A stretch of 62,624 bases of DNA, counting the filler. It is 7 parts of 7 records of this genome, joined end to end, with 100 filler letters (N's around TTAATTAATTAA, not from the genome) between each part and the next. Parts side by side here need not be neighbours in the genome. Positions count along the whole stretch, not along the records: positions 1 to 22,480 come from SRR9188676_2828; 6 more parts are not named here. One strand, 5' to 3'. Position 1 is the first letter of the stretch; the number at the start of each line of letters is the position of its first letter. The notes under the pieces are model-generated. The model made no database searches. It saw only the letters and a list, made by a program, of their open reading frames with translations, and was not told where the DNA came from. A program made the translations under genes and the position numbers. Shown here piece after piece: positions 1 through 62,624 of this stretch.

Positions 1-87
1 GTCCTCTTCCTTGATGTGGTACTCACTGGTGTAGAGGGCGTGCTTGTGCGCGCAGCTGCAACCCCTTGCTTCACCTTTCAGTATTAA
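1..87 (+). CDS. Possible 3' end of a gene convergent with the giant gene (VLFLDVVLTGVEGVLVRAAATPCFTFQY*)
   Basis: Frame open from base 1 to TAA at 85-87, GC-richer than the AT-rich 3' region that follows. No recognisable domain. Confidence 0.25.
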   Translation, partial: VLFLDVVLTGVEGVLVRAAATPCFTFQY

Positions 88-396
88 CGAAGACTCAGTG
101 ACTCACACAGTCTCACATGCAAAAATAGCGCACAAGCATACGGAGATACACAAATGATTTAATATGCTGCTGTTTTTGAGTTGATTTTACAAAAGCATTC
201 ACACTCAAGGGCTTCTCAGCTCCGAAAAGCCCTAGAAATTAATGAATATTAATGTGTGGAACTGGAGCAACAATCTGCGATATATAGAAAACAAAAAACA
301 TGCCAGGTTTCAAAACCAACGAAAAGCGAACGGAGGAAGAATAAAAAAGGAAAATGATGACGAGTGTAGTCTAGAGTCCACAGGAGAGTCCATGGT

Positions 397-3300
397 TTAT
401 ACAAGCAGACCATAGTTGGCGAAGATGGTCATGAGGCTGGTGAAGGAGGTGACAATGTTGTCGAGCGCAGTGTCAACCTTGCCCAACTCAGTGTCGACAG
501 CGGCGAAGCTGGCCACACCGCTGCGAGAGTAGCTGTTGGTCATTGTGATTCGGTTCTGGCGGGCAACAGTGACACCGTCACCAGAGCGGAAGTCGGGCAC
601 ATCAGCGAAGGACACTGAGGTGGTGAAGGTAGCGGCACCAGAGAAGGTCGAGGGTACGGGCACGGAGATGGACTTGGTGCCAGTGGATACGAAGTTGATG
701 TAGCTGGTGGCAGCGCTGTCCTTGATGGTGAAGCCAGTGGCCAAACCGCTGGGGAAGGTCAGCACGTTGATGCCAGTGGTGGCAGTAGTGTACTGGATGT
801 TGTTCCTGTAGAGAAACAAGAAAGAACACACAAGAGAAGAGTGTGAGCAGGGGATTTTTGTTGTTGTGGTCATCAATCGAAGTCGAGAGATCATGAAGCA
901 AACGCAATCGAACAGTCGAGCAAGGGAGAATATGGATGGATACAAGATAATTCGTGTTGAGAATTCGGAGAGATCACTTACGAGGTAGTGCCAGACATAG
1001 TCAGAGTGCTGGTCGTGGTACCATCGATGGTCAGAGTGCTGGTGGTGGTGGTGCCGGTCAGGGTGAGGGCGGAGGTGGTACCAGAGATAGTGCCAGAGGC
1101 GCCAGCTCCGGTGCTGGAAACGGTCAGAGAGGTGGAGGCAGCCTGGTTGCCGATGATCACAGAGGTAGCAGTGCTGGACACGGAGTTGGCCATGGTGAGG
1201 CCGGAGCCAGAGGTGGAGGCGGTGACGGTGTAACCGGCAGGGGTAGCGCTCTGGTCCACGAGCTTCAGGACAACGTTGGAGCCAGTGCCCTTGCTGCGGA
1301 ACCACATGGAGGCAGCAATGTTGGCGGAGGTGCCGTCGGGGTAGAACTGGAGCTGGGGAGTGGCACCGGTGTCGGCTTGCATCACGTAGGCATCACTGTT
1401 CTGGTTGTCACTGTGAGAGATGAGAGCAAGAGAGAAAATGAGATATTACTCGGGTCTGAACGGATATGAAGAAGCAAATAACGACGGAACTGTGGATGCG
1501 ATCATAGATCAGCACCATGACCAGGAACTTATCAGAGTGATTCCGACACTTACAGGAAGCGGAGGTTGACTTGGGCAGCAGTGGGGGTGGCATCAGAGAC
1601 GGACACGAACTGGAACTCAGCGATACCAGCGGTGGCACCGCCATCCTGAGCCTGGAACTTAAGGGTCTTGGCCACGGGGGTGGTGGCGGTGAAACTGGAG
1701 ATGCGGAAACCGTCGTTGTTGCCGTCGAGCAGAGTGATGCGGTTCTCGCTGGTGCTCTCAGAGTACTGGATGGTCTCGGCAATGGCGTTGTTGCCGTTGT
1801 TGTGGTAGTAGATCTGAGTGGTCGGGGTGTCATCGGGGGTGTACACGGAGCGGATGTAGTCGGGGCTGGCATCATTATCCTGCGTATAGTTAGAAATAGA
1901 AAAGATAAGCTCATAATTACATACTGCTCGACTACTGCACAACTATCAATAATGAAGATAGATAATAATCAATGAAGTACGAGGTCAAGTGGCCATAATC
2001 AGAGGGGAGGAAGAACCAAGTGAGTGATCAAGATACAAGCACGGGAAAAGTTGCAAAGCAATGGACGTACAGTCATGGTGAGTGTGATGGTGTTGTCAGT
2101 GCCCTGGGACTTAAGGGTCATGTCGAAGGCCTGAGTGCTGTCAGAGCTGTCATAGGCCTCGAACACAACGTAGTCAGAGGCGCTGGGAGTCACGGTGAAC
2201 TTGTAGCCATCATCAGAGGCAGAATCACTGCAAACGGAGAAGCAGGAAAATGGCAATTGTAAGTCTCGGTCACAAGGCAAGAAATAGCAAGCAATGGTGA
2301 AGCCTAGCAGCGAAGTGGATGAGGACAAGAGAACTCCAACAAGGATGCAGGATGGAACAGAGTGACAAAACAAACACAAATCCACACACATACCGGAAGG
2401 TGATCTTGACGTTCTCAGCGCTGCTGTCGGAGAGCAGAGTGAGGTCGAAAGGAGCAGAGCCAGCAGAGTTCACGGCGGCAAAGGTAGCGGCAGGGGCGGT
2501 GGTGGTGGACACGGTCAGCTGGTAGCCGTCAGTGCCGGTGGAGTCCTCGAACTTGACGAGCACGTTCTGGTCAGTGCCCTTGGACTGCAGGCGCAAGTCA
2601 TAGGGGACACTGGTGGCAGGGGCAACGGTGCGGTGCTGGATGTAGGCAGAGTTCTGATCGGGGTGGACAATGGTGGTGTAACCATCATAGCCATCGGTCA
2701 GGGTGGAGGTGATCAGACCAAGAGGACCAGAGGTCAAGGTCATGGTCACATCGGTGACGGAGTTGGAGGAGGAGGCAGCGGTCAGGTCCAAGAGGGTGCG
2801 GGGTGACTTGTACACGGTGTCGGGCAAGTCGATGGTGATCACATCCTCGAGCTTGTCAGCATAACCCTTGCGGATGGAGACGGTGGTGGAGTCAGCGAAG
2901 GCAGCAACAAGGGCGCGGTTCAAGACAAGGGTGGTGACAGAGGCAGCAGTGCTGGTCTTGATGATCTTGTACACGGTGGAGTCACCGTTGAGCAAAATCT
3001 CATCGCCAACCTCAGTGAGGGGCTGGTAGATCTTGATGGATCCACCCTGCGTGAAGCCAGAGCTGACGGGTCGGTCCAAGTAGAGCACAGTCTTGGCAGT
3101 ACCGAACAGGTACGTGGAACCAACGGACACGATGGCATACTGGGTGGTGCCAGAGTCACCGGTCACGATATCACCAACAGTGAACTTGGAAGCATCGTTG
3201 GTGTTGGCAAGGCGCACACCATTACCGCCGCTGCTGATGTCGTAGTAGGGGTTGTAGGTACCAGCGGTCTGGGCGGCGGTCAAGCTCTTAGCACCGCAGG

Positions 3301-6300
3301 CAGCAGTACAGGTGAGATCCACATCGGAAACAGTCCAGGCAGTGTGGGTGGCAGAGGGAGCCTGGTAGACCACGATGGTGTACTTCTTACCGTTGGAGAT
3401 GGCAACAGAGGACACAGCCAGGTAGGAGTTGGAATAGGCAGAGATCAGAGTGCTGCGGACAGTAGAGTCAGAGGAAGTGTAGGCAATGGTGGTGGAAGCA
3501 CCGCCCCAAGTGAGCTGGAAGTTACCGCCGCTCAGGCCAGAGGTGGTGGCAGAGACAGAGATCTCGTACTCCTGGCCATTGATGGAGTTGGAGTCGACCA
3601 GAGTGTTGGGGGTAGCCCACACAGAGGAGATGGTGTCAGCGTTGAGCTTGATGGTCTTGGAGCCGATGGCATGAGGGCCACCAGTACCAACACCGTACTT
3701 CAAGGGGAAGTAGTCAAGAGCCTTGCGGAAGGACAGGGAAGAGCCAGAGTGAGCCATGGCGAACTTGCCGCTGCTGGAGTCGTCGAGCACCAAGGCAGCC
3801 TCGCTGGAGGAGCCAGAGGAAGCGATGGTCACACGGGCATCGGCATCAGAGCCAGAGCCCTGCACAACCACATCGGCGGTGGTGCCAGTCTGGGCAGTGC
3901 TGATGGTGTACTTGGCATAGTCGTCCTGAGTGAGCGCCTTCTGGGCAGTGGTGGCATCGGGGCCCACAGTCTGCATGTCAGTGTTCACGGTCACAGTGTA
4001 GCCGTCAACGCCGTCGGTCATGGCCAAGGCAACAGGGGAGTTGTAGCCAGCGGCAGTCAGAGTGGCGGTGGTGGAGGTACCGTATTCCTGAGAGGCAGCG
4101 GCGCCGTCAACAGCAGCGGCAGTCAAGGTCAGAAGAGCACCAGGGGCAGCCTGGGTGATGGAGTGAGGAATCTGGACAGAGACAGCGTTGGAGAAGTCAG
4201 AGCTTGCACCCTTGCGGACAAAGATGGCATCACCGACGGCGAAGTTCTCCAAGAGACCAGTCTCGAGGTAGATATCAGTGCTAGAGGCAGAGTAGACGCG
4301 GTAGATGTGGGAGCTGGAGCCAAGGGTGATCAAGTCACCAGCCTCGAGCGTGGGCTGCTGGAGCTTGATGAAGTTGCCGTCGGCGATGTCAGTGGGGTTG
4401 CGGTGGACAACCATGCACAGATCGTCATTGGAAGCATCATCACCAATCTCGCAGACATAGGAGTCATACAGAAGAGTGTAGTCGTTAGTGCCGGCAGTGC
4501 CGCGCACAATAGCGCCAGCCTGGAAGTACTTGGCCTGGGTGCCGGCATCGGTCAGAGCAAAGCGGTTGTCAGAGAGCGAGGCAATGGCCATGGCAGCGAA
4601 GGGAGTGTCAGCGCGGCCCTGAGTCACTGAGATGCTAGTGGTGATGTGCTTTTGGCCACGGGGGACAAGGGAGCCAGCACCGACGGCAACAATCTCGAGC
4701 CAGTTGTTCTGGTGGCGGATATCGAAGGAGGTGGCCTTGGGGGTGGAGCCCAAGTTGGTCAGCACAGTAGACATGGCACCGAAGTCAGCACCAGCAGCGC
4801 CCAAGTCATAGACAACAGCGGCTTCCTCAGCAGTGGAGGCGTCGTTATCGCCAGCGAGCACGGTCACGGTGGCACTGTTGGTGCCGGTGGCCTGGAAGGT
4901 GGTGTCGACGGCAGCAGAGGAGGCGATGGTCTGGCGAGGGTTGGGGGACTGGGTGGTGCGGCTAGGCACAACGATGTAGCCGAGGTTGGTGCCGTCGATC
5001 TGGCCAGCAGTGAAGGGCTGGCTGGGCATCTGCACAGAGATCTGAGTGGCAGAGATGTAGGTCACGGCAAGAGGAGAGGCAAAGTCGGCGGTGGCAGACT
5101 TGGCAGCAGAGTCAGCGATGGCAGTCTGGCCGACAAACTGGTACGAGCCCAGAGAGTCAGTGATGCCGTGAGCAGAGACAGTGGTGATGGTGGCAGTGAC
5201 ACCGTCGCCGGCAATCACGATGGAGAAGATGGGCACGCGGTCCTGGTTGACGTAGCTGCCAGGGGCACGCACGTCGGTGGTCACGGTGGTGGTGTAGCCG
5301 TTCATGTCAGTGGCATCGCGCATGGCAAGGGAGACAGTAGCATCAGTGGCAGACTGGATGCGCAAGTCAGCAGCGGCATTGTGAGCAGAGCTGGAGCCGT
5401 CCTGAGAGAACGCCTGCAGGGTCATCACGGGGGCATCCTGGGCAGTGGACACGGTGAAGGAGTAGCCATCAAGGCCGTCGCCCAAGTTCACTTGCACATT
5501 GCTGTTGGAGCCAGAGGTCAGAGAGGCGGTGGTGGTGGTGGCCTGAGAACCAGAGTTGCCGGCAGCGAGAGTCAACAAGGGGCGGTCAACAGCGTTGATA
5601 GTCTCGGAGGCAGTGATGCCAACGAGGCTGGTGAAGGAGCTGGCATAGCCCTTCTGCACGTGCACAGTCTTGGTAGCAGTCACATCGGCGACGGTAGCAA
5701 AGCGGCGGTCAAGAGTGACGGTGATCAAGTAGTGGCGGCCGTTGGCATTGTTGTTGACGGAGGTCTGGGTGTCGATGTAGGGGTAGGGGGTGGACACAGC
5801 GGTCACGGTGTAGACGTTGGAGGTCACGCCGTTGAAGTAGACCAAGTCACCAACCGCGAGAGTCGGGGTCTTGACAGCCCAATAGGCGCCCGTAGCGGTG
5901 GCAGCAGCAAGGTAGCGGTCAAGAGTGACAATGTTGCCAGACTTGGCGACCACAGTGTAGGTGGTGGAGATGGCAGCGACAGAGGCAATGGTGTCACCGA
6001 CATTGACATTGGTGGCATCAGCGAACTCGATCAGGTTGGACTGGTCAGAGGACTGCACGCGGTTGGCGACAGTGGAGAAGGCGAACCAGCCGTTGTTGAG
6101 CTGGTTGTAGTTGTTGGTCACGCGGATCTGCACAGTGTTGGTGTTGGCAGTGGCAGCAACATGCACGGGCTGGCCGGTCAGGAGGCGGAAAGGCATCTGG
6201 CGGCGGAGCTCGGCATAGCCGGAGCCACGGGCAACAGCAAGGTCGTTGGTGGCAGTGTTGCCATAGGTGCCCACATCCATAACGAGTTGGGCCTCGTGAG

Positions 6301-9300
6301 TGGTACCGGCGGTGACGCGCACGGTGGCATGCTCGTCGGCCTTGGCAGCGAAGGTAACATCCAACTTGCGGTTGGTGGCAGAGCCCTGAGGGGCAATGGT
6401 CAGCTTGGCAGTCTCCTGCGGGTTCTGGGCAGAGTCAGCACCATCGGAGGTGATGGTGTAGCCATCGAGGTCAGAGTCCTGGAGCACCAACACGGTGGAG
6501 CCAGAGTCAGTCTCCTTGCCCGCGGTGAAGGTCACAGTGGTGTCACGGTGGCCGTTGGTGGCAGTCACATCAGCAGTGCGGATGCGGGTACCGGCATCGG
6601 CGGCAACAGTCACGGTCACGGGGGCAACCTGGGTGGCAAGGGTGTTCTTGTTGGAGGCAGTGTTGGCGAAGTGAGTGAGAGTCTCGGGCACATCCACGCG
6701 CAGGGCGTTCTGGTGGTCGCGGGCAGCGGCCTTGCGGACGTACACGGCGGAACCAGCAACACCGGCAGTGCGCTGAGCAGTGATCATGGAGGCAGAGGCA
6801 CGGCCACCAGCGTTAGTGGTGGTGTACACAGTGCTGATGGAGGGCAGAGTAGCAGCGCTGGCGATGTTGCCAACGGGGCGGACAGCGGACAGAGCAACAG
6901 TCAGGGTAACGTAGCCATCACCGTCAGTGCTCTGAGCGGTAACCTGGATCACATCGGCGTTGAACTCGGAGGAGATGTCGGTGGAGCCATCGGAAGCAAG
7001 GATGGTAGCACCGCCAGAGATGTAGTAGTAGCCTGCAGTGAAGGTGGTGGTCACAGACTGGAGGTTCAGAGTCAGGCGGGCAGTGGAGCCACCAGCAAGC
7101 ACGGCAATGTCACGGATAGAAACATCCTGGGTGATGGCAAACTGGTTAGCAAGAGCACCGTTCACACCGTTGAAGGCGATTTCGTAGGTGTAGATGTTGT
7201 GGGTAGAGTCCACAGCAGCGCGGGAGACAGTGGCATAGTTGACGTTGGACAGGGCAGCAACGGAAGTCTGGAGGGAGGCAGCAGTCAAGCCAGAGCCGAC
7301 AGCGAGGGGCAGAGGGTTAGTGGTGGTGGTGATGGTGGTCACGACATCATTGACAGTGCCAGCGTTGTCGGGGTGGGTCATGGACAGAGTGAACACACCG
7401 CCAATGGTGGCAGTGGCAGTAGGGGCAGTGAAAGTCAAGTACTGGACTTCGACGACGCGGGAGACGGCATCGGCAACCAGGTTCTGGTCCAAGACCAACA
7501 AGTGGGAGTTGGAGTCAGTGGGATGAGTCTGGATCTCCTTGACCTTGTACACGATGAACTTGCAGGCACCAGAGACGCAAGAAGTGTCAACGTACTGGCC
7601 AACGATGAGGAGCTCATCGCCAACCTGCACCTGGTTCAAGGCAGAGCCGAGGTACTTGTCGACAGAGATCATGTTCTGGCCAGCCTTGTTGACGGAGGAG
7701 TCGATGGGGGCGGCAGAGACAGCAGAGTACTGGTTGCTGCGGAGCTGCTTGCGGATGGCAGTGGTGCCAGACTCGTGGACGAGGGAGGCATCACCAACTT
7801 CGCCAGAGGGAGCGCTGGAGGACTCGGCAACGTATTCAACATCGAAGGTGTTGACGGTGGCAGACAGGTGGTTGGCAGAGAGGGTCAGGGCAGAGGAACC
7901 AGCAGAGCCAGAGTCGATGGAGACCACAGAGTCAGCATCAGCCTGAGAGCGGACGTGCACCTCGGCGCGAGCGTTGGTGTAGTCGCTGATCGGGGAGATG
8001 GTCAGAGAAGAGCCAAAGACAGAGGAGCCAGAGTCGACGTTGTCAGAGGAGATGGAGTAACCATCAGTAGAGTCCTGGAGGTTGACGGTGACGGCACCAG
8101 ACTGGTAGAGGTTATCAGTGGAGCCGAGGTTTCCGGCCTTCAGGGTCACGACGGTATCGAGGTGCTCATAGGTGGAGGGGGTGGCAGCGACGGCGTTGGC
8201 ACCAATCAGGCGAGCAGTGCCAGCAGCAGTAAGTTCGATGGTCACAGCGGTAGCGATGTCAGTGGTGGACTCGTCGATGGAGACCTTGACCGGGTTAGCC
8301 CAGCCAGCACCAGTGTGGTCAGCCTTCTTGACATACAGCAAGTCGTCGTGTACCAGGTAGGTGTCGGAGAGCTCGATGTTGCGGTCAAGCTTGATGTAGT
8401 TGGCAGCAACGGCGACAACGCTGTAGAAGGTGGAGGTGAAGCTACCGAGGTAGACCTCATCGCCAACCTGGATGTAGTTAGCGCCAGTGCCAGCGGGGCT
8501 GTTGGACAGGTACAGCATGTTAGTGTCGATCTTGGCACCAAGGCCAGCGGCAGTGTCATCGCCAGAGTGCTGCTTGACGTAGATCTTGAGGTCAGCGGGG
8601 ATGTCGACGCTGTTGAAGTCAGCACAGAAGATCTTCTGCTGGTCAACCACGCCGTCACTGTTGGAGTCATAGTTGGTCACAGCGCTCACAACACGGTCAG
8701 CACCGTACACATTGAAGCCCTTCTTGACGAAGACCTTGGCGCTGGAAGTATGAACTTCCTCCAAGGCACGGTGGAGAGTCAGGATCTTGCCGCTGATGGC
8801 AGTGACAACGTAGTCGATGGAGGTAGGGGCAGCACCAGTACCGAAAGCAACGAAATCGCCAACAGCGATGTTGGTGATCTCACCGAGGGAGGCGGAACCA
8901 TCGGGGGTCTTGTCGACCTGGAGCTGGACACGGTAGTCACCACGGCCGTTAATGCCGCTAGCAGCGAAGGCAGAGCCAGCCTGGTCCAGGGTGGTACCAC
9001 TGTCGGTGTACTGGTAGGCAGCGATGCGGACCTTGTCACCGGGGCGGACCAGCTGGGCAAGGCGAGCGTCGGTCTGGACAGAGTCAGAAGAGGAGGTACC
9101 GATGGTGGTAACGTCCTGGGAGATGGAGATCAGCAGGAAGGCAGTAACACCGCCAGAGATGGTAGCCTGAGAGCCAGTGACAGTGATGGCACCAGTGTCC
9201 ACATAGGGGCGGACGCGAGGAGCCTTAGACAGAGTGATGGAGGCACCGCGAGTAACGGTGGCTTCCAAGTTGCGGTTCAGGGTCAAAACAACGTAGCCGT

Positions 9301-12300
9301 TGACAGAGTCCAAGGAGTTGGAGGTGGAGGAGACGGCAGTGACACGGTAGGTGTTGGCACCGATGGTGATGTCATCGCCAGCCTGGACAAGGAGGGACGC
9401 ATCCTGCTCGAAGACGGAGAAGTTGGGGTCGTTGGTGGCAAGGCCAGAGACAGTGATGTAGCCGAGGTTGGTGGCTGTGGGGGTGGTGCCACAGGTGGTG
9501 GCGAAGGTGATAGTGGTACCAGTGACACCGGTGAGGGTGACGTAGCCATCAGCATAGCAGGCGTTGGAGGAGCCAACGATGCTCTTGATGTAGTACTGGT
9601 TGCCGCTAGACAGGGAGTGAGTGCGGTCGAGGGTGGCGGTGGCAGAGGCGCCAGCGACAGAGATAGCGGTGACCTGGTAGAACTGGGCAATGGTGGCCTT
9701 GACCTTGTTCTGGCCAGCCTGGTTGTAGCCATTGCTGGCAACGAGGTAACCGAAAGAACCACCAGTGGCAACAGAGCAGGAGCCAGCGGCACCGTTGGTG
9801 GTCAGAGTGAAGGACACGGTGGTGCTAGACTGAGAGACACCAACAGAGAAGACGCCGTTCAAGTCAAAGAAGACACTGTCGGAGCTCTTGACGAGGCTGG
9901 AGCCCACAATGGAGATAGAGGTCAAGCCAGCGGGAGGCAGGTTGTTCAGGGTCACGGTCACGGTGGTGCCAGAGATGGACACAGCCTTGATGGTGTTGTA
10001 GTCGGCATAGTACACGCTCATCTTGGAGGCAGAGGTGGAGGTGGAGCGCACCTGCTGGTAGTTGTACTGCTTCTCGATGTCGAAGTGGCCAGCCTGAGCA
10101 GTGAGGGCATAGTCGCCAGAGGCAGCATTGCGGGCAGAGCCCACATCGAGGATCAAGCCAGATTCCATGCCGGTGCCAGAGGTCACCTTCAAGGAGGCAG
10201 CAGCAGTGTTCAAGGCAGAGACAGTCACCTGAGTGGCGATGTTGTCAGAGGAGGCGCCGAGGGCAGAGATGGTCAGAGTCGGGGTGTCCAAGTTGTCAGA
10301 GGTGATGGAGAAACCATCGTTCTGGTTGTCCTGGAGCTTCAAAGTGGTCACACCCTGGGCACCGGTGTTGGCGGCATCCAGGGCAGCAGTCTCCTTGGCG
10401 ACGAAGGCGGCAGTGGTGTGTGTGTGCCAGTAGGCGGCGTTCTGGTCGGGACCGATGGTGCGGGTACCATCATCGCTGCCAGTGGTGAGGGTCAAGAGAG
10501 AGGACGGGTCCACAGTCTTGTCGTCAACATTCACGTTGATCAGGTCAGAGAAGGCAGAGAGAGTGCGGGTCTCAGCGCTGCGGGCACCAGTGGAGGCGTC
10601 GTAGCGAGAGTGCACAAAGATCTGGTCACCAGCATACACAGTGTAGTCCAAATCGGCAGTCAGGGTGACACCGTCAGTCTCGACGAGCGCAACGGTGGCA
10701 AACATTTCATTCCAGGGGGCGGAGGCAGCACCAGAGTCACCAGCGGAGATCAAGGCACCGACACCCTGGTAGTTGGTGTTATCGCGGCGCACGAGGCGGA
10801 TGTGATCACCAGGGAAGAGCTTGGTGGTCCAGTCGGGGGTGGCGATCTTGGCAACGCCAGAGGCAGCAGTGGTGGAGCTAGTGAGGTCGCCGACGAACTG
10901 CCAGGCCTGCTTGCGGAAGGCGAGGTTGTCCTGGGTGTGCACGAGGGCATAGTCACCATGGACATCGTTCAAGGTGCGGGCAGTGTCATCATACATGTCG
11001 TTGGACAGGATCATGGCGGCTTCGTAGTTGCCAGTGGAGGCAGCGTTACCGGAGCGGATTGTGACAGCAGCATCGGCTTCACCACCAGAGGTGATGGTCA
11101 CGGAGGCGGCTTCGCTGGAGGTGAGGCCACGAGCAGCAAGAGTGAGCTGAGAGTTGGCAACAGTGCCAGCAAGGTCGGCAGTGGACATGGTCAGGTCGAA
11201 GAACTGGGCACCATCACCAACAGTCACAGTGAAGGACTGGTCAGCGGGGGCCAAGAACGAGGCGCGGTCGGTCTCGAAGCGAGTCAGGGTGTGCATGTTG
11301 TCCTGGGAGTTCAGCGACTTGACAATGTAGAAGGTGTCGCCATCGGCAACGGCAGCGGTCAAAGGAGCGTGATCGATTTGCAGAGCGTTGGTCAGGGAGT
11401 AGATCGGGGCCATGTAGGAGCCATACTGGATGTAGTCACCGTTGGCGATGTAGCCGAAGGAGCCAGTGGTGGGGTTCAAGTTGCCAGTGGCATAGGAAGT
11501 GCCATCAGCCTTGGTCAAGACGATCTCGACCTGAGAGTCAGAGCAAACACCATCGCTGGTGGTAGAGCCCAACTGGCAGTCAATGCCGGTGTAGACAGTG
11601 AAAGCACCGGTGGCAAGGTTGGACACAGCAACGCCAGCAGAGTCTTGGACATTGAAGGCGTTGGCAATCCAGTATTCACGGCGGCTGACCAAGTTGTGCT
11701 TGCTAGAGAGCACAAGCTGGGCACGAGAGCCAGAGACAGTGATGGTGGAGATGTCGAGGCGACCAGCATCCACGAGCACGATGGTACCGAAGGAGGTGGC
11801 AGCGGCGGCAGAGCCCGCAGTGAAAGAGCCAGAAAGCTGGATCTGGAACTGGGAGGGAGAGCAGTAGGAAGAGCAGGAAGCACCAGTGGCAACGGTGTGG
11901 CGGCCGTTGAAGATGGAGTCGAGAGACTTGGCGCCAGCATCGGTCACGCTGGAGGCGTCCGCGATCTCGTACTTGGCACCATTGATCAGGTTGTGGCGAG
12001 AGACAAGGTTGACGGTGGCAAGGCCAGAGGAAGTCAGAGTCATGCTCAAGATATCGACAGCGAAGCCGCCAGCGATGGTCTCGAAGGCATGGCCAAAGGA
12101 GGTGGTGCCAGTGGCAAGGAAAGCCAAGTTGGCAACACCAGCAACAGAGGCGGGGAGAGACACGTCCACAGTGGTGCCAGTGACACCGGTGATCTCGTAG
12201 AATCCGTTAAGGTCTACAGCGACACCAGCGTTGGTCTTGGCGCCGTGAGCGTTGGCAATCTGGATGTAGCTGCCAGAGGCGAAGCTGTGAGTGGAAGCGA

Positions 12301-15300
12301 AGGTCAGGCGGATGGAGGCACCACCGAGGTGAGTGACGCCAGAGATGGCCATCATGCCGTCGCGGACGAGAGCGATGGGGGTCATGGAGCCCAAGTTGCT
12401 GGAGGTGGAAGTGATAGCACCGTTGTTGACGGTCACGGGCAGGGTGAAGGTGGCAGTGGTGGAGGTCACAGAGGTCAGCTCGTAGAAGCCATCGATGGAA
12501 CCGCCATTGACGGAGGCATCAGCAGAGTCCTCGAGACCAAGGGTACCGACAACAGCGTAGTCGTCACCAGCAACAAAGCCGTGGGCAAAGCTGAAGGTCA
12601 CGGTGGCAACATTGCCAGAGGCAACAGAGATGCTAGAGAAGGGCTGCACGACACCGCGGTAGCTGGTGGGCACGAAAGTGCGGGTAGTGGTGGAAGTGCG
12701 AGTCACCTGGCTGTCCTCATGGAAAGTCATGCGGACTTGCTTGCGAGTCTCGAGGCTGGAGCCAGTCTTGCGGATGGCAAAGTCGTCGTTGGTGTTGGTG
12801 GCAGTGTCAGAGAACTGCAGGGTGATGTCCTGGCTGGCACCAGAGTTCAAGTTCAGCGAGGCAGTGGTAGCAGCATCGTCACCGAGAGTCAGGGATGCGC
12901 TCTTGCCAGCGGCGCCACCAATCACAACTTCGGAGTTGGCAGTGCTCTGGACAGAGAAGATGGTGCGGCCGGCATCGAGGGTACCGAAGGAGGTGGTGGT
13001 AGTAGCAGCACCGGTGGCGGGAGAAGTGGACAGAGTGAACTCGAACTGAGAAGTGGAGCAAGTAGCGGTCAAGCAGGACTTGCCAGTGCGCACAGTGTGA
13101 GCAGCGTTCAACTTGGAGTCGATGGAAGCAAGAGCAGTGTCCTTGGTGCCAGAGCTACCAGAGATAGTGTAGGCAGCACCGTCAACAAGGTTGTGGGCAG
13201 CAGAGGTAGTGGCGAGCACGATACCGTTGGCAGAGATAGTGTAGCCGGAGATGGTCAGAGTGGCGGAGTAGTGAGAGTCAGCAGTGAGAACAGTGCCCTT
13301 GCCGGCCTGATCGTTCAGGGTCAGGTAGGTGTTGGTGTTGGTGGCAGAGCGGACCTCGACGTAGGCAGGGGTGTCACTGCCGTCGCCCTTGAGCAACACA
13401 TTCACACCATTGGTGGACTGCAGAGTGAGAGAGGGATCCTCAACACCGTCAGTGGTCATGGTGTAGCCCTGGTAGGTGCTGTCTTCCACAGAGGCAAGGC
13501 GCAGAGAGGCAGAGCTGCCCAAGTTGGAGTTGATGTGCACAGCAGTGGTGGTATGCACGTTGCTAGAGGACTGGGCGGCAGTCAGGTCGAGGATGGGGGT
13601 GTTGAAGGCACGCACATCGTTGTCGACATTGAAGCGGGTCACGGGGGTGAACACTTCGTCGTAGTTGGTGACGTAGGGCTCCCAGATCTCGATGTCAGAG
13701 CCGTCGACGAGCGAGCCGGAGTTGGAGCCGGTGTTAACAGCCAAGTTGGCAACCAGGTAGATGTTGGAGTTGGAGATGTAGTCGATTTCCTGGATGATCC
13801 AGTTGGTGCCATCGCTGTCGCGCACACGCACGTACACACCATCGGGGAAGTTGGTGGAAGTGCAGGGGGCATTGCTGCTGGACACAACGCAGGAGCTGAT
13901 CTGAGCCTGGGAGGCCATGCGGATGATCTTCTGGCCGTTCTTGTTCTCGTCGTTGAGGCGGTTGACGTTGTCGACAGTGGACAGCTTGTACCACATCTGG
14001 CGGCGGAGCTCGAAGCTGCCATCAGTGCCGGCACCACGGACGTTAGCCCAGGCGCCATCCATGTTGTTGTCGTTAAGGAAAACGGTGGCGGATTCCTTAG
14101 TGCGGTCGGCGGTGACGTGCACACCAGCACCCATGCCAGCCAAGTCAGTCAGGGTCATGCGAGCCACATCCTCAGAGAGGATCTGGGTACGGGCAGCATT
14201 CACTTGGTCAAACTGGGCACCTTCGGTACCGCTGACAAAGTGCACAAGGTTGTAGAAAGTGGTCTCGGGGATGACAGTGAAGTTGTCGGGGGTGGCATAG
14301 GCCACAGTGGTGCCACCAGGAGCAAGGGACACGCGGCCAGCGACGTCAGAGACGGAGCCACCGGCACCAGAGGCGAGGATCAAGTCACCGCCATTGTAGC
14401 CAGAGCGACCCTGCTGACCGGAGATGGTGGTAGCCAAACCAGTGGAGGAGGCGTGCTGAGGGCGGGACAGAGTGAAAGCAGCGTCGGTGTTACCCAACAC
14501 AACGGCATCGGACTTGATGTTGGAGAGGGTCAAGTCAGTGGTGGACACGGCAGAGGTGGCAGCGAAAGTGGTGGCAGAGACGGTGCCGCCAGCAGCGATG
14601 TTGGAGGTGGCAGAGAAAGAGGCAGCAGAGGCAGCGCCAGTCATCTGCAGAGTGGCACCCTTCACGAGAGGAGCATTCACGTAGCCGGTGGAATCCAAGT
14701 TGGTCACATCGGCCTGAGTGATCTGGGCGTTGGTGCTGGTGAAGGTGGTGGAGCTCAGGGAGGCAGCAACAGTGGCAGAGCCGAGGATCTCCAAGTTGGA
14801 GGCGGCGTTCAGGGTCAGCTTGTTGGAGGAGTCAGCAAGAGTCAGGGTGTTGTCGCCAGACTGGAGCAAGACGCTTCCGCTAGCACCAGTGCCAGTGTTA
14901 AGTCCACCAATGATCTGCACGCCACCGCCATTAAGGTTGCCGAGGGCAGCCTGCTGGCCACGGAGGATGGTGTTGGCACCAGTGGCACCAACGGTAGCCT
15001 GCTGGGGTCGCACGATAGTGAAGTCAGTGGTGCCGCCGAGAGTCAGGGAGTTGCTCACAGTGATACCAGTGGAGGACAGAGTGCCGGTAGTGATACCGTT
15101 GGTGACAGTGAGGGAGTCAGAGGTCAAGCCGTTGGCAACAGTGGTGCCAGTGGAGTCGATGGTGACCTTGGGGCCAGCGGAGCCGACACCAGATTGGAGA
15201 ACCACAGCACCAGCAACACCGCCATTGGCAGCGGCACCAGCAGAGATTTGCACATTACCACCGTTCAAGGCAGCGGCAGCGCCAGAGTTGGCATTCTGAC

Positions 15301-18300
15301 CGGAGATGGTGGTGGTGGAGCCAGAGAGGGTGGCCATGGGGCGAGCAATGCTGGAGGCATAGACAGTGCCAGCAACAGTCAAGTCGGAGCTGAAGGTACC
15401 GACCTGGCCGTTGAAGGTAGTGGCAGTCAAAGTGGACACACCAGCGGTGGTCAGAGTGGCAGTGGTGGAGGTCAGGGTGTTGACAGTACCGGTAGTGATG
15501 GTGGCACTAGGGGAGCTGAGGGCAGAGGTGGCAGAGAGAGTGGGAGCAGACACGGAGGTGGCAGAAGTCACGGAGGCAGAGGCAGCCAAAGTGGCGACGG
15601 AGGCAGAGGTGGCAGAGAAAGTGGTGGACTGCAGAGTAGCAGCGGCAACAGTGCTACCGAAGGTGGCAGTGGTACCACGGAGGGTGGTCACGGTACCATC
15701 GGTGATAGTGGCAGTAGCAGCAGTAAGCGAGGTGGTGGCAGCAATGGTGGCAGCGGTGGCGCTAGTGGCAGTCACAGAGCCAGAGGCCAAGTTGGTGAAG
15801 GTACCGGTGGTGGAGGAGAAAGTGGTGGCAGCGAGCACGGGGGCAGTCACAAGGTTGGAAGCCACAGTGAGCTCGTTGTTACCAGCAGACAGAATCACCT
15901 TACCGTTGGCGCCGACGGGAGTAGACCTGGTCAAACCAGCCTTGATCACAACATCACCACCATCCTTGGAGGTGCTGGGGTGAGCATAGGAATCCTGACC
16001 GGTGATGTACAAGTCGTTACCATCACTGCTAGAGTGAGAGGGGCGGGAGACGGTGAAGTCGAAGGAAGAGGAGCCGAGCTGCATACCAGCGAGCACATTG
16101 ACGGTGTTGGCAAAAGTAGACTGACCACCGACAGTGACAGCGCTACCGAAGGTGGAAGCACCAGCAACAGCCATGGTGCTAGTAGCAGTCACAGCACCAT
16201 CAACGTTCAGGGCAGAGGTCACATGGCCAGTGCTGGCGACGGTCAAACCACCATTGATGTTCAAGGTGTTACCGACGAGGGCGGTGGTGGCGGCGCTACC
16301 GATAGTGGGAGCGGTCACGGAGGTGGAGGCAGCAAGGGTGGAAGTGCTGAGGGCGGTGGTGGTCAGAGCAGAGGAAGAGATGGTGGAAGACTGGATGGAG
16401 GTGATCAGACCGAGAGGGCTGGTCACGCTGGTGGTACCAGAGAGAGTGGTGAACACAGCAGTGGTAGAGTTGACATAGTCGAAGTAACCGTTGGTAGAGT
16501 CGACATAGGTGGCATCGATATTGGTGGCGGTGACCTTGGTCAGGGAGGCGGCAGGAGAGGAGAAAGTGGCAGCAGTGACTTGGCCAGAGAAGGTGGCAGT
16601 GGGGGCAGTGACAGCACCGTCCACATCAACAGCGAACTTCTTGGTAGCATCAGTGGAGCCAGTGACGGACAGAGTCTCAGAGGCAAGAGACTTACCGAAC
16701 ACGCGGCCGGCAGTGGCGGTGATGTTGCCAGTGCTCACAAACACACCATTGGTGGCATTGACAGTGCCAGATCGCACAAGCACGGAGCCAGTGGTGAGAT
16801 CAACATTGCCGGTGGAAACAACCATGTTGCCAGTGGAGATGGTGGCAGAGTCGGCAGTCACAGACTTGAGGGTGGTGGAGCCGGTAGTGGTCAGGGTAGT
16901 GAAGGTACCGGTAGAAGCGGTGAGAGCACCATCAGAAGCAACAGCCAAAGAGCCGATCGCAAGGGAGCCAGCAGAGAGGGCACCAGAGACAGCAGCAGAG
17001 GTAGAGCTGAAAGTGGAGGCAGAGAGAGCGCCAGTGACACCCACAGTGTGAGTGCCAGCATTGACCTTGAAGAACTGGTCAGAGCCAACGTTGATGGCGC
17101 CACCGACGTTCAAGGTGGTGGACACGTTGTGGGCAGCGTTGGAGAGAGCATAGCCAGAGGCAACCTGGAACACGTTCTGGCCACCGACACGGAAGTTCTG
17201 GGTGTCTTGGCTCTTGACAACGTCGTAGTAGACGGAGCCATCGTTGGAGTACGAGTTCGAGTTGAAGCTGGTAGCAGTGGCGTTGCCGGTGACAGTGATG
17301 GGGGCAAGGAATTGCACAGAGGAGGAGGACACAACGATCTTGGAGGTGTCAGTGGTGGTGCTAGTGCCAACAGCGATGCGGATGCTCTTGGAGCCATCAG
17401 TGGTTTCCAAGCGCATGTCAGAGACAGTGGTCACCTTGGGGGTGGTCACGGAGGTGGTGGCGGTGGCAGTGGTGAGAGCGGCAGTGGGGGCAATGAGCGC
17501 AGTGTCAGAGGACACGGTACCCTTGACAATGAGAGTCTTGGAGTTAGTGTCGAGAGTGAAGTTGCCGGAGCTGACGATGGAGGTGGCCAGGATGTCATCA
17601 GTGACAGTCAGGTCGTTGGTGACGGTCATGGTGGCAGCGGTCACAGTGTCGGCAGTGATGTCGTTCTCGACCACAAGGTCGCTAGCAGTCAGGTCGGTCA
17701 CGGTGGCATCAGGGATGGAAACAGTGCTACCAGTGGCAGCCTTGACAACAAGGTTGCCTGCATGATAGGGAGGAGAGAGATAAAGGAAGAAGTCAGAATG
17801 AATCAAGAAAGAAAAAATCAGAAAAGGAACGGGTCAATCCAGTTTTAGACACGGTTCTAACATGACGCAGCCAGATAAAGAAAGGGATTGCAGAACAGGT
17901 GAAAATAGTTGAACAATGATGAGAAGAGAAGTTAAAACGCACCAGAGGCGGATTGCACAACGGGCACAGTAACCTGAGCACCGACAACCAAGTCAGAGTC
18001 GATGTTAGCGGTATCAGCGGTCAACTCCCCAGAGGCAACGAGGGTTTCGGCAGTGAGCTTGTTGTCAACATTGACAGCGGAAGCAAGCACGCTGATGGTG
18101 TTGGAGCCTGCATAAGATAGAGAAGCAACAGAAGAATGAGACGGGTGCCATGCGACAATAATTTGGAATCGGGCGGAACAGGACAGGATGGCGAGGGAGG
18201 AGAATCATCAAACGAGGTGCAAAAAAGCGAGAATGAACATGAAGATAGTAAGAGTAGACATACCATCAGAGCCAGCCTGGATGGTGAGAGTGGAGGCAGA

Positions 18301-20834
18301 CTGGACCACGGGAGAGGTCACAGAGTTGCGGAAAGTACCAGCAGTGAAGTCACCGGTACCGGTAGTGAGGCTGGAGGAAACAAGTTTGCCTACATTCACT
18401 TGGTTGGCGGTAATCGAGACGTCTTGAGTACCTGTGACATTCAAAAACAGGAGCAGGGAGAGAGAACAATGAGCATGCACGGCTGGCGAACAGAATGGGG
18501 AGGTTCAACCTGGTCAACCTGGTACGAATGGAACATTGGAAATGCAAAAGAAGAAACAATGAACATGAAGAGACTGGGAATGAGCAATGCGCCCACCGGA
18601 ATCCGAGGAGCAAAAGCAACAACGGAAGCAGGAGTAACGCTTACCGTCAGAACCGGCGCGGATGGCGAGGGCCTCGGGAGAGGTGATACTGCGGACGAGC
18701 ACAGTGTCAGACGAGGTGGAGTTCACAGAGAGGGTGGTGGCAGACAAAGACTTGATGGAGCCAGAGGGAGAGCTGATGCTGGGAAGGAAGGCAGTGGCGG
18801 CCTCAACAGTCAAGGACTGAGTGCCGTCGCCAGCGCGGAGAGTCAGGGTCTTGCCAGAGGCAGACTTGACAATGTCAGAGGTTAAAGTCTCGGCGGTCAC
18901 AGACTCAGCGTTGGCAGTGCCGAGAGAGACAGAGGTGGCATCGGTCAGGTCCAAAGAACCAGTCACGGCAACGCTACCAGCGAGGTTGAGGGTATCAGTG
19001 GCTGAAGTTAGAAAGAAAAGGGGGAAATGAGATTAGAATGAGCGAGGTGCGGTGACCAGAGTGGATTAGAGGGAAGAGGGCGCGTTTTCACGTTGGGAGA
19101 ATGCAAACAAACATAAAATGATCAGAATGAAAGCAACTTTACCTTGGATCTTGATGCTACCAGCAGAGTTGATGGCAGTGGTAGAGAGAGCACCAGCGGT
19201 GAAGGAAGTGGCCTGGGCGGAGGTGAAGGTGGCAGCGGCAGCAGTAAGAGAGTCGGACACAACAACCTCACCAGTAAGGGTCAGGGTGTCAGTGGCTGCA
19301 TTGCAAGAGAGGAGGCAAGTGAATATCAACACAGAAAAAAGGAGAAAAGGTCGATAAACAAATACAAGATCAAGCCAACTTCTGAAACTTACGTTGGATC
19401 TTGATGCTGCCAGCAGAGTTGATGGCAGTAGTGGTCAGAGTACCAGCGGTAAGAGCGGAAGCTTGAGCGGAGGTGAAGGTAGCAGAGGCGGCGTTAAGAG
19501 AACCAGTGACGGAGACAGCTCCGGTCATGGCGATCGCATCGGTTTCTGGAAAAGGAGGGACGAAAGAGGGATATATAAGTAAGAATCTAGAGGGTAAAGC
19601 CGCTGCAAGTATCGGAAATGAAAGCAGGTGCTCACAAGATGCAGGAGCAAGGATGAGAAACAGAGGGGGGAAACGTCGAAGGAGGAATTATTAAGAGAAA
19701 GAAGACATACGGGAACCGGCGCGGATAGAAAGAGCACCAGTAGAACCAATGAGACCAGTGGTGACATTGGTGCTAGCCTTCATAACATCGAAAGAAGCAG
19801 AGGAACCAGAGGAACCAAGCAAGTTGGCATCCACAAGGACCTCGCGCTTCGATGACAGAGTCAAGGTATCTGAAAGGGATTAAAATCAATGAAGAAATGG
19901 CGATTGAAGAAAATCAGAAAGGAGTCGAGTCAACCAGAATGGACGCGGCAAACTAGCAAGAGATGAAGAGGGAAAGACAAGAAAACAGCTAAGACACTTA
20001 CTTCCGGTAGTAGAAAGAGTGGGAGAGCTCACAGCTGTGGCAGTCACGGTACCAGTGACAGAGAGCGCTGCGATGGAGGAAGATGGAATTTACAAATGAG
20101 TTTCCTACGAATTAGCGCGCCAATTTGAAAATGGAGGCAACTTACGGGAGGCCACAGTGACAGAGCTGCCAGTGGACTGCAAGAGCAGCTGCCCTTCGGC
20201 AGTCAGTTGCAAGTCGGCAGATGAAGAGAGCTCGAGAGTGTTACTCGAAGACAGCTGGAGGGCCTCGCTCGAAGAGATAGAGAGAGTGCCTTCGGAGTTA
20301 GAAAGGCTGTCTGTTGACACAGAGGGCACTTGCATTTCCTTCTCAGTGGAAGTTACAAGAGTACCCTTAACAGTGAGATCGCCATTGACAGTCACTGACT
20401 GGATGAAAGTGGAGGCACCAGTGACGGACATGGTCTCAGAGACAATAAGAGTCTCGGCTGCCATGCTTGTTACAGTGACTGACTCGGTACTGAAGATAGC
20501 GTCAGTAGAATCGATCTCGATCTGCCCAGTAGAGAACGTTAGTGGTAAGAAAAGTTGATTGTAAGGATTATTGATATACCAATTTAGATCCTGAATGAAG
20601 GAGCTGGAAGGCACCGTCTTTTTGGATGGTCAGTGAGTATTCATCGCTATCAGTCTTAAGATCAATGGTGGCGGTGTCAGTGCCTTCGATGGTGAGAGAA
20701 TCACCCAGATTCGGAAGTTGGGTAACAGCAAAAATTGCGAGAATGAACGCAACAATAATGAACATCCATGAGATAACGGTGTTCACAACGAATCCACTAT
20801 AGGAAACGGTCCGTGGAGCTGAGCGGACGTCCAT
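397..20834 (-). CDS. Giant (~6,178 aa) 14-exon Ser/Thr/Ala-rich surface protein with N-terminal TM anchor and phage-fibre-like repeats
   Basis: Hand-spliced exons: 20834-20580, 20521-20146, 20067-20002, 19869-19711, 19545-19393, 19295-19143, 19001-18645, 18431-18264, 18107-17943, 17757-2394, 2227-2071, 1879-1554, 1410-982, 805-397. All introns are GT..AG with compatible phases. Total 18,537 nt, ATG to TAA. Exon 1 has a hydrophobic segment (VISWMFIIVAFILAIFAV). Confidence 0.88.
19143..19545 (-). repeat. Tandemly duplicated 153-nt phase 1-1 exons (exons 5 and 6 of the giant gene)
   Basis: Exons 19393-19545 and 19143-19295 have equal length and both encode ..ATFTSAQA...TAG.L.TTAINSAGSIKIQ. Confidence 0.85.
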
Positions 20835-22480
20835 TTTCCCTTATGGATACAATAACACTAACAGATACAGATATGAAGGTACAGGAAACAGAATACAAAG
20901 GGTACAGGCAGACAAAGAACAAGTACAATAGTTCCCTTCCGAAGAACTGGGTGAACAAACGTTATCCGGACGCGGATTGTTTTTAAAAAACTTGGGGCTA
21001 TGTTATTTTTAGTGTAACGCATTCATAGGGGGGGTATCCACGCGAACGGGTCGAGGTGACACGTACCTTCAGACCTGGAAGATTCGCGAATGACAAGGTT
21101 ATTCTGATCATAAAAGTCCTAGAGAGTTTGCGCAACGTCTGATGAGTCTATAAGAAAGAGGAATCGCGGCTCTAGAAGAAGAGGAAAAGAGGGTCTCTGC
21201 GCGTGCGATTTCTGAAACTGCACCATCAACCATCAGTTCGTTTTCGGGGGGTCGGTTTCTTTGTGATGTGGCGATGATGATTGTTGATGAGAATGAAGGA
21301 TTGTTGTCCCGCGCAACAAAGAGTTTCTTCTTAGGCACTTTTCTCTTTTTGGGGCAATCTGGAAAACCACTTCAGCCACATTCGCCGATATTCATTGATA
21401 ATCTTTTCTATCTGAAGTCTTCTGGAGCAGGCTGGCACTCGTTTTCCGTCGGGAGTGAAATTGAGAGACAATGAAATTTGAACATTTGGGAGAATTTGAC
21501 AAGAGATGCGAGAGACGATCGAGACCAACCGCACAGTTATGGAGGAGTTGGGACCTAAATCGCAGATCGCAGCATCAGCAGAGCATCAGGCTGCATTGCA
21601 GCTCTTTTGGAGCCATCGTGGCGACAGTTCAAAAAGAAGAGTAGTGATGGCACAGGGTGGCACAAGAGGAAGGAGTGTCGCAGGTGTCACATGACAGCAC
21701 ATGACATTGATCGACCATACGGTTCCTCTTTCTCTCTCTCTTCCTGATAGAGTCTGTGGGAGAAAATTGCACAAGCTCGAAAAAATCAAAAACTGCCTTG
21801 GTCTCCTTCGCGCCCCTTCGCCCCTTCGCCCCAGTTTCCACCCTGTCTTTAGGGGTCGACTTTTCTAAAGCAGAAATCTCGTCGCTTCTCGCATTCGGTT
21901 TTCAATTTCTTTCGCATTCGATCCTCGAGACCTCGCCGTAACTACCTGATATCCAGTCTGGCGAAGAACAGAAACGGCAGATTCCCACTCCCAAAACGCG
22001 CACCGGATTTCCGTGGATTTTCCCGGATTTTTCGCCCGCGCGTATCGGTGCAGTTGATTGGTTCTTGACCTCTTGCCTTCTCTTATATTCTGAGACACCC
22101 GGATCATTTCGGTTTCCCTTTGTTCATAATGCTCGATAATCCCGAAGCAGGAAGATCCGATAAAATTGATGCATCGAACTCAAAAAGTCCAGAAAAGTCC
22201 AGTTTTAATTTTTCTCGAAACATGTGTTTTTCTACAAGCTGTTAATCTGATTCTATATGGAGAAAACATGAAACGAGTCGTTCTCATCCTGGGATTTCGA
22301 GAGCATCGGACAATACAACTCGAATACAACTCCCCTCCACTACTCATCACCACGTACAGCACAGAATTTCCACTACTTTCAGTTCAGTTCCACTCATTTT
22401 TTTCACTCATTTTCCGTTCACTTCCATTCACTATTCTGCCATCCATTCGACATCCCACCATCACACCCTACCATCACACC

Positions 22481-22580
22481 NNNNNNNNNNNNNNNNNNNN
22501 NNNNNNNNNNNNNNNNNNNNNNNNTTAATTAATTAANNNNNNNNNNNNNNNNNNNNNNNNNNNNNNNNNNNNNNNNNNNN
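22481..22580. other. Artificial contig spacer
   Basis: 44 N + TTAATTAATTAA (stops in all six frames) + 44 N. Confidence 0.97.
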
Positions 22581-22588
22581 TATTCGTG

Positions 22589-22626
22589 ACGCTACCGTGA
22601 CAGAGCATCACGGTAGCGTTGCTAGT
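22589..22626 (+). mobile_element. Candidate Helitron 3' terminus (hairpin + CTAG|T)
   Basis: Perfect 12-bp inverted repeat ACGCTACCGTGA-cagagca-TCACGGTAGCGT, then CTAG at 22622-22625 and T, at the contig edge. Confidence 0.45.
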
Positions 22627-23078
22627 GATCATTAATTTGAAGCAATTCCCTCTTGTACTTGGGGCCCACACACATAAATTAATGAATATGATTTTTTATT
22701 TCTGAAAAAAGAGAAAAAGAAAGAGGAAAGGACGAGATATTCCTTGAAGGGGCTGAGAGGAAAGCTGGTAAGCTGTATAAATAATAGCTGAATGTGGGAC
22801 ATGATCATGAGATCAGGAGAAAGATTTTCGAATGGTGTCCACACAATTAGACGATTGAGAGTTCTTGAGTTTGGAAAAGTATGAAAAGGGGAAGTGTATG
22901 TAAAGCTCAAAAATAAAGAAGAGAGGAGAAGAAACAAAAACACTCCCATACAAAACAAAACGAACAGAAAAAAAAACAATGGAAAACTCGTCCGTATATT
23001 GTCCGATCAGAGGTAGCACGGCAAAATAATCAGTCAAAAATTTTTACAAGCGTCCAAAGAACTGTACAGGAAATTCAT

Positions 23079-26000
23079 TTATACTTGCAGTACGCGGCGA
23101 GGGGCAATGATGAATTGCCTTCGGCGAGCCACGAAGACGGCAGCGACCACAAGCACCACGAAGGGCAGGGCCACGCCAACAACGGACATCACCGACGCAG
23201 TGCTGGAAGTATTATCAAGCACAAGACCTGAAGAGAGAAAAGAAGAAAAGACAAAACAAAGATGAGTGCGATGCGTTGTGAAACACTCAAAAATGAGTAG
23301 AAGAGCGGAACATTGAAGAAATAAATGGCTGGATGCGAGCAGTAAGAAAGTTGACTATGGCACATTAATCTTACCTTCTTGAGCCTGAACTTGAGCCTCC
23401 GGTTCTTCGACGACTGTTAGCAGTTTGCGGGTTCGCAGGTTCGACTTCTTGGGGGAGAAAGCAAGGGGGATAGCTTCAACAAAACGGTCGGGAATGGCTT
23501 GCTCAGCGGCCTGCTCGTGCTGCTTTTCCTGCACAAACTGGGCGATCTCCTCGAGCTGGTGCAGAGCAGCGCTCTGGTCAATCTCGGCGGGAATCTCCTC
23601 AGCGGCAGCATTGTTAGCATTGTTGATGTTGTTCATCAGATCGACTTCGACCTCCTGAACAAGTTCAGCAATGTCAACAGCAACGGGCGCAGCTTGCTCA
23701 AGGAACAAGTCCTCGGCAACAACTTCAGCAATCTGGGCAGCCAAATTGTCATTATCGGCAGCAAGGAGAACGGCAGCAACGTCTTCAACAGCAGCTTCTT
23801 CCTGGGCAACCATCACTTCAGCATCGTGCAGCAGTTCTTGGGCAACCAAAGCGAGTTCGGGCTCGAGAGCAGGGGCCACGGCAATTTCGGTGATGGTACC
23901 AGCACAGCGGCACACAACATTTCCGGCAACAGAGTCCAAGAATGTGGTGCACACCTTGCTAGTCCAGGCGTTGGCAGCGGCGTCGAAGCCCAGGCACTGC
24001 TCGTAGGCGTTCTCGATGCTCTTGGGGAACATCACGTAGTGGGAGGCGGCGGCGAGGCCGTCCATCTGGAGCACGGCAGTGGGGCGGGCATAGGACACAG
24101 CGCTGCACGGGCGGTTGTCAGACATCCATTTGAGCATGGTCACGGTGTTGCTGGCCTCACCAGGCAGGGTGAACAGCAGGGTGGTGCTGTCAGAGAAGGC
24201 CAAGGCAGAGGAGCCCTGGGACTGGTAGGTCAAGAGGTGCAGATGGTCGTTTTCAATCAGCAGAGAGTCACCGTCATGGGCAACCAACACATGCTCGGTG
24301 GTCTCAACAAGCATGGCAACAGTGGCATACAGCATATCAGAAATGGCGGCAGCGTCGGCGTTCTCGCAGGACTGGATCTCGGCCTGGGCCATGAGGGCAC
24401 CGCACACATCGAGCATGTCGCGGAGCTGGGTCTTGGTCATGAGCTGGGTAGAGGAGAGGCGCTCAGCGGTTTGCTTGGTGAGCTTGGTCAGGGCGAGGAT
24501 GTCGTTCAGGTCAAGTTCGGGCACGTGCGCAATGTGCGAGAGCAGCATGGGCATGGCACCGAGAGTCTGCTGCTGGGACAGAGAGGGCATCAGAGAGCGC
24601 ATCAAGGCACGGCCTGTGGCGGCTTCGTCAACAGAGAGCATGTGGCGGCGAGTGGTGGTGGTGTCACATCCTTGCACGGAAGCAGTGATGTACATGGACG
24701 ACAGCACATTGGCAGAGTAGTACTCGCGGGCATAGTTCAACTCGTCCTGGACCTTCTCCACGTTGTCCGTGTTGATCTCACCGCAAGTCACAGTCAGAGA
24801 CTTGGTCACGCTGGTGATGGCACCGACAAAGTCAGTGATGGTCACGGTCACAGCGTTGGTAAGAGGAGGCAGCAAGAACTGGATCTGCGAGCTGTAGCTG
24901 CGGTCCAAGATCAGGTACTCGTCGCCAGTGGAAGTGGTAAGGGTGAAAGTGTACTGCAGAGGCAGCGAGACAGAGTCCCACTTGTTGGCACGGAACGTCA
25001 CGATAGTGTCCATGGACTGCAGGTCGTCAGCAGGAGTAACCGTCAAGGTACCACCGTTAGGACCAGAGCGGACAGGGGCGGAGACGATCTGGCTCATGCC
25101 CACGGCACCAGTGCTAGGATCGGTGACCTGGAAGCGGAAATAGTATTCTTGGCCAGGGGTGAGCACGTTGGCCTGCAGACGCAGACCCAGCAGGTTACGG
25201 CCGTAGGAAGTGGTGCTGGCAAGGATGTCGGAGTCATCCAAGTCCAAAACAGCAGAAGAGCAATCGGCAGAGGACTGGCAAGAGTACCACATGCAGTTGT
25301 TGAGAGTGGAGTTGCAAGCCACAGAGGAGGTGGCTTGCAGAACCAAGCGCACGGAGGCAACAATCGGGTGAGATCCTTCAGAGTAGTCAAAGAGAACACC
25401 TTGGTCCTCGATCTGGCGCACAACAGTGACGTCGGGCAGGGCAACGGAGGAAGTCTGCATGGTCAGAGTGAAGCGAGAGGTAGCCACACGCACGGCAGCG
25501 CCAGCGTCCTTGGAGGCATTCACAGAGAACACATAGGTGCCCGCAGCGAGCTCGTTGGCAGAGAAGCTCAGGGTGTTCTTGGTGGACTGCGTTCCGAGCT
25601 TGCCGGTGCTGTCAGTGAAGCAAGTGCCAGAGCCAGAGGAAGGAGTGCAAGACCACACGTAGGTAAAGGACTCCGAGTAGACATCGGGATCCTCAGCGAC
25701 GGCAGTGAGAGAGAAGGCAGAGGTAGTGGCAAGGATGCCAGCACCCTGGATGTTCACAGAGACAGGAGACTGAGAGGCAGTCACATTCACGTCAGCATAC
25801 GAGCTGATGTAGTTGGCGGAAGCGGTCAGACGGAAGCCATAGGTCTTGCCGATGGTCAGAGTGCCAGCAGGAATGACAAGAGAAGGCTCGGAGGTCACGG
25901 TGGGCATGGTGATGGAGGAGCCAGACACCTGAGTCCAGACATAGGACACAGCGTTGAGGGTGCTGCATGCAGAGAACTGCACGTCTCCAGTGAGCACGAT

Positions 26001-29000
26001 GGCGTTCTTCTTGGTGTGAGTCATGGCGACGTTGGAGGCACCAGCAATGGTGACCTGCACGGAGGCTGTGCCCACAGTGAGGGTCAGAGTGCGCGAGGCA
26101 GTCTGGCCGTCAATGGCGCGGGTGGCAGTGACGGTGAAGATCCAGGTTCCAGTGGTCATGGTGTCGGCAGGGATGGTGAACGAGTCAGCATCCGAGCTAG
26201 AGGCCTCGCTCAGGATGGAGAGCACATCAGAGTTGGACTGAGAGCCAGAGGCAAGAGCGTAGGAGAAGTCCACAGGGCGGTTGTTGGTACCAGTGACAGC
26301 AGTGAACAGAGTGAAGTCATCGCAAGCGGCCACACGGCTGGGGGCAGTGATGGAGAGAGACAAGGCAGCAAGACCAGAAGGAGCAGAGATGGCAACGGTG
26401 CCAGTGACGGCATACGAGCTCATCTGGGCATTGTAGATGGCGTTGCTCACAAAGGTGAGCTTATCGCCAAAGACGAAAGTGGAGGAAGAGCCCAGAGTGA
26501 CCACAAACTTGGACGGGGAAGCCCAGCTGCAAGTGGCGCCAGTACCCAGAGTGCTGACACTGGTCAAGACTGAAGTGCAAGACACGCTAGCAGCAGCAGC
26601 GAAGTTGGTGGCCTGATCGAAGGTGATGTACAGCTGGTTGACAGTGGTGTCAGTGGTGGCAGTGGCCTTCGGGGCGGGTGCGGTGTCGACGGTGGTGTAG
26701 CGGGCAGACATGGACACGCCGCTGATGGTCACGGTCACAGCAGTGTTGCCAGCAGCCAAGGGGGTCACGGTGAAGATCGCAGTGGTAGTGCTGCACGAGG
26801 TGCTAGACACGGAGGCGGTGGCGACAACTGAAGAGACAGAGGCAGTGGCAGAGAGAGCACCAGATGTGGCGCACAGAGTGGAGAAGGTAGCAGCATTGCC
26901 ATAGGCATCGCGGCCTTGCACAGAGAAGGTGGCAGCAGTGCTGGCAACCCAACCATAGGACGGCACGGACACGACACTGTTAGCAGCAACGGGGGAGGCA
27001 GCGACCACAGTCACAGAGCCAGCGCAACCAGTGCAAGTCTGGCCGTTCACAGCAAGGCTGACAGAGTAAGTGCCAGCAGTGGTGAGCATCAAGACACCCG
27101 AGTAGACAGCGCCAGAGGCAGAGTAGGTCAGAGTGGCATTGATGCCAGCAGCAGCAACAGACACAGTGGCACCAGAGGCATTGAACAAGTTACCGTAAGT
27201 ATCGCGGGCGGTGACAGCGACTGTCAAGCCAGCACCAGCAGTCACAGAGCTCACGCCATTGAGGCTGGCAGTGGACTGAGAGACCACAGCAGGAGCAGCG
27301 GCAACAGTGACAGTCAAGGCACTGCTGTTGCGGATGGCAGCACCGCTCAAGGTGGCAGAGACAGTGTACACGCCAGATCGAGTCAAGAGACCGCCGACAG
27401 AGTAAGTGAGTGGCACAACATTGTTGCTTTCAGCGGAACCAGCAACTACAGTGGAGCCAGAGGTGTAGGCGATGGCGAAGCTGTCTGAGCGCAACTGGTT
27501 CTGCACGTTGCCGTATGTATCATAGGCATCGATCAGAAGCTTGAAGCTCTGGCCAGCGGTGGCAGAGACGGTGGAGGCAGAGGTAGAAGTGTAGCGGAGC
27601 ACAGACAGGGCACCAGTGGCAGCAGAGGCGATGGTGAAGTTGAGAGGAGAGTTCATGAGGGCGACACCGCCAGAGGTGACGGTGAGGTTGTAGGTGCCAG
27701 CCACAGTGATGGTGGGGCCGGTGATAGTGTAAGTAGCATCAGCATTGTTCACGACGGTGGCATCAGCAACCTTGGTGCCATTGGTGCGGTACACGCTCGC
27801 AGTCAACACAGTGGCGCTGCTGTAAAGGGAGATACCCAGAGCATTGCGAGTGGTGGCAACGAATCGGTAGGTGGCACCGGCAGAGAAGTCAGAGTTGACA
27901 GAAACCTCCACAGTGGAAGCAGATGCGCTGACAGTACCAGAGACATCAGAGATGGCCACGGTGGCGTTGCCGCCAGTGGAGCCGATGCCAGTACCCTTGA
28001 AGGTGATGCGCAGAACGGAGTTGCCAATGTAGCCAGAGCTGGGCACGGTCACAGCGGCACGGTAGCTACCAGCAGAGACGAAGGAGATGGTGGCCGAGAC
28101 AGTGGAAGTGGAGCCAGTGGGGCCAGACAAGACAGCGCTGATGAAGGAGGCTTCGTTGGTGGAAGGAGTGTTACCAAACTGATCGACAGTGCGGATGGTG
28201 GCAGAGAGGACTTGGCCAGTGTAGGCAGCAGTGGGCACAGAGATGGAGCTAGCAGAAGCGCTAGTGGAGCCAGCCTGCACAGCGACGCTGAGAGTCGGGG
28301 ACAGGTTGTTGATCAACAGGTCACCAAGGCGGGCATTCACAGTGTGGGTGGCAGCAACGGTGGGAGTGTAGCTGACGATCACAACGGAGGAGTCCGAAGT
28401 GGAGGCAGAGGCAGAGTAGGAAACGTTCACAAGCGAGCTACCAGAGGTGGCAGAGATGGATACAGACAGGGTAGTGCCAGACAACACAGAGGAGGCAGGC
28501 ACGCTGTTGCTGTAGGCATCGCGCAGGGCAATGGAGAAGGTGGTGGAAGCACCAGCAGAGGTGGAAGTCAAGCCAGAGACAGTGGACAAGGCAGCGTTGG
28601 CAGCAGCAGGGCTCACAGTCACAGAGACAGTGCGAGTCATGGTCAAGCCGTTCACACTGATGGCGCTAGTGTAAGTGCCAGAGACAGTGGGAGCGAAGCG
28701 CAGGATGGCAGAGGAGGTGCCGAGAGTGACAGAGGAGGCAGACACGGAAGTGGAACCAGTGGTCAAGGAGGCAACAATGGTATCAGCAGAGGTCAGAGAA
28801 GCGGCATTGATGTTGGTATCACGCACAGCAAGAGTCACAGAGACAACACCGCCAGCAGTGATGCTAGTAGAGTCGGCACTGACAGTCGAGGTGGTGGCAT
28901 TCACAGCGCCAGCGTTCACAGCGTGAGTGAAGTTGGTGACCTGGATGCTCTGGACGTAGACCACAACGGTGTGGGTGGTGGCCACAGTGGGAGTGTAGCG

Positions 29001-32000
29001 CACGGTGTAGCGGCCGCTGCCTTGGGCAGAGAGCGTGGGTACGCTAGATGGGGAAGGCGAGACTTGCACAACTACCGCAGAGGTAGAGTCGACAGCGTTG
29101 CCATAGGCATCGGCAGTGACCATGCTGAAGCTGGTAGCGGTACCGGCGGTGGCAGCGGTGGTCACAGGGGTGACGGTGGTGGCAGAGGCAGAGGCAGCAC
29201 CAGCAGCAATGGTCACGGAGCGAGTGGAGCCGGTCAAGGCAACACCGCCACGAGTGACAGAGACAGAGAAGATGCCAGAGACAGTGACGGGCATGCTGAT
29301 GGAGTAGGTACCATTGCTGTCGTCAGTGAAGGCACGGGTAGTGGAGTAGGTCACGTTGGTGCCGTTGACAACCAAGATGAAGGAGCTACCGCCAGAAGTG
29401 CGGTTGTTGCTATACGAGTCCTTGCTCTGCACGGTGGCCACGAGAGAACCGCCGGCAACGCTGGGCACAGTGGTATAGGACACAGTCGAAGTGGAGGTGG
29501 AAGTGGGACCAGCAACAATGCTGAAGGGCGCAGGGTTATCCATGGACTGGCCGTCGATGGTCACACGCACGCCATACGAGCCACGAGTGGTCCAGGTGAA
29601 GCTCACAAGGTACTTAGAGGTGGACGAGATGAAGGAAGTGGTGGCAGAGGCGGTGATGCCGCCAGTGAAGGACACGGCGATGGTCTTCTGGCCAGAGATC
29701 AAGTTGCTGTAGCGGTCAAAGGCCTGGGCATAGAAGCTCATGCTGCCAGCCTCAGAAGAGGACGCAAGTTCGGTGATCTGGATGTTGCTACCGAGCACGC
29801 TGCCAGCATTGAAGGTGACAGTGGCGCCAGTGGAAGGAGAGCTCAAGATGGCAGAGCCACCAAGAGTGCCATTCAGACCATAGGTACCAGCAACCGTGGT
29901 GGTGATGGTGCCAGAGTAGACCAAAGTGGTGCTAGTGGAGCTCTTAGTCAAGGCGGTGGTAGCACTGCCAGGACCGTTCACTTGGACAGCAAAGACAACA
30001 TCCTCGTTCAGGTTGGTCTGGGCATTGCCATACTGATCGTAGGCAGCAATGGAGAAGCTCACAGAGGAGCCAACAGTGGCAGAGGCACCAGAGGCAATGG
30101 TCAAGATGGAAGCAAGAGTGCTGCTAGCGGCCGCCTGGATGGTGACGCTGCGAGAGAAGATGGTCACGCCCTGCAGAGCAACGGACACGGTGTTGGCACC
30201 GGCACGAGTCAGAGGCACAGTCAGAGTGTAAGTACCGTCGTTGTTGTTGACCTGAGTGATGGCAGAGCTGGCGGTGTTGCTGGCGGTCACAGTGAAGGAG
30301 GCGCCAGAGAACACACCCAAGAAGCCGTTCACGTCACGAGTCTCGCCGATCAGCACGTAGTTGTTGCCAGCAGAGGAAGGAGTGGAGGACACACGCACAG
30401 TGGAGCGGTTCGGGTCAAGAGAGCCTAAGCTGTAGCTCACGGGGACAAGCAGAGTGCCATTGGCGGTGGCAGCACCATCCAAGCGGACAGTCAGAGACAC
30501 GCTGGTGAGGGTAGTGCAGTTGGCAGTGGAAGTGGACACAGTGACTTGGTACAAGCCATTGGAGCCAGAGTAGGAGATGGTTACGGGCAGAGAGACAGAC
30601 AAGTCGACAGCCAGGCGGCTGGATTCGTCCATAGTCTGGGCATTGCCATAGGCATCACGAGCATAGACATTGAACTGGATCGGGTTCAAGCACACAACAC
30701 CGTTGAGGGAGGAGCCTTCAGCGATGGTCTGGGCAGCAGCGGTGGCAGCAGGAGTCACAGAGACAGTCGGGCGGCTGGGCAAGAAGGAGGTGGTGATAGT
30801 GTAAGTACCAGACACGGTGGCAGAGTAGTAGACAGAGGCCTGGCCACAGATGGTGGTGGTATCGATGCTGCTGATGGTGGCAGTGTTGAGCACGCTACCG
30901 GCAGTGGACAAGCGCGCGATGCTGAGATCAGACACGCTAGTGCCGCAGCTAGTGAGGGCGTTGTTGTACGAGTCGCGGAAGCGGATGGCGAAGGAGCCAG
31001 CGGCGCCGGCAGCAGGGCTGGAACCAGCAACGTACAAGCTGTTGGTGGTGTTCACAGAGCCAGTGGTGATGGTCACAGTGAAGGGAGTGCCAGAGACAGC
31101 GAAAGAGCTAGTGCCGCGGAGCAGAGTGAAGGTGGTGGAACCAGCAACCTTGCCATACAGGCTAGCAATCCAGGTGTTGACACCGCTAGTTGTCCTCAAG
31201 CTCGCGCTCAGAGTGTAGTTGGAGCCATCAGACTGGGTCACAAGGAAGGCAAAGTATTCAGTGGAAGTGGTCGAGTACTGCTGGTTGTTGCTGTAGGCAT
31301 CGCGAGGAGTGAAAGTGACACTGAACGCAGAGCCAGCAGTGCGGGAAGTGGGGGCAGAACCGGCATCGAAGCTCAGAGTGGAAGTGGTGGTGCTGGTGGC
31401 ACCGGGTACAATGGGCAGCTTGTAGAAGTAGTAGTTGGCGTCGCATTGGCTGGCCTGCAAGAAGGCAGTGCAAGCAAGAGGCGAGGCGTTGACCGTCACC
31501 TGCACGTACAGAGTGCTGGTGGTGATCTTGCTCAGAGTGTAGGCTCCCTCGAAGGCACCAGAGGCACTGTTGAAGGTCAGAGTGATAGAGGTGGTGGAAG
31601 TGAAGTCAGTGGACTGGAACACAGCCTTGACGGTCTCAGTGCCAGTGGCAAGGGCATTGCTGAAGCGATCGGCAAGCTTGACGCTCATGGTGGCAGACTC
31701 GCCAACCACAGCGGTCTCGAGCATGCTGCCAGTGACGCGCGAGGTCACACCGCTCACAGAACCAGCAGCAAGAGTGTACTGGCTCGGGGAAACAGTCATG
31801 GTCTGGCTGTTGATGCTCACGCTCACAGTGTAGGTACCAGCAACCTCAGAGTAGAAGCTCAGAGTGTTGTTGACGCGGGTGGCAGTGGTGTAAGGAGTGC
31901 CAGAGGCAGAGGTGCCCTGGTACAAGAGAGCAACCACAGAGGTATCGGTGGGCAGGCTGGTGATGGCGTTGCGGTAGGCATCGTAGGCAGTGATGGTGTA

Positions 32001-34148
32001 CACGGTGTTCATGCCAACAGTGAAAGTGGTGTTGGCGCTGGACACAGTAGTGTACACAGGGCTGACAGAGGCAGCAACGACAGTCAGGGCGTTCACGGCG
32101 GTCTTGGTCACGCTCAACGGGAACACAGCAGAGACATTGTAAGAGCCAGCAACGGTCAAAGTCACAGCGGCAACGTAGGCGCCAGTGGTGGAGTCGGAGT
32201 CAAGCACATTGTCGGTGGCGGAAGCAGAGCTGGGGCCAAGGAACTGAGCAGTGACGCTATCGGCGAGGGTAGCAGGGCGCTGGTTACCATACACATCGTA
32301 CAAGAAGATGGAGGCGGTAGCACCAGAGGAGGTACCGGCAACCACGCTGGAGGACGGGCCACTCACAACGGTGCGAGAGGTGTCCAGGGCAGCGGGAGAG
32401 ACGGTGACGGCCACAGGGCTGGACACGATCTGAGTGCCAGAGAGCGACACAGAGAGCGAGAAGCTGCCAGAGACAGTGGTGTTGATCTTGAGAGTGTACA
32501 TGAGAGGAGAGTCAGAAGTGCGCGCGATGGTGGAAGCGAAGGTCACAGCAGAGGTAGAGCTGGACAAGCTGACAGTGAACAAGTCCATGGCGTGCTGGCC
32601 AGCGACAAGAGAGTTGCCGTACTGGTCAAGAGCAACGATACCGATGGAGGTAGAGTTGGCACCGGCGGTGGCGGTGGCAGTGGTGGTGTTGAGGTAAGTG
32701 CGGGCAGCAGAGGCAGCAGCAGCAGTCACAGTGAAAGTGGCAGGGCTGTTGATCACATTCGAGCCCTTGAGCTGCACGGTGGCAGTGTAAGAGCCAGAGA
32801 TGGTGGCAGTGACAGTCAGAGCATAGGTACCGTCCTTGTTGTCCACAAGGGTGTATGTGGGAGTGGCAGGGCTGAAGGTGATGCTCCAGGTAGTGGTGTT
32901 CAAGTACTGCACAGCATTGAAGGTGTTGCGAGCAATGAGCTTGACAGAGGTGGAGCCAGCAACGATGCTAGCGCCACTCAAGCCAGAGACTTCAGAGCGC
33001 TCGGGGATCACACCACCAGTCTCCTCGATGGAGTACACGCGCACGGCAATGCCAGCGGTGCCGATCAGGGAGCCACGCAGGTACACATACAGAGTGAAAT
33101 TGCCAGCATCGGGGATGGCAGAGATCACAATGGTGTACTGAGAGGTGGTGGAGTCGAAAGCAGTGATAGAGCTGGACGCACTGAAGCTAGTGCTGTTGAA
33201 CACAACAGTGATATCAGTGCGCTCGTCGATCTTGCGCAAGTTCAGGTAGGTATCGTAGGTGGTCAGGTAGACAGTCAAGGGGGTGTCCTCGACGGCGCCA
33301 GTGAGAGCGGCACCAGAGATGTTGCTCTTGCTCACGCTAGTGCTGGCAGCAACCACAGCCACAGAGAAGTAGTTGAGGCCGTTGTTAGTCAGGTACTGGC
33401 CGTTGCGAGAGATGGCAATCATGTAGCTGCCGCTCACAGTGGGCACGTACGAGAAGCTGGTCACACCGCTGGCGAAGGACTTGGCCACAGAGACAGTGGA
33501 GCCAGAGCTGACGGAGGTCACGGTGGCATTGAAGTCGCTGCTAGAGGTCACGGTGTTGTTGTAGAGATCCCTGGCAGTCACAGTGAAGGCAGCGGAGGCA
33601 CCAGCAACAAGAGAAGTGGAGGTGACACCAGTGCCAGAGACAACAGAGTAGGACATGTACACATTAGAGGCAGAGATGACGATGTTGAAGGATCCCTGAG
33701 AGACCAGAGCACCACCAAGAGTCACAGTCACGGCATAGGTGCCGGCAGTGTAGTACACAAGGCTGACAGAGGTGACAGCAGTGGAGGTCACTGCGGTGGT
33801 CAAGGAGGCAGCACCCACAGCACTGACAGTGAATGAGTCCAAAGAGTGGTTCTGCAAGTTGCCATAGATATCGTGGGCCTCGATGGTGAAGCTCACAGTG
33901 GAGCCAGCAGTGCCAGCGAAGCGGTTGGAGCCACTCAGAGTGCAGTTGGCAGCGTTTGTGGTGCTAGGAGCAATCACGATGGAGTAAGGAGAGCCAACCA
34001 GAGCAGAGGAGCCAAGGGCGACAGACAGCGTGTAAGTGCCAGAGGTCTTGGTGGTGTGGTTGAAACGGTAGGTACCGTCCTGGTTGTCCACAACAGACAA
34101 GGTCTGAGTGAAGGTAGAGTTGGAGAGAGTCACAGTGTAGACATCACC
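23079..34148 (-). CDS. 5'-truncated type I membrane protein: >=23 filamin-type Ig repeats + REJ module + GAIN/GPS-like domain + acidic stalk + single TM (polycystin-1-like ectodomain)
   Basis: Open frame from the contig edge to the donor at 23375. ~100-aa repeats carry AG..F.I.ARD.YGN. REJ-type motifs: YVWTQVSG, LVIPAGTL, AEDPD..FTYVWSC, PNGGTLTVTP. GPS-like CLGFD..NAWTSKVC..VVCRC. Intron 23374-23228; last exon 23227-23079 encodes VVGVALPFVVLVVAAVFVARRR..*. Confidence 0.85.
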
Positions 34149-34248
34149 NNNNNNNNNNNNNNNNNNNNNNNNNNNNNNNNNNNNNNNNNNNNTTAATTAA
34201 TTAANNNNNNNNNNNNNNNNNNNNNNNNNNNNNNNNNNNNNNNNNNNN
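34149..34248. other. Artificial contig spacer
   Basis: Same N/TTAATTAATTAA/N block. Confidence 0.97.
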
Positions 34249-34522
34249 AAGAAAGAAAAAAGAAAAGAGAGAGAGAGAAATGAGCATTAAGCATCAATAA
34301 CGATCGTGCAAACAAACAAGAAATACGAGAAGCCGAATTTAGAGAATTTTCCAAAAACTTCAAGGTGCAACTCTTCCTAATCAGACTTAAAACTGCGAAA
34401 TAGGAAGTTGCTTGCTTCGAGCAGCCCTCTGTCTTAAATTTTTCATTCCCAAACAATCGAAAGATGACGAAAAACATAGCGAAATGATACAATTTTGATG
34501 ATATGCTGTGGTTGATATGTAC

Positions 34523-37500
34523 CTCGGCCAAAGAGCGCTTGCATTGTCCGTCGATGTTACAGAAGTAAGGCAGCGTAGCATTTGTGCACTTCTTCTGCAC
34601 GGCGCAGTAGCTGACATCGGGCACGCAGTCCGCGGTGCCTGAGCACAGCACGTATCCGATGGGACAGGATGAAACATAGGAGGAGTCATCTTCCGACGGT
34701 GCGTACGCGTCGCATTCTTCCTGCGTGGCCACACAGCAGTGCACATGCACGGCGAGGCTGCTGCACTTGGCAGGGCACAGCACGGGCGTGGAGCTCGGGC
34801 ACTGAGGGATGGCCTCGCATTCATCGGGCGACGCCACGCACTCCCCTTGCCCATCGCCCTGGCACTGATACGGCAGGTTGGTCGGGCAAACCACGCGCGC
34901 CGTGCAAGTCTCGTTCACACTTCCACCAGAGGCAAACATGCGGCACGTGCCATCAGGGCAGCGCACAGGCGTGTCCTGCGGGCACCCATTGTACATCACA
35001 CAGTCCGCCTTGGAGCCAGAGCACCCGCCATACCAGCATCTAAAACACACACACGGGGAGGTGAGAGAGATGAGAGGTAGATAGAGAGAGTGAGGTGACA
35101 GGTGGACCATGATAAAAATGATGATTCGATATGAAAAGGACAGGAACAACTTTGCCTTAAAAATCGGTATTGGAATGGAAACAGTTAGAAGCTCATAAAG
35201 TACCACAATCATTGTATATATATCAACTAGGGTAGTCTAGCGAAAGGGTCAAAGACGGATGAGGATGACTTTTGAGACCGTTTTTAGTTTATTTTGAACT
35301 TGATTTTGAACTTGAAATCTGAGAGGTCAAGAGATCTCTTCTTAGCTTACCGATATGGGAATTCGACGGGACATCCATCCACAAAGACACCAGATAGGGT
35401 CTTCTCCAAGGTGAGGGTGTAGTTGACAGAGGGATCGAGCACATCCGGCACGGTGTTGCCGTTCTCATCTTCGTTCACAAGCAGTCTGCGTGCGATTCTA
35501 CCATTGTTGCCAGTGGAAATGCTGTTGCTGAGAATGTGGCGGCGGGCAGTGGTGGTGGTGGTGGTTCTGACGTCATCGTCCTTGCCTGTAGTGTTCGTGG
35601 GCTCTTCGTACGTGTCATTGCCAAAGTCATACACGAAGCAGTCTTGCACACGCGATCGGCACAGACCAATGTTTGTGCATCGCACGGGCTGCGACACGGG
35701 ACAATACGAGTGAGTGTTGCAAGCACCCTCGTTCACTGAGCAGCTGCCGTCCCAGCACTTGTAAGGGGTGCTGTCGGGGCATCCATTCGAGCGGTACGAG
35801 ATCGGGCAGTCGTCCAACTTGGGCACACACCAACCGTTGGAGCACTTGTTGGGCGCATCAGTGGTGCAGCCGTTGGACAGAGGACACAGAGAGGAGTCTT
35901 CCTTGCACTGGCCGTTGGAGCATCGGTTCGGACGAGCTGTGGGGCATGTGTTTGTGGTCGGGCAGTCAGACTGGCTAGACCGGCACGTGCCATCGCCACA
36001 GCGGAAGGCCTGGCTCTGAGGGCAAGGGGCAATAGCCTTGCATTCGGCAGACCTCACACAGGTGCCATCGGCGCAAGGGAAGCCGTCCACGACAGCGCCC
36101 GAGTCCAGCTTCACAGGGCATTCGGAAGAAATGAGGATCGGAGGGCAGTTGGCCTTCTTGTCCACACACAGACCGTCCGTGCACTTGTAAGGAGCACTCT
36201 CGGGGCACTCGTTGCTCGAGCAGTTGGAGTAGGAAGCGGCACACTCGCCCGTGGCGCAGAGGTAAGGAGCGGACATGGGACACCCGCTGTCGGCAGGGCA
36301 CTCCCACGAGTACGAGCGGCACGTGTAGTCATCGCACAGGATGGGCTTCTCCTCGGGGCATACCACGCTGGGCGGCACGATGGAAGCGCAGTCGGTGCCA
36401 TTGACATAACACTGACCATAGCAGCGAGTGGGCAGGCCTTGCGTGCAGCCGTTGGACAGAGAGCAGTCGGACGTGTTGCGCACACACTGACCGTTCTCGC
36501 AGCGGTTGGGCAGCAGCGACGGGCACGAAACAGGCGCGCATGTGGCTGTCATCGAGATGCAGCTGCCGTCGCCACATCGCTGCTTGCTTGACGGGCAAGC
36601 CGTCGTCGTGATGCACTGATCTTGGGATTCGACACAAGAGAAATCTGGGAGAGAGGAGGGATGGAGAGAGGGAATGAAAAAGAGAAATCAGAACAAAGGT
36701 TAGAAGAGAAATCAGAACAAAGGTTAGAAATACAGGTAGACAAATGGTGTTCTTCGATTATGGCATCGCATCCTCTGTTTCTTTTTTTGGAGGAGAGGGT
36801 AGTTAGGAGACCCACTAATGCATAAGGCAGGAACAATTATCAGAAAACAAACAAACAAACAAAAAAAACAGGCAAAAAAAGCATCAAGAAAAGAACTTAC
36901 CAGGGCATCGCACAGGCGTGGACACAGGGCAGGCAGTGAAAGAAGAGATATCACATTCAAGACGGTTAGTCTTGCAAGTACCATCGGGACACAAGAAGTC
37001 TTCACACTCTGGCTCAGCAGGGCACTCTGACAGAGACGCGCGGCACGTAGAGTCCCAGCAGATGTAAGGCAGAGCGGCAGGGCAAGTGACCGCGGTGCCG
37101 CATACGTCATAACCTTGGCGCACGCACACACCCACAGGGCAAAGCGCCTTGCCTTGGCACGAGGACGACACAAGGCAGTCCGAAAGGGTCACGGCGCATG
37201 TGTTGTCATCGCATCGCACAGGGGTGTCAGCAGGGCACACGCGACGAGTCGGGCACGCTGCAAGATCCGACACACAGCTACGATCGGCGCATCGGTACGG
37301 GCGCTGGATCGGGCATGTCTCGTAGAAGATGGAGATGGCATTGCACTTTTCGATACTGGACACACATTGGCCGTCCCAGCACATCAATTCACCCAAGGGG
37401 CAAGTCGGCGCAGTGGGGCACTCGGTGTAGTAGCGAGCACAGGTGCCGTCCGGGCAGCGCACAGCAGTGGTCAGATTCAACGCGGTCGGGCACGTCAAGT

Positions 37501-38730
37501 AGGCTGGGCATTCCTCCACTAGGCGTTGGCAAGATCCATCCGCGCATTTCACGGGTCGTTCGGCAGGGCACACATGGCCACGAGGGCAGTCGGACAATGC
37601 ACCTCGGCACTCGCCCGTGGGGCATCGCAACGGCGCCGAGCTTGGGCAAGTGTACACAGCCTGAGGGCATGTACCCACACTGTATGCGCAGGAACCGTCC
37701 CAGCATTTCACGGGTCGTTCTCTCGGGCAAGTGATTTGCGTCGGGCACTGAGAGGACAAACCAGCAAGACCACAGGAACCATCCGGGCAGCGAGAGAACT
37801 CGGCGCTGCTGGACAGACCTTTACACGGCGCAGTGGTGAAAAGCGGGCATTCATACACGCTTGAGCGGCAAGATCCGTCCCAGCACTTCACATTGCGGTC
37901 AGCAGGGCAAGTCATGCCAGTGGGGCACTTGAAGGGATGATCCACGCACAGGCCACCAGGGCATCGGTATTGGTCAGTGCTGCAGTAGTCATACCCCAAG
38001 CGAGGAGCGCTGAGCTTGCAGTAGATGGCAGATGGGACACAGGAGCCGTCAGGGCAGAGCACAAAGGAGACAGGGCAAGTGGTGGCCGTGGGGCAGTCTT
38101 GGATGCTGTGACGGCATGAGCCATCAGGGCATGTGACGTTCATATCGGAGTCTGAGCAGCGAAGTGGAGCGGGACCACTCACAGGGCACTCATGCGCAGT
38201 GGCACGACAACTCATGTCGGAGCATGCCACCCATCCAGAGGGGCATGTGACCTGAGTCGGACAAGACTCTGGGCTGTCGACACAAGCACCCGAAGCGCAG
38301 AGTACAGGGCGCGAGGACGGGCACTCGGCCGAGTCGGACACCACAGGCGGGCAGTCATCCAAGTTGAACACGCACGAGCGGCCATCATTGCATAGATAGT
38401 GACCAGGCGGGCATGCGATGGGCGTGGGGCAGTCCGAAGTGGCCAAACGGCAAACGTTGAAGTAAGGACACAAGGTTTGACCACCTTGACATTGCACAAA
38501 GTCCACAGGGAAGCAGAAATCGGAGCAGTGACCATCACCACATCGTGTGAGACCCGAACCTGCGGGGCAAGGACATTCGGTCATGGAACTCAAGCAAGTC
38601 TCGGACTCTGTGCAATAGTATGGCTTTGACACGGGGCACTTGAGCAAGTCATCGTCATTGCCCCAGCTTGCATAGCACGAGCCATTGGGGTATCGGTAAG
38701 GCTTGTTCAAGTCTGTGCAAGTGATGGGTT
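34523..38730 (-). repeat. Cys-rich protein repeat array, CP-x3/4-P-x-[RK]C-x-DG-[ST]C-x5/6-CP
   Basis: Dozens of ~25-aa units such as CPRERPVKCWDGSCAYSVGTCP and CPAERPVKCADGSCQRLVEECP, spread over three exons. Confidence 0.9.
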
Positions 38731-41700
38731 GGACATTCACACTGTACGGGCTGTCAGCCAGGATGGAGCCGTTCAAAGCGATCTGGATAGAATAGGTGCC
38801 ATTGAAGAGAGGCTGGAAGACAGCGGCATAGCGGCCTTCAGAGTCAGCCTGATCCAAGCCAGCAATGAGAACAGGCGTGGAACCAGTGCTGGCACTCGCG
38901 ACAGCCTCCAAGCTAGCATCGCCAGAGATCACGCGTTCCTCAAGGATGTAGTTGTGGTTCTCGCTGTCATCAAACACATATTGCATGACAGGTCGGCCAT
39001 AGCGGTCATAGACAACCTCGGTTTCATACACGGGTGAGCCATTGTTATACAGCAGCTCGCCTGTTGTCTCATTGACGGCTTGCACAGGCTGGTCATTCTC
39101 ATCCCGCTTGACCTGAGTGACCTCGATCATGGCCTGGTCCAGGAAGCGGCTGTACACGCGGTCATTGCCAAACATATCGCGCGATTGGATGTAGAAAGTG
39201 GTGGTGACACCCGCGAAAGTGGACACCAGGTTGCTCACATCGGTTTGAGTCGCGCTCGAGTACGAGGGGAACACAGTGAAGTTGGACGGGCAGCCAGGCA
39301 AATAGCTGTTCAGCTCATTGACCTTGACATAGAAGCCGTAATCGCCAGCAGCAAGAGCAGTGAAGGTGACCACGTAGCCACTGGACTCATTCTTGAAGCT
39401 GACCGTGTAGTTGGACACCGCAGTGACAATGTCACGGGCAGAATCAGAGTAGAGCACCAAGTAGGCATCGAAATCAACCTCGGGAATGATATTATCATAC
39501 TGATCGCGGAAAATAATGACACTCGAGGTCAAATCAGTGCCAGCTTCATAGGGACTAGGCTCAGTGAAACCGAGGAAGCCGCTATTGGCAAGAGACAAGT
39601 CAGCAGGTGTAACCAAGCCTTGAAGAGGGAAAGTTCCGACACGCATATCATCAACATCGGCGCTCGAGAGCAGGAGCAAGTCTAAGGCGTGAACCGCAGC
39701 GAGAGTTTGATTGAAGCTGATCATGTACAATCCAGCACCCATGGCCTCGGCATACAAACCGGTGGAAGCATCGCTATCGATGAGAAGCATGAAAATATCA
39801 TCCGAGTGCTCTTGTTGGTTACCAAAGTAATCTCTGGCAACGATAGAGAAGGAGACTTGCTCACCCGCACGGGCGGTCCAGGCATCGCTAATGGTCACAA
39901 GAGTGTTGTTGGGGTTGGTGACATTGGCCATAATCACGGTGACAGCAGGGGTTGGGATCACATTACCACCCAGAGAGACGATCACATCGTACTCAGAGGT
40001 CACAGTCAAAGTGTAGTCAACAGAGTATGTGCCATCCGTGCGATCGGTAATGACCAAGCTTGCAGGAGATAGAGGAGCATTAGTGAAAACATCGGTGAAG
40101 TCAACAGCCAGGCTGTCGGCCTCTTCCTGGCTTCCCGTGTTTCTCAAGTTATCAAAGCGATCATACGTGATCACCGTGAACAGCTGACGAGTGCCAGCGA
40201 TGGAAAGATCAGTGACATTCACAACAACACAGTGCTCATAGTCGGTGGCAGCGGGTCCAATCACAACTGACTGAACGAGCAAAACTTCGGGCTGATCACG
40301 GACAGTCAGAGCAACACCATCGTACGATGGGTTCACCGTGTAGGTTCCAGTAATCTCGGGGGTCACAGAGACAGAGTAAGTCCCCAACGACAAGGGTTCG
40401 ATAGTCGCATTGTAAGACATGAGGTTGGAAGATCCATCAAGAGTGACTTGGAATCGAGAAGCTTCGCTTTCGAGTGACTCCCATTGGATGTTATCATAGA
40501 GATCATAGGCAACAATGGTGAAAACAATTTGTTCGCCAGCAACAGAACCAGAAGGAACGAGCTGGAGATCACAGCTAGTGGGAGTGATAACATTCGGTGA
40601 GATGATCACATCAAAGAGACCAAGCACGGATGAGGTATGTTCAACCACCAAAGTGTACATTCCAGCAACAAATGTCTCGTAGCTGACAGTGAAAACACCA
40701 CCACTACTGCTAGCGGATTCATCTTGTTGAGTCAAATTGTAGGTCAGGGTCACATTGCTATCGAGGAAGTACAAGGACCATCCAGCTCCCAGATCAGACT
40801 CACGCAAGTTACCAAAGATATCTCGGACATGCAGGGTGAATATGGCATCTTCTCCTGCAACACCAGCTGAAAGACCAGCGCCAGAAGCATCAGAGTCAAT
40901 ACCACTGGTGGGGGCTGGAAGAACAGTGATGGAAGCAGAGTTGTTGATCGCAGCATCATAAATGGAGATAGTCACTTCATAAATGCCAGCGACGGTCAGA
41001 TTGTAGGCGAATGTGTAGCTACCATCATAGTTGTCGACGACAACAGAAGGGTCGATCACCACGGTTTCAGTTTCAGAGGTCAAAAGAATTTCGAGCGTTG
41101 AGCGCTCAGCATCAGAGCCATTCAACCTTTGGTTGAAGAAGTTATCATAGACAACAAGTGTGGAGGTATGGATATCACCAGCAATGATGGGAGATTCGAC
41201 ATCAACCAGCTTGCAGTGGCTTGGGATGGTGTCATTGGGCAACACGATATGCAGAAGCTGACCAACCAAATCGCCCATGTAAGTGGTTGTGATATCATAG
41301 TCTCCAGAGATAGTCAAATTCACAGTCACAAGGTAGCTGCCATCACCATTGGACACAATGTGACCAGCAGCAGCCACAGAGTCGTCCAGAGTGAGGGTGC
41401 TTGCAAACAGGGCCAAATCATCGGCATCGGGTGATACGATCTGGTTGCCGAAGCGATCACGGGTGATGATGTTGTATGAGGTCGTGACACCGGCGATGAC
41501 AGGTGTTACAAGACCACTGCTCTCGGACTGGGAGGCATCCACGACGTTGGGAGTCACGCTCAAGAAGGACTGATAGACCGTACCTGAAGCATGTCCCACA
41601 CTGAAATCGTAAGTGAAGGCGAATGTCGCATTGTAGATGACTTCATACAAGCCATTGCCAACATATGTGACGTTGAATTCGGGCGTCACAGGGAAGAAGG

Positions 41701-44700
41701 TAATACTCCAATCCTCATCATCAACCTCAGTCTGCAAGTTGCCGAAGCGATCATAGGCTTGGATTGTAAACACAGCAGTTTCACCAGCAACAGCACTCGA
41801 GAGGGCAGTGCCAACAGCCTTGGTGCTTGCAGCGTCAGTATCGGCAGAGACAACCTGAACAGCATAGGAACCCTTAATTGCGCTACCACCAAAGGTGATA
41901 GCGATATTATAGCTGGCCGCAACAGTGAGAATATAGCTCACATTATAGGTCCCGTTACCGGCATTGGAAATGACACCTGTAACGGGCACAATAGAAGCGT
42001 CCCCGCCAGACGAGGAGATAAAGACCTGGAAGCTGGCGGCCTCAGTGTCATTGCTTTGAAGTCGCAAGTTGCTATATTTGTCACAAGCCACAACAGAGAA
42101 GGTGTGGTTCGTGCCAGCAACAACAACAGACTCCACAGCTTCAGCGTAAGTCGTAGACGCCACAGTGGGAGCAGGGATAATCACACCATTGAATGGAGAG
42201 CTCTCCACAGGGACTTGATCGGCAGTGCGGTTCACACTCAGAACCACATTACCAGTCGTCTCGGCAGGATAAGTGACAGCGAACCGTCCGAGACCAGTGA
42301 CAAGTGAGGTGATGGTAAGAGAGCTACCACGGAATGAAGCAGCAAACACATCTAAATCATTCTCTTGGACATTGCCGAAGCGATCACGGGCTTGGATCAC
42401 AAAGGAAGCAGTATCACGAGCAACCATGGATGTGAAGTCCGAGGGGAGCTCGACGGTGCAGTGTGCAGAGGAGGTGGCAGCGCTGTGGACCAAGAGGTTC
42501 GTCAAGAGGGTTGAGCCAACATTCGCTCCAGACAGGTGAACAACCACAGAGTAAGACCCGCGCACGGTAGGAGTGAAGCTCACCTGATAATCACCGTCGC
42601 TATTCGCATTCAAAATGGTAGTGGAAACAGTCGCACTCGAAGTGGTGGTATGAGTTACCGTCACGTTGAGCAGGGCAGCCTCATCATCACTGCTCTGCAG
42701 GCGGAGATTCTCGAAGCTATCATACACTCGAACAATGAATGTAGATGTGAGACCGGCAGTGGTTTCGCTTACGTAATTGACAACCTTACTCATGGAGGCA
42801 GAAGTGGGTGCAGGAATAATCGCAATGATACCAGGAGAGAGACTAGTGGGAGCAGATCCGTATGTGATACCGATGGAATAATTACCAGTCAAAGTCAAGT
42901 TGCCAGAGACAAGGAAAGATCCATCTCCACGGGCAGAGACAGAGAAGGTAGATCCAGAGGAAGATCCAGAACGGGTGAGAGTGACAGCAAAGTTGGCGGC
43001 TTCGGTGCTTGTACTAGTCAAACGGGCATTGCCATACACGTCGTAGGCCGTGATAATGAACGAGGTCATTGTGCCAGCCACCACGTGAGGAGGTATGTTG
43101 TCGACGGTACAATTGCTCAGACTGATCGGAGCAGGGTTGATCGAGATCGAGAATGGATTGCTGGGGACGGATCCAGTGGAGAGATGCGTGATGTTCAAGG
43201 AGTGAGAACCAGACTTGGTGATCACATACGAGAATGCAAACGCGCCATTGCCAGAGGAAGAGAGAGGCACAGCGACATTGGAGTCCAAAACTGCACTCCA
43301 TGCAGAGATACTGTTGTCAGACAAGGCAAGATTGCTGTATTGATCGTACGATTGAAGTGCGACGCTCAAAGTGGTCCCAGCATCAACATTGCCGGTGAGA
43401 CCAGAGCCAGAGACAGTGGAAGCGGAGCCAAGAGTAGGAGCATGGAGGATGGCGGTCATGTAGGGGTTGTTGAAGTTGATAGAAATGCCGTTCACAGAGG
43501 CGCTGATACTGTATGTTCCTGCGACGGTGGGAGTGAAAGAATAGCCATATTGGCCATCAACACCACTAGTAGTAACAACAGGGGTCACATTGAGCGAACC
43601 AGAGGCCAAGCCGATAGTCATGCTGATGGATTCGGCCTCAGTAGAGTTGCCAGTCTTGCGCTCGTTGTCGAATTGGTCCTTGGTTACAAGCTGGAAGGTC
43701 ACTGGAACGCCAGCAATGGTGTTGGTCGTCAAGTTGCGGAGGATCGAGTGAGAGGAGCTGGTCGCAGCAGGGAGAACCACGCCGGCAACCGAACCTTGAG
43801 TCAAAGAAGCAGAGCTGAGCTTGGCACTAATCGCGAGAGTCTGAGCAACGGAACCATTGAAGGTAGCGATGTACAGACCATCGAGAGCGGACCCAGACTT
43901 GGCAACGGTGGCAGAGGGAGAGCTAGAAGAGCCTTGAAGAGTCACAGAGAACAAATCTGAGCTGGTTTCCTGGTCGTTTCCATAAACATCCCTAGCTTGA
44001 ATCAAGAAGGTCAGAGTGTCAGAGGCAATCATGGTCCAGTTCACGGGCAGCATCACAACAGAGGTTGTGGCAGAGGTGGTCGCAGGGATCACATAGGTAG
44101 TATTTGTGGGAACAACCTCCACATAATCGCGGGTCAAGTTTACGAGGTAGGTGCCCTTGACGGTCGGGGTATAAGTCACAAGGTAGCGGCCATCAGAATT
44201 GATGTTCTTGATGGAAGCAGCAACGCGAACAGATGAGCTTGTCTGATGGACCAAAACACAGTCAAACAAAGCGCTCTCATCATCACTGCTAACGCCACGA
44301 AGATTGTCGTATTGATCGCGGACTGTGATGATAAAGGACGCTTGAACACCGGCAGTGCTAGAGGAAACAACATCGGTCAACGAATCGGCGGCGGATGTCG
44401 CAGCCGGAGAGACAATGACGTAATATGGGTTGTTGTTCACAACCACATCATTGTACTTCAATGTCAAAGAGTGAACGCCAGAGACCGTGTAGAGCACAGA
44501 CGCATCGAACAGAGTGGAGTCGGCTGCATTCTTGACACCAGAGGTCACAGAAGTGGCGTCGGTTACCAGCTCGAACGTCGAGTCACCGTACGGGCAGCGG
44601 TTTCCAAAGATATCCTAACAGAGGGGAAAGAAAGAATAAAAGCGACGAGCGGAGATACAGACAATGAGAACGGATAAAAAAAACATTTAGGCAGAAGGAT

Positions 44701-45840
44701 AACGCAGACGACGAATATATAAGATCGACGGACAAAGCTCCCCTCAAAATGACAAATACAATGACAATTTGCACACAAAATGACTTGGAAAAGCTTACCC
44801 GAGCCTGAACTTGGAAGTCAGTGAGGACACCTGCGGTTGTGGTCAAGTTATTCACAACGGTCCAGGACGAGTGCTCTGGACTGAGCGAAGCGGCATTAAT
44901 GGTAAGGGTGAGAGGACCAGTTCTTGAGCCCATGATAATAGCAACGTTGCCGGTAACCTCGACAGCCAGAGAGTAGGAACTAGCTTGATCAACTCGGTAG
45001 GAAACAATGTATTGACCGCTTCCGACGGGAGAAACACTACATCCCGGACCAGAAAGAGCAAGAGGAGTGGATTCCTTGTCAGAAATGCAGGAATATGTAG
45101 CAATTCCAGCGATTCGGACATAGAAGAGATCATTCTTTCCTGTGATGAGGTTTCCACCATCGCTCTTACTTTGGATTGTGAACTGACATGTAGTTCCAGC
45201 AGTGCAAAGAGTAAGTCCAGAGCCTGATGCAGCGGAGAAGGAGGATGCAGTAGCAGTGTTGACGAAATAGACTAAGAATGGACTGCCAGAAATGTGCTCA
45301 CCATTCAGCTTGACAGACATCTGAATGTAGGTTTCAAGATCACAAGCATCAAACTGGGGGCAAGATAGAAGCGGAAGGTACGAAGCGTTGTAACTGCCAT
45401 CATTGAGATTGGTAGCTTGAATGAGATCGAACGTGGAGGTACTGAGGAAAGCGTGACTGTCAGCGTAGGCAAAAGAAATGTCAAAGGAATCATCAAGGGC
45501 TACTCGGAGATTACCATAGATGTCACGAGATGAAATGAGGAAAGTGGAGTTGAACTGATTAGCACCACCACTAAGACCGGAGCCAGCTGCGGATGTAAGG
45601 GAGGCAGAGGCAGCAGCAGGGGTAACAGTGATCTGGTATGAAGAGGTTAAGTTGTAAGTGCTGAAGGAGAGCAACAAGCTGTAAACACCGGTAACGGTAG
45701 GAGCATAGCTAACAGTGTATTGGCCGTCAGTGGCATAATCAATTGATCCCGAAGCAAGAGCAGATGTAGAATATACGAGGGGACTGATGGAGGCAGCAGT
45801 GTCAGCACCCCCAGTCCACAAGTTGTTGCCAAAGCGATCA
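34523..45840 (-). CDS. Partial giant extracellular protein: ~20 filamin-type Ig repeats followed by a long Cys-rich repeat array
   Basis: Exons 45840-44799, 44614-36901, 36644-35351, 35039-34523 join in phase through GT-AG introns (junctions QAR|DIFGN and RCP|DFSC). Both ends are cut off by spacers. Confidence 0.85.
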
Positions 45841-45940
45841 NNNNNNNNNNNNNNNNNNNNNNNNNNNNNNNNNNNNNNNNNNNNTTAATTAATTAANNNN
45901 NNNNNNNNNNNNNNNNNNNNNNNNNNNNNNNNNNNNNNNN
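45841..45940. other. Artificial contig spacer
   Basis: Same N/TTAATTAATTAA/N block. Confidence 0.97.
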
Positions 45941-46037
45941 ATCATACACGAGCAATTAGGCCTCGATTGCACCAGCGGGTGCTCGATATTTGTATATGTA
46001 ATGGGCTGCCTGTAAATACGTGGGTGGCCAACGTACT

Positions 46038-46848
46038 CAGTGATAGCATAGGGGGAGCCGATGACGTCATCAACAGTGTAACCAGGGAGAACCTGAAAGC
46101 AAGAACGAAAGAAATAAAAAAGATGATAACATATGTGTATACTAAGGAAAACAATGAAGAAATAAGCTTTAAAAATGATCAGTCAACTCAGGAGGTTACG
46201 ATGAATGCAAACAATCATCAATTTCTGTTCGAAATGTTGGTGAGTGAGAGACTGATGTGTATGTCAAATATAGGATCACGAAAGAGAATAAAATCAAAAA
46301 ATACGGTAAACATGAACAAGGATTATAGATCTCAGAAAATAGCCAAATAAAGAAGGGAAGTGAGAGGAAGCACAGGATAGGAAGCTCATGTCTTGCCGGA
46401 GCTGTGATTCAAGGGAGAGGAAGAGTTTGTTTTAAAAAAATTAAGGGTCAGCTTACGGCAGAATAATCACGAGTCTTGTCGATTTCCAAACCATAGTTAC
46501 CCAGGCTCCAGACACCCATGAGCCAGACAGCGTCAATCTCCTTGGGGAAGGAGTCTAACTCAGCATCAGGGACATCGGCAAGCTTCATTTGTTTACCATA
46601 CTATATTTTCATAATTTTATTAGCATTCCATGTAAAAAAAATGGAGGTTGATCAAAATATCTTCGGAGTCGCATTAGATGAAGATGAAATACCTTCTGAG
46701 AAAGTTCATAGAGCCAAGGGCGAGTGGAAATCTCGTAGATGGTTGGGAAAGGCTCCACATTTGTCATAGAAGGACGAGAAATGATGGTTGGCAAAGCGTA
46801 CCCCAGTGAAAAGAGGGCAAAAAGCAATGCAAGGGATGCTATCTTCAT
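46038..46848 (-). CDS. Secreted GH13 alpha-amylase-family protein, first three exons (3'-truncated)
   Basis: Exons 46848-46693, 46600-46457, 46092-~46038. Signal peptide, then IYEISTRPWLYELS, DAVWLMGVW and LPGYTVDDVIGSPYAI, motifs of a GH13 amylase subgroup. Confidence 0.8.
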
Positions 46849-47160
46849 TTTCGCAACGCAAACCCCAAAACAAACCCAACCCCCTATATTTCAAAGAGAT
46901 CTTCAAAGAACTAAACTCGTTGGGGGGGGGTTAATCCCATAAAGTTTAGGGTCACGATTGTGGTTTTCGATATTCGCAGGAAATTCGCAGATGAAAGATC
47001 TCTCTCTACCTGTGTCAAAAGAAATGATGAATAAAGAGCAAAATACTCTCTCTTTGCTTCTATGTACGTAGCTGGCTTCTTTCCTTTTAAGAACCTTTCA
47101 TCGGGGAACATAAAACCAGAGCGAGATTGATGTGACATTCACGCGCGATCCACAAAAAGA

Positions 47161-47926
47161 ATGTCAGAGTTGTACTTGATTGACATTAAGGATCCTGAGG
47201 AATTCGATCCATTATTATTAGATTATACATGCCGCTATCCTGGGCTCTCACTTTATGTGCTAATCCTCCCTATCGGTCAAGATCAACAATTGATCGAGGA
47301 GACTGTTTCCAAAAGCATTGGAGAAAAGGCCATGATTTTCAAGTGCCTGGTACGGAATATATCATCTTATTCGCGTATATCATGTTGATCTCAGTCGTAA
47401 TATCTAGAATTAAATACGCTCGAGAACTTTCTGTCATTTGGAATGAAATCTTGATCTTCGTCTTGTTTCGATAGTATTGATTTCCATCAAGAATAATACT
47501 TTTAGTGTTTGTTATCTAAATATTTTGGATCTTTTTGGATCTGAGATTCCGTTGATTCCTGTCCGATGATGGCCGCCATATACATCATGATGATCTCTCG
47601 CACGATCTGCTGGTTCCACTGCTCATGTTAATTTGTAGGTTTCGGATGAAAAGGCTGCAGTCTATTACCGCGACCATCATCTCGTTCAGGCGACAGAGGT
47701 TCCTGCCCTGCTGCGATTGCTTCGATTTGATGAATCTACGAAATGCAAGAGTCCATTTGTTGTACTTCGTGAGATCCGAGGCATTGAGCTCCTTTGCCTT
47801 AACTCGTTGCGTTCTCTTCTTGGGGAGCCCGGTTCGCTGCTGTATGCTCCCTCCTATCTTGTTGCTCCCATTTTGGACGCACATTGTTCTCAGCCACCAC
47901 GGCCTTTCGGCTTTATCGAGCATTTC
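47161..47926 (+). CDS. Hypothetical spliced protein, possibly an N-terminal extension of the cupin gene
   Basis: ATG at 47161, donor GTACGG near 47350, acceptor TTGTAG near 47638, open second exon to ~47926. I could not find an in-phase join to the cupin exons. Confidence 0.4.
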
Positions 47927-48016
47927 GTATTTGTGATCTTATCTACATCTGTATCATTGACCATTGTGCCTGCAATACATGGTGATTGCTGATGTCACTT
48001 TTTCTGCAGCTCGAAT

Positions 48017-48539
48017 ATGGTTCCTTCGTTCTATGAGGTGGTTCATCAATTTGAACTCCTTCCCCATGTTGAAGGTCAGCAAAGTTGTGTGTATACGTGT
48101 AAAAATGATACGTGTCCAGCTCACTGAGGACACAGCTCATGATATTGCCAGTGTCTAGTCCCGTACATGTTGTCCCATATTTGAGGATATGTTTCGTAAT
48201 TTTCTTGAAAATCATTACAGAACCGAATTCGCAAGACTAATTGTTCTATTCGAAATCTGCATTCTTGCTCATACAATATGGTCTCGAAACGGGGATCTTT
48301 TCTGCTTTTCTTTGATGATCTATGCAGTCGGTTATTGCTTGATATCTAACAATATATCTTGTTATATAGGGGGATTTTACCGCCGAACATTCGAATCCAG
48401 CATCATGATCCCACAGTCAGTCCTTGGCCCGGCTTTCCATGGAGATCGGCCGGCAAGCACAAGCATCTACTTTCTGGTGGCACGCGGGCAGATTTCTCAA
48501 ATCCACCGCATTCGGTCCTCGGAGATGTGGCATCATTAT
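48017..48539 (+). CDS. DUF985/Cupin_5-family protein, partial
   Basis: Exons ~48017-48074 and 48370-48539 splice to LLPHVEGGFYRRTF..RPASTSIYFLV..HRIRSSEMWHHY, matching the HPEGG..TSIYFLL..HR..E.WH signature. Confidence 0.8.
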
Positions 48540-48979
48540 GTACGTTCGAATAAGAGAGTCTGATTGTCTCGATGAAGCGGAAAATTGGCCGTATTATGCG
48601 ATTATAAGCTCGTCGTGGGTTCTTTATGAATTTATTATTTTTTGCAACCTTCAGAGAGCATAGCCAAATTGCAATTTGGTCAAGTTAATAATACTGTAGT
48701 AACCTTTACAATTTCTATCTAGGATCATATTCACATTACGCAACGATGGTTGTATTGATGTAAGAATTATCACTTTCAAATAATGCATTCACATGTCGTC
48801 TTTTATAAACACCTGATTCCTTTTCCCGCTCCTTTGGTTATATATCATGACTATTTTAAAATCAATATATTCCATCCATTATTGGCTTGTTTATTTTCTA
48901 TATATCAAGAATTGGAATAACATTTTCCCACATCCATTTCACATCTCATCTTTTCACAATTGTCCTCTTCGGATCCTAA

Positions 48980-49079
48980 NNNNNNNNNNNNNNNNNNNNN
49001 NNNNNNNNNNNNNNNNNNNNNNNTTAATTAATTAANNNNNNNNNNNNNNNNNNNNNNNNNNNNNNNNNNNNNNNNNNNN
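48980..49079. other. Artificial contig spacer
   Basis: Same N/TTAATTAATTAA/N block. Confidence 0.97.
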
Positions 49080-49599
49080 CTCACAGGCACGGATGAGCAG
49101 GCCATACATAAGATACAGTCACGCAAGAATGTCACTGCAATCTCACGCCCTGCTACTGTCACATCCTTCGATCACTATGGCCAGATTTTACACCATGCTA
49201 TCACACACACCTCACCTAATCCGAACAAAAGAAACTGATGAATATATTTCCCCATGTCTAAATAAAAAATCAGCATCAGCATACGCTGAAAAATCACCAA
49301 TTCATTATATCTCGCTACAGCGTAAGGGTTGGAGAGATTTCAGCCATCGGTGAGCCATGCTCTATTCTGACTCATTAATAGTCCAGAATATTGATACGGG
49401 GTCAGGAGAGATGTACGGCAGGTGGGAAATGTTCATAAATACGTAATTTTAGATATGATCATTCGAATCGATATTTTTATGTTACATTTCATGGCTATAT
49501 CTGGGAACGAGACTAGATTTTTTCTCGTCTAGCGCTCTCTTTCCGGTGAAATTGAAGCCAACCAGAACTATAGTTATCGTGAAAATAAGGGGATATGAC

Positions 49600-50112
49600 G
49601 TACGAGAACATATTGAGTCCGAAGGCGATGCCACGTGTAGACTCCTTGCCCACGGCAAACTGTGCGAGTGCATACGGCTCCACCATCACCCTGCCAAGGT
49701 CTATTTTGCTGTGTGCTACAGCCCTCACTCCCTCTACATATCACACATCTCAGACATGATTGGAACATTTCTCTCAATGTGGGAAAATGTTTACAAATGC
49801 GTGATCACATACCTCGGATTGACATTTCGCCTGTCACCACATTCGGCCCGAATTTCGTTGAGAAAGTACCATAGGCCGCGGCGTTTGCGAGGTTAGAGAC
49901 AGGCCCACTCTTGAACAGCCCAGAGAAAAACTAACGACAAGATGATGAGCATCGGGCCAGATTTGGAAACTTTCGGGACATACCTGGTCTCTCTCTGGAT
50001 AATAACGCACATCAAGGTCAACAGCGTGGTCCGCGCTGATCTGTTCATGTAGAACATTGTGCGTTGTGCGAGATACATATTCTGAAAGATCATCAGTCGG
50101 CCTAACAGACAT
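49600..50112 (-). CDS. Hypothetical spliced gene divergent from the TPR gene
   Basis: ATG at 50112, two GTATGT donor-like sites (~49983, ~49812) and GC-richer open segments. Exon structure not resolved. Confidence 0.3.
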
Positions 50113-50365
50113 TTAGCTTCAGTCCAAGGACATAATCGTCATTATCACATACTTTCGTGCTCGTTGTCTCGAAAATGGTGGTGGAATGAAATATTTGGGA
50201 CTCTCAGCGGAGGCCATCTTTCACCATGTGCTGTTTCTAAAATTTATTTACAAACCTTTAAAAATGCGATGTGAAAATTAGCAACCGATCAACGCAAGCT
50301 GAGAGAAACACCTGGTTTTCCTTTGATATCCTTCATGGCAGGTGCCTAATTTACCAGATTTCATC

Positions 50366-51063
50366 ATGGGTAATGCGGCATCTGTAAACTCGAAACGAGA
50401 GGAGGGAAATAAATGCTTTACGAATGGAGAGTATGAGAAGGCGATCCTGTTATATACGGAAGCCATCCGAGAGGCCAAGGAAGCAGAAGGTCTTGAAAAA
50501 CTCTACACAAATCGAAGCGCGGCATATTATGGTGCTGGCTGGTATGGTGCCGCTCTTTTCGATGCTTACAAGAGCATTCAAGTCAATGCATTTTGGGCAA
50601 AGGTTTGCATCAACTAGCCGAATCAAGAATATGTCCTCATCGAACTTGTTTGTTAAAGGCATATTTCCGTGGTGGCCAAGCAGCCTTTGCATTACATCAA
50701 TGGGATGAAGCATTTCGGCTTTTTCATAAAGGGCTGGCCCTCTCGCCCGATGATAAGTCCTTGCAGGTACTCCCTTCAGGAATTATCCTCTTAAATTTTA
50801 TCCTACTCAATGAAGAATAACTTCATACTCATCTGGTTGCCTGATTTTTCATGAAATTCTAATCGCATCCCTGAACACATGCATCCCTCCCCCCCCCGCT
50901 CCATTTTCGTGCTCTGGCTACACAGGAATGGACGCTGAAGACTGAGGAGCAGCTGGCACAGGTGTTCAAGCGTACGAATAAGAATGCTATCAACTTCCCG
51001 GGACGCCCCACCCTATACACGTGGGGCTCGAATGCATCCCAGGAGTGCGGCCTCATGAATATG
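50366..51063 (+). CDS. TPR-domain protein with start of an RCC1-like repeat; possible N-myristoylation; 3'-truncated
   Basis: Exons 50366-50602, 50659-50766, 50926-51063. TPR consensus KREEGNKCF..YEKAILLYTEAI, LYTNRSAAY, WAKAYFRGG. Then LYTWGSNASQECG. Starts MGNAAS. Confidence 0.8.
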
Positions 51064-51455
51064 GTAATGCATATTACATAATACAGAATCGGCTTTTGGG
51101 TCTTTTAGAGGTTCTATTACACACCATCCACGATCCTTACACTCATACTTAACTGGCCACGAACCTCAAATCGATAGAAAGACTACAGCGAAGCCCGAGG
51201 CTGCACATCTTCGAGTTTGTTTTTGCTACTATATGGCTTCATCTGTTTCCCCCCCCGAAATATTTCATTCATCTATAATTATCCCCGGGCAACAGATAAA
51301 TATGTCGTCAAACTGAGACTAGTAAGATACAATAAACATATCTCTGAAAACCTCGCTTGAAGTGAGAGAGACAATGAGAGCCCATTCATCAGCAGAAAAA
51401 ATTGGGCTTGAGACAATATCCCCTTCGCGTTTTCAGAAGAAAAATCTCCGAAACA

Positions 51456-51555
51456 NNNNNNNNNNNNNNNNNNNNNNNNNNNNNNNNNNNNNNNNNNNNT
51501 TAATTAATTAANNNNNNNNNNNNNNNNNNNNNNNNNNNNNNNNNNNNNNNNNNNN
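51456..51555. other. Artificial contig spacer
   Basis: Same N/TTAATTAATTAA/N block. Confidence 0.97.
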
Positions 51556-51556
51556 G

Positions 51557-52807
51557 GAATATTGGGGTGACAGCGGCGCCTGGGGTACGGACACGGTTGA
51601 GTTTGGCGTCGGCATTGCTGCGGCCGATGTTACGGTCAGCCAGGGCAATAATGGCAACGACCTGATCCTGGCCATCGCTGGAACGAATGACAAGGTAACG
51701 CTGCAGGCGACCGTGAACAGCGGAGAAAACCGGATCGATCAGGTCCGCTTCGCCGATGGTACGATCTGGAACCACGCCCAGCTCATGGCTCTGTCGCAGC
51801 AGCCGACGGCAGGCGATGACGTTATCTATGGTTATGAAGGCGCCGACACGATGTTCGGCGGTACCGGTGACGATCAACTCTTTGGCGGATCCGGCGACGA
51901 TATCCTGTCGGGTGACGCAGGCCATGACAGCCTGTCAGGCGGCAATGGAACCGATATTGCCAAATTTGCCGGGGTCCAAGCGTCCTACTCCCTCGTCACG
52001 GCTTCGGGATCGATCGCAGTCGTCGACAACAGTCCAACCGAGGATGGCGATGACGGCATCGACACGTTGACTGGCATTGAAAAGGCGCAGTTCAAGGGTG
52101 GAGCTCAGGTGTCTCTGGCAGCGCCGATCGTGCTTGACCTTGATGGAGATGGCATCGATCTTGTTGCGCGCAAACAGTCCCATGCCCGGTTCGACTGGAA
52201 TGGCGATGGGTTTGCCGATCGAACAGGTTGGGTCGGCGAAGGCGATGGACTGCTTTTCTACGACCGCGATGGCAATGGCACGACTTCCGGCGCGAACGAG
52301 CTTTCGTTCGTCGAGGACAAGTCCGGCGCTAAATCGGACCTTGATGGCTTGTCGGCATTCGATACTAACGGCGATGGCCGCTTCGATACCCATGACGACG
52401 AGTGGTCGAAATTCGGGATCTGGCAGGATGCCGATGGAGACGGCGTTGCTGCCTCAGATGAAATGTCGTCCATGGCGGACGTTGGGATCCGGTCGATCTC
52501 CCTTGCAGGGCAGGCAACAGCGCAGGCATGGTCGTGGGATGACAATATCATCCTCAACCATGGAGGGTTCACCTGGGCGGATGGCCGGACTGGGTCTCTT
52601 GGCGACGTCGCGATGAACTATTTCGAAGCCAAGGTCGAGGCCCATCTACGAGAGCCCCAGCTTTTCGCCAGTCAATTGGTGGAGGCAATAGGCCAATTCG
52701 GCAGCAGTTCGGCCGCAGAGTTCAGTATCGAAGAGTTGGCGAAATCAGGAACGTTTGACACTGCGGCGGGCCATGTTCGCTTTGCAAGTAGCGGAAATTT
52801 TGCCTGA
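51557..52807 (+). CDS. RTX/hemolysin-type calcium-binding protein, C-terminal part (type I secreted)
   Basis: Frame open from the contig edge. GGxGxD nonapeptides (GGTGDD, GGSGDD, GGNGTD), IDQVRFADGTIW, and a PIVLDLDGDG..FDWNGDG..TGWVG..DGLL domain. Confidence 0.9.
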   Translation, partial: EYWGDSGAWGTDTVEFGVGIAAADVTVSQGNNGNDLILAIAGTNDKVTLQATVNSGENRIDQVRFADGTIWNHAQLMALSQQPTAGDDVIYGYEGADTMFGGTGDDQLFGGSGDDILSGDAGHDSLSGGNGTDIAKFAGVQASYSLVTASGSIAVVDNSPTEDGDDGIDTLTGIEKAQFKGGAQVSLAAPIVLDLDGDGIDLVARKQSHARFDWNGDGFADRTGWVGEGDGLLFYDRDGNGTTSGANELSFVEDKSGAKSDLDGLSAFDTNGDGRFDTHDDEWSKFGIWQDADGDGVAASDEMSSMADVGIRSISLAGQATAQAWSWDDNIILNHGGFTWADGRTGSLGDVAMNYFEAKVEAHLREPQLFASQLVEAIGQFGSSSAAEFSIEELAKSGTFDTAAGHVRFASSGNFA

Positions 52808-52825
52808 TTTGCGTGATATAGAAAG

Positions 52826-52852
52826 ACCCCGCAGGCCATTGGCTTGCGGGGT
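52826..52852. terminator. Stem-loop, probable intrinsic terminator
   Basis: ACCCCGCAGGCC-ATT-GGCTTGCGGGGT, 18 nt after the RTX stop codon. Confidence 0.7.
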
Positions 52853-52893
52853 TCTGTGTTCATATTGCTATGGTAAGGTTGTTATACTGACAT

Positions 52894-52908
52894 TGGTTGC
52901 GGGAGCCG
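52894..52908 (-). other. Candidate att site: copy of a tRNA-Met 3' end
   Basis: TGGTTGCGGGAGCCG reverse-complements to ..CTCCCGCAACCA, a tRNA-fMet-like acceptor end. The rest of a tRNA is absent. Confidence 0.5.
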
Positions 52909-53072
52909 AGTTCCACCGCTGTAGAACTCGGTTCCGGCTGACAGATCATCATGTCGTGTCCCTTTTGGATCCGTGTAACTCTACTCGTGGCGTATCACCA
53001 TTGCTGCGCTAAACGATTGCTCAAGCAGAAAATAAATCACTGCTTTATCCAGTAGGCACGAAATATAAAAAA

Positions 53073-53087
53073 CGACCATTTTCGCCG
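53073..53087 (+). promoter_or_regulatory. DriD-like box upstream of the WYL gene
   Basis: CGAC-cattttc-GCCG, one mismatch to CGAC-N7-GTCG, 18 nt before the ATG. Confidence 0.5.
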
Positions 53088-53105
53088 CCACTGAAACGGA
53101 AAAAA

Positions 53106-54089
53106 ATGACTCTACGAATGGCAAAGCTGGATCGTGTCATGTTGTTGATTCACGCGCTGTCCGAAAGCAACGAAGGCATGACCCTCGATGAAATGGCCGC
53201 CTATCTGGGCGTCAATCGTCGTACGGCAGAACGAATGCGAGACATCGTAGCGTTGCATTTTGACCTAGATGAGCGGCAAGATGAACGTCACAAACGATTT
53301 ATCATTCGAGACAGTCTCCGCCGGGTCTATACGCGCCCGGTCGCCGCCGAGGTCGCCGCCTTGCAGGCCGAAGTGCTGGCGCATCAGGGTGCGGGGCGCG
53401 ACGTGCGCGCCGCGCCGCTGGCCGCACTGCTTGCCAAGGTGCGCGGCGCGCTCGACGACCGGGAAAAGCGGCGCATGGACCCGGACCTGGATGCGCTGAC
53501 CCGGGCGCAGCAGATGATCGCCGCGCCCGGCCCGCGCGCGCCAGTTCCCCTCGGCCTGTTAGAAGTGATGCAGGGCGCGATCATGGCCGGACAATGCGTG
53601 GAATTCGACTATGCCGCCCATCCGCGCGCCGAACCGAAATGGCGCCGGGTCATTCCCTATGGCCTGGTGCATGGGCCGCTCAGCTATCTGATCGGCAAGC
53701 TGCCCGACCGGGAACCGACCTATTTCCGCCTCGACCGCATCATCGATGCACGGATTAGCGACCGGCCCGGCTGTGCGCCGGAGGATTGGGACATCAGCGC
53801 CTGGCTGTCGACCAGCTTCGGCGTCTGGCGTGAAGACCCTTATGACATCAGGTTGCGGATATTGCCTGAAGGGGTCGACCGGGCGCGCGGCTGGCGCTTC
53901 CACGCGACGCAAAGCGTGGAGGAATTGCCTGATGGTGGCCTGTGCATCCGTTTCCGCGCGGGCGGCCTGCGCGAACTGACCGACCATCTGTTCAGTTGGG
54001 CGGGCGAACTGGTGATCGAGGAGCCTGCCGCACTGATCACCATGATGCGCGAGCGGGCGGCGCTGGCAGCGGGAATGGTCGCCCCCTGA
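53106..54089 (+). CDS. driD: HTH-WYL-WCX transcriptional regulator, DriD homologue
   Basis: 327 aa. EGMTLDEMAAYLGVNRRTAERMRD, APGPR, FRLDRI, SFGVW and WRFHATQ..DG...IRFRAGGLREL..HLFSW align, from my recall, with Caulobacter DriD along its length. Confidence 0.88.
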   Translation: MTLRMAKLDRVMLLIHALSESNEGMTLDEMAAYLGVNRRTAERMRDIVALHFDLDERQDERHKRFIIRDSLRRVYTRPVAAEVAALQAEVLAHQGAGRDVRAAPLAALLAKVRGALDDREKRRMDPDLDALTRAQQMIAAPGPRAPVPLGLLEVMQGAIMAGQCVEFDYAAHPRAEPKWRRVIPYGLVHGPLSYLIGKLPDREPTYFRLDRIIDARISDRPGCAPEDWDISAWLSTSFGVWREDPYDIRLRILPEGVDRARGWRFHATQSVEELPDGGLCIRFRAGGLRELTDHLFSWAGELVIEEPAALITMMRERAALAAGMVAP

Positions 54090-54145
54090 TCCGATCGCTC
54101 GGGACGGCATCCGGCCGGTTGCTAAAGCGGCCGGATGCTAGCGGG

Positions 54146-54709
54146 TTAGTTCCCCTTGCGATAGTGACCAGCGGCCAGTTCATAGGCGTCGTCGGGTTCT
54201 TCCCCTTGCCTGATGAGCGCGATGATGTCGTCGCGGCATTGACTGACTTGCTTATCGAAGGCCGTGCCATGCACCTTGGCATAATCCCACATCATCTGGA
54301 TCGCTTCCTTCTCCGTCCGTTTCACGCGCGGAGCGATCATCTTCTTCCAGATTTCGGCCTGCTCCTGAAAGGCGTCCTCGACGCTTGACCAGTCAAAGGC
54401 ATAGGCCTGCGCGCACAGCGTTTCAAAGTCGCCCTCAAAGGCGAAGCCCGGTCGTTTGCTGGCCTTGTTCACGCCCAGCGCTGCCAGCACCGGAAGATGT
54501 CTGGGCTCGGTGAATTCCCGACGGATCACATCCAATCGACGCCCGACACTACGGTGATGACAGCGCGATACATAGTCATTGTCGGGGTGCAGCCGGCGCG
54601 CGGTATCGGCGATATTCTCATAATTGTCAGTCACACCGTGCTGGGCCAGTTCCACCAGCATGGGGTAGAAAAGGATCGCCAGTTCAACATCGGTCTTGGT
54701 CAGGGGCAT
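54146..54709 (-). CDS. Hypothetical 187-aa protein with a winged-helix-like domain resembling those fused to restriction-type nucleases
   Basis: RBS AAGGAG before the ATG. Motif Y..L..LA....Y..IA..R.VGRRL..I..LP.L..L.VN..PG..F..FDW. Domain call is inference. Confidence 0.7.
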   Translation of the reverse strand: MPLTKTDVELAILFYPMLVELAQHGVTDNYENIADTARRLHPDNDYVSRCHHRSVGRRLDVIRREFTEPRHLPVLAALGVNKASKRPGFAFEGDFETLCAQAYAFDWSSVEDAFQEQAEIWKKMIAPRVKRTEKEAIQMMWDYAKVHGTAFDKQVSQCRDDIIALIRQGEEPDDAYELAAGHYRKGN

Positions 54710-54786
54710 GCTGTCTCCTTTGCGGTTCGGGCTGTGTCATCACGATAAAAAATATTTCAGAATAAAGGCTGAATCGCTCGGGTGAT

Positions 54787-55296
54787 TCAGTCCAGATCCC
54801 AGTCCCGGTCGGCAACCACTTCCGCCAGCGTCCATATGACGCGCGGATTGGGGCCGCCCGCGCCCCGAAAGCTGGGGTAGACGGTGAAATGCGTGCGAAA
54901 ACCGGGCTTGAGGTCCAGCGTGAGCAGGTCAAGGCTCTCCGCGATCGGTACGCAGCGCCCGATCGGATCGTCAGGCAACGCGCATTCGTAGAGCCGCCCC
55001 TTCAGCACGGCGCTTTCCAGCGCCTCGCTTCCCCGGTTCTGCACCCATCCCCCGACGCTGTAGAGTTGCTGCGCCGCGCCCATGTCGGACTGTGCCTCTT
55101 CCCGGTCCAGCCGCCACTCGACCGCCGGGTCGCCGGGCGGCAGTTGATGTTCGCTCATCCAGTCCTGCGCCGCCATTGCAGCCAGCCACAGCATCAGCGC
55201 ATAGACCGCCCAGCGGAAGGGCGCGACCTGCATCATCAGGGCAAAGGCGATGCCCGCACCGATCCAGCCGAGCATATCATTGTCCCTGTCGTTCAC
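54787..55296 (-). CDS. Hypothetical membrane protein (two TM helices + beta-rich exported domain)
   Basis: GTG start after a GGAGA RBS. Hydrophobic stretches LGWIGAGIAFALMM and WAVYALMLWLAAMAA. C-terminal GWVQNRG..L.G.LYEC..C..LKPG. Confidence 0.7.
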   Translation of the reverse strand: MNDRDNDMLGWIGAGIAFALMMQVAPFRWAVYALMLWLAAMAAQDWMSEHQLPPGDPAVEWRLDREEAQSDMGAAQQLYSVGGWVQNRGSEALESAVLKGRLYECALPDDPIGRCVPIAESLDLLTLDLKPGFRTHFTVYPSFRGAGGPNPRVIWTLAEVVADRDWDLD

Positions 55297-55342
55297 ATCG
55301 TCTCCCACATGGTTCCCGTGGGAAAGGCATGCTGCGTCGATG

Positions 55343-55357
55343 CGACAGAAGCGGACG
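55343..55357 (-). promoter_or_regulatory. DriD-like box upstream of the membrane-protein gene
   Basis: Plus strand CGAC-agaagcg-GACG, 46 nt upstream of the GTG. Confidence 0.6.
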
Positions 55358-55367
55358 TATCCTTGCG

Positions 55368-57036
55368 TCAGGCCATGCCGTCCGAGCAAAAGCCCAACCG
55401 TCCCCGTTCCGTCCCGCGCGAATCGCGCTCCGCCAGCAGCCAGTCGTACAGAATCGCGGGACGCGCCTCGCCCAGCAGCCGCGCGCGATGCGCCACCACG
55501 GCGAAATCGCCGGGCGTCAGCCCTTGCGCCAGCGGTTCGGGCATTACCCTGTTGAAATAGCGCACGAACAATGCCCCGCCTGCTGTCGCGGCAGGCTTTG
55601 GAAGGAGATACGCAGGGTGAAGCGCCGCTGCGTCGCCGGGTCCATCCGGTCGATCAGGTTGGTCGTCGCGATGAAGGGCGCGCGCAATGCCTCCATGCTT
55701 CGCAGCATTTCATTGACCATGCCGCTTTCCCAACTGAGCGTCGCGCCCTGTCGATCGAACAGGAAACTGTCCGCTTCGTCGAGCAGCAGCAGCGTCCCCG
55801 CTTCGCCGCAACGGCGGAAGGCGGCGCTGATGCGCGCTTCCGTCTCACCCACATAGGGGGACAGGAGGTCGCGGGCGCGCACCGCCTCCACATCAATCGC
55901 CAGCCGTGCGCCAAGGTGGCGGGCATAGGCCGACTTACCGGTGCCCGAAGGGCCGGACAGCAGGAGGCTCCAACCGTGTTCGGGTGCGCAGGATAGCCGC
56001 TGGGCCAGCGCTTCCAGATCCGTATCGGCATGGGACAAGGCCGGATCATAAGGACCGGTCGGCCCGGTTTCAGAGGGCAGATGCTTGCCCAGAGCCGTGA
56101 GGATGCTTTCCCCCGCGCGCTGGGCGGCGTCATGCCGAGCAACATTTTGAGATGCGCCAGCCGTTCACTCCGAAGCGGCTCCCCGCCTTCCTCATCCATT
56201 GCCCCAGCGATGACCGCCTGCCAGCCGAACCGGTCTGCAAGCGCCCGCGCAAATTCGCTCTTGCCGGTGCCGGGCGCACAATGCAGCAACAGGCTGACCC
56301 CCTGTCCCGCCCGCGGGGCGCCATCTAGCAGGTCTAGCGCCAGATCGCGCAGCGGCCCCAGATGCGCGAAATCATCCCATTGCAAAGTCGATGGCGGCGC
56401 GACCGGCATCAGCAGCGCTGACAGGCGATCCGGGTCACGGTCCTGCGCCCGCGCAATCCGCTTGAGCAGGCGGCCTGCATTGAAATCGCCATCACCCGCA
56501 TCCTCGATCAGCCCGGACTGCAACAACCGACTGCCCGGTTCCAACCGGTTTTCGATGTCGATCGCCGAAACATCGCCTAGTAGCGCCAGGATCGGTACGG
56601 TCAGGGGGTGACCGCCCATCGGGACGGACTGCGCCAAAGCGCGCCAGCTTTCAAACAGGGCATTGCGCGCGAACAGCGCCAGCAAAGCGCCATCGCGCGC
56701 GTCCAGCCTCAGGCAATCCGCCAGCCAGATGATGCGGGCATCCAGTTCGGTCGGCGCGGGCGCTGCGCCCGGTGGCTGTGCCAGGGTCCGCAGGAGCGCC
56801 GGATATTCGGCCGGGTTGTCGGGGGGCGCCCCCTCGTCCGGATCGATGCCCATCAGCGCGCTGTGCTCCACAAGGAAACGGAGCAAATCCGGCCCGGCGC
56901 AGCTTAGCTCCTGGTCAGAAAGACGATGGGTGAGACTGGAAAAGGCATGGCGCAGATGCGCGCCTTCCTGCGGAGCGAGGCCCAGGGAGGGCGGACCGGC
57001 GCGGCGCCGGCGGCGGAGTTGAAAGGGTATAGTCAT
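55368..57036 (-). pseudogene. Disrupted double-AAA+ ATPase
   Basis: Split into three out-of-frame pieces. Piece 1: N-domain + Walker A HCAPGTGKS, breaking near 56135 with the first Walker B/SRH missing. Piece 2: linker + SGPSGTGKS, LLLLDEADS, ATTN..MDPATQRRF. Piece 3: after a shift at a G-run near 55575, LTPGDF..RLGF. Confidence 0.82.
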
Positions 57037-57059
57037 GCCGCCCTTAAGCGGCATGGCTA

Positions 57060-57074
57060 CGTCAGATATGGTCG
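57060..57074 (-). promoter_or_regulatory. DriD-like box upstream of the AAA ATPase
   Basis: Plus strand CGTC-agatatg-GTCG, 23 nt upstream of ATG 57036. Confidence 0.6.
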
Positions 57075-57078
57075 TGTA

Positions 57079-58032
57079 TTAAGGCTGGACGGTGGGCGGA
57101 GGAGGATTATCGTCAGGTGTTGGCCCAGATGAACCCACGCGCGCTGCAAAGGCGGCGATCCGTGCCTCCCCTTTGCCCGCAGCGTTGCGGTAAATGTCGT
57201 CAGGCAAATAGTGGAATTTCCCGCTGCCGATCAGCCAGAGCGCGCGGTCAAACGCACGCGGCCAGATATCTGCGTCATTGGCACAGCGGATCATTTCGAG
57301 GAACGTGCCCTTCTCGTTGGTCTCTCCATGAAGAGCCCCAATAATGCGCATCGTGAACGTATCCGGCTTCACAAAAGGCAGCAGGCCCATATCCTTGAGA
57401 AAATTGACCGTAATGGCCTCCCCCATCAGGGTAAGCTTGGCCTTACCGCGCCGATTGAAAATGGTTTCGGCAAAGGCCCACATCCGTTCACCCTGCACCG
57501 CGCCGCGGGTCTGTTCGCCGATCTGCTCGCCAACCCACGCCGCGGGCGTGGGATAAAGCGCTTCCAGACCGGTAAGCCATTCCAGTCCCTGCGCGAAGCC
57601 CTTGATGCTCCGCTGCCAGACAACACCATCCTTGCGCGCGGTCGAGATACGGATGGGTTCGGCCAATTCACGGACTGCCATCTGCAACGTCTCTCCCCGG
57701 CCAAGGCGCGCTACAATCGCGCTGAGTCGGCAATCTGTACCGATGATGGCATTGGCAATGGTGGCGCGGATGATGGGTGACACGATCGTGGCATAGCTGC
57801 TGAAATTGGGCAGGTTGCTGATGAACATGCGATAAACCGCGATCCAGCCGCCCAGCACCGGCGTATCTTCGACATGCAACCGAACGACGTCGGCGACGCT
57901 TTTGGGGTGATGAACCGTTCCGTTGATCTCCAATGTCGCGGGCACATAGTCGCCATAGGTTTCGACATAGAGCGTTTCGAGAAAGGCATTCGCTTCGCGC
58001 CAAATGATCGAACCTTGTGTCATATGCTTCAC
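57079..58032 (-). CDS. Hypothetical 317-aa protein with HhH-GPD DNA-glycosylase-like C-terminal motifs
   Basis: MGEAITVNFLKDMG..FVKPDTFTMRI (HhH + PD motif) and AFDRALWLIGSG. Own RBS (AGAGGA) and AT-rich upstream region. Confidence 0.65.
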   Translation of the reverse strand: MKHMTQGSIIWREANAFLETLYVETYGDYVPATLEINGTVHHPKSVADVVRLHVEDTPVLGGWIAVYRMFISNLPNFSSYATIVSPIIRATIANAIIGTDCRLSAIVARLGRGETLQMAVRELAEPIRISTARKDGVVWQRSIKGFAQGLEWLTGLEALYPTPAAWVGEQIGEQTRGAVQGERMWAFAETIFNRRGKAKLTLMGEAITVNFLKDMGLLPFVKPDTFTMRIIGALHGETNEKGTFLEMIRCANDADIWPRAFDRALWLIGSGKFHYLPDDIYRNAAGKGEARIAAFAARVGSSGPTPDDNPPPPTVQP

Positions 58033-58119
58033 ATTCCTCTTATTGCGCGGATACTTTTCAATGCTAATAATTGATTGAAAAAAAGATAATATTTCGATCT
58101 CCTTTTCAGGAGAGTGTGA

Positions 58120-59589
58120 TTAAGCGCCCTCCCCCGCTAGCGCGCGAGCGACGACCATCATCGCTTCGGTATCGCGCGCGCAATAGCGACGCAGCCCCTG
58201 TTCCAGCAGCGCCCGGCGCGCAGGCATGGTGTCGGGGGCAATCGCTTCCCAATAGGCCTGTTGCGCCTGCCCGCCATCCTTCACCTCCAGCGCAAGATAG
58301 CTCATCTGCGGCGCGATGGTCGGCAACACCGCCTTGATCGACCAGCTTCCGCGCTGATCGCGATGATACCAATGGTCGCGTGCCACCGGCAGAAGGTCGA
58401 CGACCCGCGCCGCCAATGCATGCAGCCCCGGCGCCAGATTGGGGAAATCGGCGGCCAATTCGCGGATGCGGGCTTTTTCGAAACTGGCATACCAGGCGAT
58501 GACAGCGCCGTCCCCGGGGAGGTCCAACAGCGCCAGCGCGCACGCCCGCCGAGGGTCCGTACCGTCCATCTGGAGAAATTCCACATGGTCAACCCGGCCA
58601 TCGGCACCTTCCACATGAGCGGAAAACTGAAAGGGCACCTGTCGCCAGGGTCCACACCCCGTCCAGCGCGGAATCGCCTCGCTCACCGTCTCGAAATCCA
58701 GCCAGATGCGAGGATAGGCCCAGTCCGCCATCGCCGCCCGCGCGGCGGCGGCATCATGCCAGGGTTCGCCGCAGATTGTCACGCTCTGGATACGCCGGTG
58801 CAACGCATTGGTCAGCAGGTCTGGCGGCACCTGTGTCAGGTCATCATGCCCGCGCTGCATCAGGGCCTTGCCCCCGCCCCGGGGCAGCAAGTCCACCGGC
58901 CATTCGGGCGCGGGCGGGCGGATGGCCGCGCAATGGGCCTGAAAGGCGCAGGCATAGGGGCTGTTGCAATGCACGCCCATCGCCTGATCCGGCATGTCGC
59001 CGGCCAGCATGGCGCGAATGTCCGACACCAGCGCCGAGCGCCCTGCCATGATCGGCGCAACGTCCGCCAATATCTCGCTATCCATGAACAGCCCGTCCAG
59101 TCGACCATTTTCGGACAGACGGAATTGCGGGTCGAGATGACGCACGGCAGCGCTGCCGATCGGCAGGCCAGCGCCCTGCGCCACCCAGATCTGGGTCGCA
59201 AGGTCGGCCATCTGCTCGGGCTTTGCCTTGGTGGAGGATTTGACCTCCGCCATATGCCAGCGACCATCTCCGCGTGGCTCCAATATGTCGCAGCGCACCA
59301 GCACATCGTCGTGCACGAAGGTCGCTTCATAAATGGGAGCATCATGGCCCGATGCCAGCAGTTCGGCCGTGGTCCGCACCGCCGCCGCCAGGTTCGGCTC
59401 CGCCTCTACCATCACCCCGCCCGCGCTCTGGCGACAGGCTTCCTCGCCCACCGCATGGCCCGATGCATAGCGCGCCTGCGCACCGACATCCTCTTGCGCC
59501 AGCTCGGGCCGGTGCGTGGCCAGCCACAGCTTGCGCGAGCATTGTTCATAGGCGGCGATACGGGATTTGGAGAGGGAATGATGGGTCAT
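58120..59589 (-). CDS. DUF2779-type protein: Cas4-like PD-(D/E)xK nuclease + RNase H-fold exonuclease-like domain
   Basis: LSKSR..YEQC, YEATF, RCDIL, AEVKSST, HCNSPYACAFQAHC (1+3 Cys). Then WLDFET, QVPFQFS, DLLP, SWSIKAVLP, YCARDT. RBS AAGGAG. Confidence 0.88.
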   Translation of the reverse strand: MTHHSLSKSRIAAYEQCSRKLWLATHRPELAQEDVGAQARYASGHAVGEEACRQSAGGVMVEAEPNLAAAVRTTAELLASGHDAPIYEATFVHDDVLVRCDILEPRGDGRWHMAEVKSSTKAKPEQMADLATQIWVAQGAGLPIGSAAVRHLDPQFRLSENGRLDGLFMDSEILADVAPIMAGRSALVSDIRAMLAGDMPDQAMGVHCNSPYACAFQAHCAAIRPPAPEWPVDLLPRGGGKALMQRGHDDLTQVPPDLLTNALHRRIQSVTICGEPWHDAAAARAAMADWAYPRIWLDFETVSEAIPRWTGCGPWRQVPFQFSAHVEGADGRVDHVEFLQMDGTDPRRACALALLDLPGDGAVIAWYASFEKARIRELAADFPNLAPGLHALAARVVDLLPVARDHWYHRDQRGSWSIKAVLPTIAPQMSYLALEVKDGGQAQQAYWEAIAPDTMPARRALLEQGLRRYCARDTEAMMVVARALAGEGA

Positions 59590-59636
59590 GCGAACTCCTT
59601 AATGCAGCGGCGTTAAGGGTCAGTATCGATGCGATA

Positions 59637-59653
59637 ACGACAGAAACGGTCGT
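59637..59653 (-). promoter_or_regulatory. Perfect DriD-like palindrome upstream of the DUF2779 nuclease
   Basis: ACGAC-agaaacg-GTCGT. On the minus strand it is followed 9 nt later by a -10-like GATACT, then the RBS and ATG. Confidence 0.7.
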
Positions 59654-59682
59654 GCGCACCTATATACGCGGCGTAAAGGAGG

Positions 59683-60039
59683 ATGCTGATTCATCCTGCG
59701 GGCAATTTCCTCACGATGAGGACCATCCAAAATGACCCCGTTCTTAAACCCGGGGCCCTGCGCTGGGCCGCGCAGATGCGGTCGATCACAGCAAAAAAGG
59801 AAAATAGCGTCAAAAGGGCCATCGACGGCTGGCGGAAGCGCCATTGCACCGGATCGCGCCCGATCTCGATTGGGACGATCATCGACTGTTGAAGGCGGCG
59901 AACCAGATCTCGTGGGGTTTCCGCACGCTTTTCAACCAGCACGATGCCGTCGCTCTCCTCCGCAAAGACGACGATGACCGCTATTGGCGCCAGGTGCTTA
60001 CCTACGGCATTGAGCATAACCTTCAGGCCGTTCTCGACG
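59683..60039 (+). pseudogene. Possible frameshifted fragment of an SF2 helicase gene, cut by the contig end
   Basis: Two overlapping frames. The second reads GFRTLFNQ..YWRQVLTYGIEHNLQAVLD, which I recall as an internal segment of defence-associated helicases. Confidence 0.35.
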
Positions 60040-60139
60040 NNNNNNNNNNNNNNNNNNNNNNNNNNNNNNNNNNNNNNNNNNNNTTAATTAATTAANNNNN
60101 NNNNNNNNNNNNNNNNNNNNNNNNNNNNNNNNNNNNNNN
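60040..60139. other. Artificial contig spacer
   Basis: Same N/TTAATTAATTAA/N block. Confidence 0.97.
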
Positions 60140-60296
60140 GCGACATTGGAGTTGAGTTATTTACCCTGGTGACTTGCTTGCTGCTTATCCTATGAATTGT
60201 ATCACTGCTTCTGATTGAAAATTCTTCGTGATGCAGGGAGAAGATTCAAGAAAACAACAAAGCAAGAAATCTGCATAGAATTTGCTCGATTTATCA

Positions 60297-60480
60297 GGAA
60301 ATAAGCCCCAAAAAATCTTCGAGCCTAGGTCGTGTGATATGACTGGCTGGTCCATGAGATTGATGTGTCTAAGAAATGTCACATACATCACCCTGAAAAT
60401 GATAAATATAGAAGGAAATAAGAGCCCACAAAAGTCTTCGAGCCTAGGTCGTGTGGTGGTCAATGAGATTGATGTGTAAG
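60297..60480. repeat. Imperfect direct repeat, two ~70-nt copies
   Basis: GGAAATAAG..CCC..AAAA.TCTTCGAGCCTAGGTCGTGTG..TGGTC.ATGAGATTGATGTGT at ~60297-60373 and ~60414-60480. Confidence 0.75.
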
Positions 60481-60958
60481 CTCATAAATGTGTGTCATGG
60501 GTCATGTGGCATGTTTGGCTGGCCAGTGACATAGCGGTGTCGCTTCTAACCAAATGATCCTGTACAGACATTAATGGCATAATTTTTCCAGATTTTAGCC
60601 CCTCATCAAAGCCCGTGAAGCAGTTTTTTTTTCTTTGTTTTTTTTTTCTCAAAAGATACGGGTCACTGCAATTCAAAACTTTATTTACTTACTCCTCCCA
60701 AGCAGAAAGAAGCGCATCACATCAGTCATCGCACATTTTTTTTCTTCTCTCATTTGTGACCTACTCATGTGCTCGCTATTCACAAAGACCCTCCATTTTT
60801 GACCTTATCACAAATATTTTGAGAACCAAGGTTCAAAAAGAACTATTTTTGTGAAGAGCCAAGTGAAAGGGTGGGGGATAGGTGCAGGTTAGAGGTCATA
60901 AATGAGGTAGGGCTAGCTATATTTCGAGAGCCCAGATTCCCCAAACGAGAAAACAAAC

Positions 60959-61662
60959 CTGCGGAGGCAATGGTAGGGCATAAATGCTGGAAATCTTGCT
61001 CCGAATCGGAACGAAGCGCAGAAACGAGTTCTGCATAATGAGACAGAAAGAAACAGCAGAATCAGTGGGAGCATAGAAAAGCCTGAGAGAAAATCCCTTT
61101 GGAAAACCGTTGCTCATGAGAATATCTCAGGAAATTTCTCTCTTGATATGATCAAAACGTTTGTCGAAGAGATTGTAATGGGGAGATCTGTGATAGGTTG
61201 AATGCTGTGCGTTTCGTTTCACCTTGGCTCTTCAATGCTTGGCTAATTTTCGAAAGGCACAGGTCTGTTTGCACATTCGAGCACAGCCCATAATAGAGAG
61301 CATTGGAGATTTCGAGAATTGTACTCACATCATTTCCATTACATGTCTGACAATCAACAGTGAGTGAGCAGAAAAGATGAGACATCATCAAGATGAAAAG
61401 TGCTCACCAGATCTGGAAGACCGATGAGGGTTTCAGCGTAGATCTGAAGGGCATTCGAGAAACAATCGTCTTGGCAAAGAGAAAAGAGCTCTGATGGTTC
61501 AGATGTCGACAGATGATCCAGAATCTCATTGAAATCCAGTGAGATCTGATTTTGGCAGGTTGAAACTTGATTCACTCTGGCTGCCGAGTCTTTGAGCTTC
61601 ACGCAGGCATCAACAGAGATAGAGAGTGTTGACCAGAGAGCAAAAGAAAGGAATAGGAGCAT
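60959..61662 (-). CDS. Putative secreted Cys-containing protein, spliced, partial
   Basis: Signal-like MLLFLSFALWSTLSISVDA. Exon 61662-61408, 61-nt GT-AG intron, exon from 61346, and a further exon ending at 60959. Confidence 0.5.
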
Positions 61663-62127
61663 CCTGTTAAGTGATTGAGAGCAAGGATTGGGGCAAACGA
61701 AATGATATCTACACGTAATCAAAAATTTAGCAACCTGTGGCAGTTCCTTACTTTGAAAACCGCGTTCTCCGGGTCATGTGAATTCAGTTCGAAAGAGACT
61801 CGATGAAATTCCCTATTTTTACATGTATTCTCTTACTTTTTGGGCTTATTCATGCTGCTCTGGTATGGTCTTTATATAAATTGCTTGATTTTTGAAGAAT
61901 CGGCTGATAAAACCTTCTTTCTCAGGGTGAGATCGGCATCTGCGAGGGGTTGAGCGGGCGATCGGTTCTACTCGTGTGGGATGAGACGCCAATTCCCGGA
62001 GCTCCACTAAGAGCATCGGAATTCTCCGAATACTTGGCAACATGTCAGGCCAAAGTGACCCTGTTGGTCCACCCGCATCGAAATGTGAAGAATGCGGCCG
62101 CAATTGTCACCTCCTCGCTCTCTCTCA

Positions 62128-62624
62128 ATGAAGTGTCTGATATGGATATTATTATTGGCTTTGGTGTTAACTCTGTTCCGACTCTTGAGTCCTTCACATC
62201 GCGCGACTTCGACCTGCACAACCGCATCGTCATGTGGCTCCGTGATACGGAAGAAATATCACTCAATGAACCTCGCGTGACTTTTCTGTCCCGCTGTGCT
62301 GCATTAGTGTGCTCTACTCACTCCGTTTGCTCACATTATGCAAGCCTAGGCCGCTACCGATTACTCTATATCCCTGATTTCCTCCCCCATCACTCCATCA
62401 AGCTTTTTGAGAACCGATGTCTATCATGTGAGAAAGAGAATATCAGAAAACAAATGGGATTCTCGTCAACAGACTTTCTGGTTGCGGTTTTGGGACCTCT
62501 GACGTCAGCTAATGTGGGGCATCTGGATGTGCTTGATATGGCAAATGTGGTGAAAGAAGACTCCTCCGGTGATGACGTGTCATTTTTCTTCCTGGGTGCT
62601 GTGACAAGTACGTGCGACCTATTC
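62128..62624 (+). CDS. Possible GT-B (GT4-like) glycosyltransferase with N-terminal anchor, partial
   Basis: MKCLIWILLLALVLTLF anchor. An open frame from ~62350 reads IRKQMGFSSTDFLVAVLGPL..GHLDVLDMA..VSFFFLG, like the start of a GT-B C-terminal domain. Confidence 0.45.

Follow-up and report, generated by a model that had tools for sequence, protein, structure and literature searches.

An expressed 14-exon gene of Rhodelphis limneticus encoding a giant, putatively fibrous membrane-anchored protein, with a phage-type C-terminal module in its Rhodelphis marinus relative

The window, the whole 62,624-nucleotide stretch of DNA analysed, carries on its minus strand a 14-exon gene extending from position 20834 to position 397, for which a splice model rebuilt by hand and checked by script yields a single 6,178-aa open frame. 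The CDS is 18,537 nt long with the terminal stop codon as its only one, and the 13 introns (58-213 nt, 13/13 GT..AG) have a GC content of 0.36-0.49, compared with 0.59 in the CDS. The spliced protein is identical at 6,178/6,178 residues to P0003, a protein derived from a Trinity transcript of Rhodelphis limneticus (EukProt EP00735), and because these are independent RNA data, this identity shows that the gene is spliced and expressed as one. The locus is thus an expressed gene of this predatory flagellate and a single transcription unit. The first-pass annotation of this DNA had called a complete 14-exon gene of ~6,180 aa at 397-20834, which proved exact in size and coordinates, and the comparison with RNA data that it had proposed revealed one gene rather than several separate ones. 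A plus-strand ORF of 4,405 aa was rejected as coding, as it is a G/S/D-rich antisense shadow of the true frame on the minus strand. The genes neighbouring it encode giant Ig/filamin-repeat proteins, and positions 51556-60039 are 100% identical to a bacterial genome (G001). The features of the gene are as follows.

397..20834, minus strand: whole gene; ATG at 20834, TAA at 399-397; 14 exons, 13 GT-AG introns; 6,178-aa product
20834-20580, 20521-20146, 20067-20002, 19869-19711, 19545-19393, minus strand: exons 1-5
19295-19143, 19001-18645, 18431-18264, 18107-17943, 17757-2394, minus strand: exons 6-10
2227-2071, 1879-1554, 1410-982, 805-397, minus strand: exons 11-14
20712..20780, minus strand: putative signal-anchor (TM) helix, aa ~19-41, behind an 18-aa N-terminal stub
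14210..20509, minus strand: S/T/A-rich repeat region, aa ~90-1800 (~1,700 aa); exons 2-10, introns included
2396..14014, minus strand: eight divergent supermodules, aa ~1866-5738, 280-780 aa each
12971..13276, minus strand: barrel copy 1, aa 2112-2213
12377..12664, minus strand: barrel copy 2, aa 2316-2411
12080..12370, minus strand: barrel copy 3, aa 2414-2510
11774..12079, minus strand: barrel copy 4 (the modelled copy), aa 2511-2612
11441..11776, minus strand: barrel copy 5, aa 2612-2723
9737..10015, minus strand: barrel copy 6, aa 3199-3291
9449..9694, minus strand: barrel copy 7, aa 3306-3387
4967..5254, minus strand: barrel copy 8, aa 4786-4881
1257..2701, minus strand: ~50-aa DGY units in tandem array, aa 5637-5951; spans the end of exon 10 to exon 13 with the introns between
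397..805, minus strand: exon 14, C-terminal region, aa 6043-6178 and stop; positional equivalent, diverged, of the R. marinus 'GFFGATPV...LGL' module
400..522, minus strand: terminal amphipathic helix, last 41 aa, ending ...IFANYGLLV

The protein has a single strong hydrophobic helix, in agreement with the one N-terminal TM segment proposed in the first-pass annotation: the Kyte-Doolittle 19-aa window peaks at 2.75 at aa 20-38, while the runner-up in the whole protein reaches 1.62. The N-flank of this helix contains 2 K/R and 1 D/E and the C-flank 1 K/R and 7 D/E, charges that agree with the positive-inside rule (N-in/C-out) and with the type II anchoring also suggested there. The protein would then be a single-pass type II protein with an 18-aa cytosolic stub and ~6,130 aa that are lumenal and then extracellular. 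N-x-S/T sequons are depleted eightfold (10 observed, compared with 78.5±6.7 in local shuffles, n = 500); S/T-x-N, the reverse control, is without depletion (84, compared with 78.6 in shuffles), as are the N-x-S/T sequons of the neighbouring genes, and the R. marinus relative described below has 0 sequons where 8.0±2.4 are expected. Only 18 cysteines occur in the whole protein, 14 of them in seven close pairs. Loss of sequons and close pairing of cysteines together point to exposure to the ER lumen, and the eightfold depletion suggests a tightly packed lumenal or extracellular fibre, from which N-glycosylation sites may have been purged since glycans would block fibre packing.

The proposed S/T/A repeat stretch was recovered in composition over aa ~90-1800, where S+T+A make up 47% of residues and Pro just 1.7-1.9%. 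Exons 4-6, 8 and 9 encode one 51-56-aa unit each and exon 7 a double unit, bordered by phase-1 introns, and sequence identity within the region is highest at lag 51 (0.218). Weak leads to beta-solenoids were obtained for this region (FapA, E 0.026; an Atlas Bactofilin/PelX_Ig cluster at 0.88). The region appears not to be mucin-like, because Pro is low and because a low-confidence model of one of the downstream supermodules is nearly all strands by DSSP (AF2 pLDDT 41). The eight supermodules match one another (internal phmmer, E 1e-5 to 1e-17, and alignment), have borders marked by an 'F.IRKQ' motif, and each consist of a GD.I...Y.V small-unit pair, 'LLTLTA', a DGY unit and 'GDYAL...F.IRKQ'. 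Recurring DGY modules had been anticipated, and an iterated HMM identified 11 of these units in the protein and 10 in the R. marinus relative; in the C-terminal tandem array hydrophobicity is periodic at lags 13, 26 and 51, and this is the region best conserved with R. marinus.

Inserted small domains, likewise foreseen, are present as eight copies of a ~100-aa domain, of which copy 4 is confidently modelled as a beta-barrel (AF2 pLDDT 88.6, pTM 0.81). Among 48,161 PDB representatives this model is closest to the barrel of the phage phi92 endosialidase (4hiz), at Z 8.7 with an rmsd of 2.2 A across 82 aa and 20% identity; the UBA1 FCCH domain comes next (Z 7.8 and 7.6), FNR-type FAD domains resemble the model at Z about 6, and Foldseek E-values against the PDB are only 0.05-0.15. 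In BFVD, a database of viral proteins only, whose matches cannot make the fold virus-specific, the model is best matched by baseplate J-like, short tail fibre and fibre proteins of phages (TMq 0.58-0.69). The eight inserts thus resemble phage endosialidases (phi92 4hiz; K1F endoNF 3gvk) and UBA1 FCCH in fold but have no significant sequence similarity to either, and phrog_9998 is matched by 3/8 copies (best E 0.0047). EndoNF has a glycan-binding role, which for the inserts serves as an analogy only.

Searches of Pfam, PHROGs, NCBIfam and PDB by sequence and of phages by tblastn returned nothing significant for the R. limneticus protein, and the phage-fibre likeness that had been expected from PHROGs and PDB was accordingly not recovered by sequence. 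When 1.84 billion representatives were searched exhaustively with its residues 4540-5738, only the protein itself and a 716-aa protein of Rhodelphis marinus (P0004; EukProt EP00736 P011198) were returned, both of them EukProt entries. At the sequence level, ~90% of the protein is without detectable relative outside Rhodelphis, and it is an orphan in this sense. Residues 6-328 of P0004 match aa 5639-5976 of the R. limneticus protein (iE 1.6e-37, 37% identity), and the last 200 aa of the latter align colinearly with P0004 (score 90, shuffles 57±9; 1/500 reach it). P0004, which is known over 716 aa only, is probably the 3' part of an orthologue. The two proteins share the DGY array, the colinear C-terminal region and the end '[ST]IF[AS]N[LY]GL', but P0004 retains an octapeptide GFFGATPV and an NLGLTN end that the R. 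limneticus protein has lost.

The C-terminus of P0004, 'LGFFGATPV...(57 aa)...NLGLTN', has counterparts in phages. A DNA pattern for GFFGATPV has matches in at least 120 viral contigs; among the matches listed, the octapeptide lies 30-95 aa ahead of the stop in 107/117 complete in-frame ORFs, and 105/107 of these have [LYMF]G[LIVMF] within the last 12 aa. One viral ORF (L087) shares the six-residue ending NLGLTN. Annotated carriers of the module include gp4 of Gordonia phage Yikes, which is named 'tail spike protein' and matches the C-terminal end of phrog_29706 with its own C-terminus, and Dorito gp28, which adjoins minor tail genes; the module is also present in many IMG/VR ORFs and as stand-alone proteins of ~80-120 aa, one of which has its gene directly behind that of a P22-type coat protein. 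In 40 long phage proteins carrying the module, no match was obtained with profiles of the supermodule, the barrel or the DGY unit. An HMM built from phages only gives P0004 a score of 42.6 bits (single-sequence P 3e-15), which falls to 4.6 bits, reached by 9/1000 shuffles, when the 8-residue motif is masked; because of this drop, the phage link rests largely on the exact octapeptide, its position and the terminal LGL. As read from its sequence, the R. marinus relative contains the phage module.

The evidence from the R. limneticus copy is fainter. GFFGATPV is absent, only the helix and a 'YGLLV' end being kept; the phage-only HMM gives 3.7 bits (12/1000 shuffles reach it), hhalign aligns only the last 17 aa with the module (P 0.012, probability 3.6%), and tblastn with exon 14 found no match at E<=10 in 50,697 phage records. 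What this C-terminus has in common with the uncurated phage module is its extreme C-terminal position, an amphipathic heptad helix and [LY]GL followed by 1-5 residues at the end; it differs from the phage carriers in that the gene is eukaryotic and intron-bearing, the protein is otherwise unrelated to them and the octapeptide is missing. Descent from the phage module may explain this C-terminus. Of the earlier suggestion of a phage-like or domesticated viral fibre, the barrel fold and the R. marinus C-terminal module stand in favour, while a significant sequence match for the R. limneticus protein itself did not emerge.

The helical C-terminal cap described in the first-pass annotation is indeed a helix with a hydrophobic heptad core. 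Three copies of the C-terminal 111 aa of P0004 are predicted to form a parallel homotrimer (pLDDT 94, contacts agreeing at 96% or more), with an ipSAE of 0.95 in 3/3 runs and 0.02 for the best control; this mark was reached by 21/30 proteins solved as homo-pairs and 0/23 solved as single chains (17/29 and 0/30 for eukaryotes) with a single-sequence predictor that was calibrated with two copies, not three. Since the module profile found no relative in the PDB by sequence, it is less likely that the prediction recalls a solved complex. Of the heptad core positions in the predicted R. marinus trimer, 10/10 are occupied by hydrophobic residues in the R. limneticus protein, and the prediction on its relative suggests that the latter protein may also trimerise.

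We consider the chances about even that the gene encodes a membrane-anchored trimeric beta-fibre with a phage-derived C-terminal module, acting as a surface or flagellar filament. Its ectodomain would be acidic, almost cysteine-free, putatively all-beta and fibrous in shape, and would comprise, in order, an S/T/A-rich shaft, eight supermodules with eight lectin-like barrel inserts, the DGY array and the distal C-terminal module. Three chains with membrane-anchored N-termini may register via this module, through its beta part and a parallel three-helix coiled coil, and from there fold in the direction of the membrane to give a single long fibre in the manner of phage fibres. The C-terminal module, and probably the barrels, would have been gained from phage virion proteins ahead of the divergence of the two Rhodelphis species, and would by now carry introns and match the codon usage of the host in full. 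The protein would most likely function as a surface or flagellar filament, a hair or a prey adhesin. It could form the 'thin simple hairs' of the posterior flagellum, which a published account (PMC12495952) reports for other Rhodelphis species, or an adhesive filament for binding the glycans of prey.

A possible but doubtful alternative is a giant monomeric protein confined to this lineage, an adhesin or glycocalyx component anchored in the membrane as a string of small beta domains that fold independently and of low-complexity S/T/A spacers, evolved within eukaryotes, with its phage likeness due to common folds and a chance or convergent motif. The orphan status of ~90% of the protein would fit such an origin, as would the occurrence of the barrel fold in UBA1 and other cellular proteins, the marginal likeness to the phage module once the octapeptide is masked, the lack of GFFGATPV in the R. 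limneticus copy, and the neighbouring giant Ig/filamin-repeat genes, which encode ordinary beads-on-a-string surface proteins. However, chance or convergence must then account for an octapeptide in P0004 that is exact at 8/8 positions, in the phage-typical position, and followed by a helix and NLGLTN as in L087. The confident trimer prediction for the R. marinus relative, with a heptad core conserved in the R. limneticus protein, also argues against a monomer, as do the strong purge of sequons, which the neighbouring beads-on-a-string genes do not show, and the low proline content, which is not mucin-like.

It is unlikely, though conceivable, that the N-terminal helix is a long, cleaved signal peptide and that the protein is secreted or stored, to build detached flagellar hairs or extracellular matrix or to fill an extrusive organelle. 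The hydrophobic segment is at the extreme N-terminus with small residues after it (...AIFAVTQ), and sequon depletion and Cys pairs would suit any secretory cargo, but a hydrophobic core of ~23 residues lies behind an 18-aa stub, and a long hydrophobic core after an N-terminal stub is typical of signal anchors, not of cleaved signal peptides. That the gene is not host DNA at all, but an integrated or contaminating virus or bacterium, is very improbable. The bacterial segment at 51556-60039 does indicate foreign or chimeric sequence in the assembly; however, thirteen spliceosomal GT-AG introns and identity to a eukaryotic transcript refute a viral or bacterial origin of the locus for practical purposes. 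Codon usage is likewise that of the neighbouring eukaryotic genes (RSCU correlation 0.96 and 0.83 with two filamin-repeat genes, 0.30 with the bacterial segment), and nothing in the bacterial genome G001 matches the gene. The locus belongs to the nuclear genome of Rhodelphis limneticus and is native to it.

The trimeric beta-fibre that we favour would have functional and structural parallels in two known systems. Flagellar hair (mastigoneme) proteins of protists include Chlamydomonas MST1 and the stramenopile mastigoneme proteins. Unlike these, the R. limneticus protein has no shared domains by Pfam and, with 18 Cys, is not EGF-type, but a role as a large secreted or anchored glycoprotein forming thin flagellar filaments is a candidate for being shared. 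With phage tail fibres and tailspikes, which are C-terminally nucleated trimeric beta fibres, the comparison concerns architecture. None of the tail-fibre families of Pfam and PHROGs match the R. limneticus protein, which is 5-10 times longer and has an N-terminal TM anchor in place of a virion-binding domain; a long beta-rich shaft, inserted barrels and a distal C-terminal trimerisation module would nevertheless be common to both, and assembly is likely to be similar.

The plus strand of the window's left third is strongly skewed towards purines and G, and long open frames lie on both strands. The minus-strand frame encodes a varied protein rich in T, S, A, V and G with aromatic residues, and we rejected a plus-strand ORF of 4,405 aa as an antisense artefact, a G/S/D-rich shadow of the minus-strand frame. 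Read on the minus strand, the gene runs from an ATG at 20834 to a TAA at 399-397 with thirteen GT..AG introns between, which are 58-213 nt long and have a GC content of 0.36-0.49, against 0.59 in the coding sequence. Splicing of the 14 exons by script gave an 18,537-nt coding sequence with one terminal stop, encoding 6,178 aa. Among 5.8 billion proteins, a word-index search found a single match, of exactly 6,178 aa and 100% identity: a EukProt protein derived from a Trinity transcript of Rhodelphis limneticus, which is the spliced model letter for letter. The gene model, length and coordinates (397-20834) proposed in the first-pass annotation are therefore correct, and the splicing for which it sought confirmation from RNA is shown by these independent RNA-derived data, with expression as a single spliced mRNA. 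That the gene is real and expressed is virtually certain. Its RSCU values correlate with those of two neighbouring eukaryotic genes at r 0.96 and 0.83, compared with r 0.30 for the bacterial segment of the window.

The protein begins with a stub (aa 1-18, 2 K/R) followed by its sole strongly hydrophobic segment (aa ~19-41; KD19 2.75, next best 1.62), and the 25 aa after this segment contain 7 D/E and 1 K/R. A lone hydrophobic helix with such flanking charges fits an N-in/C-out signal anchor, so that hydropathy and flank charges agree with the single N-terminal anchor proposed earlier and predict a type II single-pass protein, very likely with an extracellular ectodomain. The other components named in the first-pass annotation are also present, namely S/T/A-rich repeats (aa ~90-1800, 47% S+T+A), inserted small domains (eight copies of ~100 aa), recurring 'DGY' modules (11 copies) and a helical C-terminal cap, an amphipathic helix ending exon 14 as ...TIFANYGLLV. 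With Pro at 1.7-1.9%, degenerate repeats and frequent V/L/I, the S/T/A region does not resemble a mucin or a disordered S/T-rich glycoprotein. A weak lead towards a beta-solenoid came from a FapA match to this region (E 0.026; 14.5 bits, below the cut-off of 31), and an ESM Atlas cluster with Bactofilin on 15% of its members scored 0.88, below the lead threshold of 0.9. Four spaced units inside the region, at aa 1190-1760 (window ~14330-16040, minus strand), follow the pattern 'F.[FL].[VS]RP....(I/L).GQ......GG.V.I..G......G.V.L..G', and presumably resemble the Gly-rich rungs of beta-helical adhesins.

Residues ~1866-5738 comprise eight very divergent supermodules of 280-780 aa, with 'F.IRKQ' borders and a conserved C-terminal half in common, which match each other by phmmer at E 1e-5 to 1e-17 and are 18-28% identical when aligned (alignment A1). 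An AF2 model of supermodule 7 from the 8-row internal-repeat alignment was unconfident (pLDDT 41), and DSSP assigned it nearly only strands. The small domains are inserted in these supermodules, which also contain six of the ~50-aa DGY units; the remaining five form a terminal tandem array with a hydrophobic periodicity of 13, 26 and 51. The protein as a whole is acidic (net charge -207) and contains only 18 Cys, of which seven close pairs account for 14. At the rise per residue usual for beta solenoids, Ig-like strings and triple beta-spirals, one molecule could by our estimate span roughly 0.15-0.5 micrometre.

Exons of the S/T/A region lie as follows.

17943-20067, minus strand: exons 3-9
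17757, minus strand: start of exon 10

Exons 3-10 share a phase-1 start, and their lengths follow the repeat unit of 51-56 aa, with exons 4-9 encoding one unit apiece except for exon 7, which is a double unit; exons 5 and 6 are 153 nt each. The shared phase and the correspondence of exon and repeat are a clear sign that these repeats grew by exon duplication. This is in contrast to the 15.4 kb of the gene that form a single exon.

An exhaustive HMMER pass with aa 4540-5738 over 1.84 billion representatives found two proteins, the query itself and a 716-aa protein of R. marinus (P0004; EukProt EP00736 P011198). Residues 6-328 of P0004 match aa 5639-5976 of the window protein (iE 1.6e-37), and the last 200 aa of the two proteins are colinear at a score of 90, compared with 57+-9 for shuffled sequences, 1 of 500 of which reached it. 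A GPI signal at the C-terminus was rejected, as the R. marinus tail is not hydrophobic. Pfam, PHROGs and NCBIfam gave nothing above threshold for the large exon, exons 13-14 or P0004; in PHROGs, no family matched aa 593-3192 or exons 13 and 14, and the remainder matched only phrog_82, 'head closure', at E 0.028. PDB sequence searches with single sequences and with profiles A1, A2 and A4 gave no significant match, and the best ESM Atlas scores, 0.79 for aa 4540-5738 and 0.89 for aa 619-1800, were both under the lead threshold. Word-index searches returned only the protein itself for aa 1792-5738 (among proteins of 2,852-9,078 aa). When queried with the C-terminus of P0004, proteins of 393-1,253 aa yielded nothing at E<=10 besides P0004, and for the barrel profile the best match among candidates of 197-2,000 aa, out of 5.8 billion proteins, was a hypothetical protein from JGI at E 2.2. 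P0004, the five-barrel stretch and exon 14 had no match by tblastn against phages. Judged by sequence, the family is an orphan, with no relative outside Rhodelphis among the 1.84 billion representatives queried with aa 4540-5738.

The C-terminus of P0004 points to phages. It reads 'LGFFGATPV ... NLGLTN', with the octapeptide GFFGATPV exact at aa 651 of 716. A tblastn search of phages with the last 111 aa gave matches at E 2-6 only, which we take as a lead and not as evidence, and both lie at the C-termini of proteins from virion regions: gp4 of Gordonia phage Yikes ('...IGFFGATPVARQ...LVNLGLIS*'), which is annotated as a tail spike protein and adjoins a tail fibre gene, and gp28 of Dorito ('...LGFFGATAVTKP...LKALGLIA*'), which follows minor tail genes. 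The match between Yikes gp4 and phrog_29706, 'tail spike protein', joins the C-terminal ends of both. The DNA pattern of the octapeptide occurs in at least 120 IMG/VR contigs, and among the matches listed the motif lies 30-95 aa before the stop in 107 of 117 complete in-frame ORFs (further upstream in 9, closer in 1); [LYMF]G[LIVMF] falls within the last 12 aa in 105 of these 107 viral modules, again among the matches listed. The same pattern was found at no fewer than 120 loci in prokaryotic genomes, with 109 complete ORFs of which 20 were module-like among the matches listed, and the two scans are comparable only as proportions among those matches. The viral form, at the loci that carry the pattern (L001, L002 and L003-L122), is '...K[ILV]GFFGATPV.Q...', then 20-80 variable residues, then a helix ending in 'LGL' plus 1-5 aa, and it occurs both alone, as proteins of ~80-120 aa, and at the C-terminal end of long proteins of the fibre or tailspike-like kind. 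Among the 107 listed viral modules, 70 are small proteins and 36 are ends of long ones, and in a P22-like contig the small form directly follows the portal, scaffold and coat genes. No curated family among those searched covers the module and the string GFFGATPV was not found in the literature searched; the module is uncurated and very common.

An HMM built from 68 phage sequences only gave P0004 a score of 42.6 bits (single-sequence P 3e-15), which fell to 4.6 bits, a value reached by 9 of 1000 shuffles, once the octapeptide was masked. At typical residue frequencies the chance of an exact 8-mer is ~1e-10 per position, and we therefore accept the R. marinus module as homologous to that of phages. 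The window protein's own C-terminus is a different case. Neither the octapeptide nor a near match is present 30-95 aa before its stop, and MAFFT places 'YINFVS..SVPV' or 'TFSGAATF' at the octapeptide position. It does end in an amphipathic helix with [LYMF]G[LIVMF] in the last 12 residues, its score against the phage-only HMM is 3.7 bits (P 0.004; reached by 12 of 1000 shuffles), and hhalign with the phage module aligns the last 17 aa only (P 0.012, probability 3.6%). Since the octapeptide is lost, the profile scores are marginal and tblastn is blank, we do not file the window protein as a member of the module, and the link to phages runs through P0004. By way of this R. marinus relative, we consider phage ancestry of the window protein's C-terminal module rather probable.

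Three copies of the C-terminal 111 aa of the R. marinus protein were predicted to associate with a score of 0.95 in all three runs (best control 0.02), a mark that 21 of 30 proteins with solved homo-pair structures attained, against 0 of 23 solved as single chains (17 of 29 and 0 of 30 for eukaryotes), in a calibration made with two copies and not three and with prediction run without alignment input. The three-copy model has a pLDDT of 94 and contacts that agree at >=96%. Its closest interchain contacts join the same or neighbouring residues (86-86, 90-90, 93-93, 100-100) at a spacing of 3-4, as expected for a parallel, in-register three-helix core. A PDB sequence search with the module profile found no relative, so the model is less likely to reproduce a complex already solved. 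The ten corresponding heptad core positions of the window protein are all occupied by hydrophobic residues (V, L, V, L, I, F, L, F, Y, L), and we infer that its copy trimerises as well. A trimeric fibre nucleated by the C-terminus is the reading that we favour, by a narrow balance.

The first-pass annotation compared the whole protein to a phage fibre, and this comparison holds for parts of it only: the fold of the barrel inserts is common in phage fibres and the C-terminal module is found in P0004, whereas the body of the window protein is matched by no model of curated phage tail fibre or tailspike families. An AF2 model of the barrel insert, with the eight copies as alignment, reached pLDDT 88.6 and pTM 0.81. 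Its best match among 48,161 PDB representatives is the endosialidase barrel of phage phi92 (Z 8.7, rmsd 2.2 A over 82 aa, 20% identity), which stands by only a small margin above the best Z of 7-8 typical even for unmatched models. Next come the UBA1 FCCH domain (Z 7.8 and 7.6) and, at ~Z 6, barrels of the FNR type, and the modelled six-stranded small barrel can be superposed on both 4hiz 255-337 and UBA1 214-294. Foldseek against the PDB gave E 0.05-0.15 only. Among predicted viral structures the top rows were phage baseplate J-like, short tail fibre, tail and fibre proteins (TMq 0.58-0.69, E ~1e-3), but as this library is viral only, such matches cannot show specificity for phage proteins. 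Sequence gave no more than hints: in PHROGs, phrog_9998 was matched by three of the eight copies (best E 0.0047) and the tail-fibre family phrog_12796 reached E 0.051; Pfam gave no match, the PDB profile search a best E of 0.11, and tblastn against phages was blank. Supermodule, barrel and DGY profiles found nothing better than E 0.003 among 40 long phage proteins that carry the C-terminal module, and phmmer found nothing among them. On the predicted structure, the barrel inserts share a fold with a barrel common in phage fibres, a likeness that does not establish common descent.

N-x-S/T sequons are strongly depleted in the window protein, with 10 compared with 78.5+-6.7 expected from 500 block shuffles, an eightfold depletion, and only 2 beyond aa 1100, in the last ~5,000 aa; nine of the 10 precede aa 1800. 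Control motifs are undepleted (84 versus 78.6 for the reversed motif, 90 versus 80 for N-x-x-S/T, 110 versus 94 for D-x-S/T). The R. marinus relative has no sequon where 8.0+-2.4 are expected, and two neighbouring giant genes show no such depletion. As oligosaccharyltransferase acts only in the ER lumen, the depletion suggests that the ectodomain is translocated and that N-glycans have been selected against. Such avoidance would be expected for a tightly packing structure. So unusually strong a purge of sequons in a secretory protein is a simple sequence signature, and might flag other tightly packed extracellular fibres.

Further giant open frames lie on the same strand of the window.

23355-34196, minus strand: giant open frame, 3,613 aa
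36884-44614, minus strand: giant open frame, 2,576 aa
44583-45884, minus strand: open frame of the same set, 433 aa

Filamin/ABP280 repeats and GEX2 N-terminal Ig-like domains (E 1e-70 to 1e-86) abound in these two or three genes, which are unrelated in sequence to the fibre gene; their presence marks the stretch as a cluster of giant surface-type genes. The iterated barrel HMM drew in a ~100-aa stretch of the filamin-repeat ORF at 23355-34196 (minus strand; ORF aa 2483-2584), with an E of 1e-22 that is inflated, as it was reached only after inclusion of the stretch in the model. The profile may have drifted toward Ig-like strands, or the domain may be shared. Two pieces of contig C34 from a 5.1-Mb bacterial genome (G001) match window 51556-60039 (~8.5 kb, 62% GC) at 100% identity, with ~1.9 kb extra between them in that genome. 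The window segment codes for an RTX/haemolysin-type Ca-binding protein, a WYL-WCX regulator and a DUF2779/Cas4-like protein, and low-GC eukaryote-like sequence lies on both flanks. Either the assembly is chimeric here, with DNA of a culture bacterium, or the segment was inserted very recently.

Rhodelphis is the phagotrophic sister lineage of the red algae, and to our knowledge almost nothing is known of its cell-surface molecules. A role of the protein as a flagellar hair or prey-adhesion filament is a tentative proposal, made because Rhodelphis is predatory, other Rhodelphis species have flagellar hairs, and the endosialidase barrel binds glycans. The hairs, thin and simple, are reported on the posterior flagellum of these other species (PMC12495952). 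The gene is in any case a concrete, testable candidate for either structure. The fullest scenario is that a free-living eukaryotic predator domesticated phage virion parts, a C-terminal trimerisation module and fibre-type barrels, and enlarged them, through duplication of exons and modules, to a membrane-anchored trimeric fibre of 6,178 residues that forms its flagellar hairs or prey-capture filaments; taken as a whole, we regard this as rather unlikely. If true, it would mean that a virion protein with a structural rather than an enzymatic role passed from phage to eukaryote and became a component of a cell-surface organelle. If phage ancestry holds, this would be a rare eukaryotic surface structure from a phage virion module, scaled up by duplication of exon-sized repeats. 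A by-product of the analysis is a widespread, uncurated phage C-terminal module with a trimer predicted at high confidence and no PDB sequence relative.

In the parts of the literature reached by our search, nothing was found on a phage-derived tail-fibre protein of this sort acquired horizontally by a protist. Trimeric fibres that are long and rich in beta structure are known already, as are giant surface proteins of protists. The novelty lies in the combination and in the host: the gene is eukaryotic, carries introns and encodes a predicted type II-anchored fibre of 6,178 aa, and its family has both a phage virion trimerisation module and barrels of the phage-fibre type.

Follow-up and report, generated by a model that had tools for sequence, protein, structure and literature searches.

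DriD of Caulobacter crescentus (PDB-ID: 8tp8, 9pfv, 9pga, 9pfq) is an SOS-independent DNA-damage activator, in which wHTH, three-helix bundle (3HB), WYL and WCX domains follow one another. Its box is read by R37, R41 and E40, phosphate contacts are made by R36, T38 and R43, and a further residue, K62, is contributed by the wing (PMC10853764, in excerpt). The didA site and the consensus ACGAC-N7-GTCGT represent the experimentally defined DriD site (PMC9186387 and PMC10853764, both in excerpt). According to the available part of PMC13004042, the box takes the place of the missing -35 element, with constant spacing to the -10 element, in structures of DriD with RNA polymerase.

Another WYL activator, DdaA of Moraxellaceae/Acinetobacter (PMC12392091, PMC13010146), resembles the regulator described here, although PMC12392091 assigns it to a clade of its own within the WYL family. 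In the accessible portion of PMC12392091, its box is given as CGWCA-N5-TGWCG, which is related to the boxes at our locus, and DdaA is reported to switch on damage-response genes, the division inhibitor AciT and anti-phage genes; it replaces SOS genome-wide in Moraxellaceae, whereas the regulon reported here is local. The mycobacterial PafBC and SiwR of M. smegmatis are described, in sources available in part, as ssDNA-sensing WYL damage activators at promoters without a normal -35 element. However, PafBC is a heterodimer, which uses sigma adaptation and another promoter motif, and its similarity to our regulator is weak (PDB-ID: 7p5x, E 8e-05). CapW and BrxR, linked to CBASS and BREX, share the wHTH-WYL-WCX architecture, ssDNA sensing and the location on accessory islands. 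In contrast to our locus, which displays activator geometry and no named system by PADLOC, both are repressors beside named defence systems, in line with the description of defence-linked WYL regulators as ssDNA-sensing repressors (PMC11662680, in excerpt).

The window analysed here is a 62.6-kb stretch of DNA composed of contigs chained by N/TTAATTAATTAA spacers, and the contig that holds the cluster spans only positions 51556–60039 (8.5 kb). The cluster (Table 1) is a new example of the known DriD regulatory circuit, found in accessory DNA of Sphingobium. We consider it likely that the contig carries an accessory, probably horizontally acquired regulon of the DriD type, most likely serving a response to ssDNA and DNA damage.

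Table 1. Features of the cluster (positions counted from the first nucleotide of the window)
Feature	Position	Strand	Description	Basis
driD-like gene	53106..54089	+	327 aa; wHTH, three-helix bundle, WYL, WCX; regulator	Pfam, PDB match
DriD-like box before driD	53072..53088	+	weak, doubtful	8.6 bits; similar S. naphthae site 8.3 bits
187-aa protein	54146..54709	-	downstream of membrane-protein gene; no own box	no family match
Small membrane protein	54787..55296	-	169 aa from GTG 55296; two N-terminal transmembrane helices and beta-sandwich domain; predicted DriD target	frame conservation, model
DriD box of membrane-protein gene	55342..55358	-	ACGTCCGCTTCTGTCGC; strongest	29.0 bits; S. naphthae copy 33.4 bits
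Double-AAA+ ATPase pseudogene	55400..57036	-		three-frame translation; comparison with S. naphthae
AAA pseudogene, second AAA+ domain (D2)	55544-56038	-	in another frame	PF00004 E 1.2e-21
AAA pseudogene, N-terminal part and Walker A of first AAA+ domain (D1)	56115-57036	-		
DriD box of AAA gene	57059..57075	-	ACGACCATATCTGACGT	26.3 bits; S. naphthae copy decayed to 15.3 bits
HhH DNA-glycosylase-like protein	57079..58023	-	314 aa; between DUF2779 and AAA genes; no own box	fold and homologues
DUF2779 protein	58120..59589	-	489 aa; N-terminal Cas4-like PD-(D/E)XK nuclease and C-terminal RNase-H-like (DUF2779) domain; predicted DriD target	Pfam, PADLOC
DriD box of DUF2779 gene	59637..59653	-	ACGACCGTTTCTGTCGT	22.3 bits; same sequence in S. 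naphthae

The regulator and its relation to DriD

The initial annotation had recognized a DriD-like WYL regulator, an identification that is supported here. Pfam detects the WYL (9.7e-11) and WCX (2.8e-12) domains, and a phmmer search against the solved C. crescentus DriD (8tp8) gives an alignment over residues 3–317 with E 4.5e-58. Identity to DriDs of the Caulobacter type amounts to 36–41% (about 39% for DriD itself, L060), and the protein groups with DriD rather than with CapW/BrxR. Judged by its sequence it is a genuine, full-length homologue of DriD, and the only one found in strain G001, whose contig at this locus is 100% identical to that of the window except for one insertion.

The recognition-helix residues R36, R37, T38, E40, R41 and R43 are the same in the window protein and Caulobacter DriD, and all six contacts are unchanged across 15 of 15 aligned homologues, with the exception of one E40D. 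In the wing, K62 is kept and T61 is replaced by His. Within the ssDNA pocket, Y168, R178 and Y192 are identical to DriD (3/7), W206 is replaced by Phe, and the changes K202E, R204T and S172R are found; the last three positions are variable in the family as well, departing from DriD in 9–11 of 15 homologues in the alignment.

Domain order, length, recognition helix, box and position of the box over the missing -35 are common to both regulators, and the gene of a small membrane protein ranks high among the known or predicted targets of each. However, DriD targets are dispersed, while the predicted ones in the window are clustered beside the regulator, without a recA box. Moreover, unlike DriD, the window gene is accessory in its genus, with a patchy occurrence of DriD (at least 50% identity) in 16 of 151 Sphingobium genomes, has no divergent box-driven operon and encodes a protein lacking the pocket residues K202 and R204.

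DriD boxes and promoter geometry

Boxes were scored with a 23-nt weight matrix, which was trained on 43 distinct boxes of non-Sphingobium relatives only. Three boxes in the window, those of the DUF2779, AAA and membrane-protein genes, reach 22–29 bits, whereas the best site outside of them in a matrix scan of the 62.6 kb scores 9.3 bits. All three match the published didA site and the DriD consensus, the box of the membrane-protein gene differing from the didA site at 2 of 17 positions. Four matching boxes had originally been reported, and all four motif strings are present where they had been located; however, the fourth, in front of driD, lies at chance level and is outscored by two unrelated sites in the window (9.3 and 9.1 bits). 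Its direction is atypical as well, since the driD-proximal box, present in 45 of 54 relatives, faces away from driD, while the window box points the same way as driD, a direction shared by 0 of the 54 relatives. As an autoregulatory site, this fourth box appears no better than chance and is regarded as doubtful.

The loose pattern ACGNCCNNNTNNGNCG matches the window four times (53072+, 55343-, 57060- and 59638-) versus 0.37 expected, and four matches were reached by 1 of 100 shuffled windows. In the genome of G001 (5.1 Mb), the tight pattern ACGWCCNNNTCTGNCG has three exact matches, every one at the cluster locus. The loose pattern is not enriched across this genome (145 matches versus 226 for the reversed control), and no dispersed regulon was seen among matches with at most one mismatch (50 versus 45 in the control, with 30 of the 50 sites inspected). 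The recA locus of G001 (3.8 kb) yields no site scoring at least 5 bits, and its promoter region carries GTTC/GAAC repeats that we take to resemble the alphaproteobacterial LexA box. Lacking both a recA box and dispersed sites, the cluster is thus not a copy of the chromosome-wide response of Caulobacter.

Each of the three strong boxes points toward its gene, in the orientation seen at didA and CCNA_03891, and is accompanied by a -10-like hexamer at +10/+11 to +16 in the absence of a -35 element. The underlying +11..+16 rule is a visual reading of the promoter sequences shown in PMC13004042 and of the loci of relatives. At the membrane-protein promoter the hexamer is CATGCC (+11..+16) and at the AAA promoter CTTAAG, both weak matches; the DUF2779 promoter displays GATACT at +10..+15, shifted by 1 nt, followed by an AAGGAG ribosome-binding site and an ATG at +48. 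Counted from the end of the 17-mer, the start codon is 47 nt away in the DUF2779 gene, 45 nt (GTG 55296) or 66 nt (ATG 55275) in the membrane-protein gene, 4 nt (first ATG) or 22 nt (second ATG, 57036) in the AAA gene and 17 nt in the WYL gene; a range of 18–48 nt had been given previously. The second ATG of the AAA gene, at +23, occupies the start position of many box-driven genes in relatives, which are apparently leaderless. On sequence grounds, the 10-nt spacing between each strong box and the -10-like hexamer downstream of it corresponds to the published activator geometry, and transcription is predicted to start at ~59614 (DUF2779), ~55319 (membrane protein) and 57036 (AAA gene).

Homology, identity of the boxes, promoter geometry, conservation and co-occurrence are observed directly, whereas binding, activation, the ssDNA signal and the physiological role are inferred. 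By analogy with the work on Caulobacter, the 327-aa WYL protein would be a homodimeric activator. Binding of ssDNA in the WYL/WCX pocket would free the winged-helix domains, which could then bind the pseudo-palindromic box ACGWCC-N3-TCTGNCG, which takes the place of the -35 element, 10 nt ahead of a cAxxxT hexamer resembling a -10 element, and RNA polymerase would be recruited. Of the three putative promoters, the first would drive the DUF2779 double nuclease (Cas4-like PD-(D/E)XK plus RNase-H-like exonuclease) and possibly also the HhH glycosylase-like gene behind it, the second the two-helix membrane protein with its beta-sandwich domain, and the third the double-AAA+ ATPase gene, a pseudogene in this lineage. 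The trigger is most likely ssDNA arising from DNA breaks, which would make the circuit an SOS-independent damage response.

Products of the predicted target genes

The DUF2779 family is widespread, JCVI-syn3.0, a minimal cell, depends on it in a quasi-essential manner, and to our knowledge none of its members has an experimentally assigned function. The window protein matches PF11074 with E 3.1e-37 (128.1 bits versus a gathering cut-off of 23.3), and its N-terminal region gives a weak match to Cas_Cas4 (5e-04) and a PADLOC match to Cas4 (6.4e-07). Visual inspection of the translated sequence revealed D...ExK and Cys motifs. Its interpretation as a Cas4-like region joined to an RNase-H-like domain follows PMC3985635 and PMC13621843 (both in excerpt). 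As in the window protein, PF11074 is situated behind the Cas4-like region in DUF2779/solo-Cas4-like double nucleases such as MMSYN1_0389 of JCVI-syn3.0, and the available portions of the literature mentioning DUF2779 contain no link to a DriD box. The family was not found in the three Caulobacterales genomes searched.

The 314-aa protein has no Pfam match of its own, but Ogg-HhH is matched by 7 of 37 aligned homologues (best E 6.2e-06). Its AlphaFold2 model (pLDDT 93.1) can be superimposed by VIA-align on M. jannaschii Ogg (PDB-ID: 3knt) over 189 residues with an rmsd of 3.8 Å and a Z of 12.7, a value to be seen against the high background Z of helical folds; the ranks after 3knt form a consistent run of HhH glycosylases, and Foldseek reaches an E of only 0.05. 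K219-P220-D221 and D259 are nearly invariant. Membership of this gene in the regulon is uncertain.

The minus-strand frame of the membrane protein is kept in S. naphthae (93%), whereas that of an overlapping plus-strand ORF is not, and 169-aa forms occur in 9 clusters. Structural matches to the AlphaFold2 model (pLDDT 77.7) are restricted to generic Ig-like folds. Speculatively, and by analogy with the damage-induced division inhibitors DidA and AciT, the protein may target the envelope or cell division. The downstream 187-aa protein, which has no match in Pfam, NCBIfam or PADLOC, is represented by only 5 clusters among 5.8 billion proteins. A terminator-like hairpin is located upstream of its gene at 54790–54769, and inclusion of this gene in the regulon is likewise uncertain.

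The AAA ATPase of the initial annotation did not hold up, since the gene is broken and the 466-aa ORF is a frameshifted translation of it. A 370-bp deletion at ~56114–56122 and a further 1-nt indel near 55576 were identified, and no single frame of ~680 aa with two P-loops exists in the window. Intact double-AAA orthologues of 677–691 aa are found at four loci of relatives (L046, L049, L174 and L175). A contig of run X12, which stems from another study, covers 54392–57437 with 0 differences.

Gene company in relatives and alternative readings

Between S. limneticum and S. naphthae, protein identity is 95% for driD, 94% for DUF2779 and 93% for the membrane protein, with boxes kept or improved. 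DUF2779 orthologues (54–61% identity) adjoin driD in 8 other Sphingobium loci; box-preceded orthologues are present in L163–L169 and L177, membrane-protein orthologues with boxes of 25–28 bits in L163, L164, L165 and L168, and box-preceded double-AAA orthologues (28.9 bits) in L174 and L175. Orthologues of DUF2779 and of the membrane protein that share 55–64% protein identity are preceded by the conserved motif. DUF2779 occurs in 14 of 151 Sphingobium genomes, in 9 of which it neighbours a DriD with an identity of 50% or more and in 1 more a truncated DriD, so that co-occurrence of the genes extends to other genomes. The proposal that the cluster is island-borne is not readable from the window, as a chain of contigs makes the flanking genes uninformative on island membership; indirect support comes from its patchy occurrence among Sphingobium genomes and from G001, where the cluster is bordered by pieces of helicase, HipA and MobA/MobL genes, remnants of mobile elements.

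The cluster had been regarded as a defence or DNA-damage regulon. In relatives, the box-driven partners are mostly DNA-end-processing enzymes, with boxes ahead of AddB/AddA (L046, L174) and SbcD/SbcC (L165), which suggests damage repair first and defence second. A mainly anti-phage or anti-plasmid cluster, in which the DriD-like sensor would detect foreign ssDNA and induce the nuclease, with the membrane protein and the ancestral AAA+ ATPase as further effectors, is possible and clearly the less probable of the two. It draws on Sphingomonas tagetis (L045), where a DriD with 57% identity stands at the head of an Mza system (MzaB 5.7e-87, MzaC 1.3e-141, MzaE 1.3e-83), boxes front MzaB-E and a restriction-endonuclease-like gene has a box of 27 bits ahead of it; on box-preceded PDC-S26 nucleases in L049 and L047 and a PDC-S24 Fic protein in L049; and on GmrSD, PIN, SNase and ADP-ribosylglycohydrolase genes adjoining other Sphingobium driD loci. 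The accessory distribution and mobile-element remnants, as well as the dual control of damage-response and anti-phage genes by DdaA, are in keeping with it. However, PADLOC recovers no defence-system component from six window proteins, only generic WYL, Cas3c-WYL and Cas4 models, the recurring boxed partners, including DUF2779, are repair-type enzymes, and the available portions of the literature mentioning DUF2779 report no validated defence role for this family.

Compared with the damage-response regulon favoured here, a decaying relic of a mobile element that is functionless in this strain appears unlikely. Of the three predicted target genes, one has been inactivated, and a 1.9-kb IS interrupts the 187-aa gene in G001, which suggests that the module may be decaying; the window and S. 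naphthae each have their own, independent lesions in the AAA gene, the box of which has decayed in the latter, and the fragmented mobile-element genes around the G001 cluster fit the same picture. On the other hand, driD and the genes for DUF2779 and the membrane protein are intact and highly similar between S. limneticum and S. naphthae, their boxes being kept or improved. In addition, all sampled 31-letter words of the stretch (share 1.00) are present in 11 runs of 7 studies, 9 of which possibly include the source of this DNA. A CapW/BrxR-like repressor, for which the boxes would be operators holding three genes off until release by ligand, is very improbable: ssDNA-sensing repression is known from defence-linked WYL regulators and boxes overlapping the promoter region could in principle act by occlusion, but the protein clusters with DriD and shares its recognition helix, the boxes stand in for the -35 element with constant spacing to the -10 element as in the DriD–RNA polymerase structures, and 3 of 3 strong boxes are oriented asymmetrically, as is the case at activated promoters.

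A broader and tentative view, which we rate as unlikely, is that DriD, its boxes and swappable effectors could form a mobile, self-contained 'ssDNA alarm' cassette moving among alphaproteobacteria, which may combine repair and immunity or sense conjugative ssDNA, with DUF2779 as the core damage-inducible DNA-end nuclease and the membrane protein as a new division or envelope effector. Candidate effectors of such a cassette are DUF2779, the double-AAA+ ATPase, the membrane protein, AddAB, SbcCD, Mza and PDDEXK_4.

Contig structure and gene content

The window is composed of separate contigs, which are joined by six spacers of the form N / TTAATTAATTAA / N (22481-22580, 34149-34248, 45841-45940, 48980-49079, 51456-51555 and 60040-60139) and differ in GC content (41-63%). 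Accordingly, adjacency across the spacers is not real, and the neighbours of the 8.5-kb contig which carries the WYL gene (51556-60039) are uninformative on the island proposed in the initial annotation. Accessory status, in contrast, is backed by the comparison strain Sphingobium limneticum DSM 25076 (G001), in which the cluster recurs on the 42-kb contig C34 without any difference (100% identity) other than one insertion. Beyond the DUF2779 side of the cluster, G001 has gene fragments for a helicase, HipA and MobA/MobL together with genes for a relaxase of 1021 aa and a protein with a CHC2 zinc finger, followed by ordinary transport genes; a 4524-aa RTX protein is located on the opposite side. 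These surroundings yielded neither an integrase gene nor an attachment site. The mobile-gene fragments, in combination with the presence of a DriD with 50% identity or more in 16 of 151 Sphingobium genomes, support an acquired, accessory cluster.

Features of the contig carrying the WYL gene (window positions)
Feature	Position	Strand
C-terminal piece of RTX-repeat protein	51713-52807	+
WYL gene	53106-54089	+
187-aa gene, function unassigned	54146-54709	-
Small membrane protein	54787-55296	-
AAA+ gene remains	about 55400-57036	-
314-aa gene	57079-58023	-
DUF2779 gene	58120-59589	-

The RTX-repeat frame at the left contig end corresponds to the end of the 4524-aa protein (G001 C34:28430-42004), and the contig breaks here because of the internal repeats of this protein, copies of which are 82-86% identical. 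The last 195 bases (59845-60039) have a 94%-identical copy on G001 contig C17 (24779-24973), a shared repeat that probably caused the contig end at 60039. The single difference to G001 within the cluster is a 1.9-kb insertion (C34:25040-26956; window about 54275-54280) that has inverted ends and encodes a DDE_Tnp_1 transposase of 548 aa; this insertion splits the 187-aa gene in G001 and is absent from the window. Terminator and promoter scans stayed near background (8 versus 5.1 and 5 versus 1.9).

The WYL regulator and its putative operator boxes

The WYL protein, which comprises a WYL and a WCX domain and is the only such homologue found in G001, matches the solved structure of Caulobacter crescentus DriD across residues 3-317 (8tp8, E 4.5e-58; also 9pfq). 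In DriD, bases are read by Arg37, Arg41 and Glu40, while Arg36, Thr38, Arg43 and Lys62 contact phosphates (PMC10853764). The window protein has the same residue at all seven positions, which hardly vary across 15 aligned homologues, and this explains why the boxes of the window equal the published DriD site, given as the consensus ATACGAC-N7-GTCGTAT (PMC10853764) and as ATACGTCCGTTTCTGGCGCA for the target didA (PMC9186387). The ssDNA pocket is less strictly preserved. Among the pocket residues named in PMC9186387, Tyr168, Arg178 and Tyr192 are retained and Trp206 is replaced by Phe, while Ser172, Lys202 and Arg204 differ, three positions that are variable across the DriD family as well.

The four motif strings which the initial annotation had placed before the DUF2779, AAA, membrane-protein and WYL genes are indeed present (4 matches against 0.37 expected, a number reached by 1 of 100 shuffles), and three of them are strong DriD-type boxes. 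With a 23-nt weight matrix derived from 43 distinct boxes, all from non-Sphingobium relatives, the membrane-protein box scores 29.0 bits, the AAA box 26.3 bits and the DUF2779 box 22.3 bits, with the next best site of the window at 9.3 bits. The box before the WYL gene reaches 8.6 bits, is outscored by two unrelated window sites and is therefore doubtful. Moreover, this site points toward driD, with the driD ATG at +18 after the end of the 17-mer, opposite to the pattern in relatives, where a driD-adjacent box lies within 130 nt in 45 of 54 cases and always points away from driD. In Caulobacter, the box at driD is described as driving the divergent CCNA_03891/CCNA_01149 operon and not driD (PMC13004042). 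The proposal that the WYL gene carries its own operator is not supported.

Across G001, the loose pattern of the initial annotation showed no enrichment (145 matches versus 226 in the control), and tighter patterns and the weight matrix were consequently adopted. ACGWCCNNNTCTGNCG has three exact matches in the 5.1 Mb of this genome, all within the cluster locus. The degenerate 17-mer RCGWCCRNWTYTGDCGY, with at most one mismatch, was not enriched genome-wide (50 matches versus 45), and no promoter-like site was present among the 30 of these 50 that were inspected; the best of the 30 outside the locus, at 19.1 bits, falls within an open frame and lacks a -10 element. No site of at least 5 bits was detected in 3.8 kb of the recA locus. 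Three real boxes and one doubtful box are hence found, with no sign of a dispersed regulon at the recA locus and the 30 of 50 near-match sites. A DriD-like site of 16.9 bits with AAAGAT at +11..+16 was encountered by chance on another contig of G001 (L109:148; C14, about 53253); as it falls within an open frame that has no stop upstream, a promoter at this place is improbable.

On promoters without a -35 element, DriD is reported to occupy the -35 place, with an invariant spacing to the -10 element (PMC13004042). Alignment by eye of the promoter sequences printed in that report with the loci of relatives places a cAxxxT hexamer at +11..+16 after the 17-mer, and the start codons of many box-driven genes of the relatives fall at +22..+25, a position compatible with leaderless transcripts. 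All three strong boxes of the window point toward their own gene, in the orientation found at didA. The membrane-protein box is followed by CATGCC at +11..+16 and a GTG start at +46, the DUF2779 box by GATACT at +10..+15, an AAGGAG ribosome-binding site and an ATG at +48, and the AAA box by the second ATG (57036) at +23. Transcription is accordingly predicted to begin at about 59614 for DUF2779, at about 55319 for the membrane protein and, without a leader, at 57036 for the AAA remnant.

Cargo of the cluster

The DUF2779 gene is intact (PF11074, 3.1e-37). Its product is predicted, in two published analyses, to combine a Cas4-like PD-(D/E)XK nuclease with an RNase-H-like domain of the 3'-5' exonuclease type (PMC3985635, PMC13621843). 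Literature searches surfaced no paper that connects DriD or another WYL regulator with DUF2779 or with sphingomonads, only unrelated papers being returned for DriD in sphingomonads; further DriD targets may be listed in the supplements of the DriD papers. The compact Sphingobium regulon makes DUF2779, a widespread family without known function, directly accessible to testing, and herein lies its main value: expression would be expected to be damage- or ssDNA-inducible and dependent on driD. Identity of the gene with bapE was considered and rejected, PF11074 having gone undetected in three of three Caulobacterales genomes, a negative of little weight since the control matched nowhere. In five Sphingobium loci with a DriD 63-64% identical to that of the window (L163-L165, L167 and L168), CATGGT or CATAGT stands behind the DUF2779 box, and an ATG at +22..+24 begins a short frame (about 20-110 nt after the box). 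The end of this frame appears to run into the DUF2779 start (ATGA), and the frame may encode a leaderless upstream peptide; the window has no such frame.

The small membrane protein belongs to a family of only nine clusters. Its minus-strand frame is 93% conserved in Sphingobium naphthae. An overlapping plus-strand frame (54889-55560) was rejected as a gene, with 78% identity and a frameshift in S. naphthae. In the best model (pLDDT 77.7; the other four of five were poor), a pair of transmembrane helices is joined to a beta-sandwich domain, for which a fold search returned generic beta-sandwich matches only. Following DidA and AciT, it is a candidate third damage-induced membrane effector.

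The AAA ATPase gene of the initial annotation has decayed to a pseudogene by deletion and frame changes. The 466-aa frame covers the true N-terminal part with the first Walker A motif, passes a 370-bp deletion (about 56114-56122) and continues out of frame. A second AAA+ domain is legible in a different frame (55544-56038, PF00004, E 1.2e-21), with an additional 1-nt indel near 55576. An assembly error can be dismissed as the source of the deletion, since a contig from sequencing run X12 of another study agrees over 54392-57437 with zero differences. Intact double-AAA+ orthologues of 677-691 aa adjoin driD elsewhere, and the S. naphthae copy is also broken, at different places. Contigs of X12 end at window positions 54274 and 54392 with the loose letters AGATGTGTATAAGAGACAG, probably adapter carry-over. 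We take this string to be the Tn5/Nextera mosaic end.

The 314-aa protein is a probable helix-hairpin-helix DNA glycosylase. Its model (pLDDT 93) matches 3knt (VIA-align Z 12.7) followed by a run of glycosylases, Ogg-HhH is matched by 7 of 37 homologues, and the Protein Atlas leads toward glycosylase families; the Foldseek E-value is only 0.05, and the protein has no Pfam match of its own. For the 187-aa protein, the Protein Atlas gave unnamed clusters only. Neither gene has its own box or recurs in the other loci examined.

Conservation in relatives and possible role

The association of regulator, boxes and cargo recurs in other genomes. DUF2779 is present in 14 of the 151 Sphingobium genomes; it adjoins such a DriD (50% identity or more) in nine, lies beside a truncated DriD in one more and about 6 kb from a different WYL gene in two. 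Among 15 fetched loci, DUF2779 adjoins driD in eight, and all eight carry a 15-24-bit box before DUF2779 or a gene just upstream. Membrane-protein orthologues are preceded by 25-28-bit boxes in four loci and double-AAA genes by a 28.9-bit box in two, so that conservation of the motif upstream of orthologues, like co-occurrence of the genes, was confirmed. Intact loci of the driD-DUF2779-sbcDC-membrane-protein type are present in G092 and G107.

The best-supported account from sequence comparison is a DriD-type module, which would be activated by ssDNA and would induce a nuclease for DNA ends together with a membrane protein. Homology, boxes, promoter geometry, conservation and co-occurrence are documented by the sequences; binding of the boxes, activation, signal and role are inferred. 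A circuit in which a WYL activator senses ssDNA and acts from a box in the -35 place is already known. Cargo and form are new in Sphingobium, namely a compact accessory regulon whose predicted conserved targets are the double nuclease DUF2779 and a small membrane protein of a rare family. Further box-driven or neighbouring genes in relatives encode SbcD/SbcC, a metallophosphoesterase, AddB/AddA, an ADP-ribosylglycohydrolase-phosphatase, SNase, GmrSD and PIN proteins, and a Sphingosinicellaceae genome (L046) has a box upstream of addB. The repair-type partners among these favour a role in the damage response over one in defence. A defence role is a less likely alternative, for which the defence genes behind the same boxes in other loci and the precedent of DdaA (PMC12392091) speak. 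In Sphingomonas tagetis (L045:9833-19262), a 57%-identical DriD lies between dcm/vsr and mzaB-E, heading the Mza defence system, with a 15-bit box at the mzaB start and a 27-bit box, followed by an ATG at +23, before a restriction-endonuclease-like (REase-ARP) gene; here, a DriD-type regulator is apparently wired to a named defence system.

A putative clustered regulon much larger than that of the window is found in a Rhodoblastus MAG (L049, 2720-15202), where driD is surrounded, within 13 kb, by eight DriD-type sites of 12.9-28.5 bits, seven of them of at least 14 bits. Interspersed are genes for DUF2779, PDDEXK_4, metallophosphoesterase, double-AAA and Fic proteins. One box and one recognition helix stay unchanged between Caulobacter, Sphingobium, Rhodoblastus and acetic acid bacteria, with the regulated genes being exchanged, and this invariance helps to predict DriD regulons from sequence alone.

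The metatranscriptome run X18 yielded one 762-nt contig over 52900-53627 and little else; with 69 differences it represents DNA or RNA of a relative and was rejected as evidence of expression. In three loci of Hyphomonadaceae and Terricaulis (L063, L068 and L098), a box lies directly 3' of driD, before a protein of about 1106 aa that starts at +23..+25 and has a Cas4-like N-terminus.
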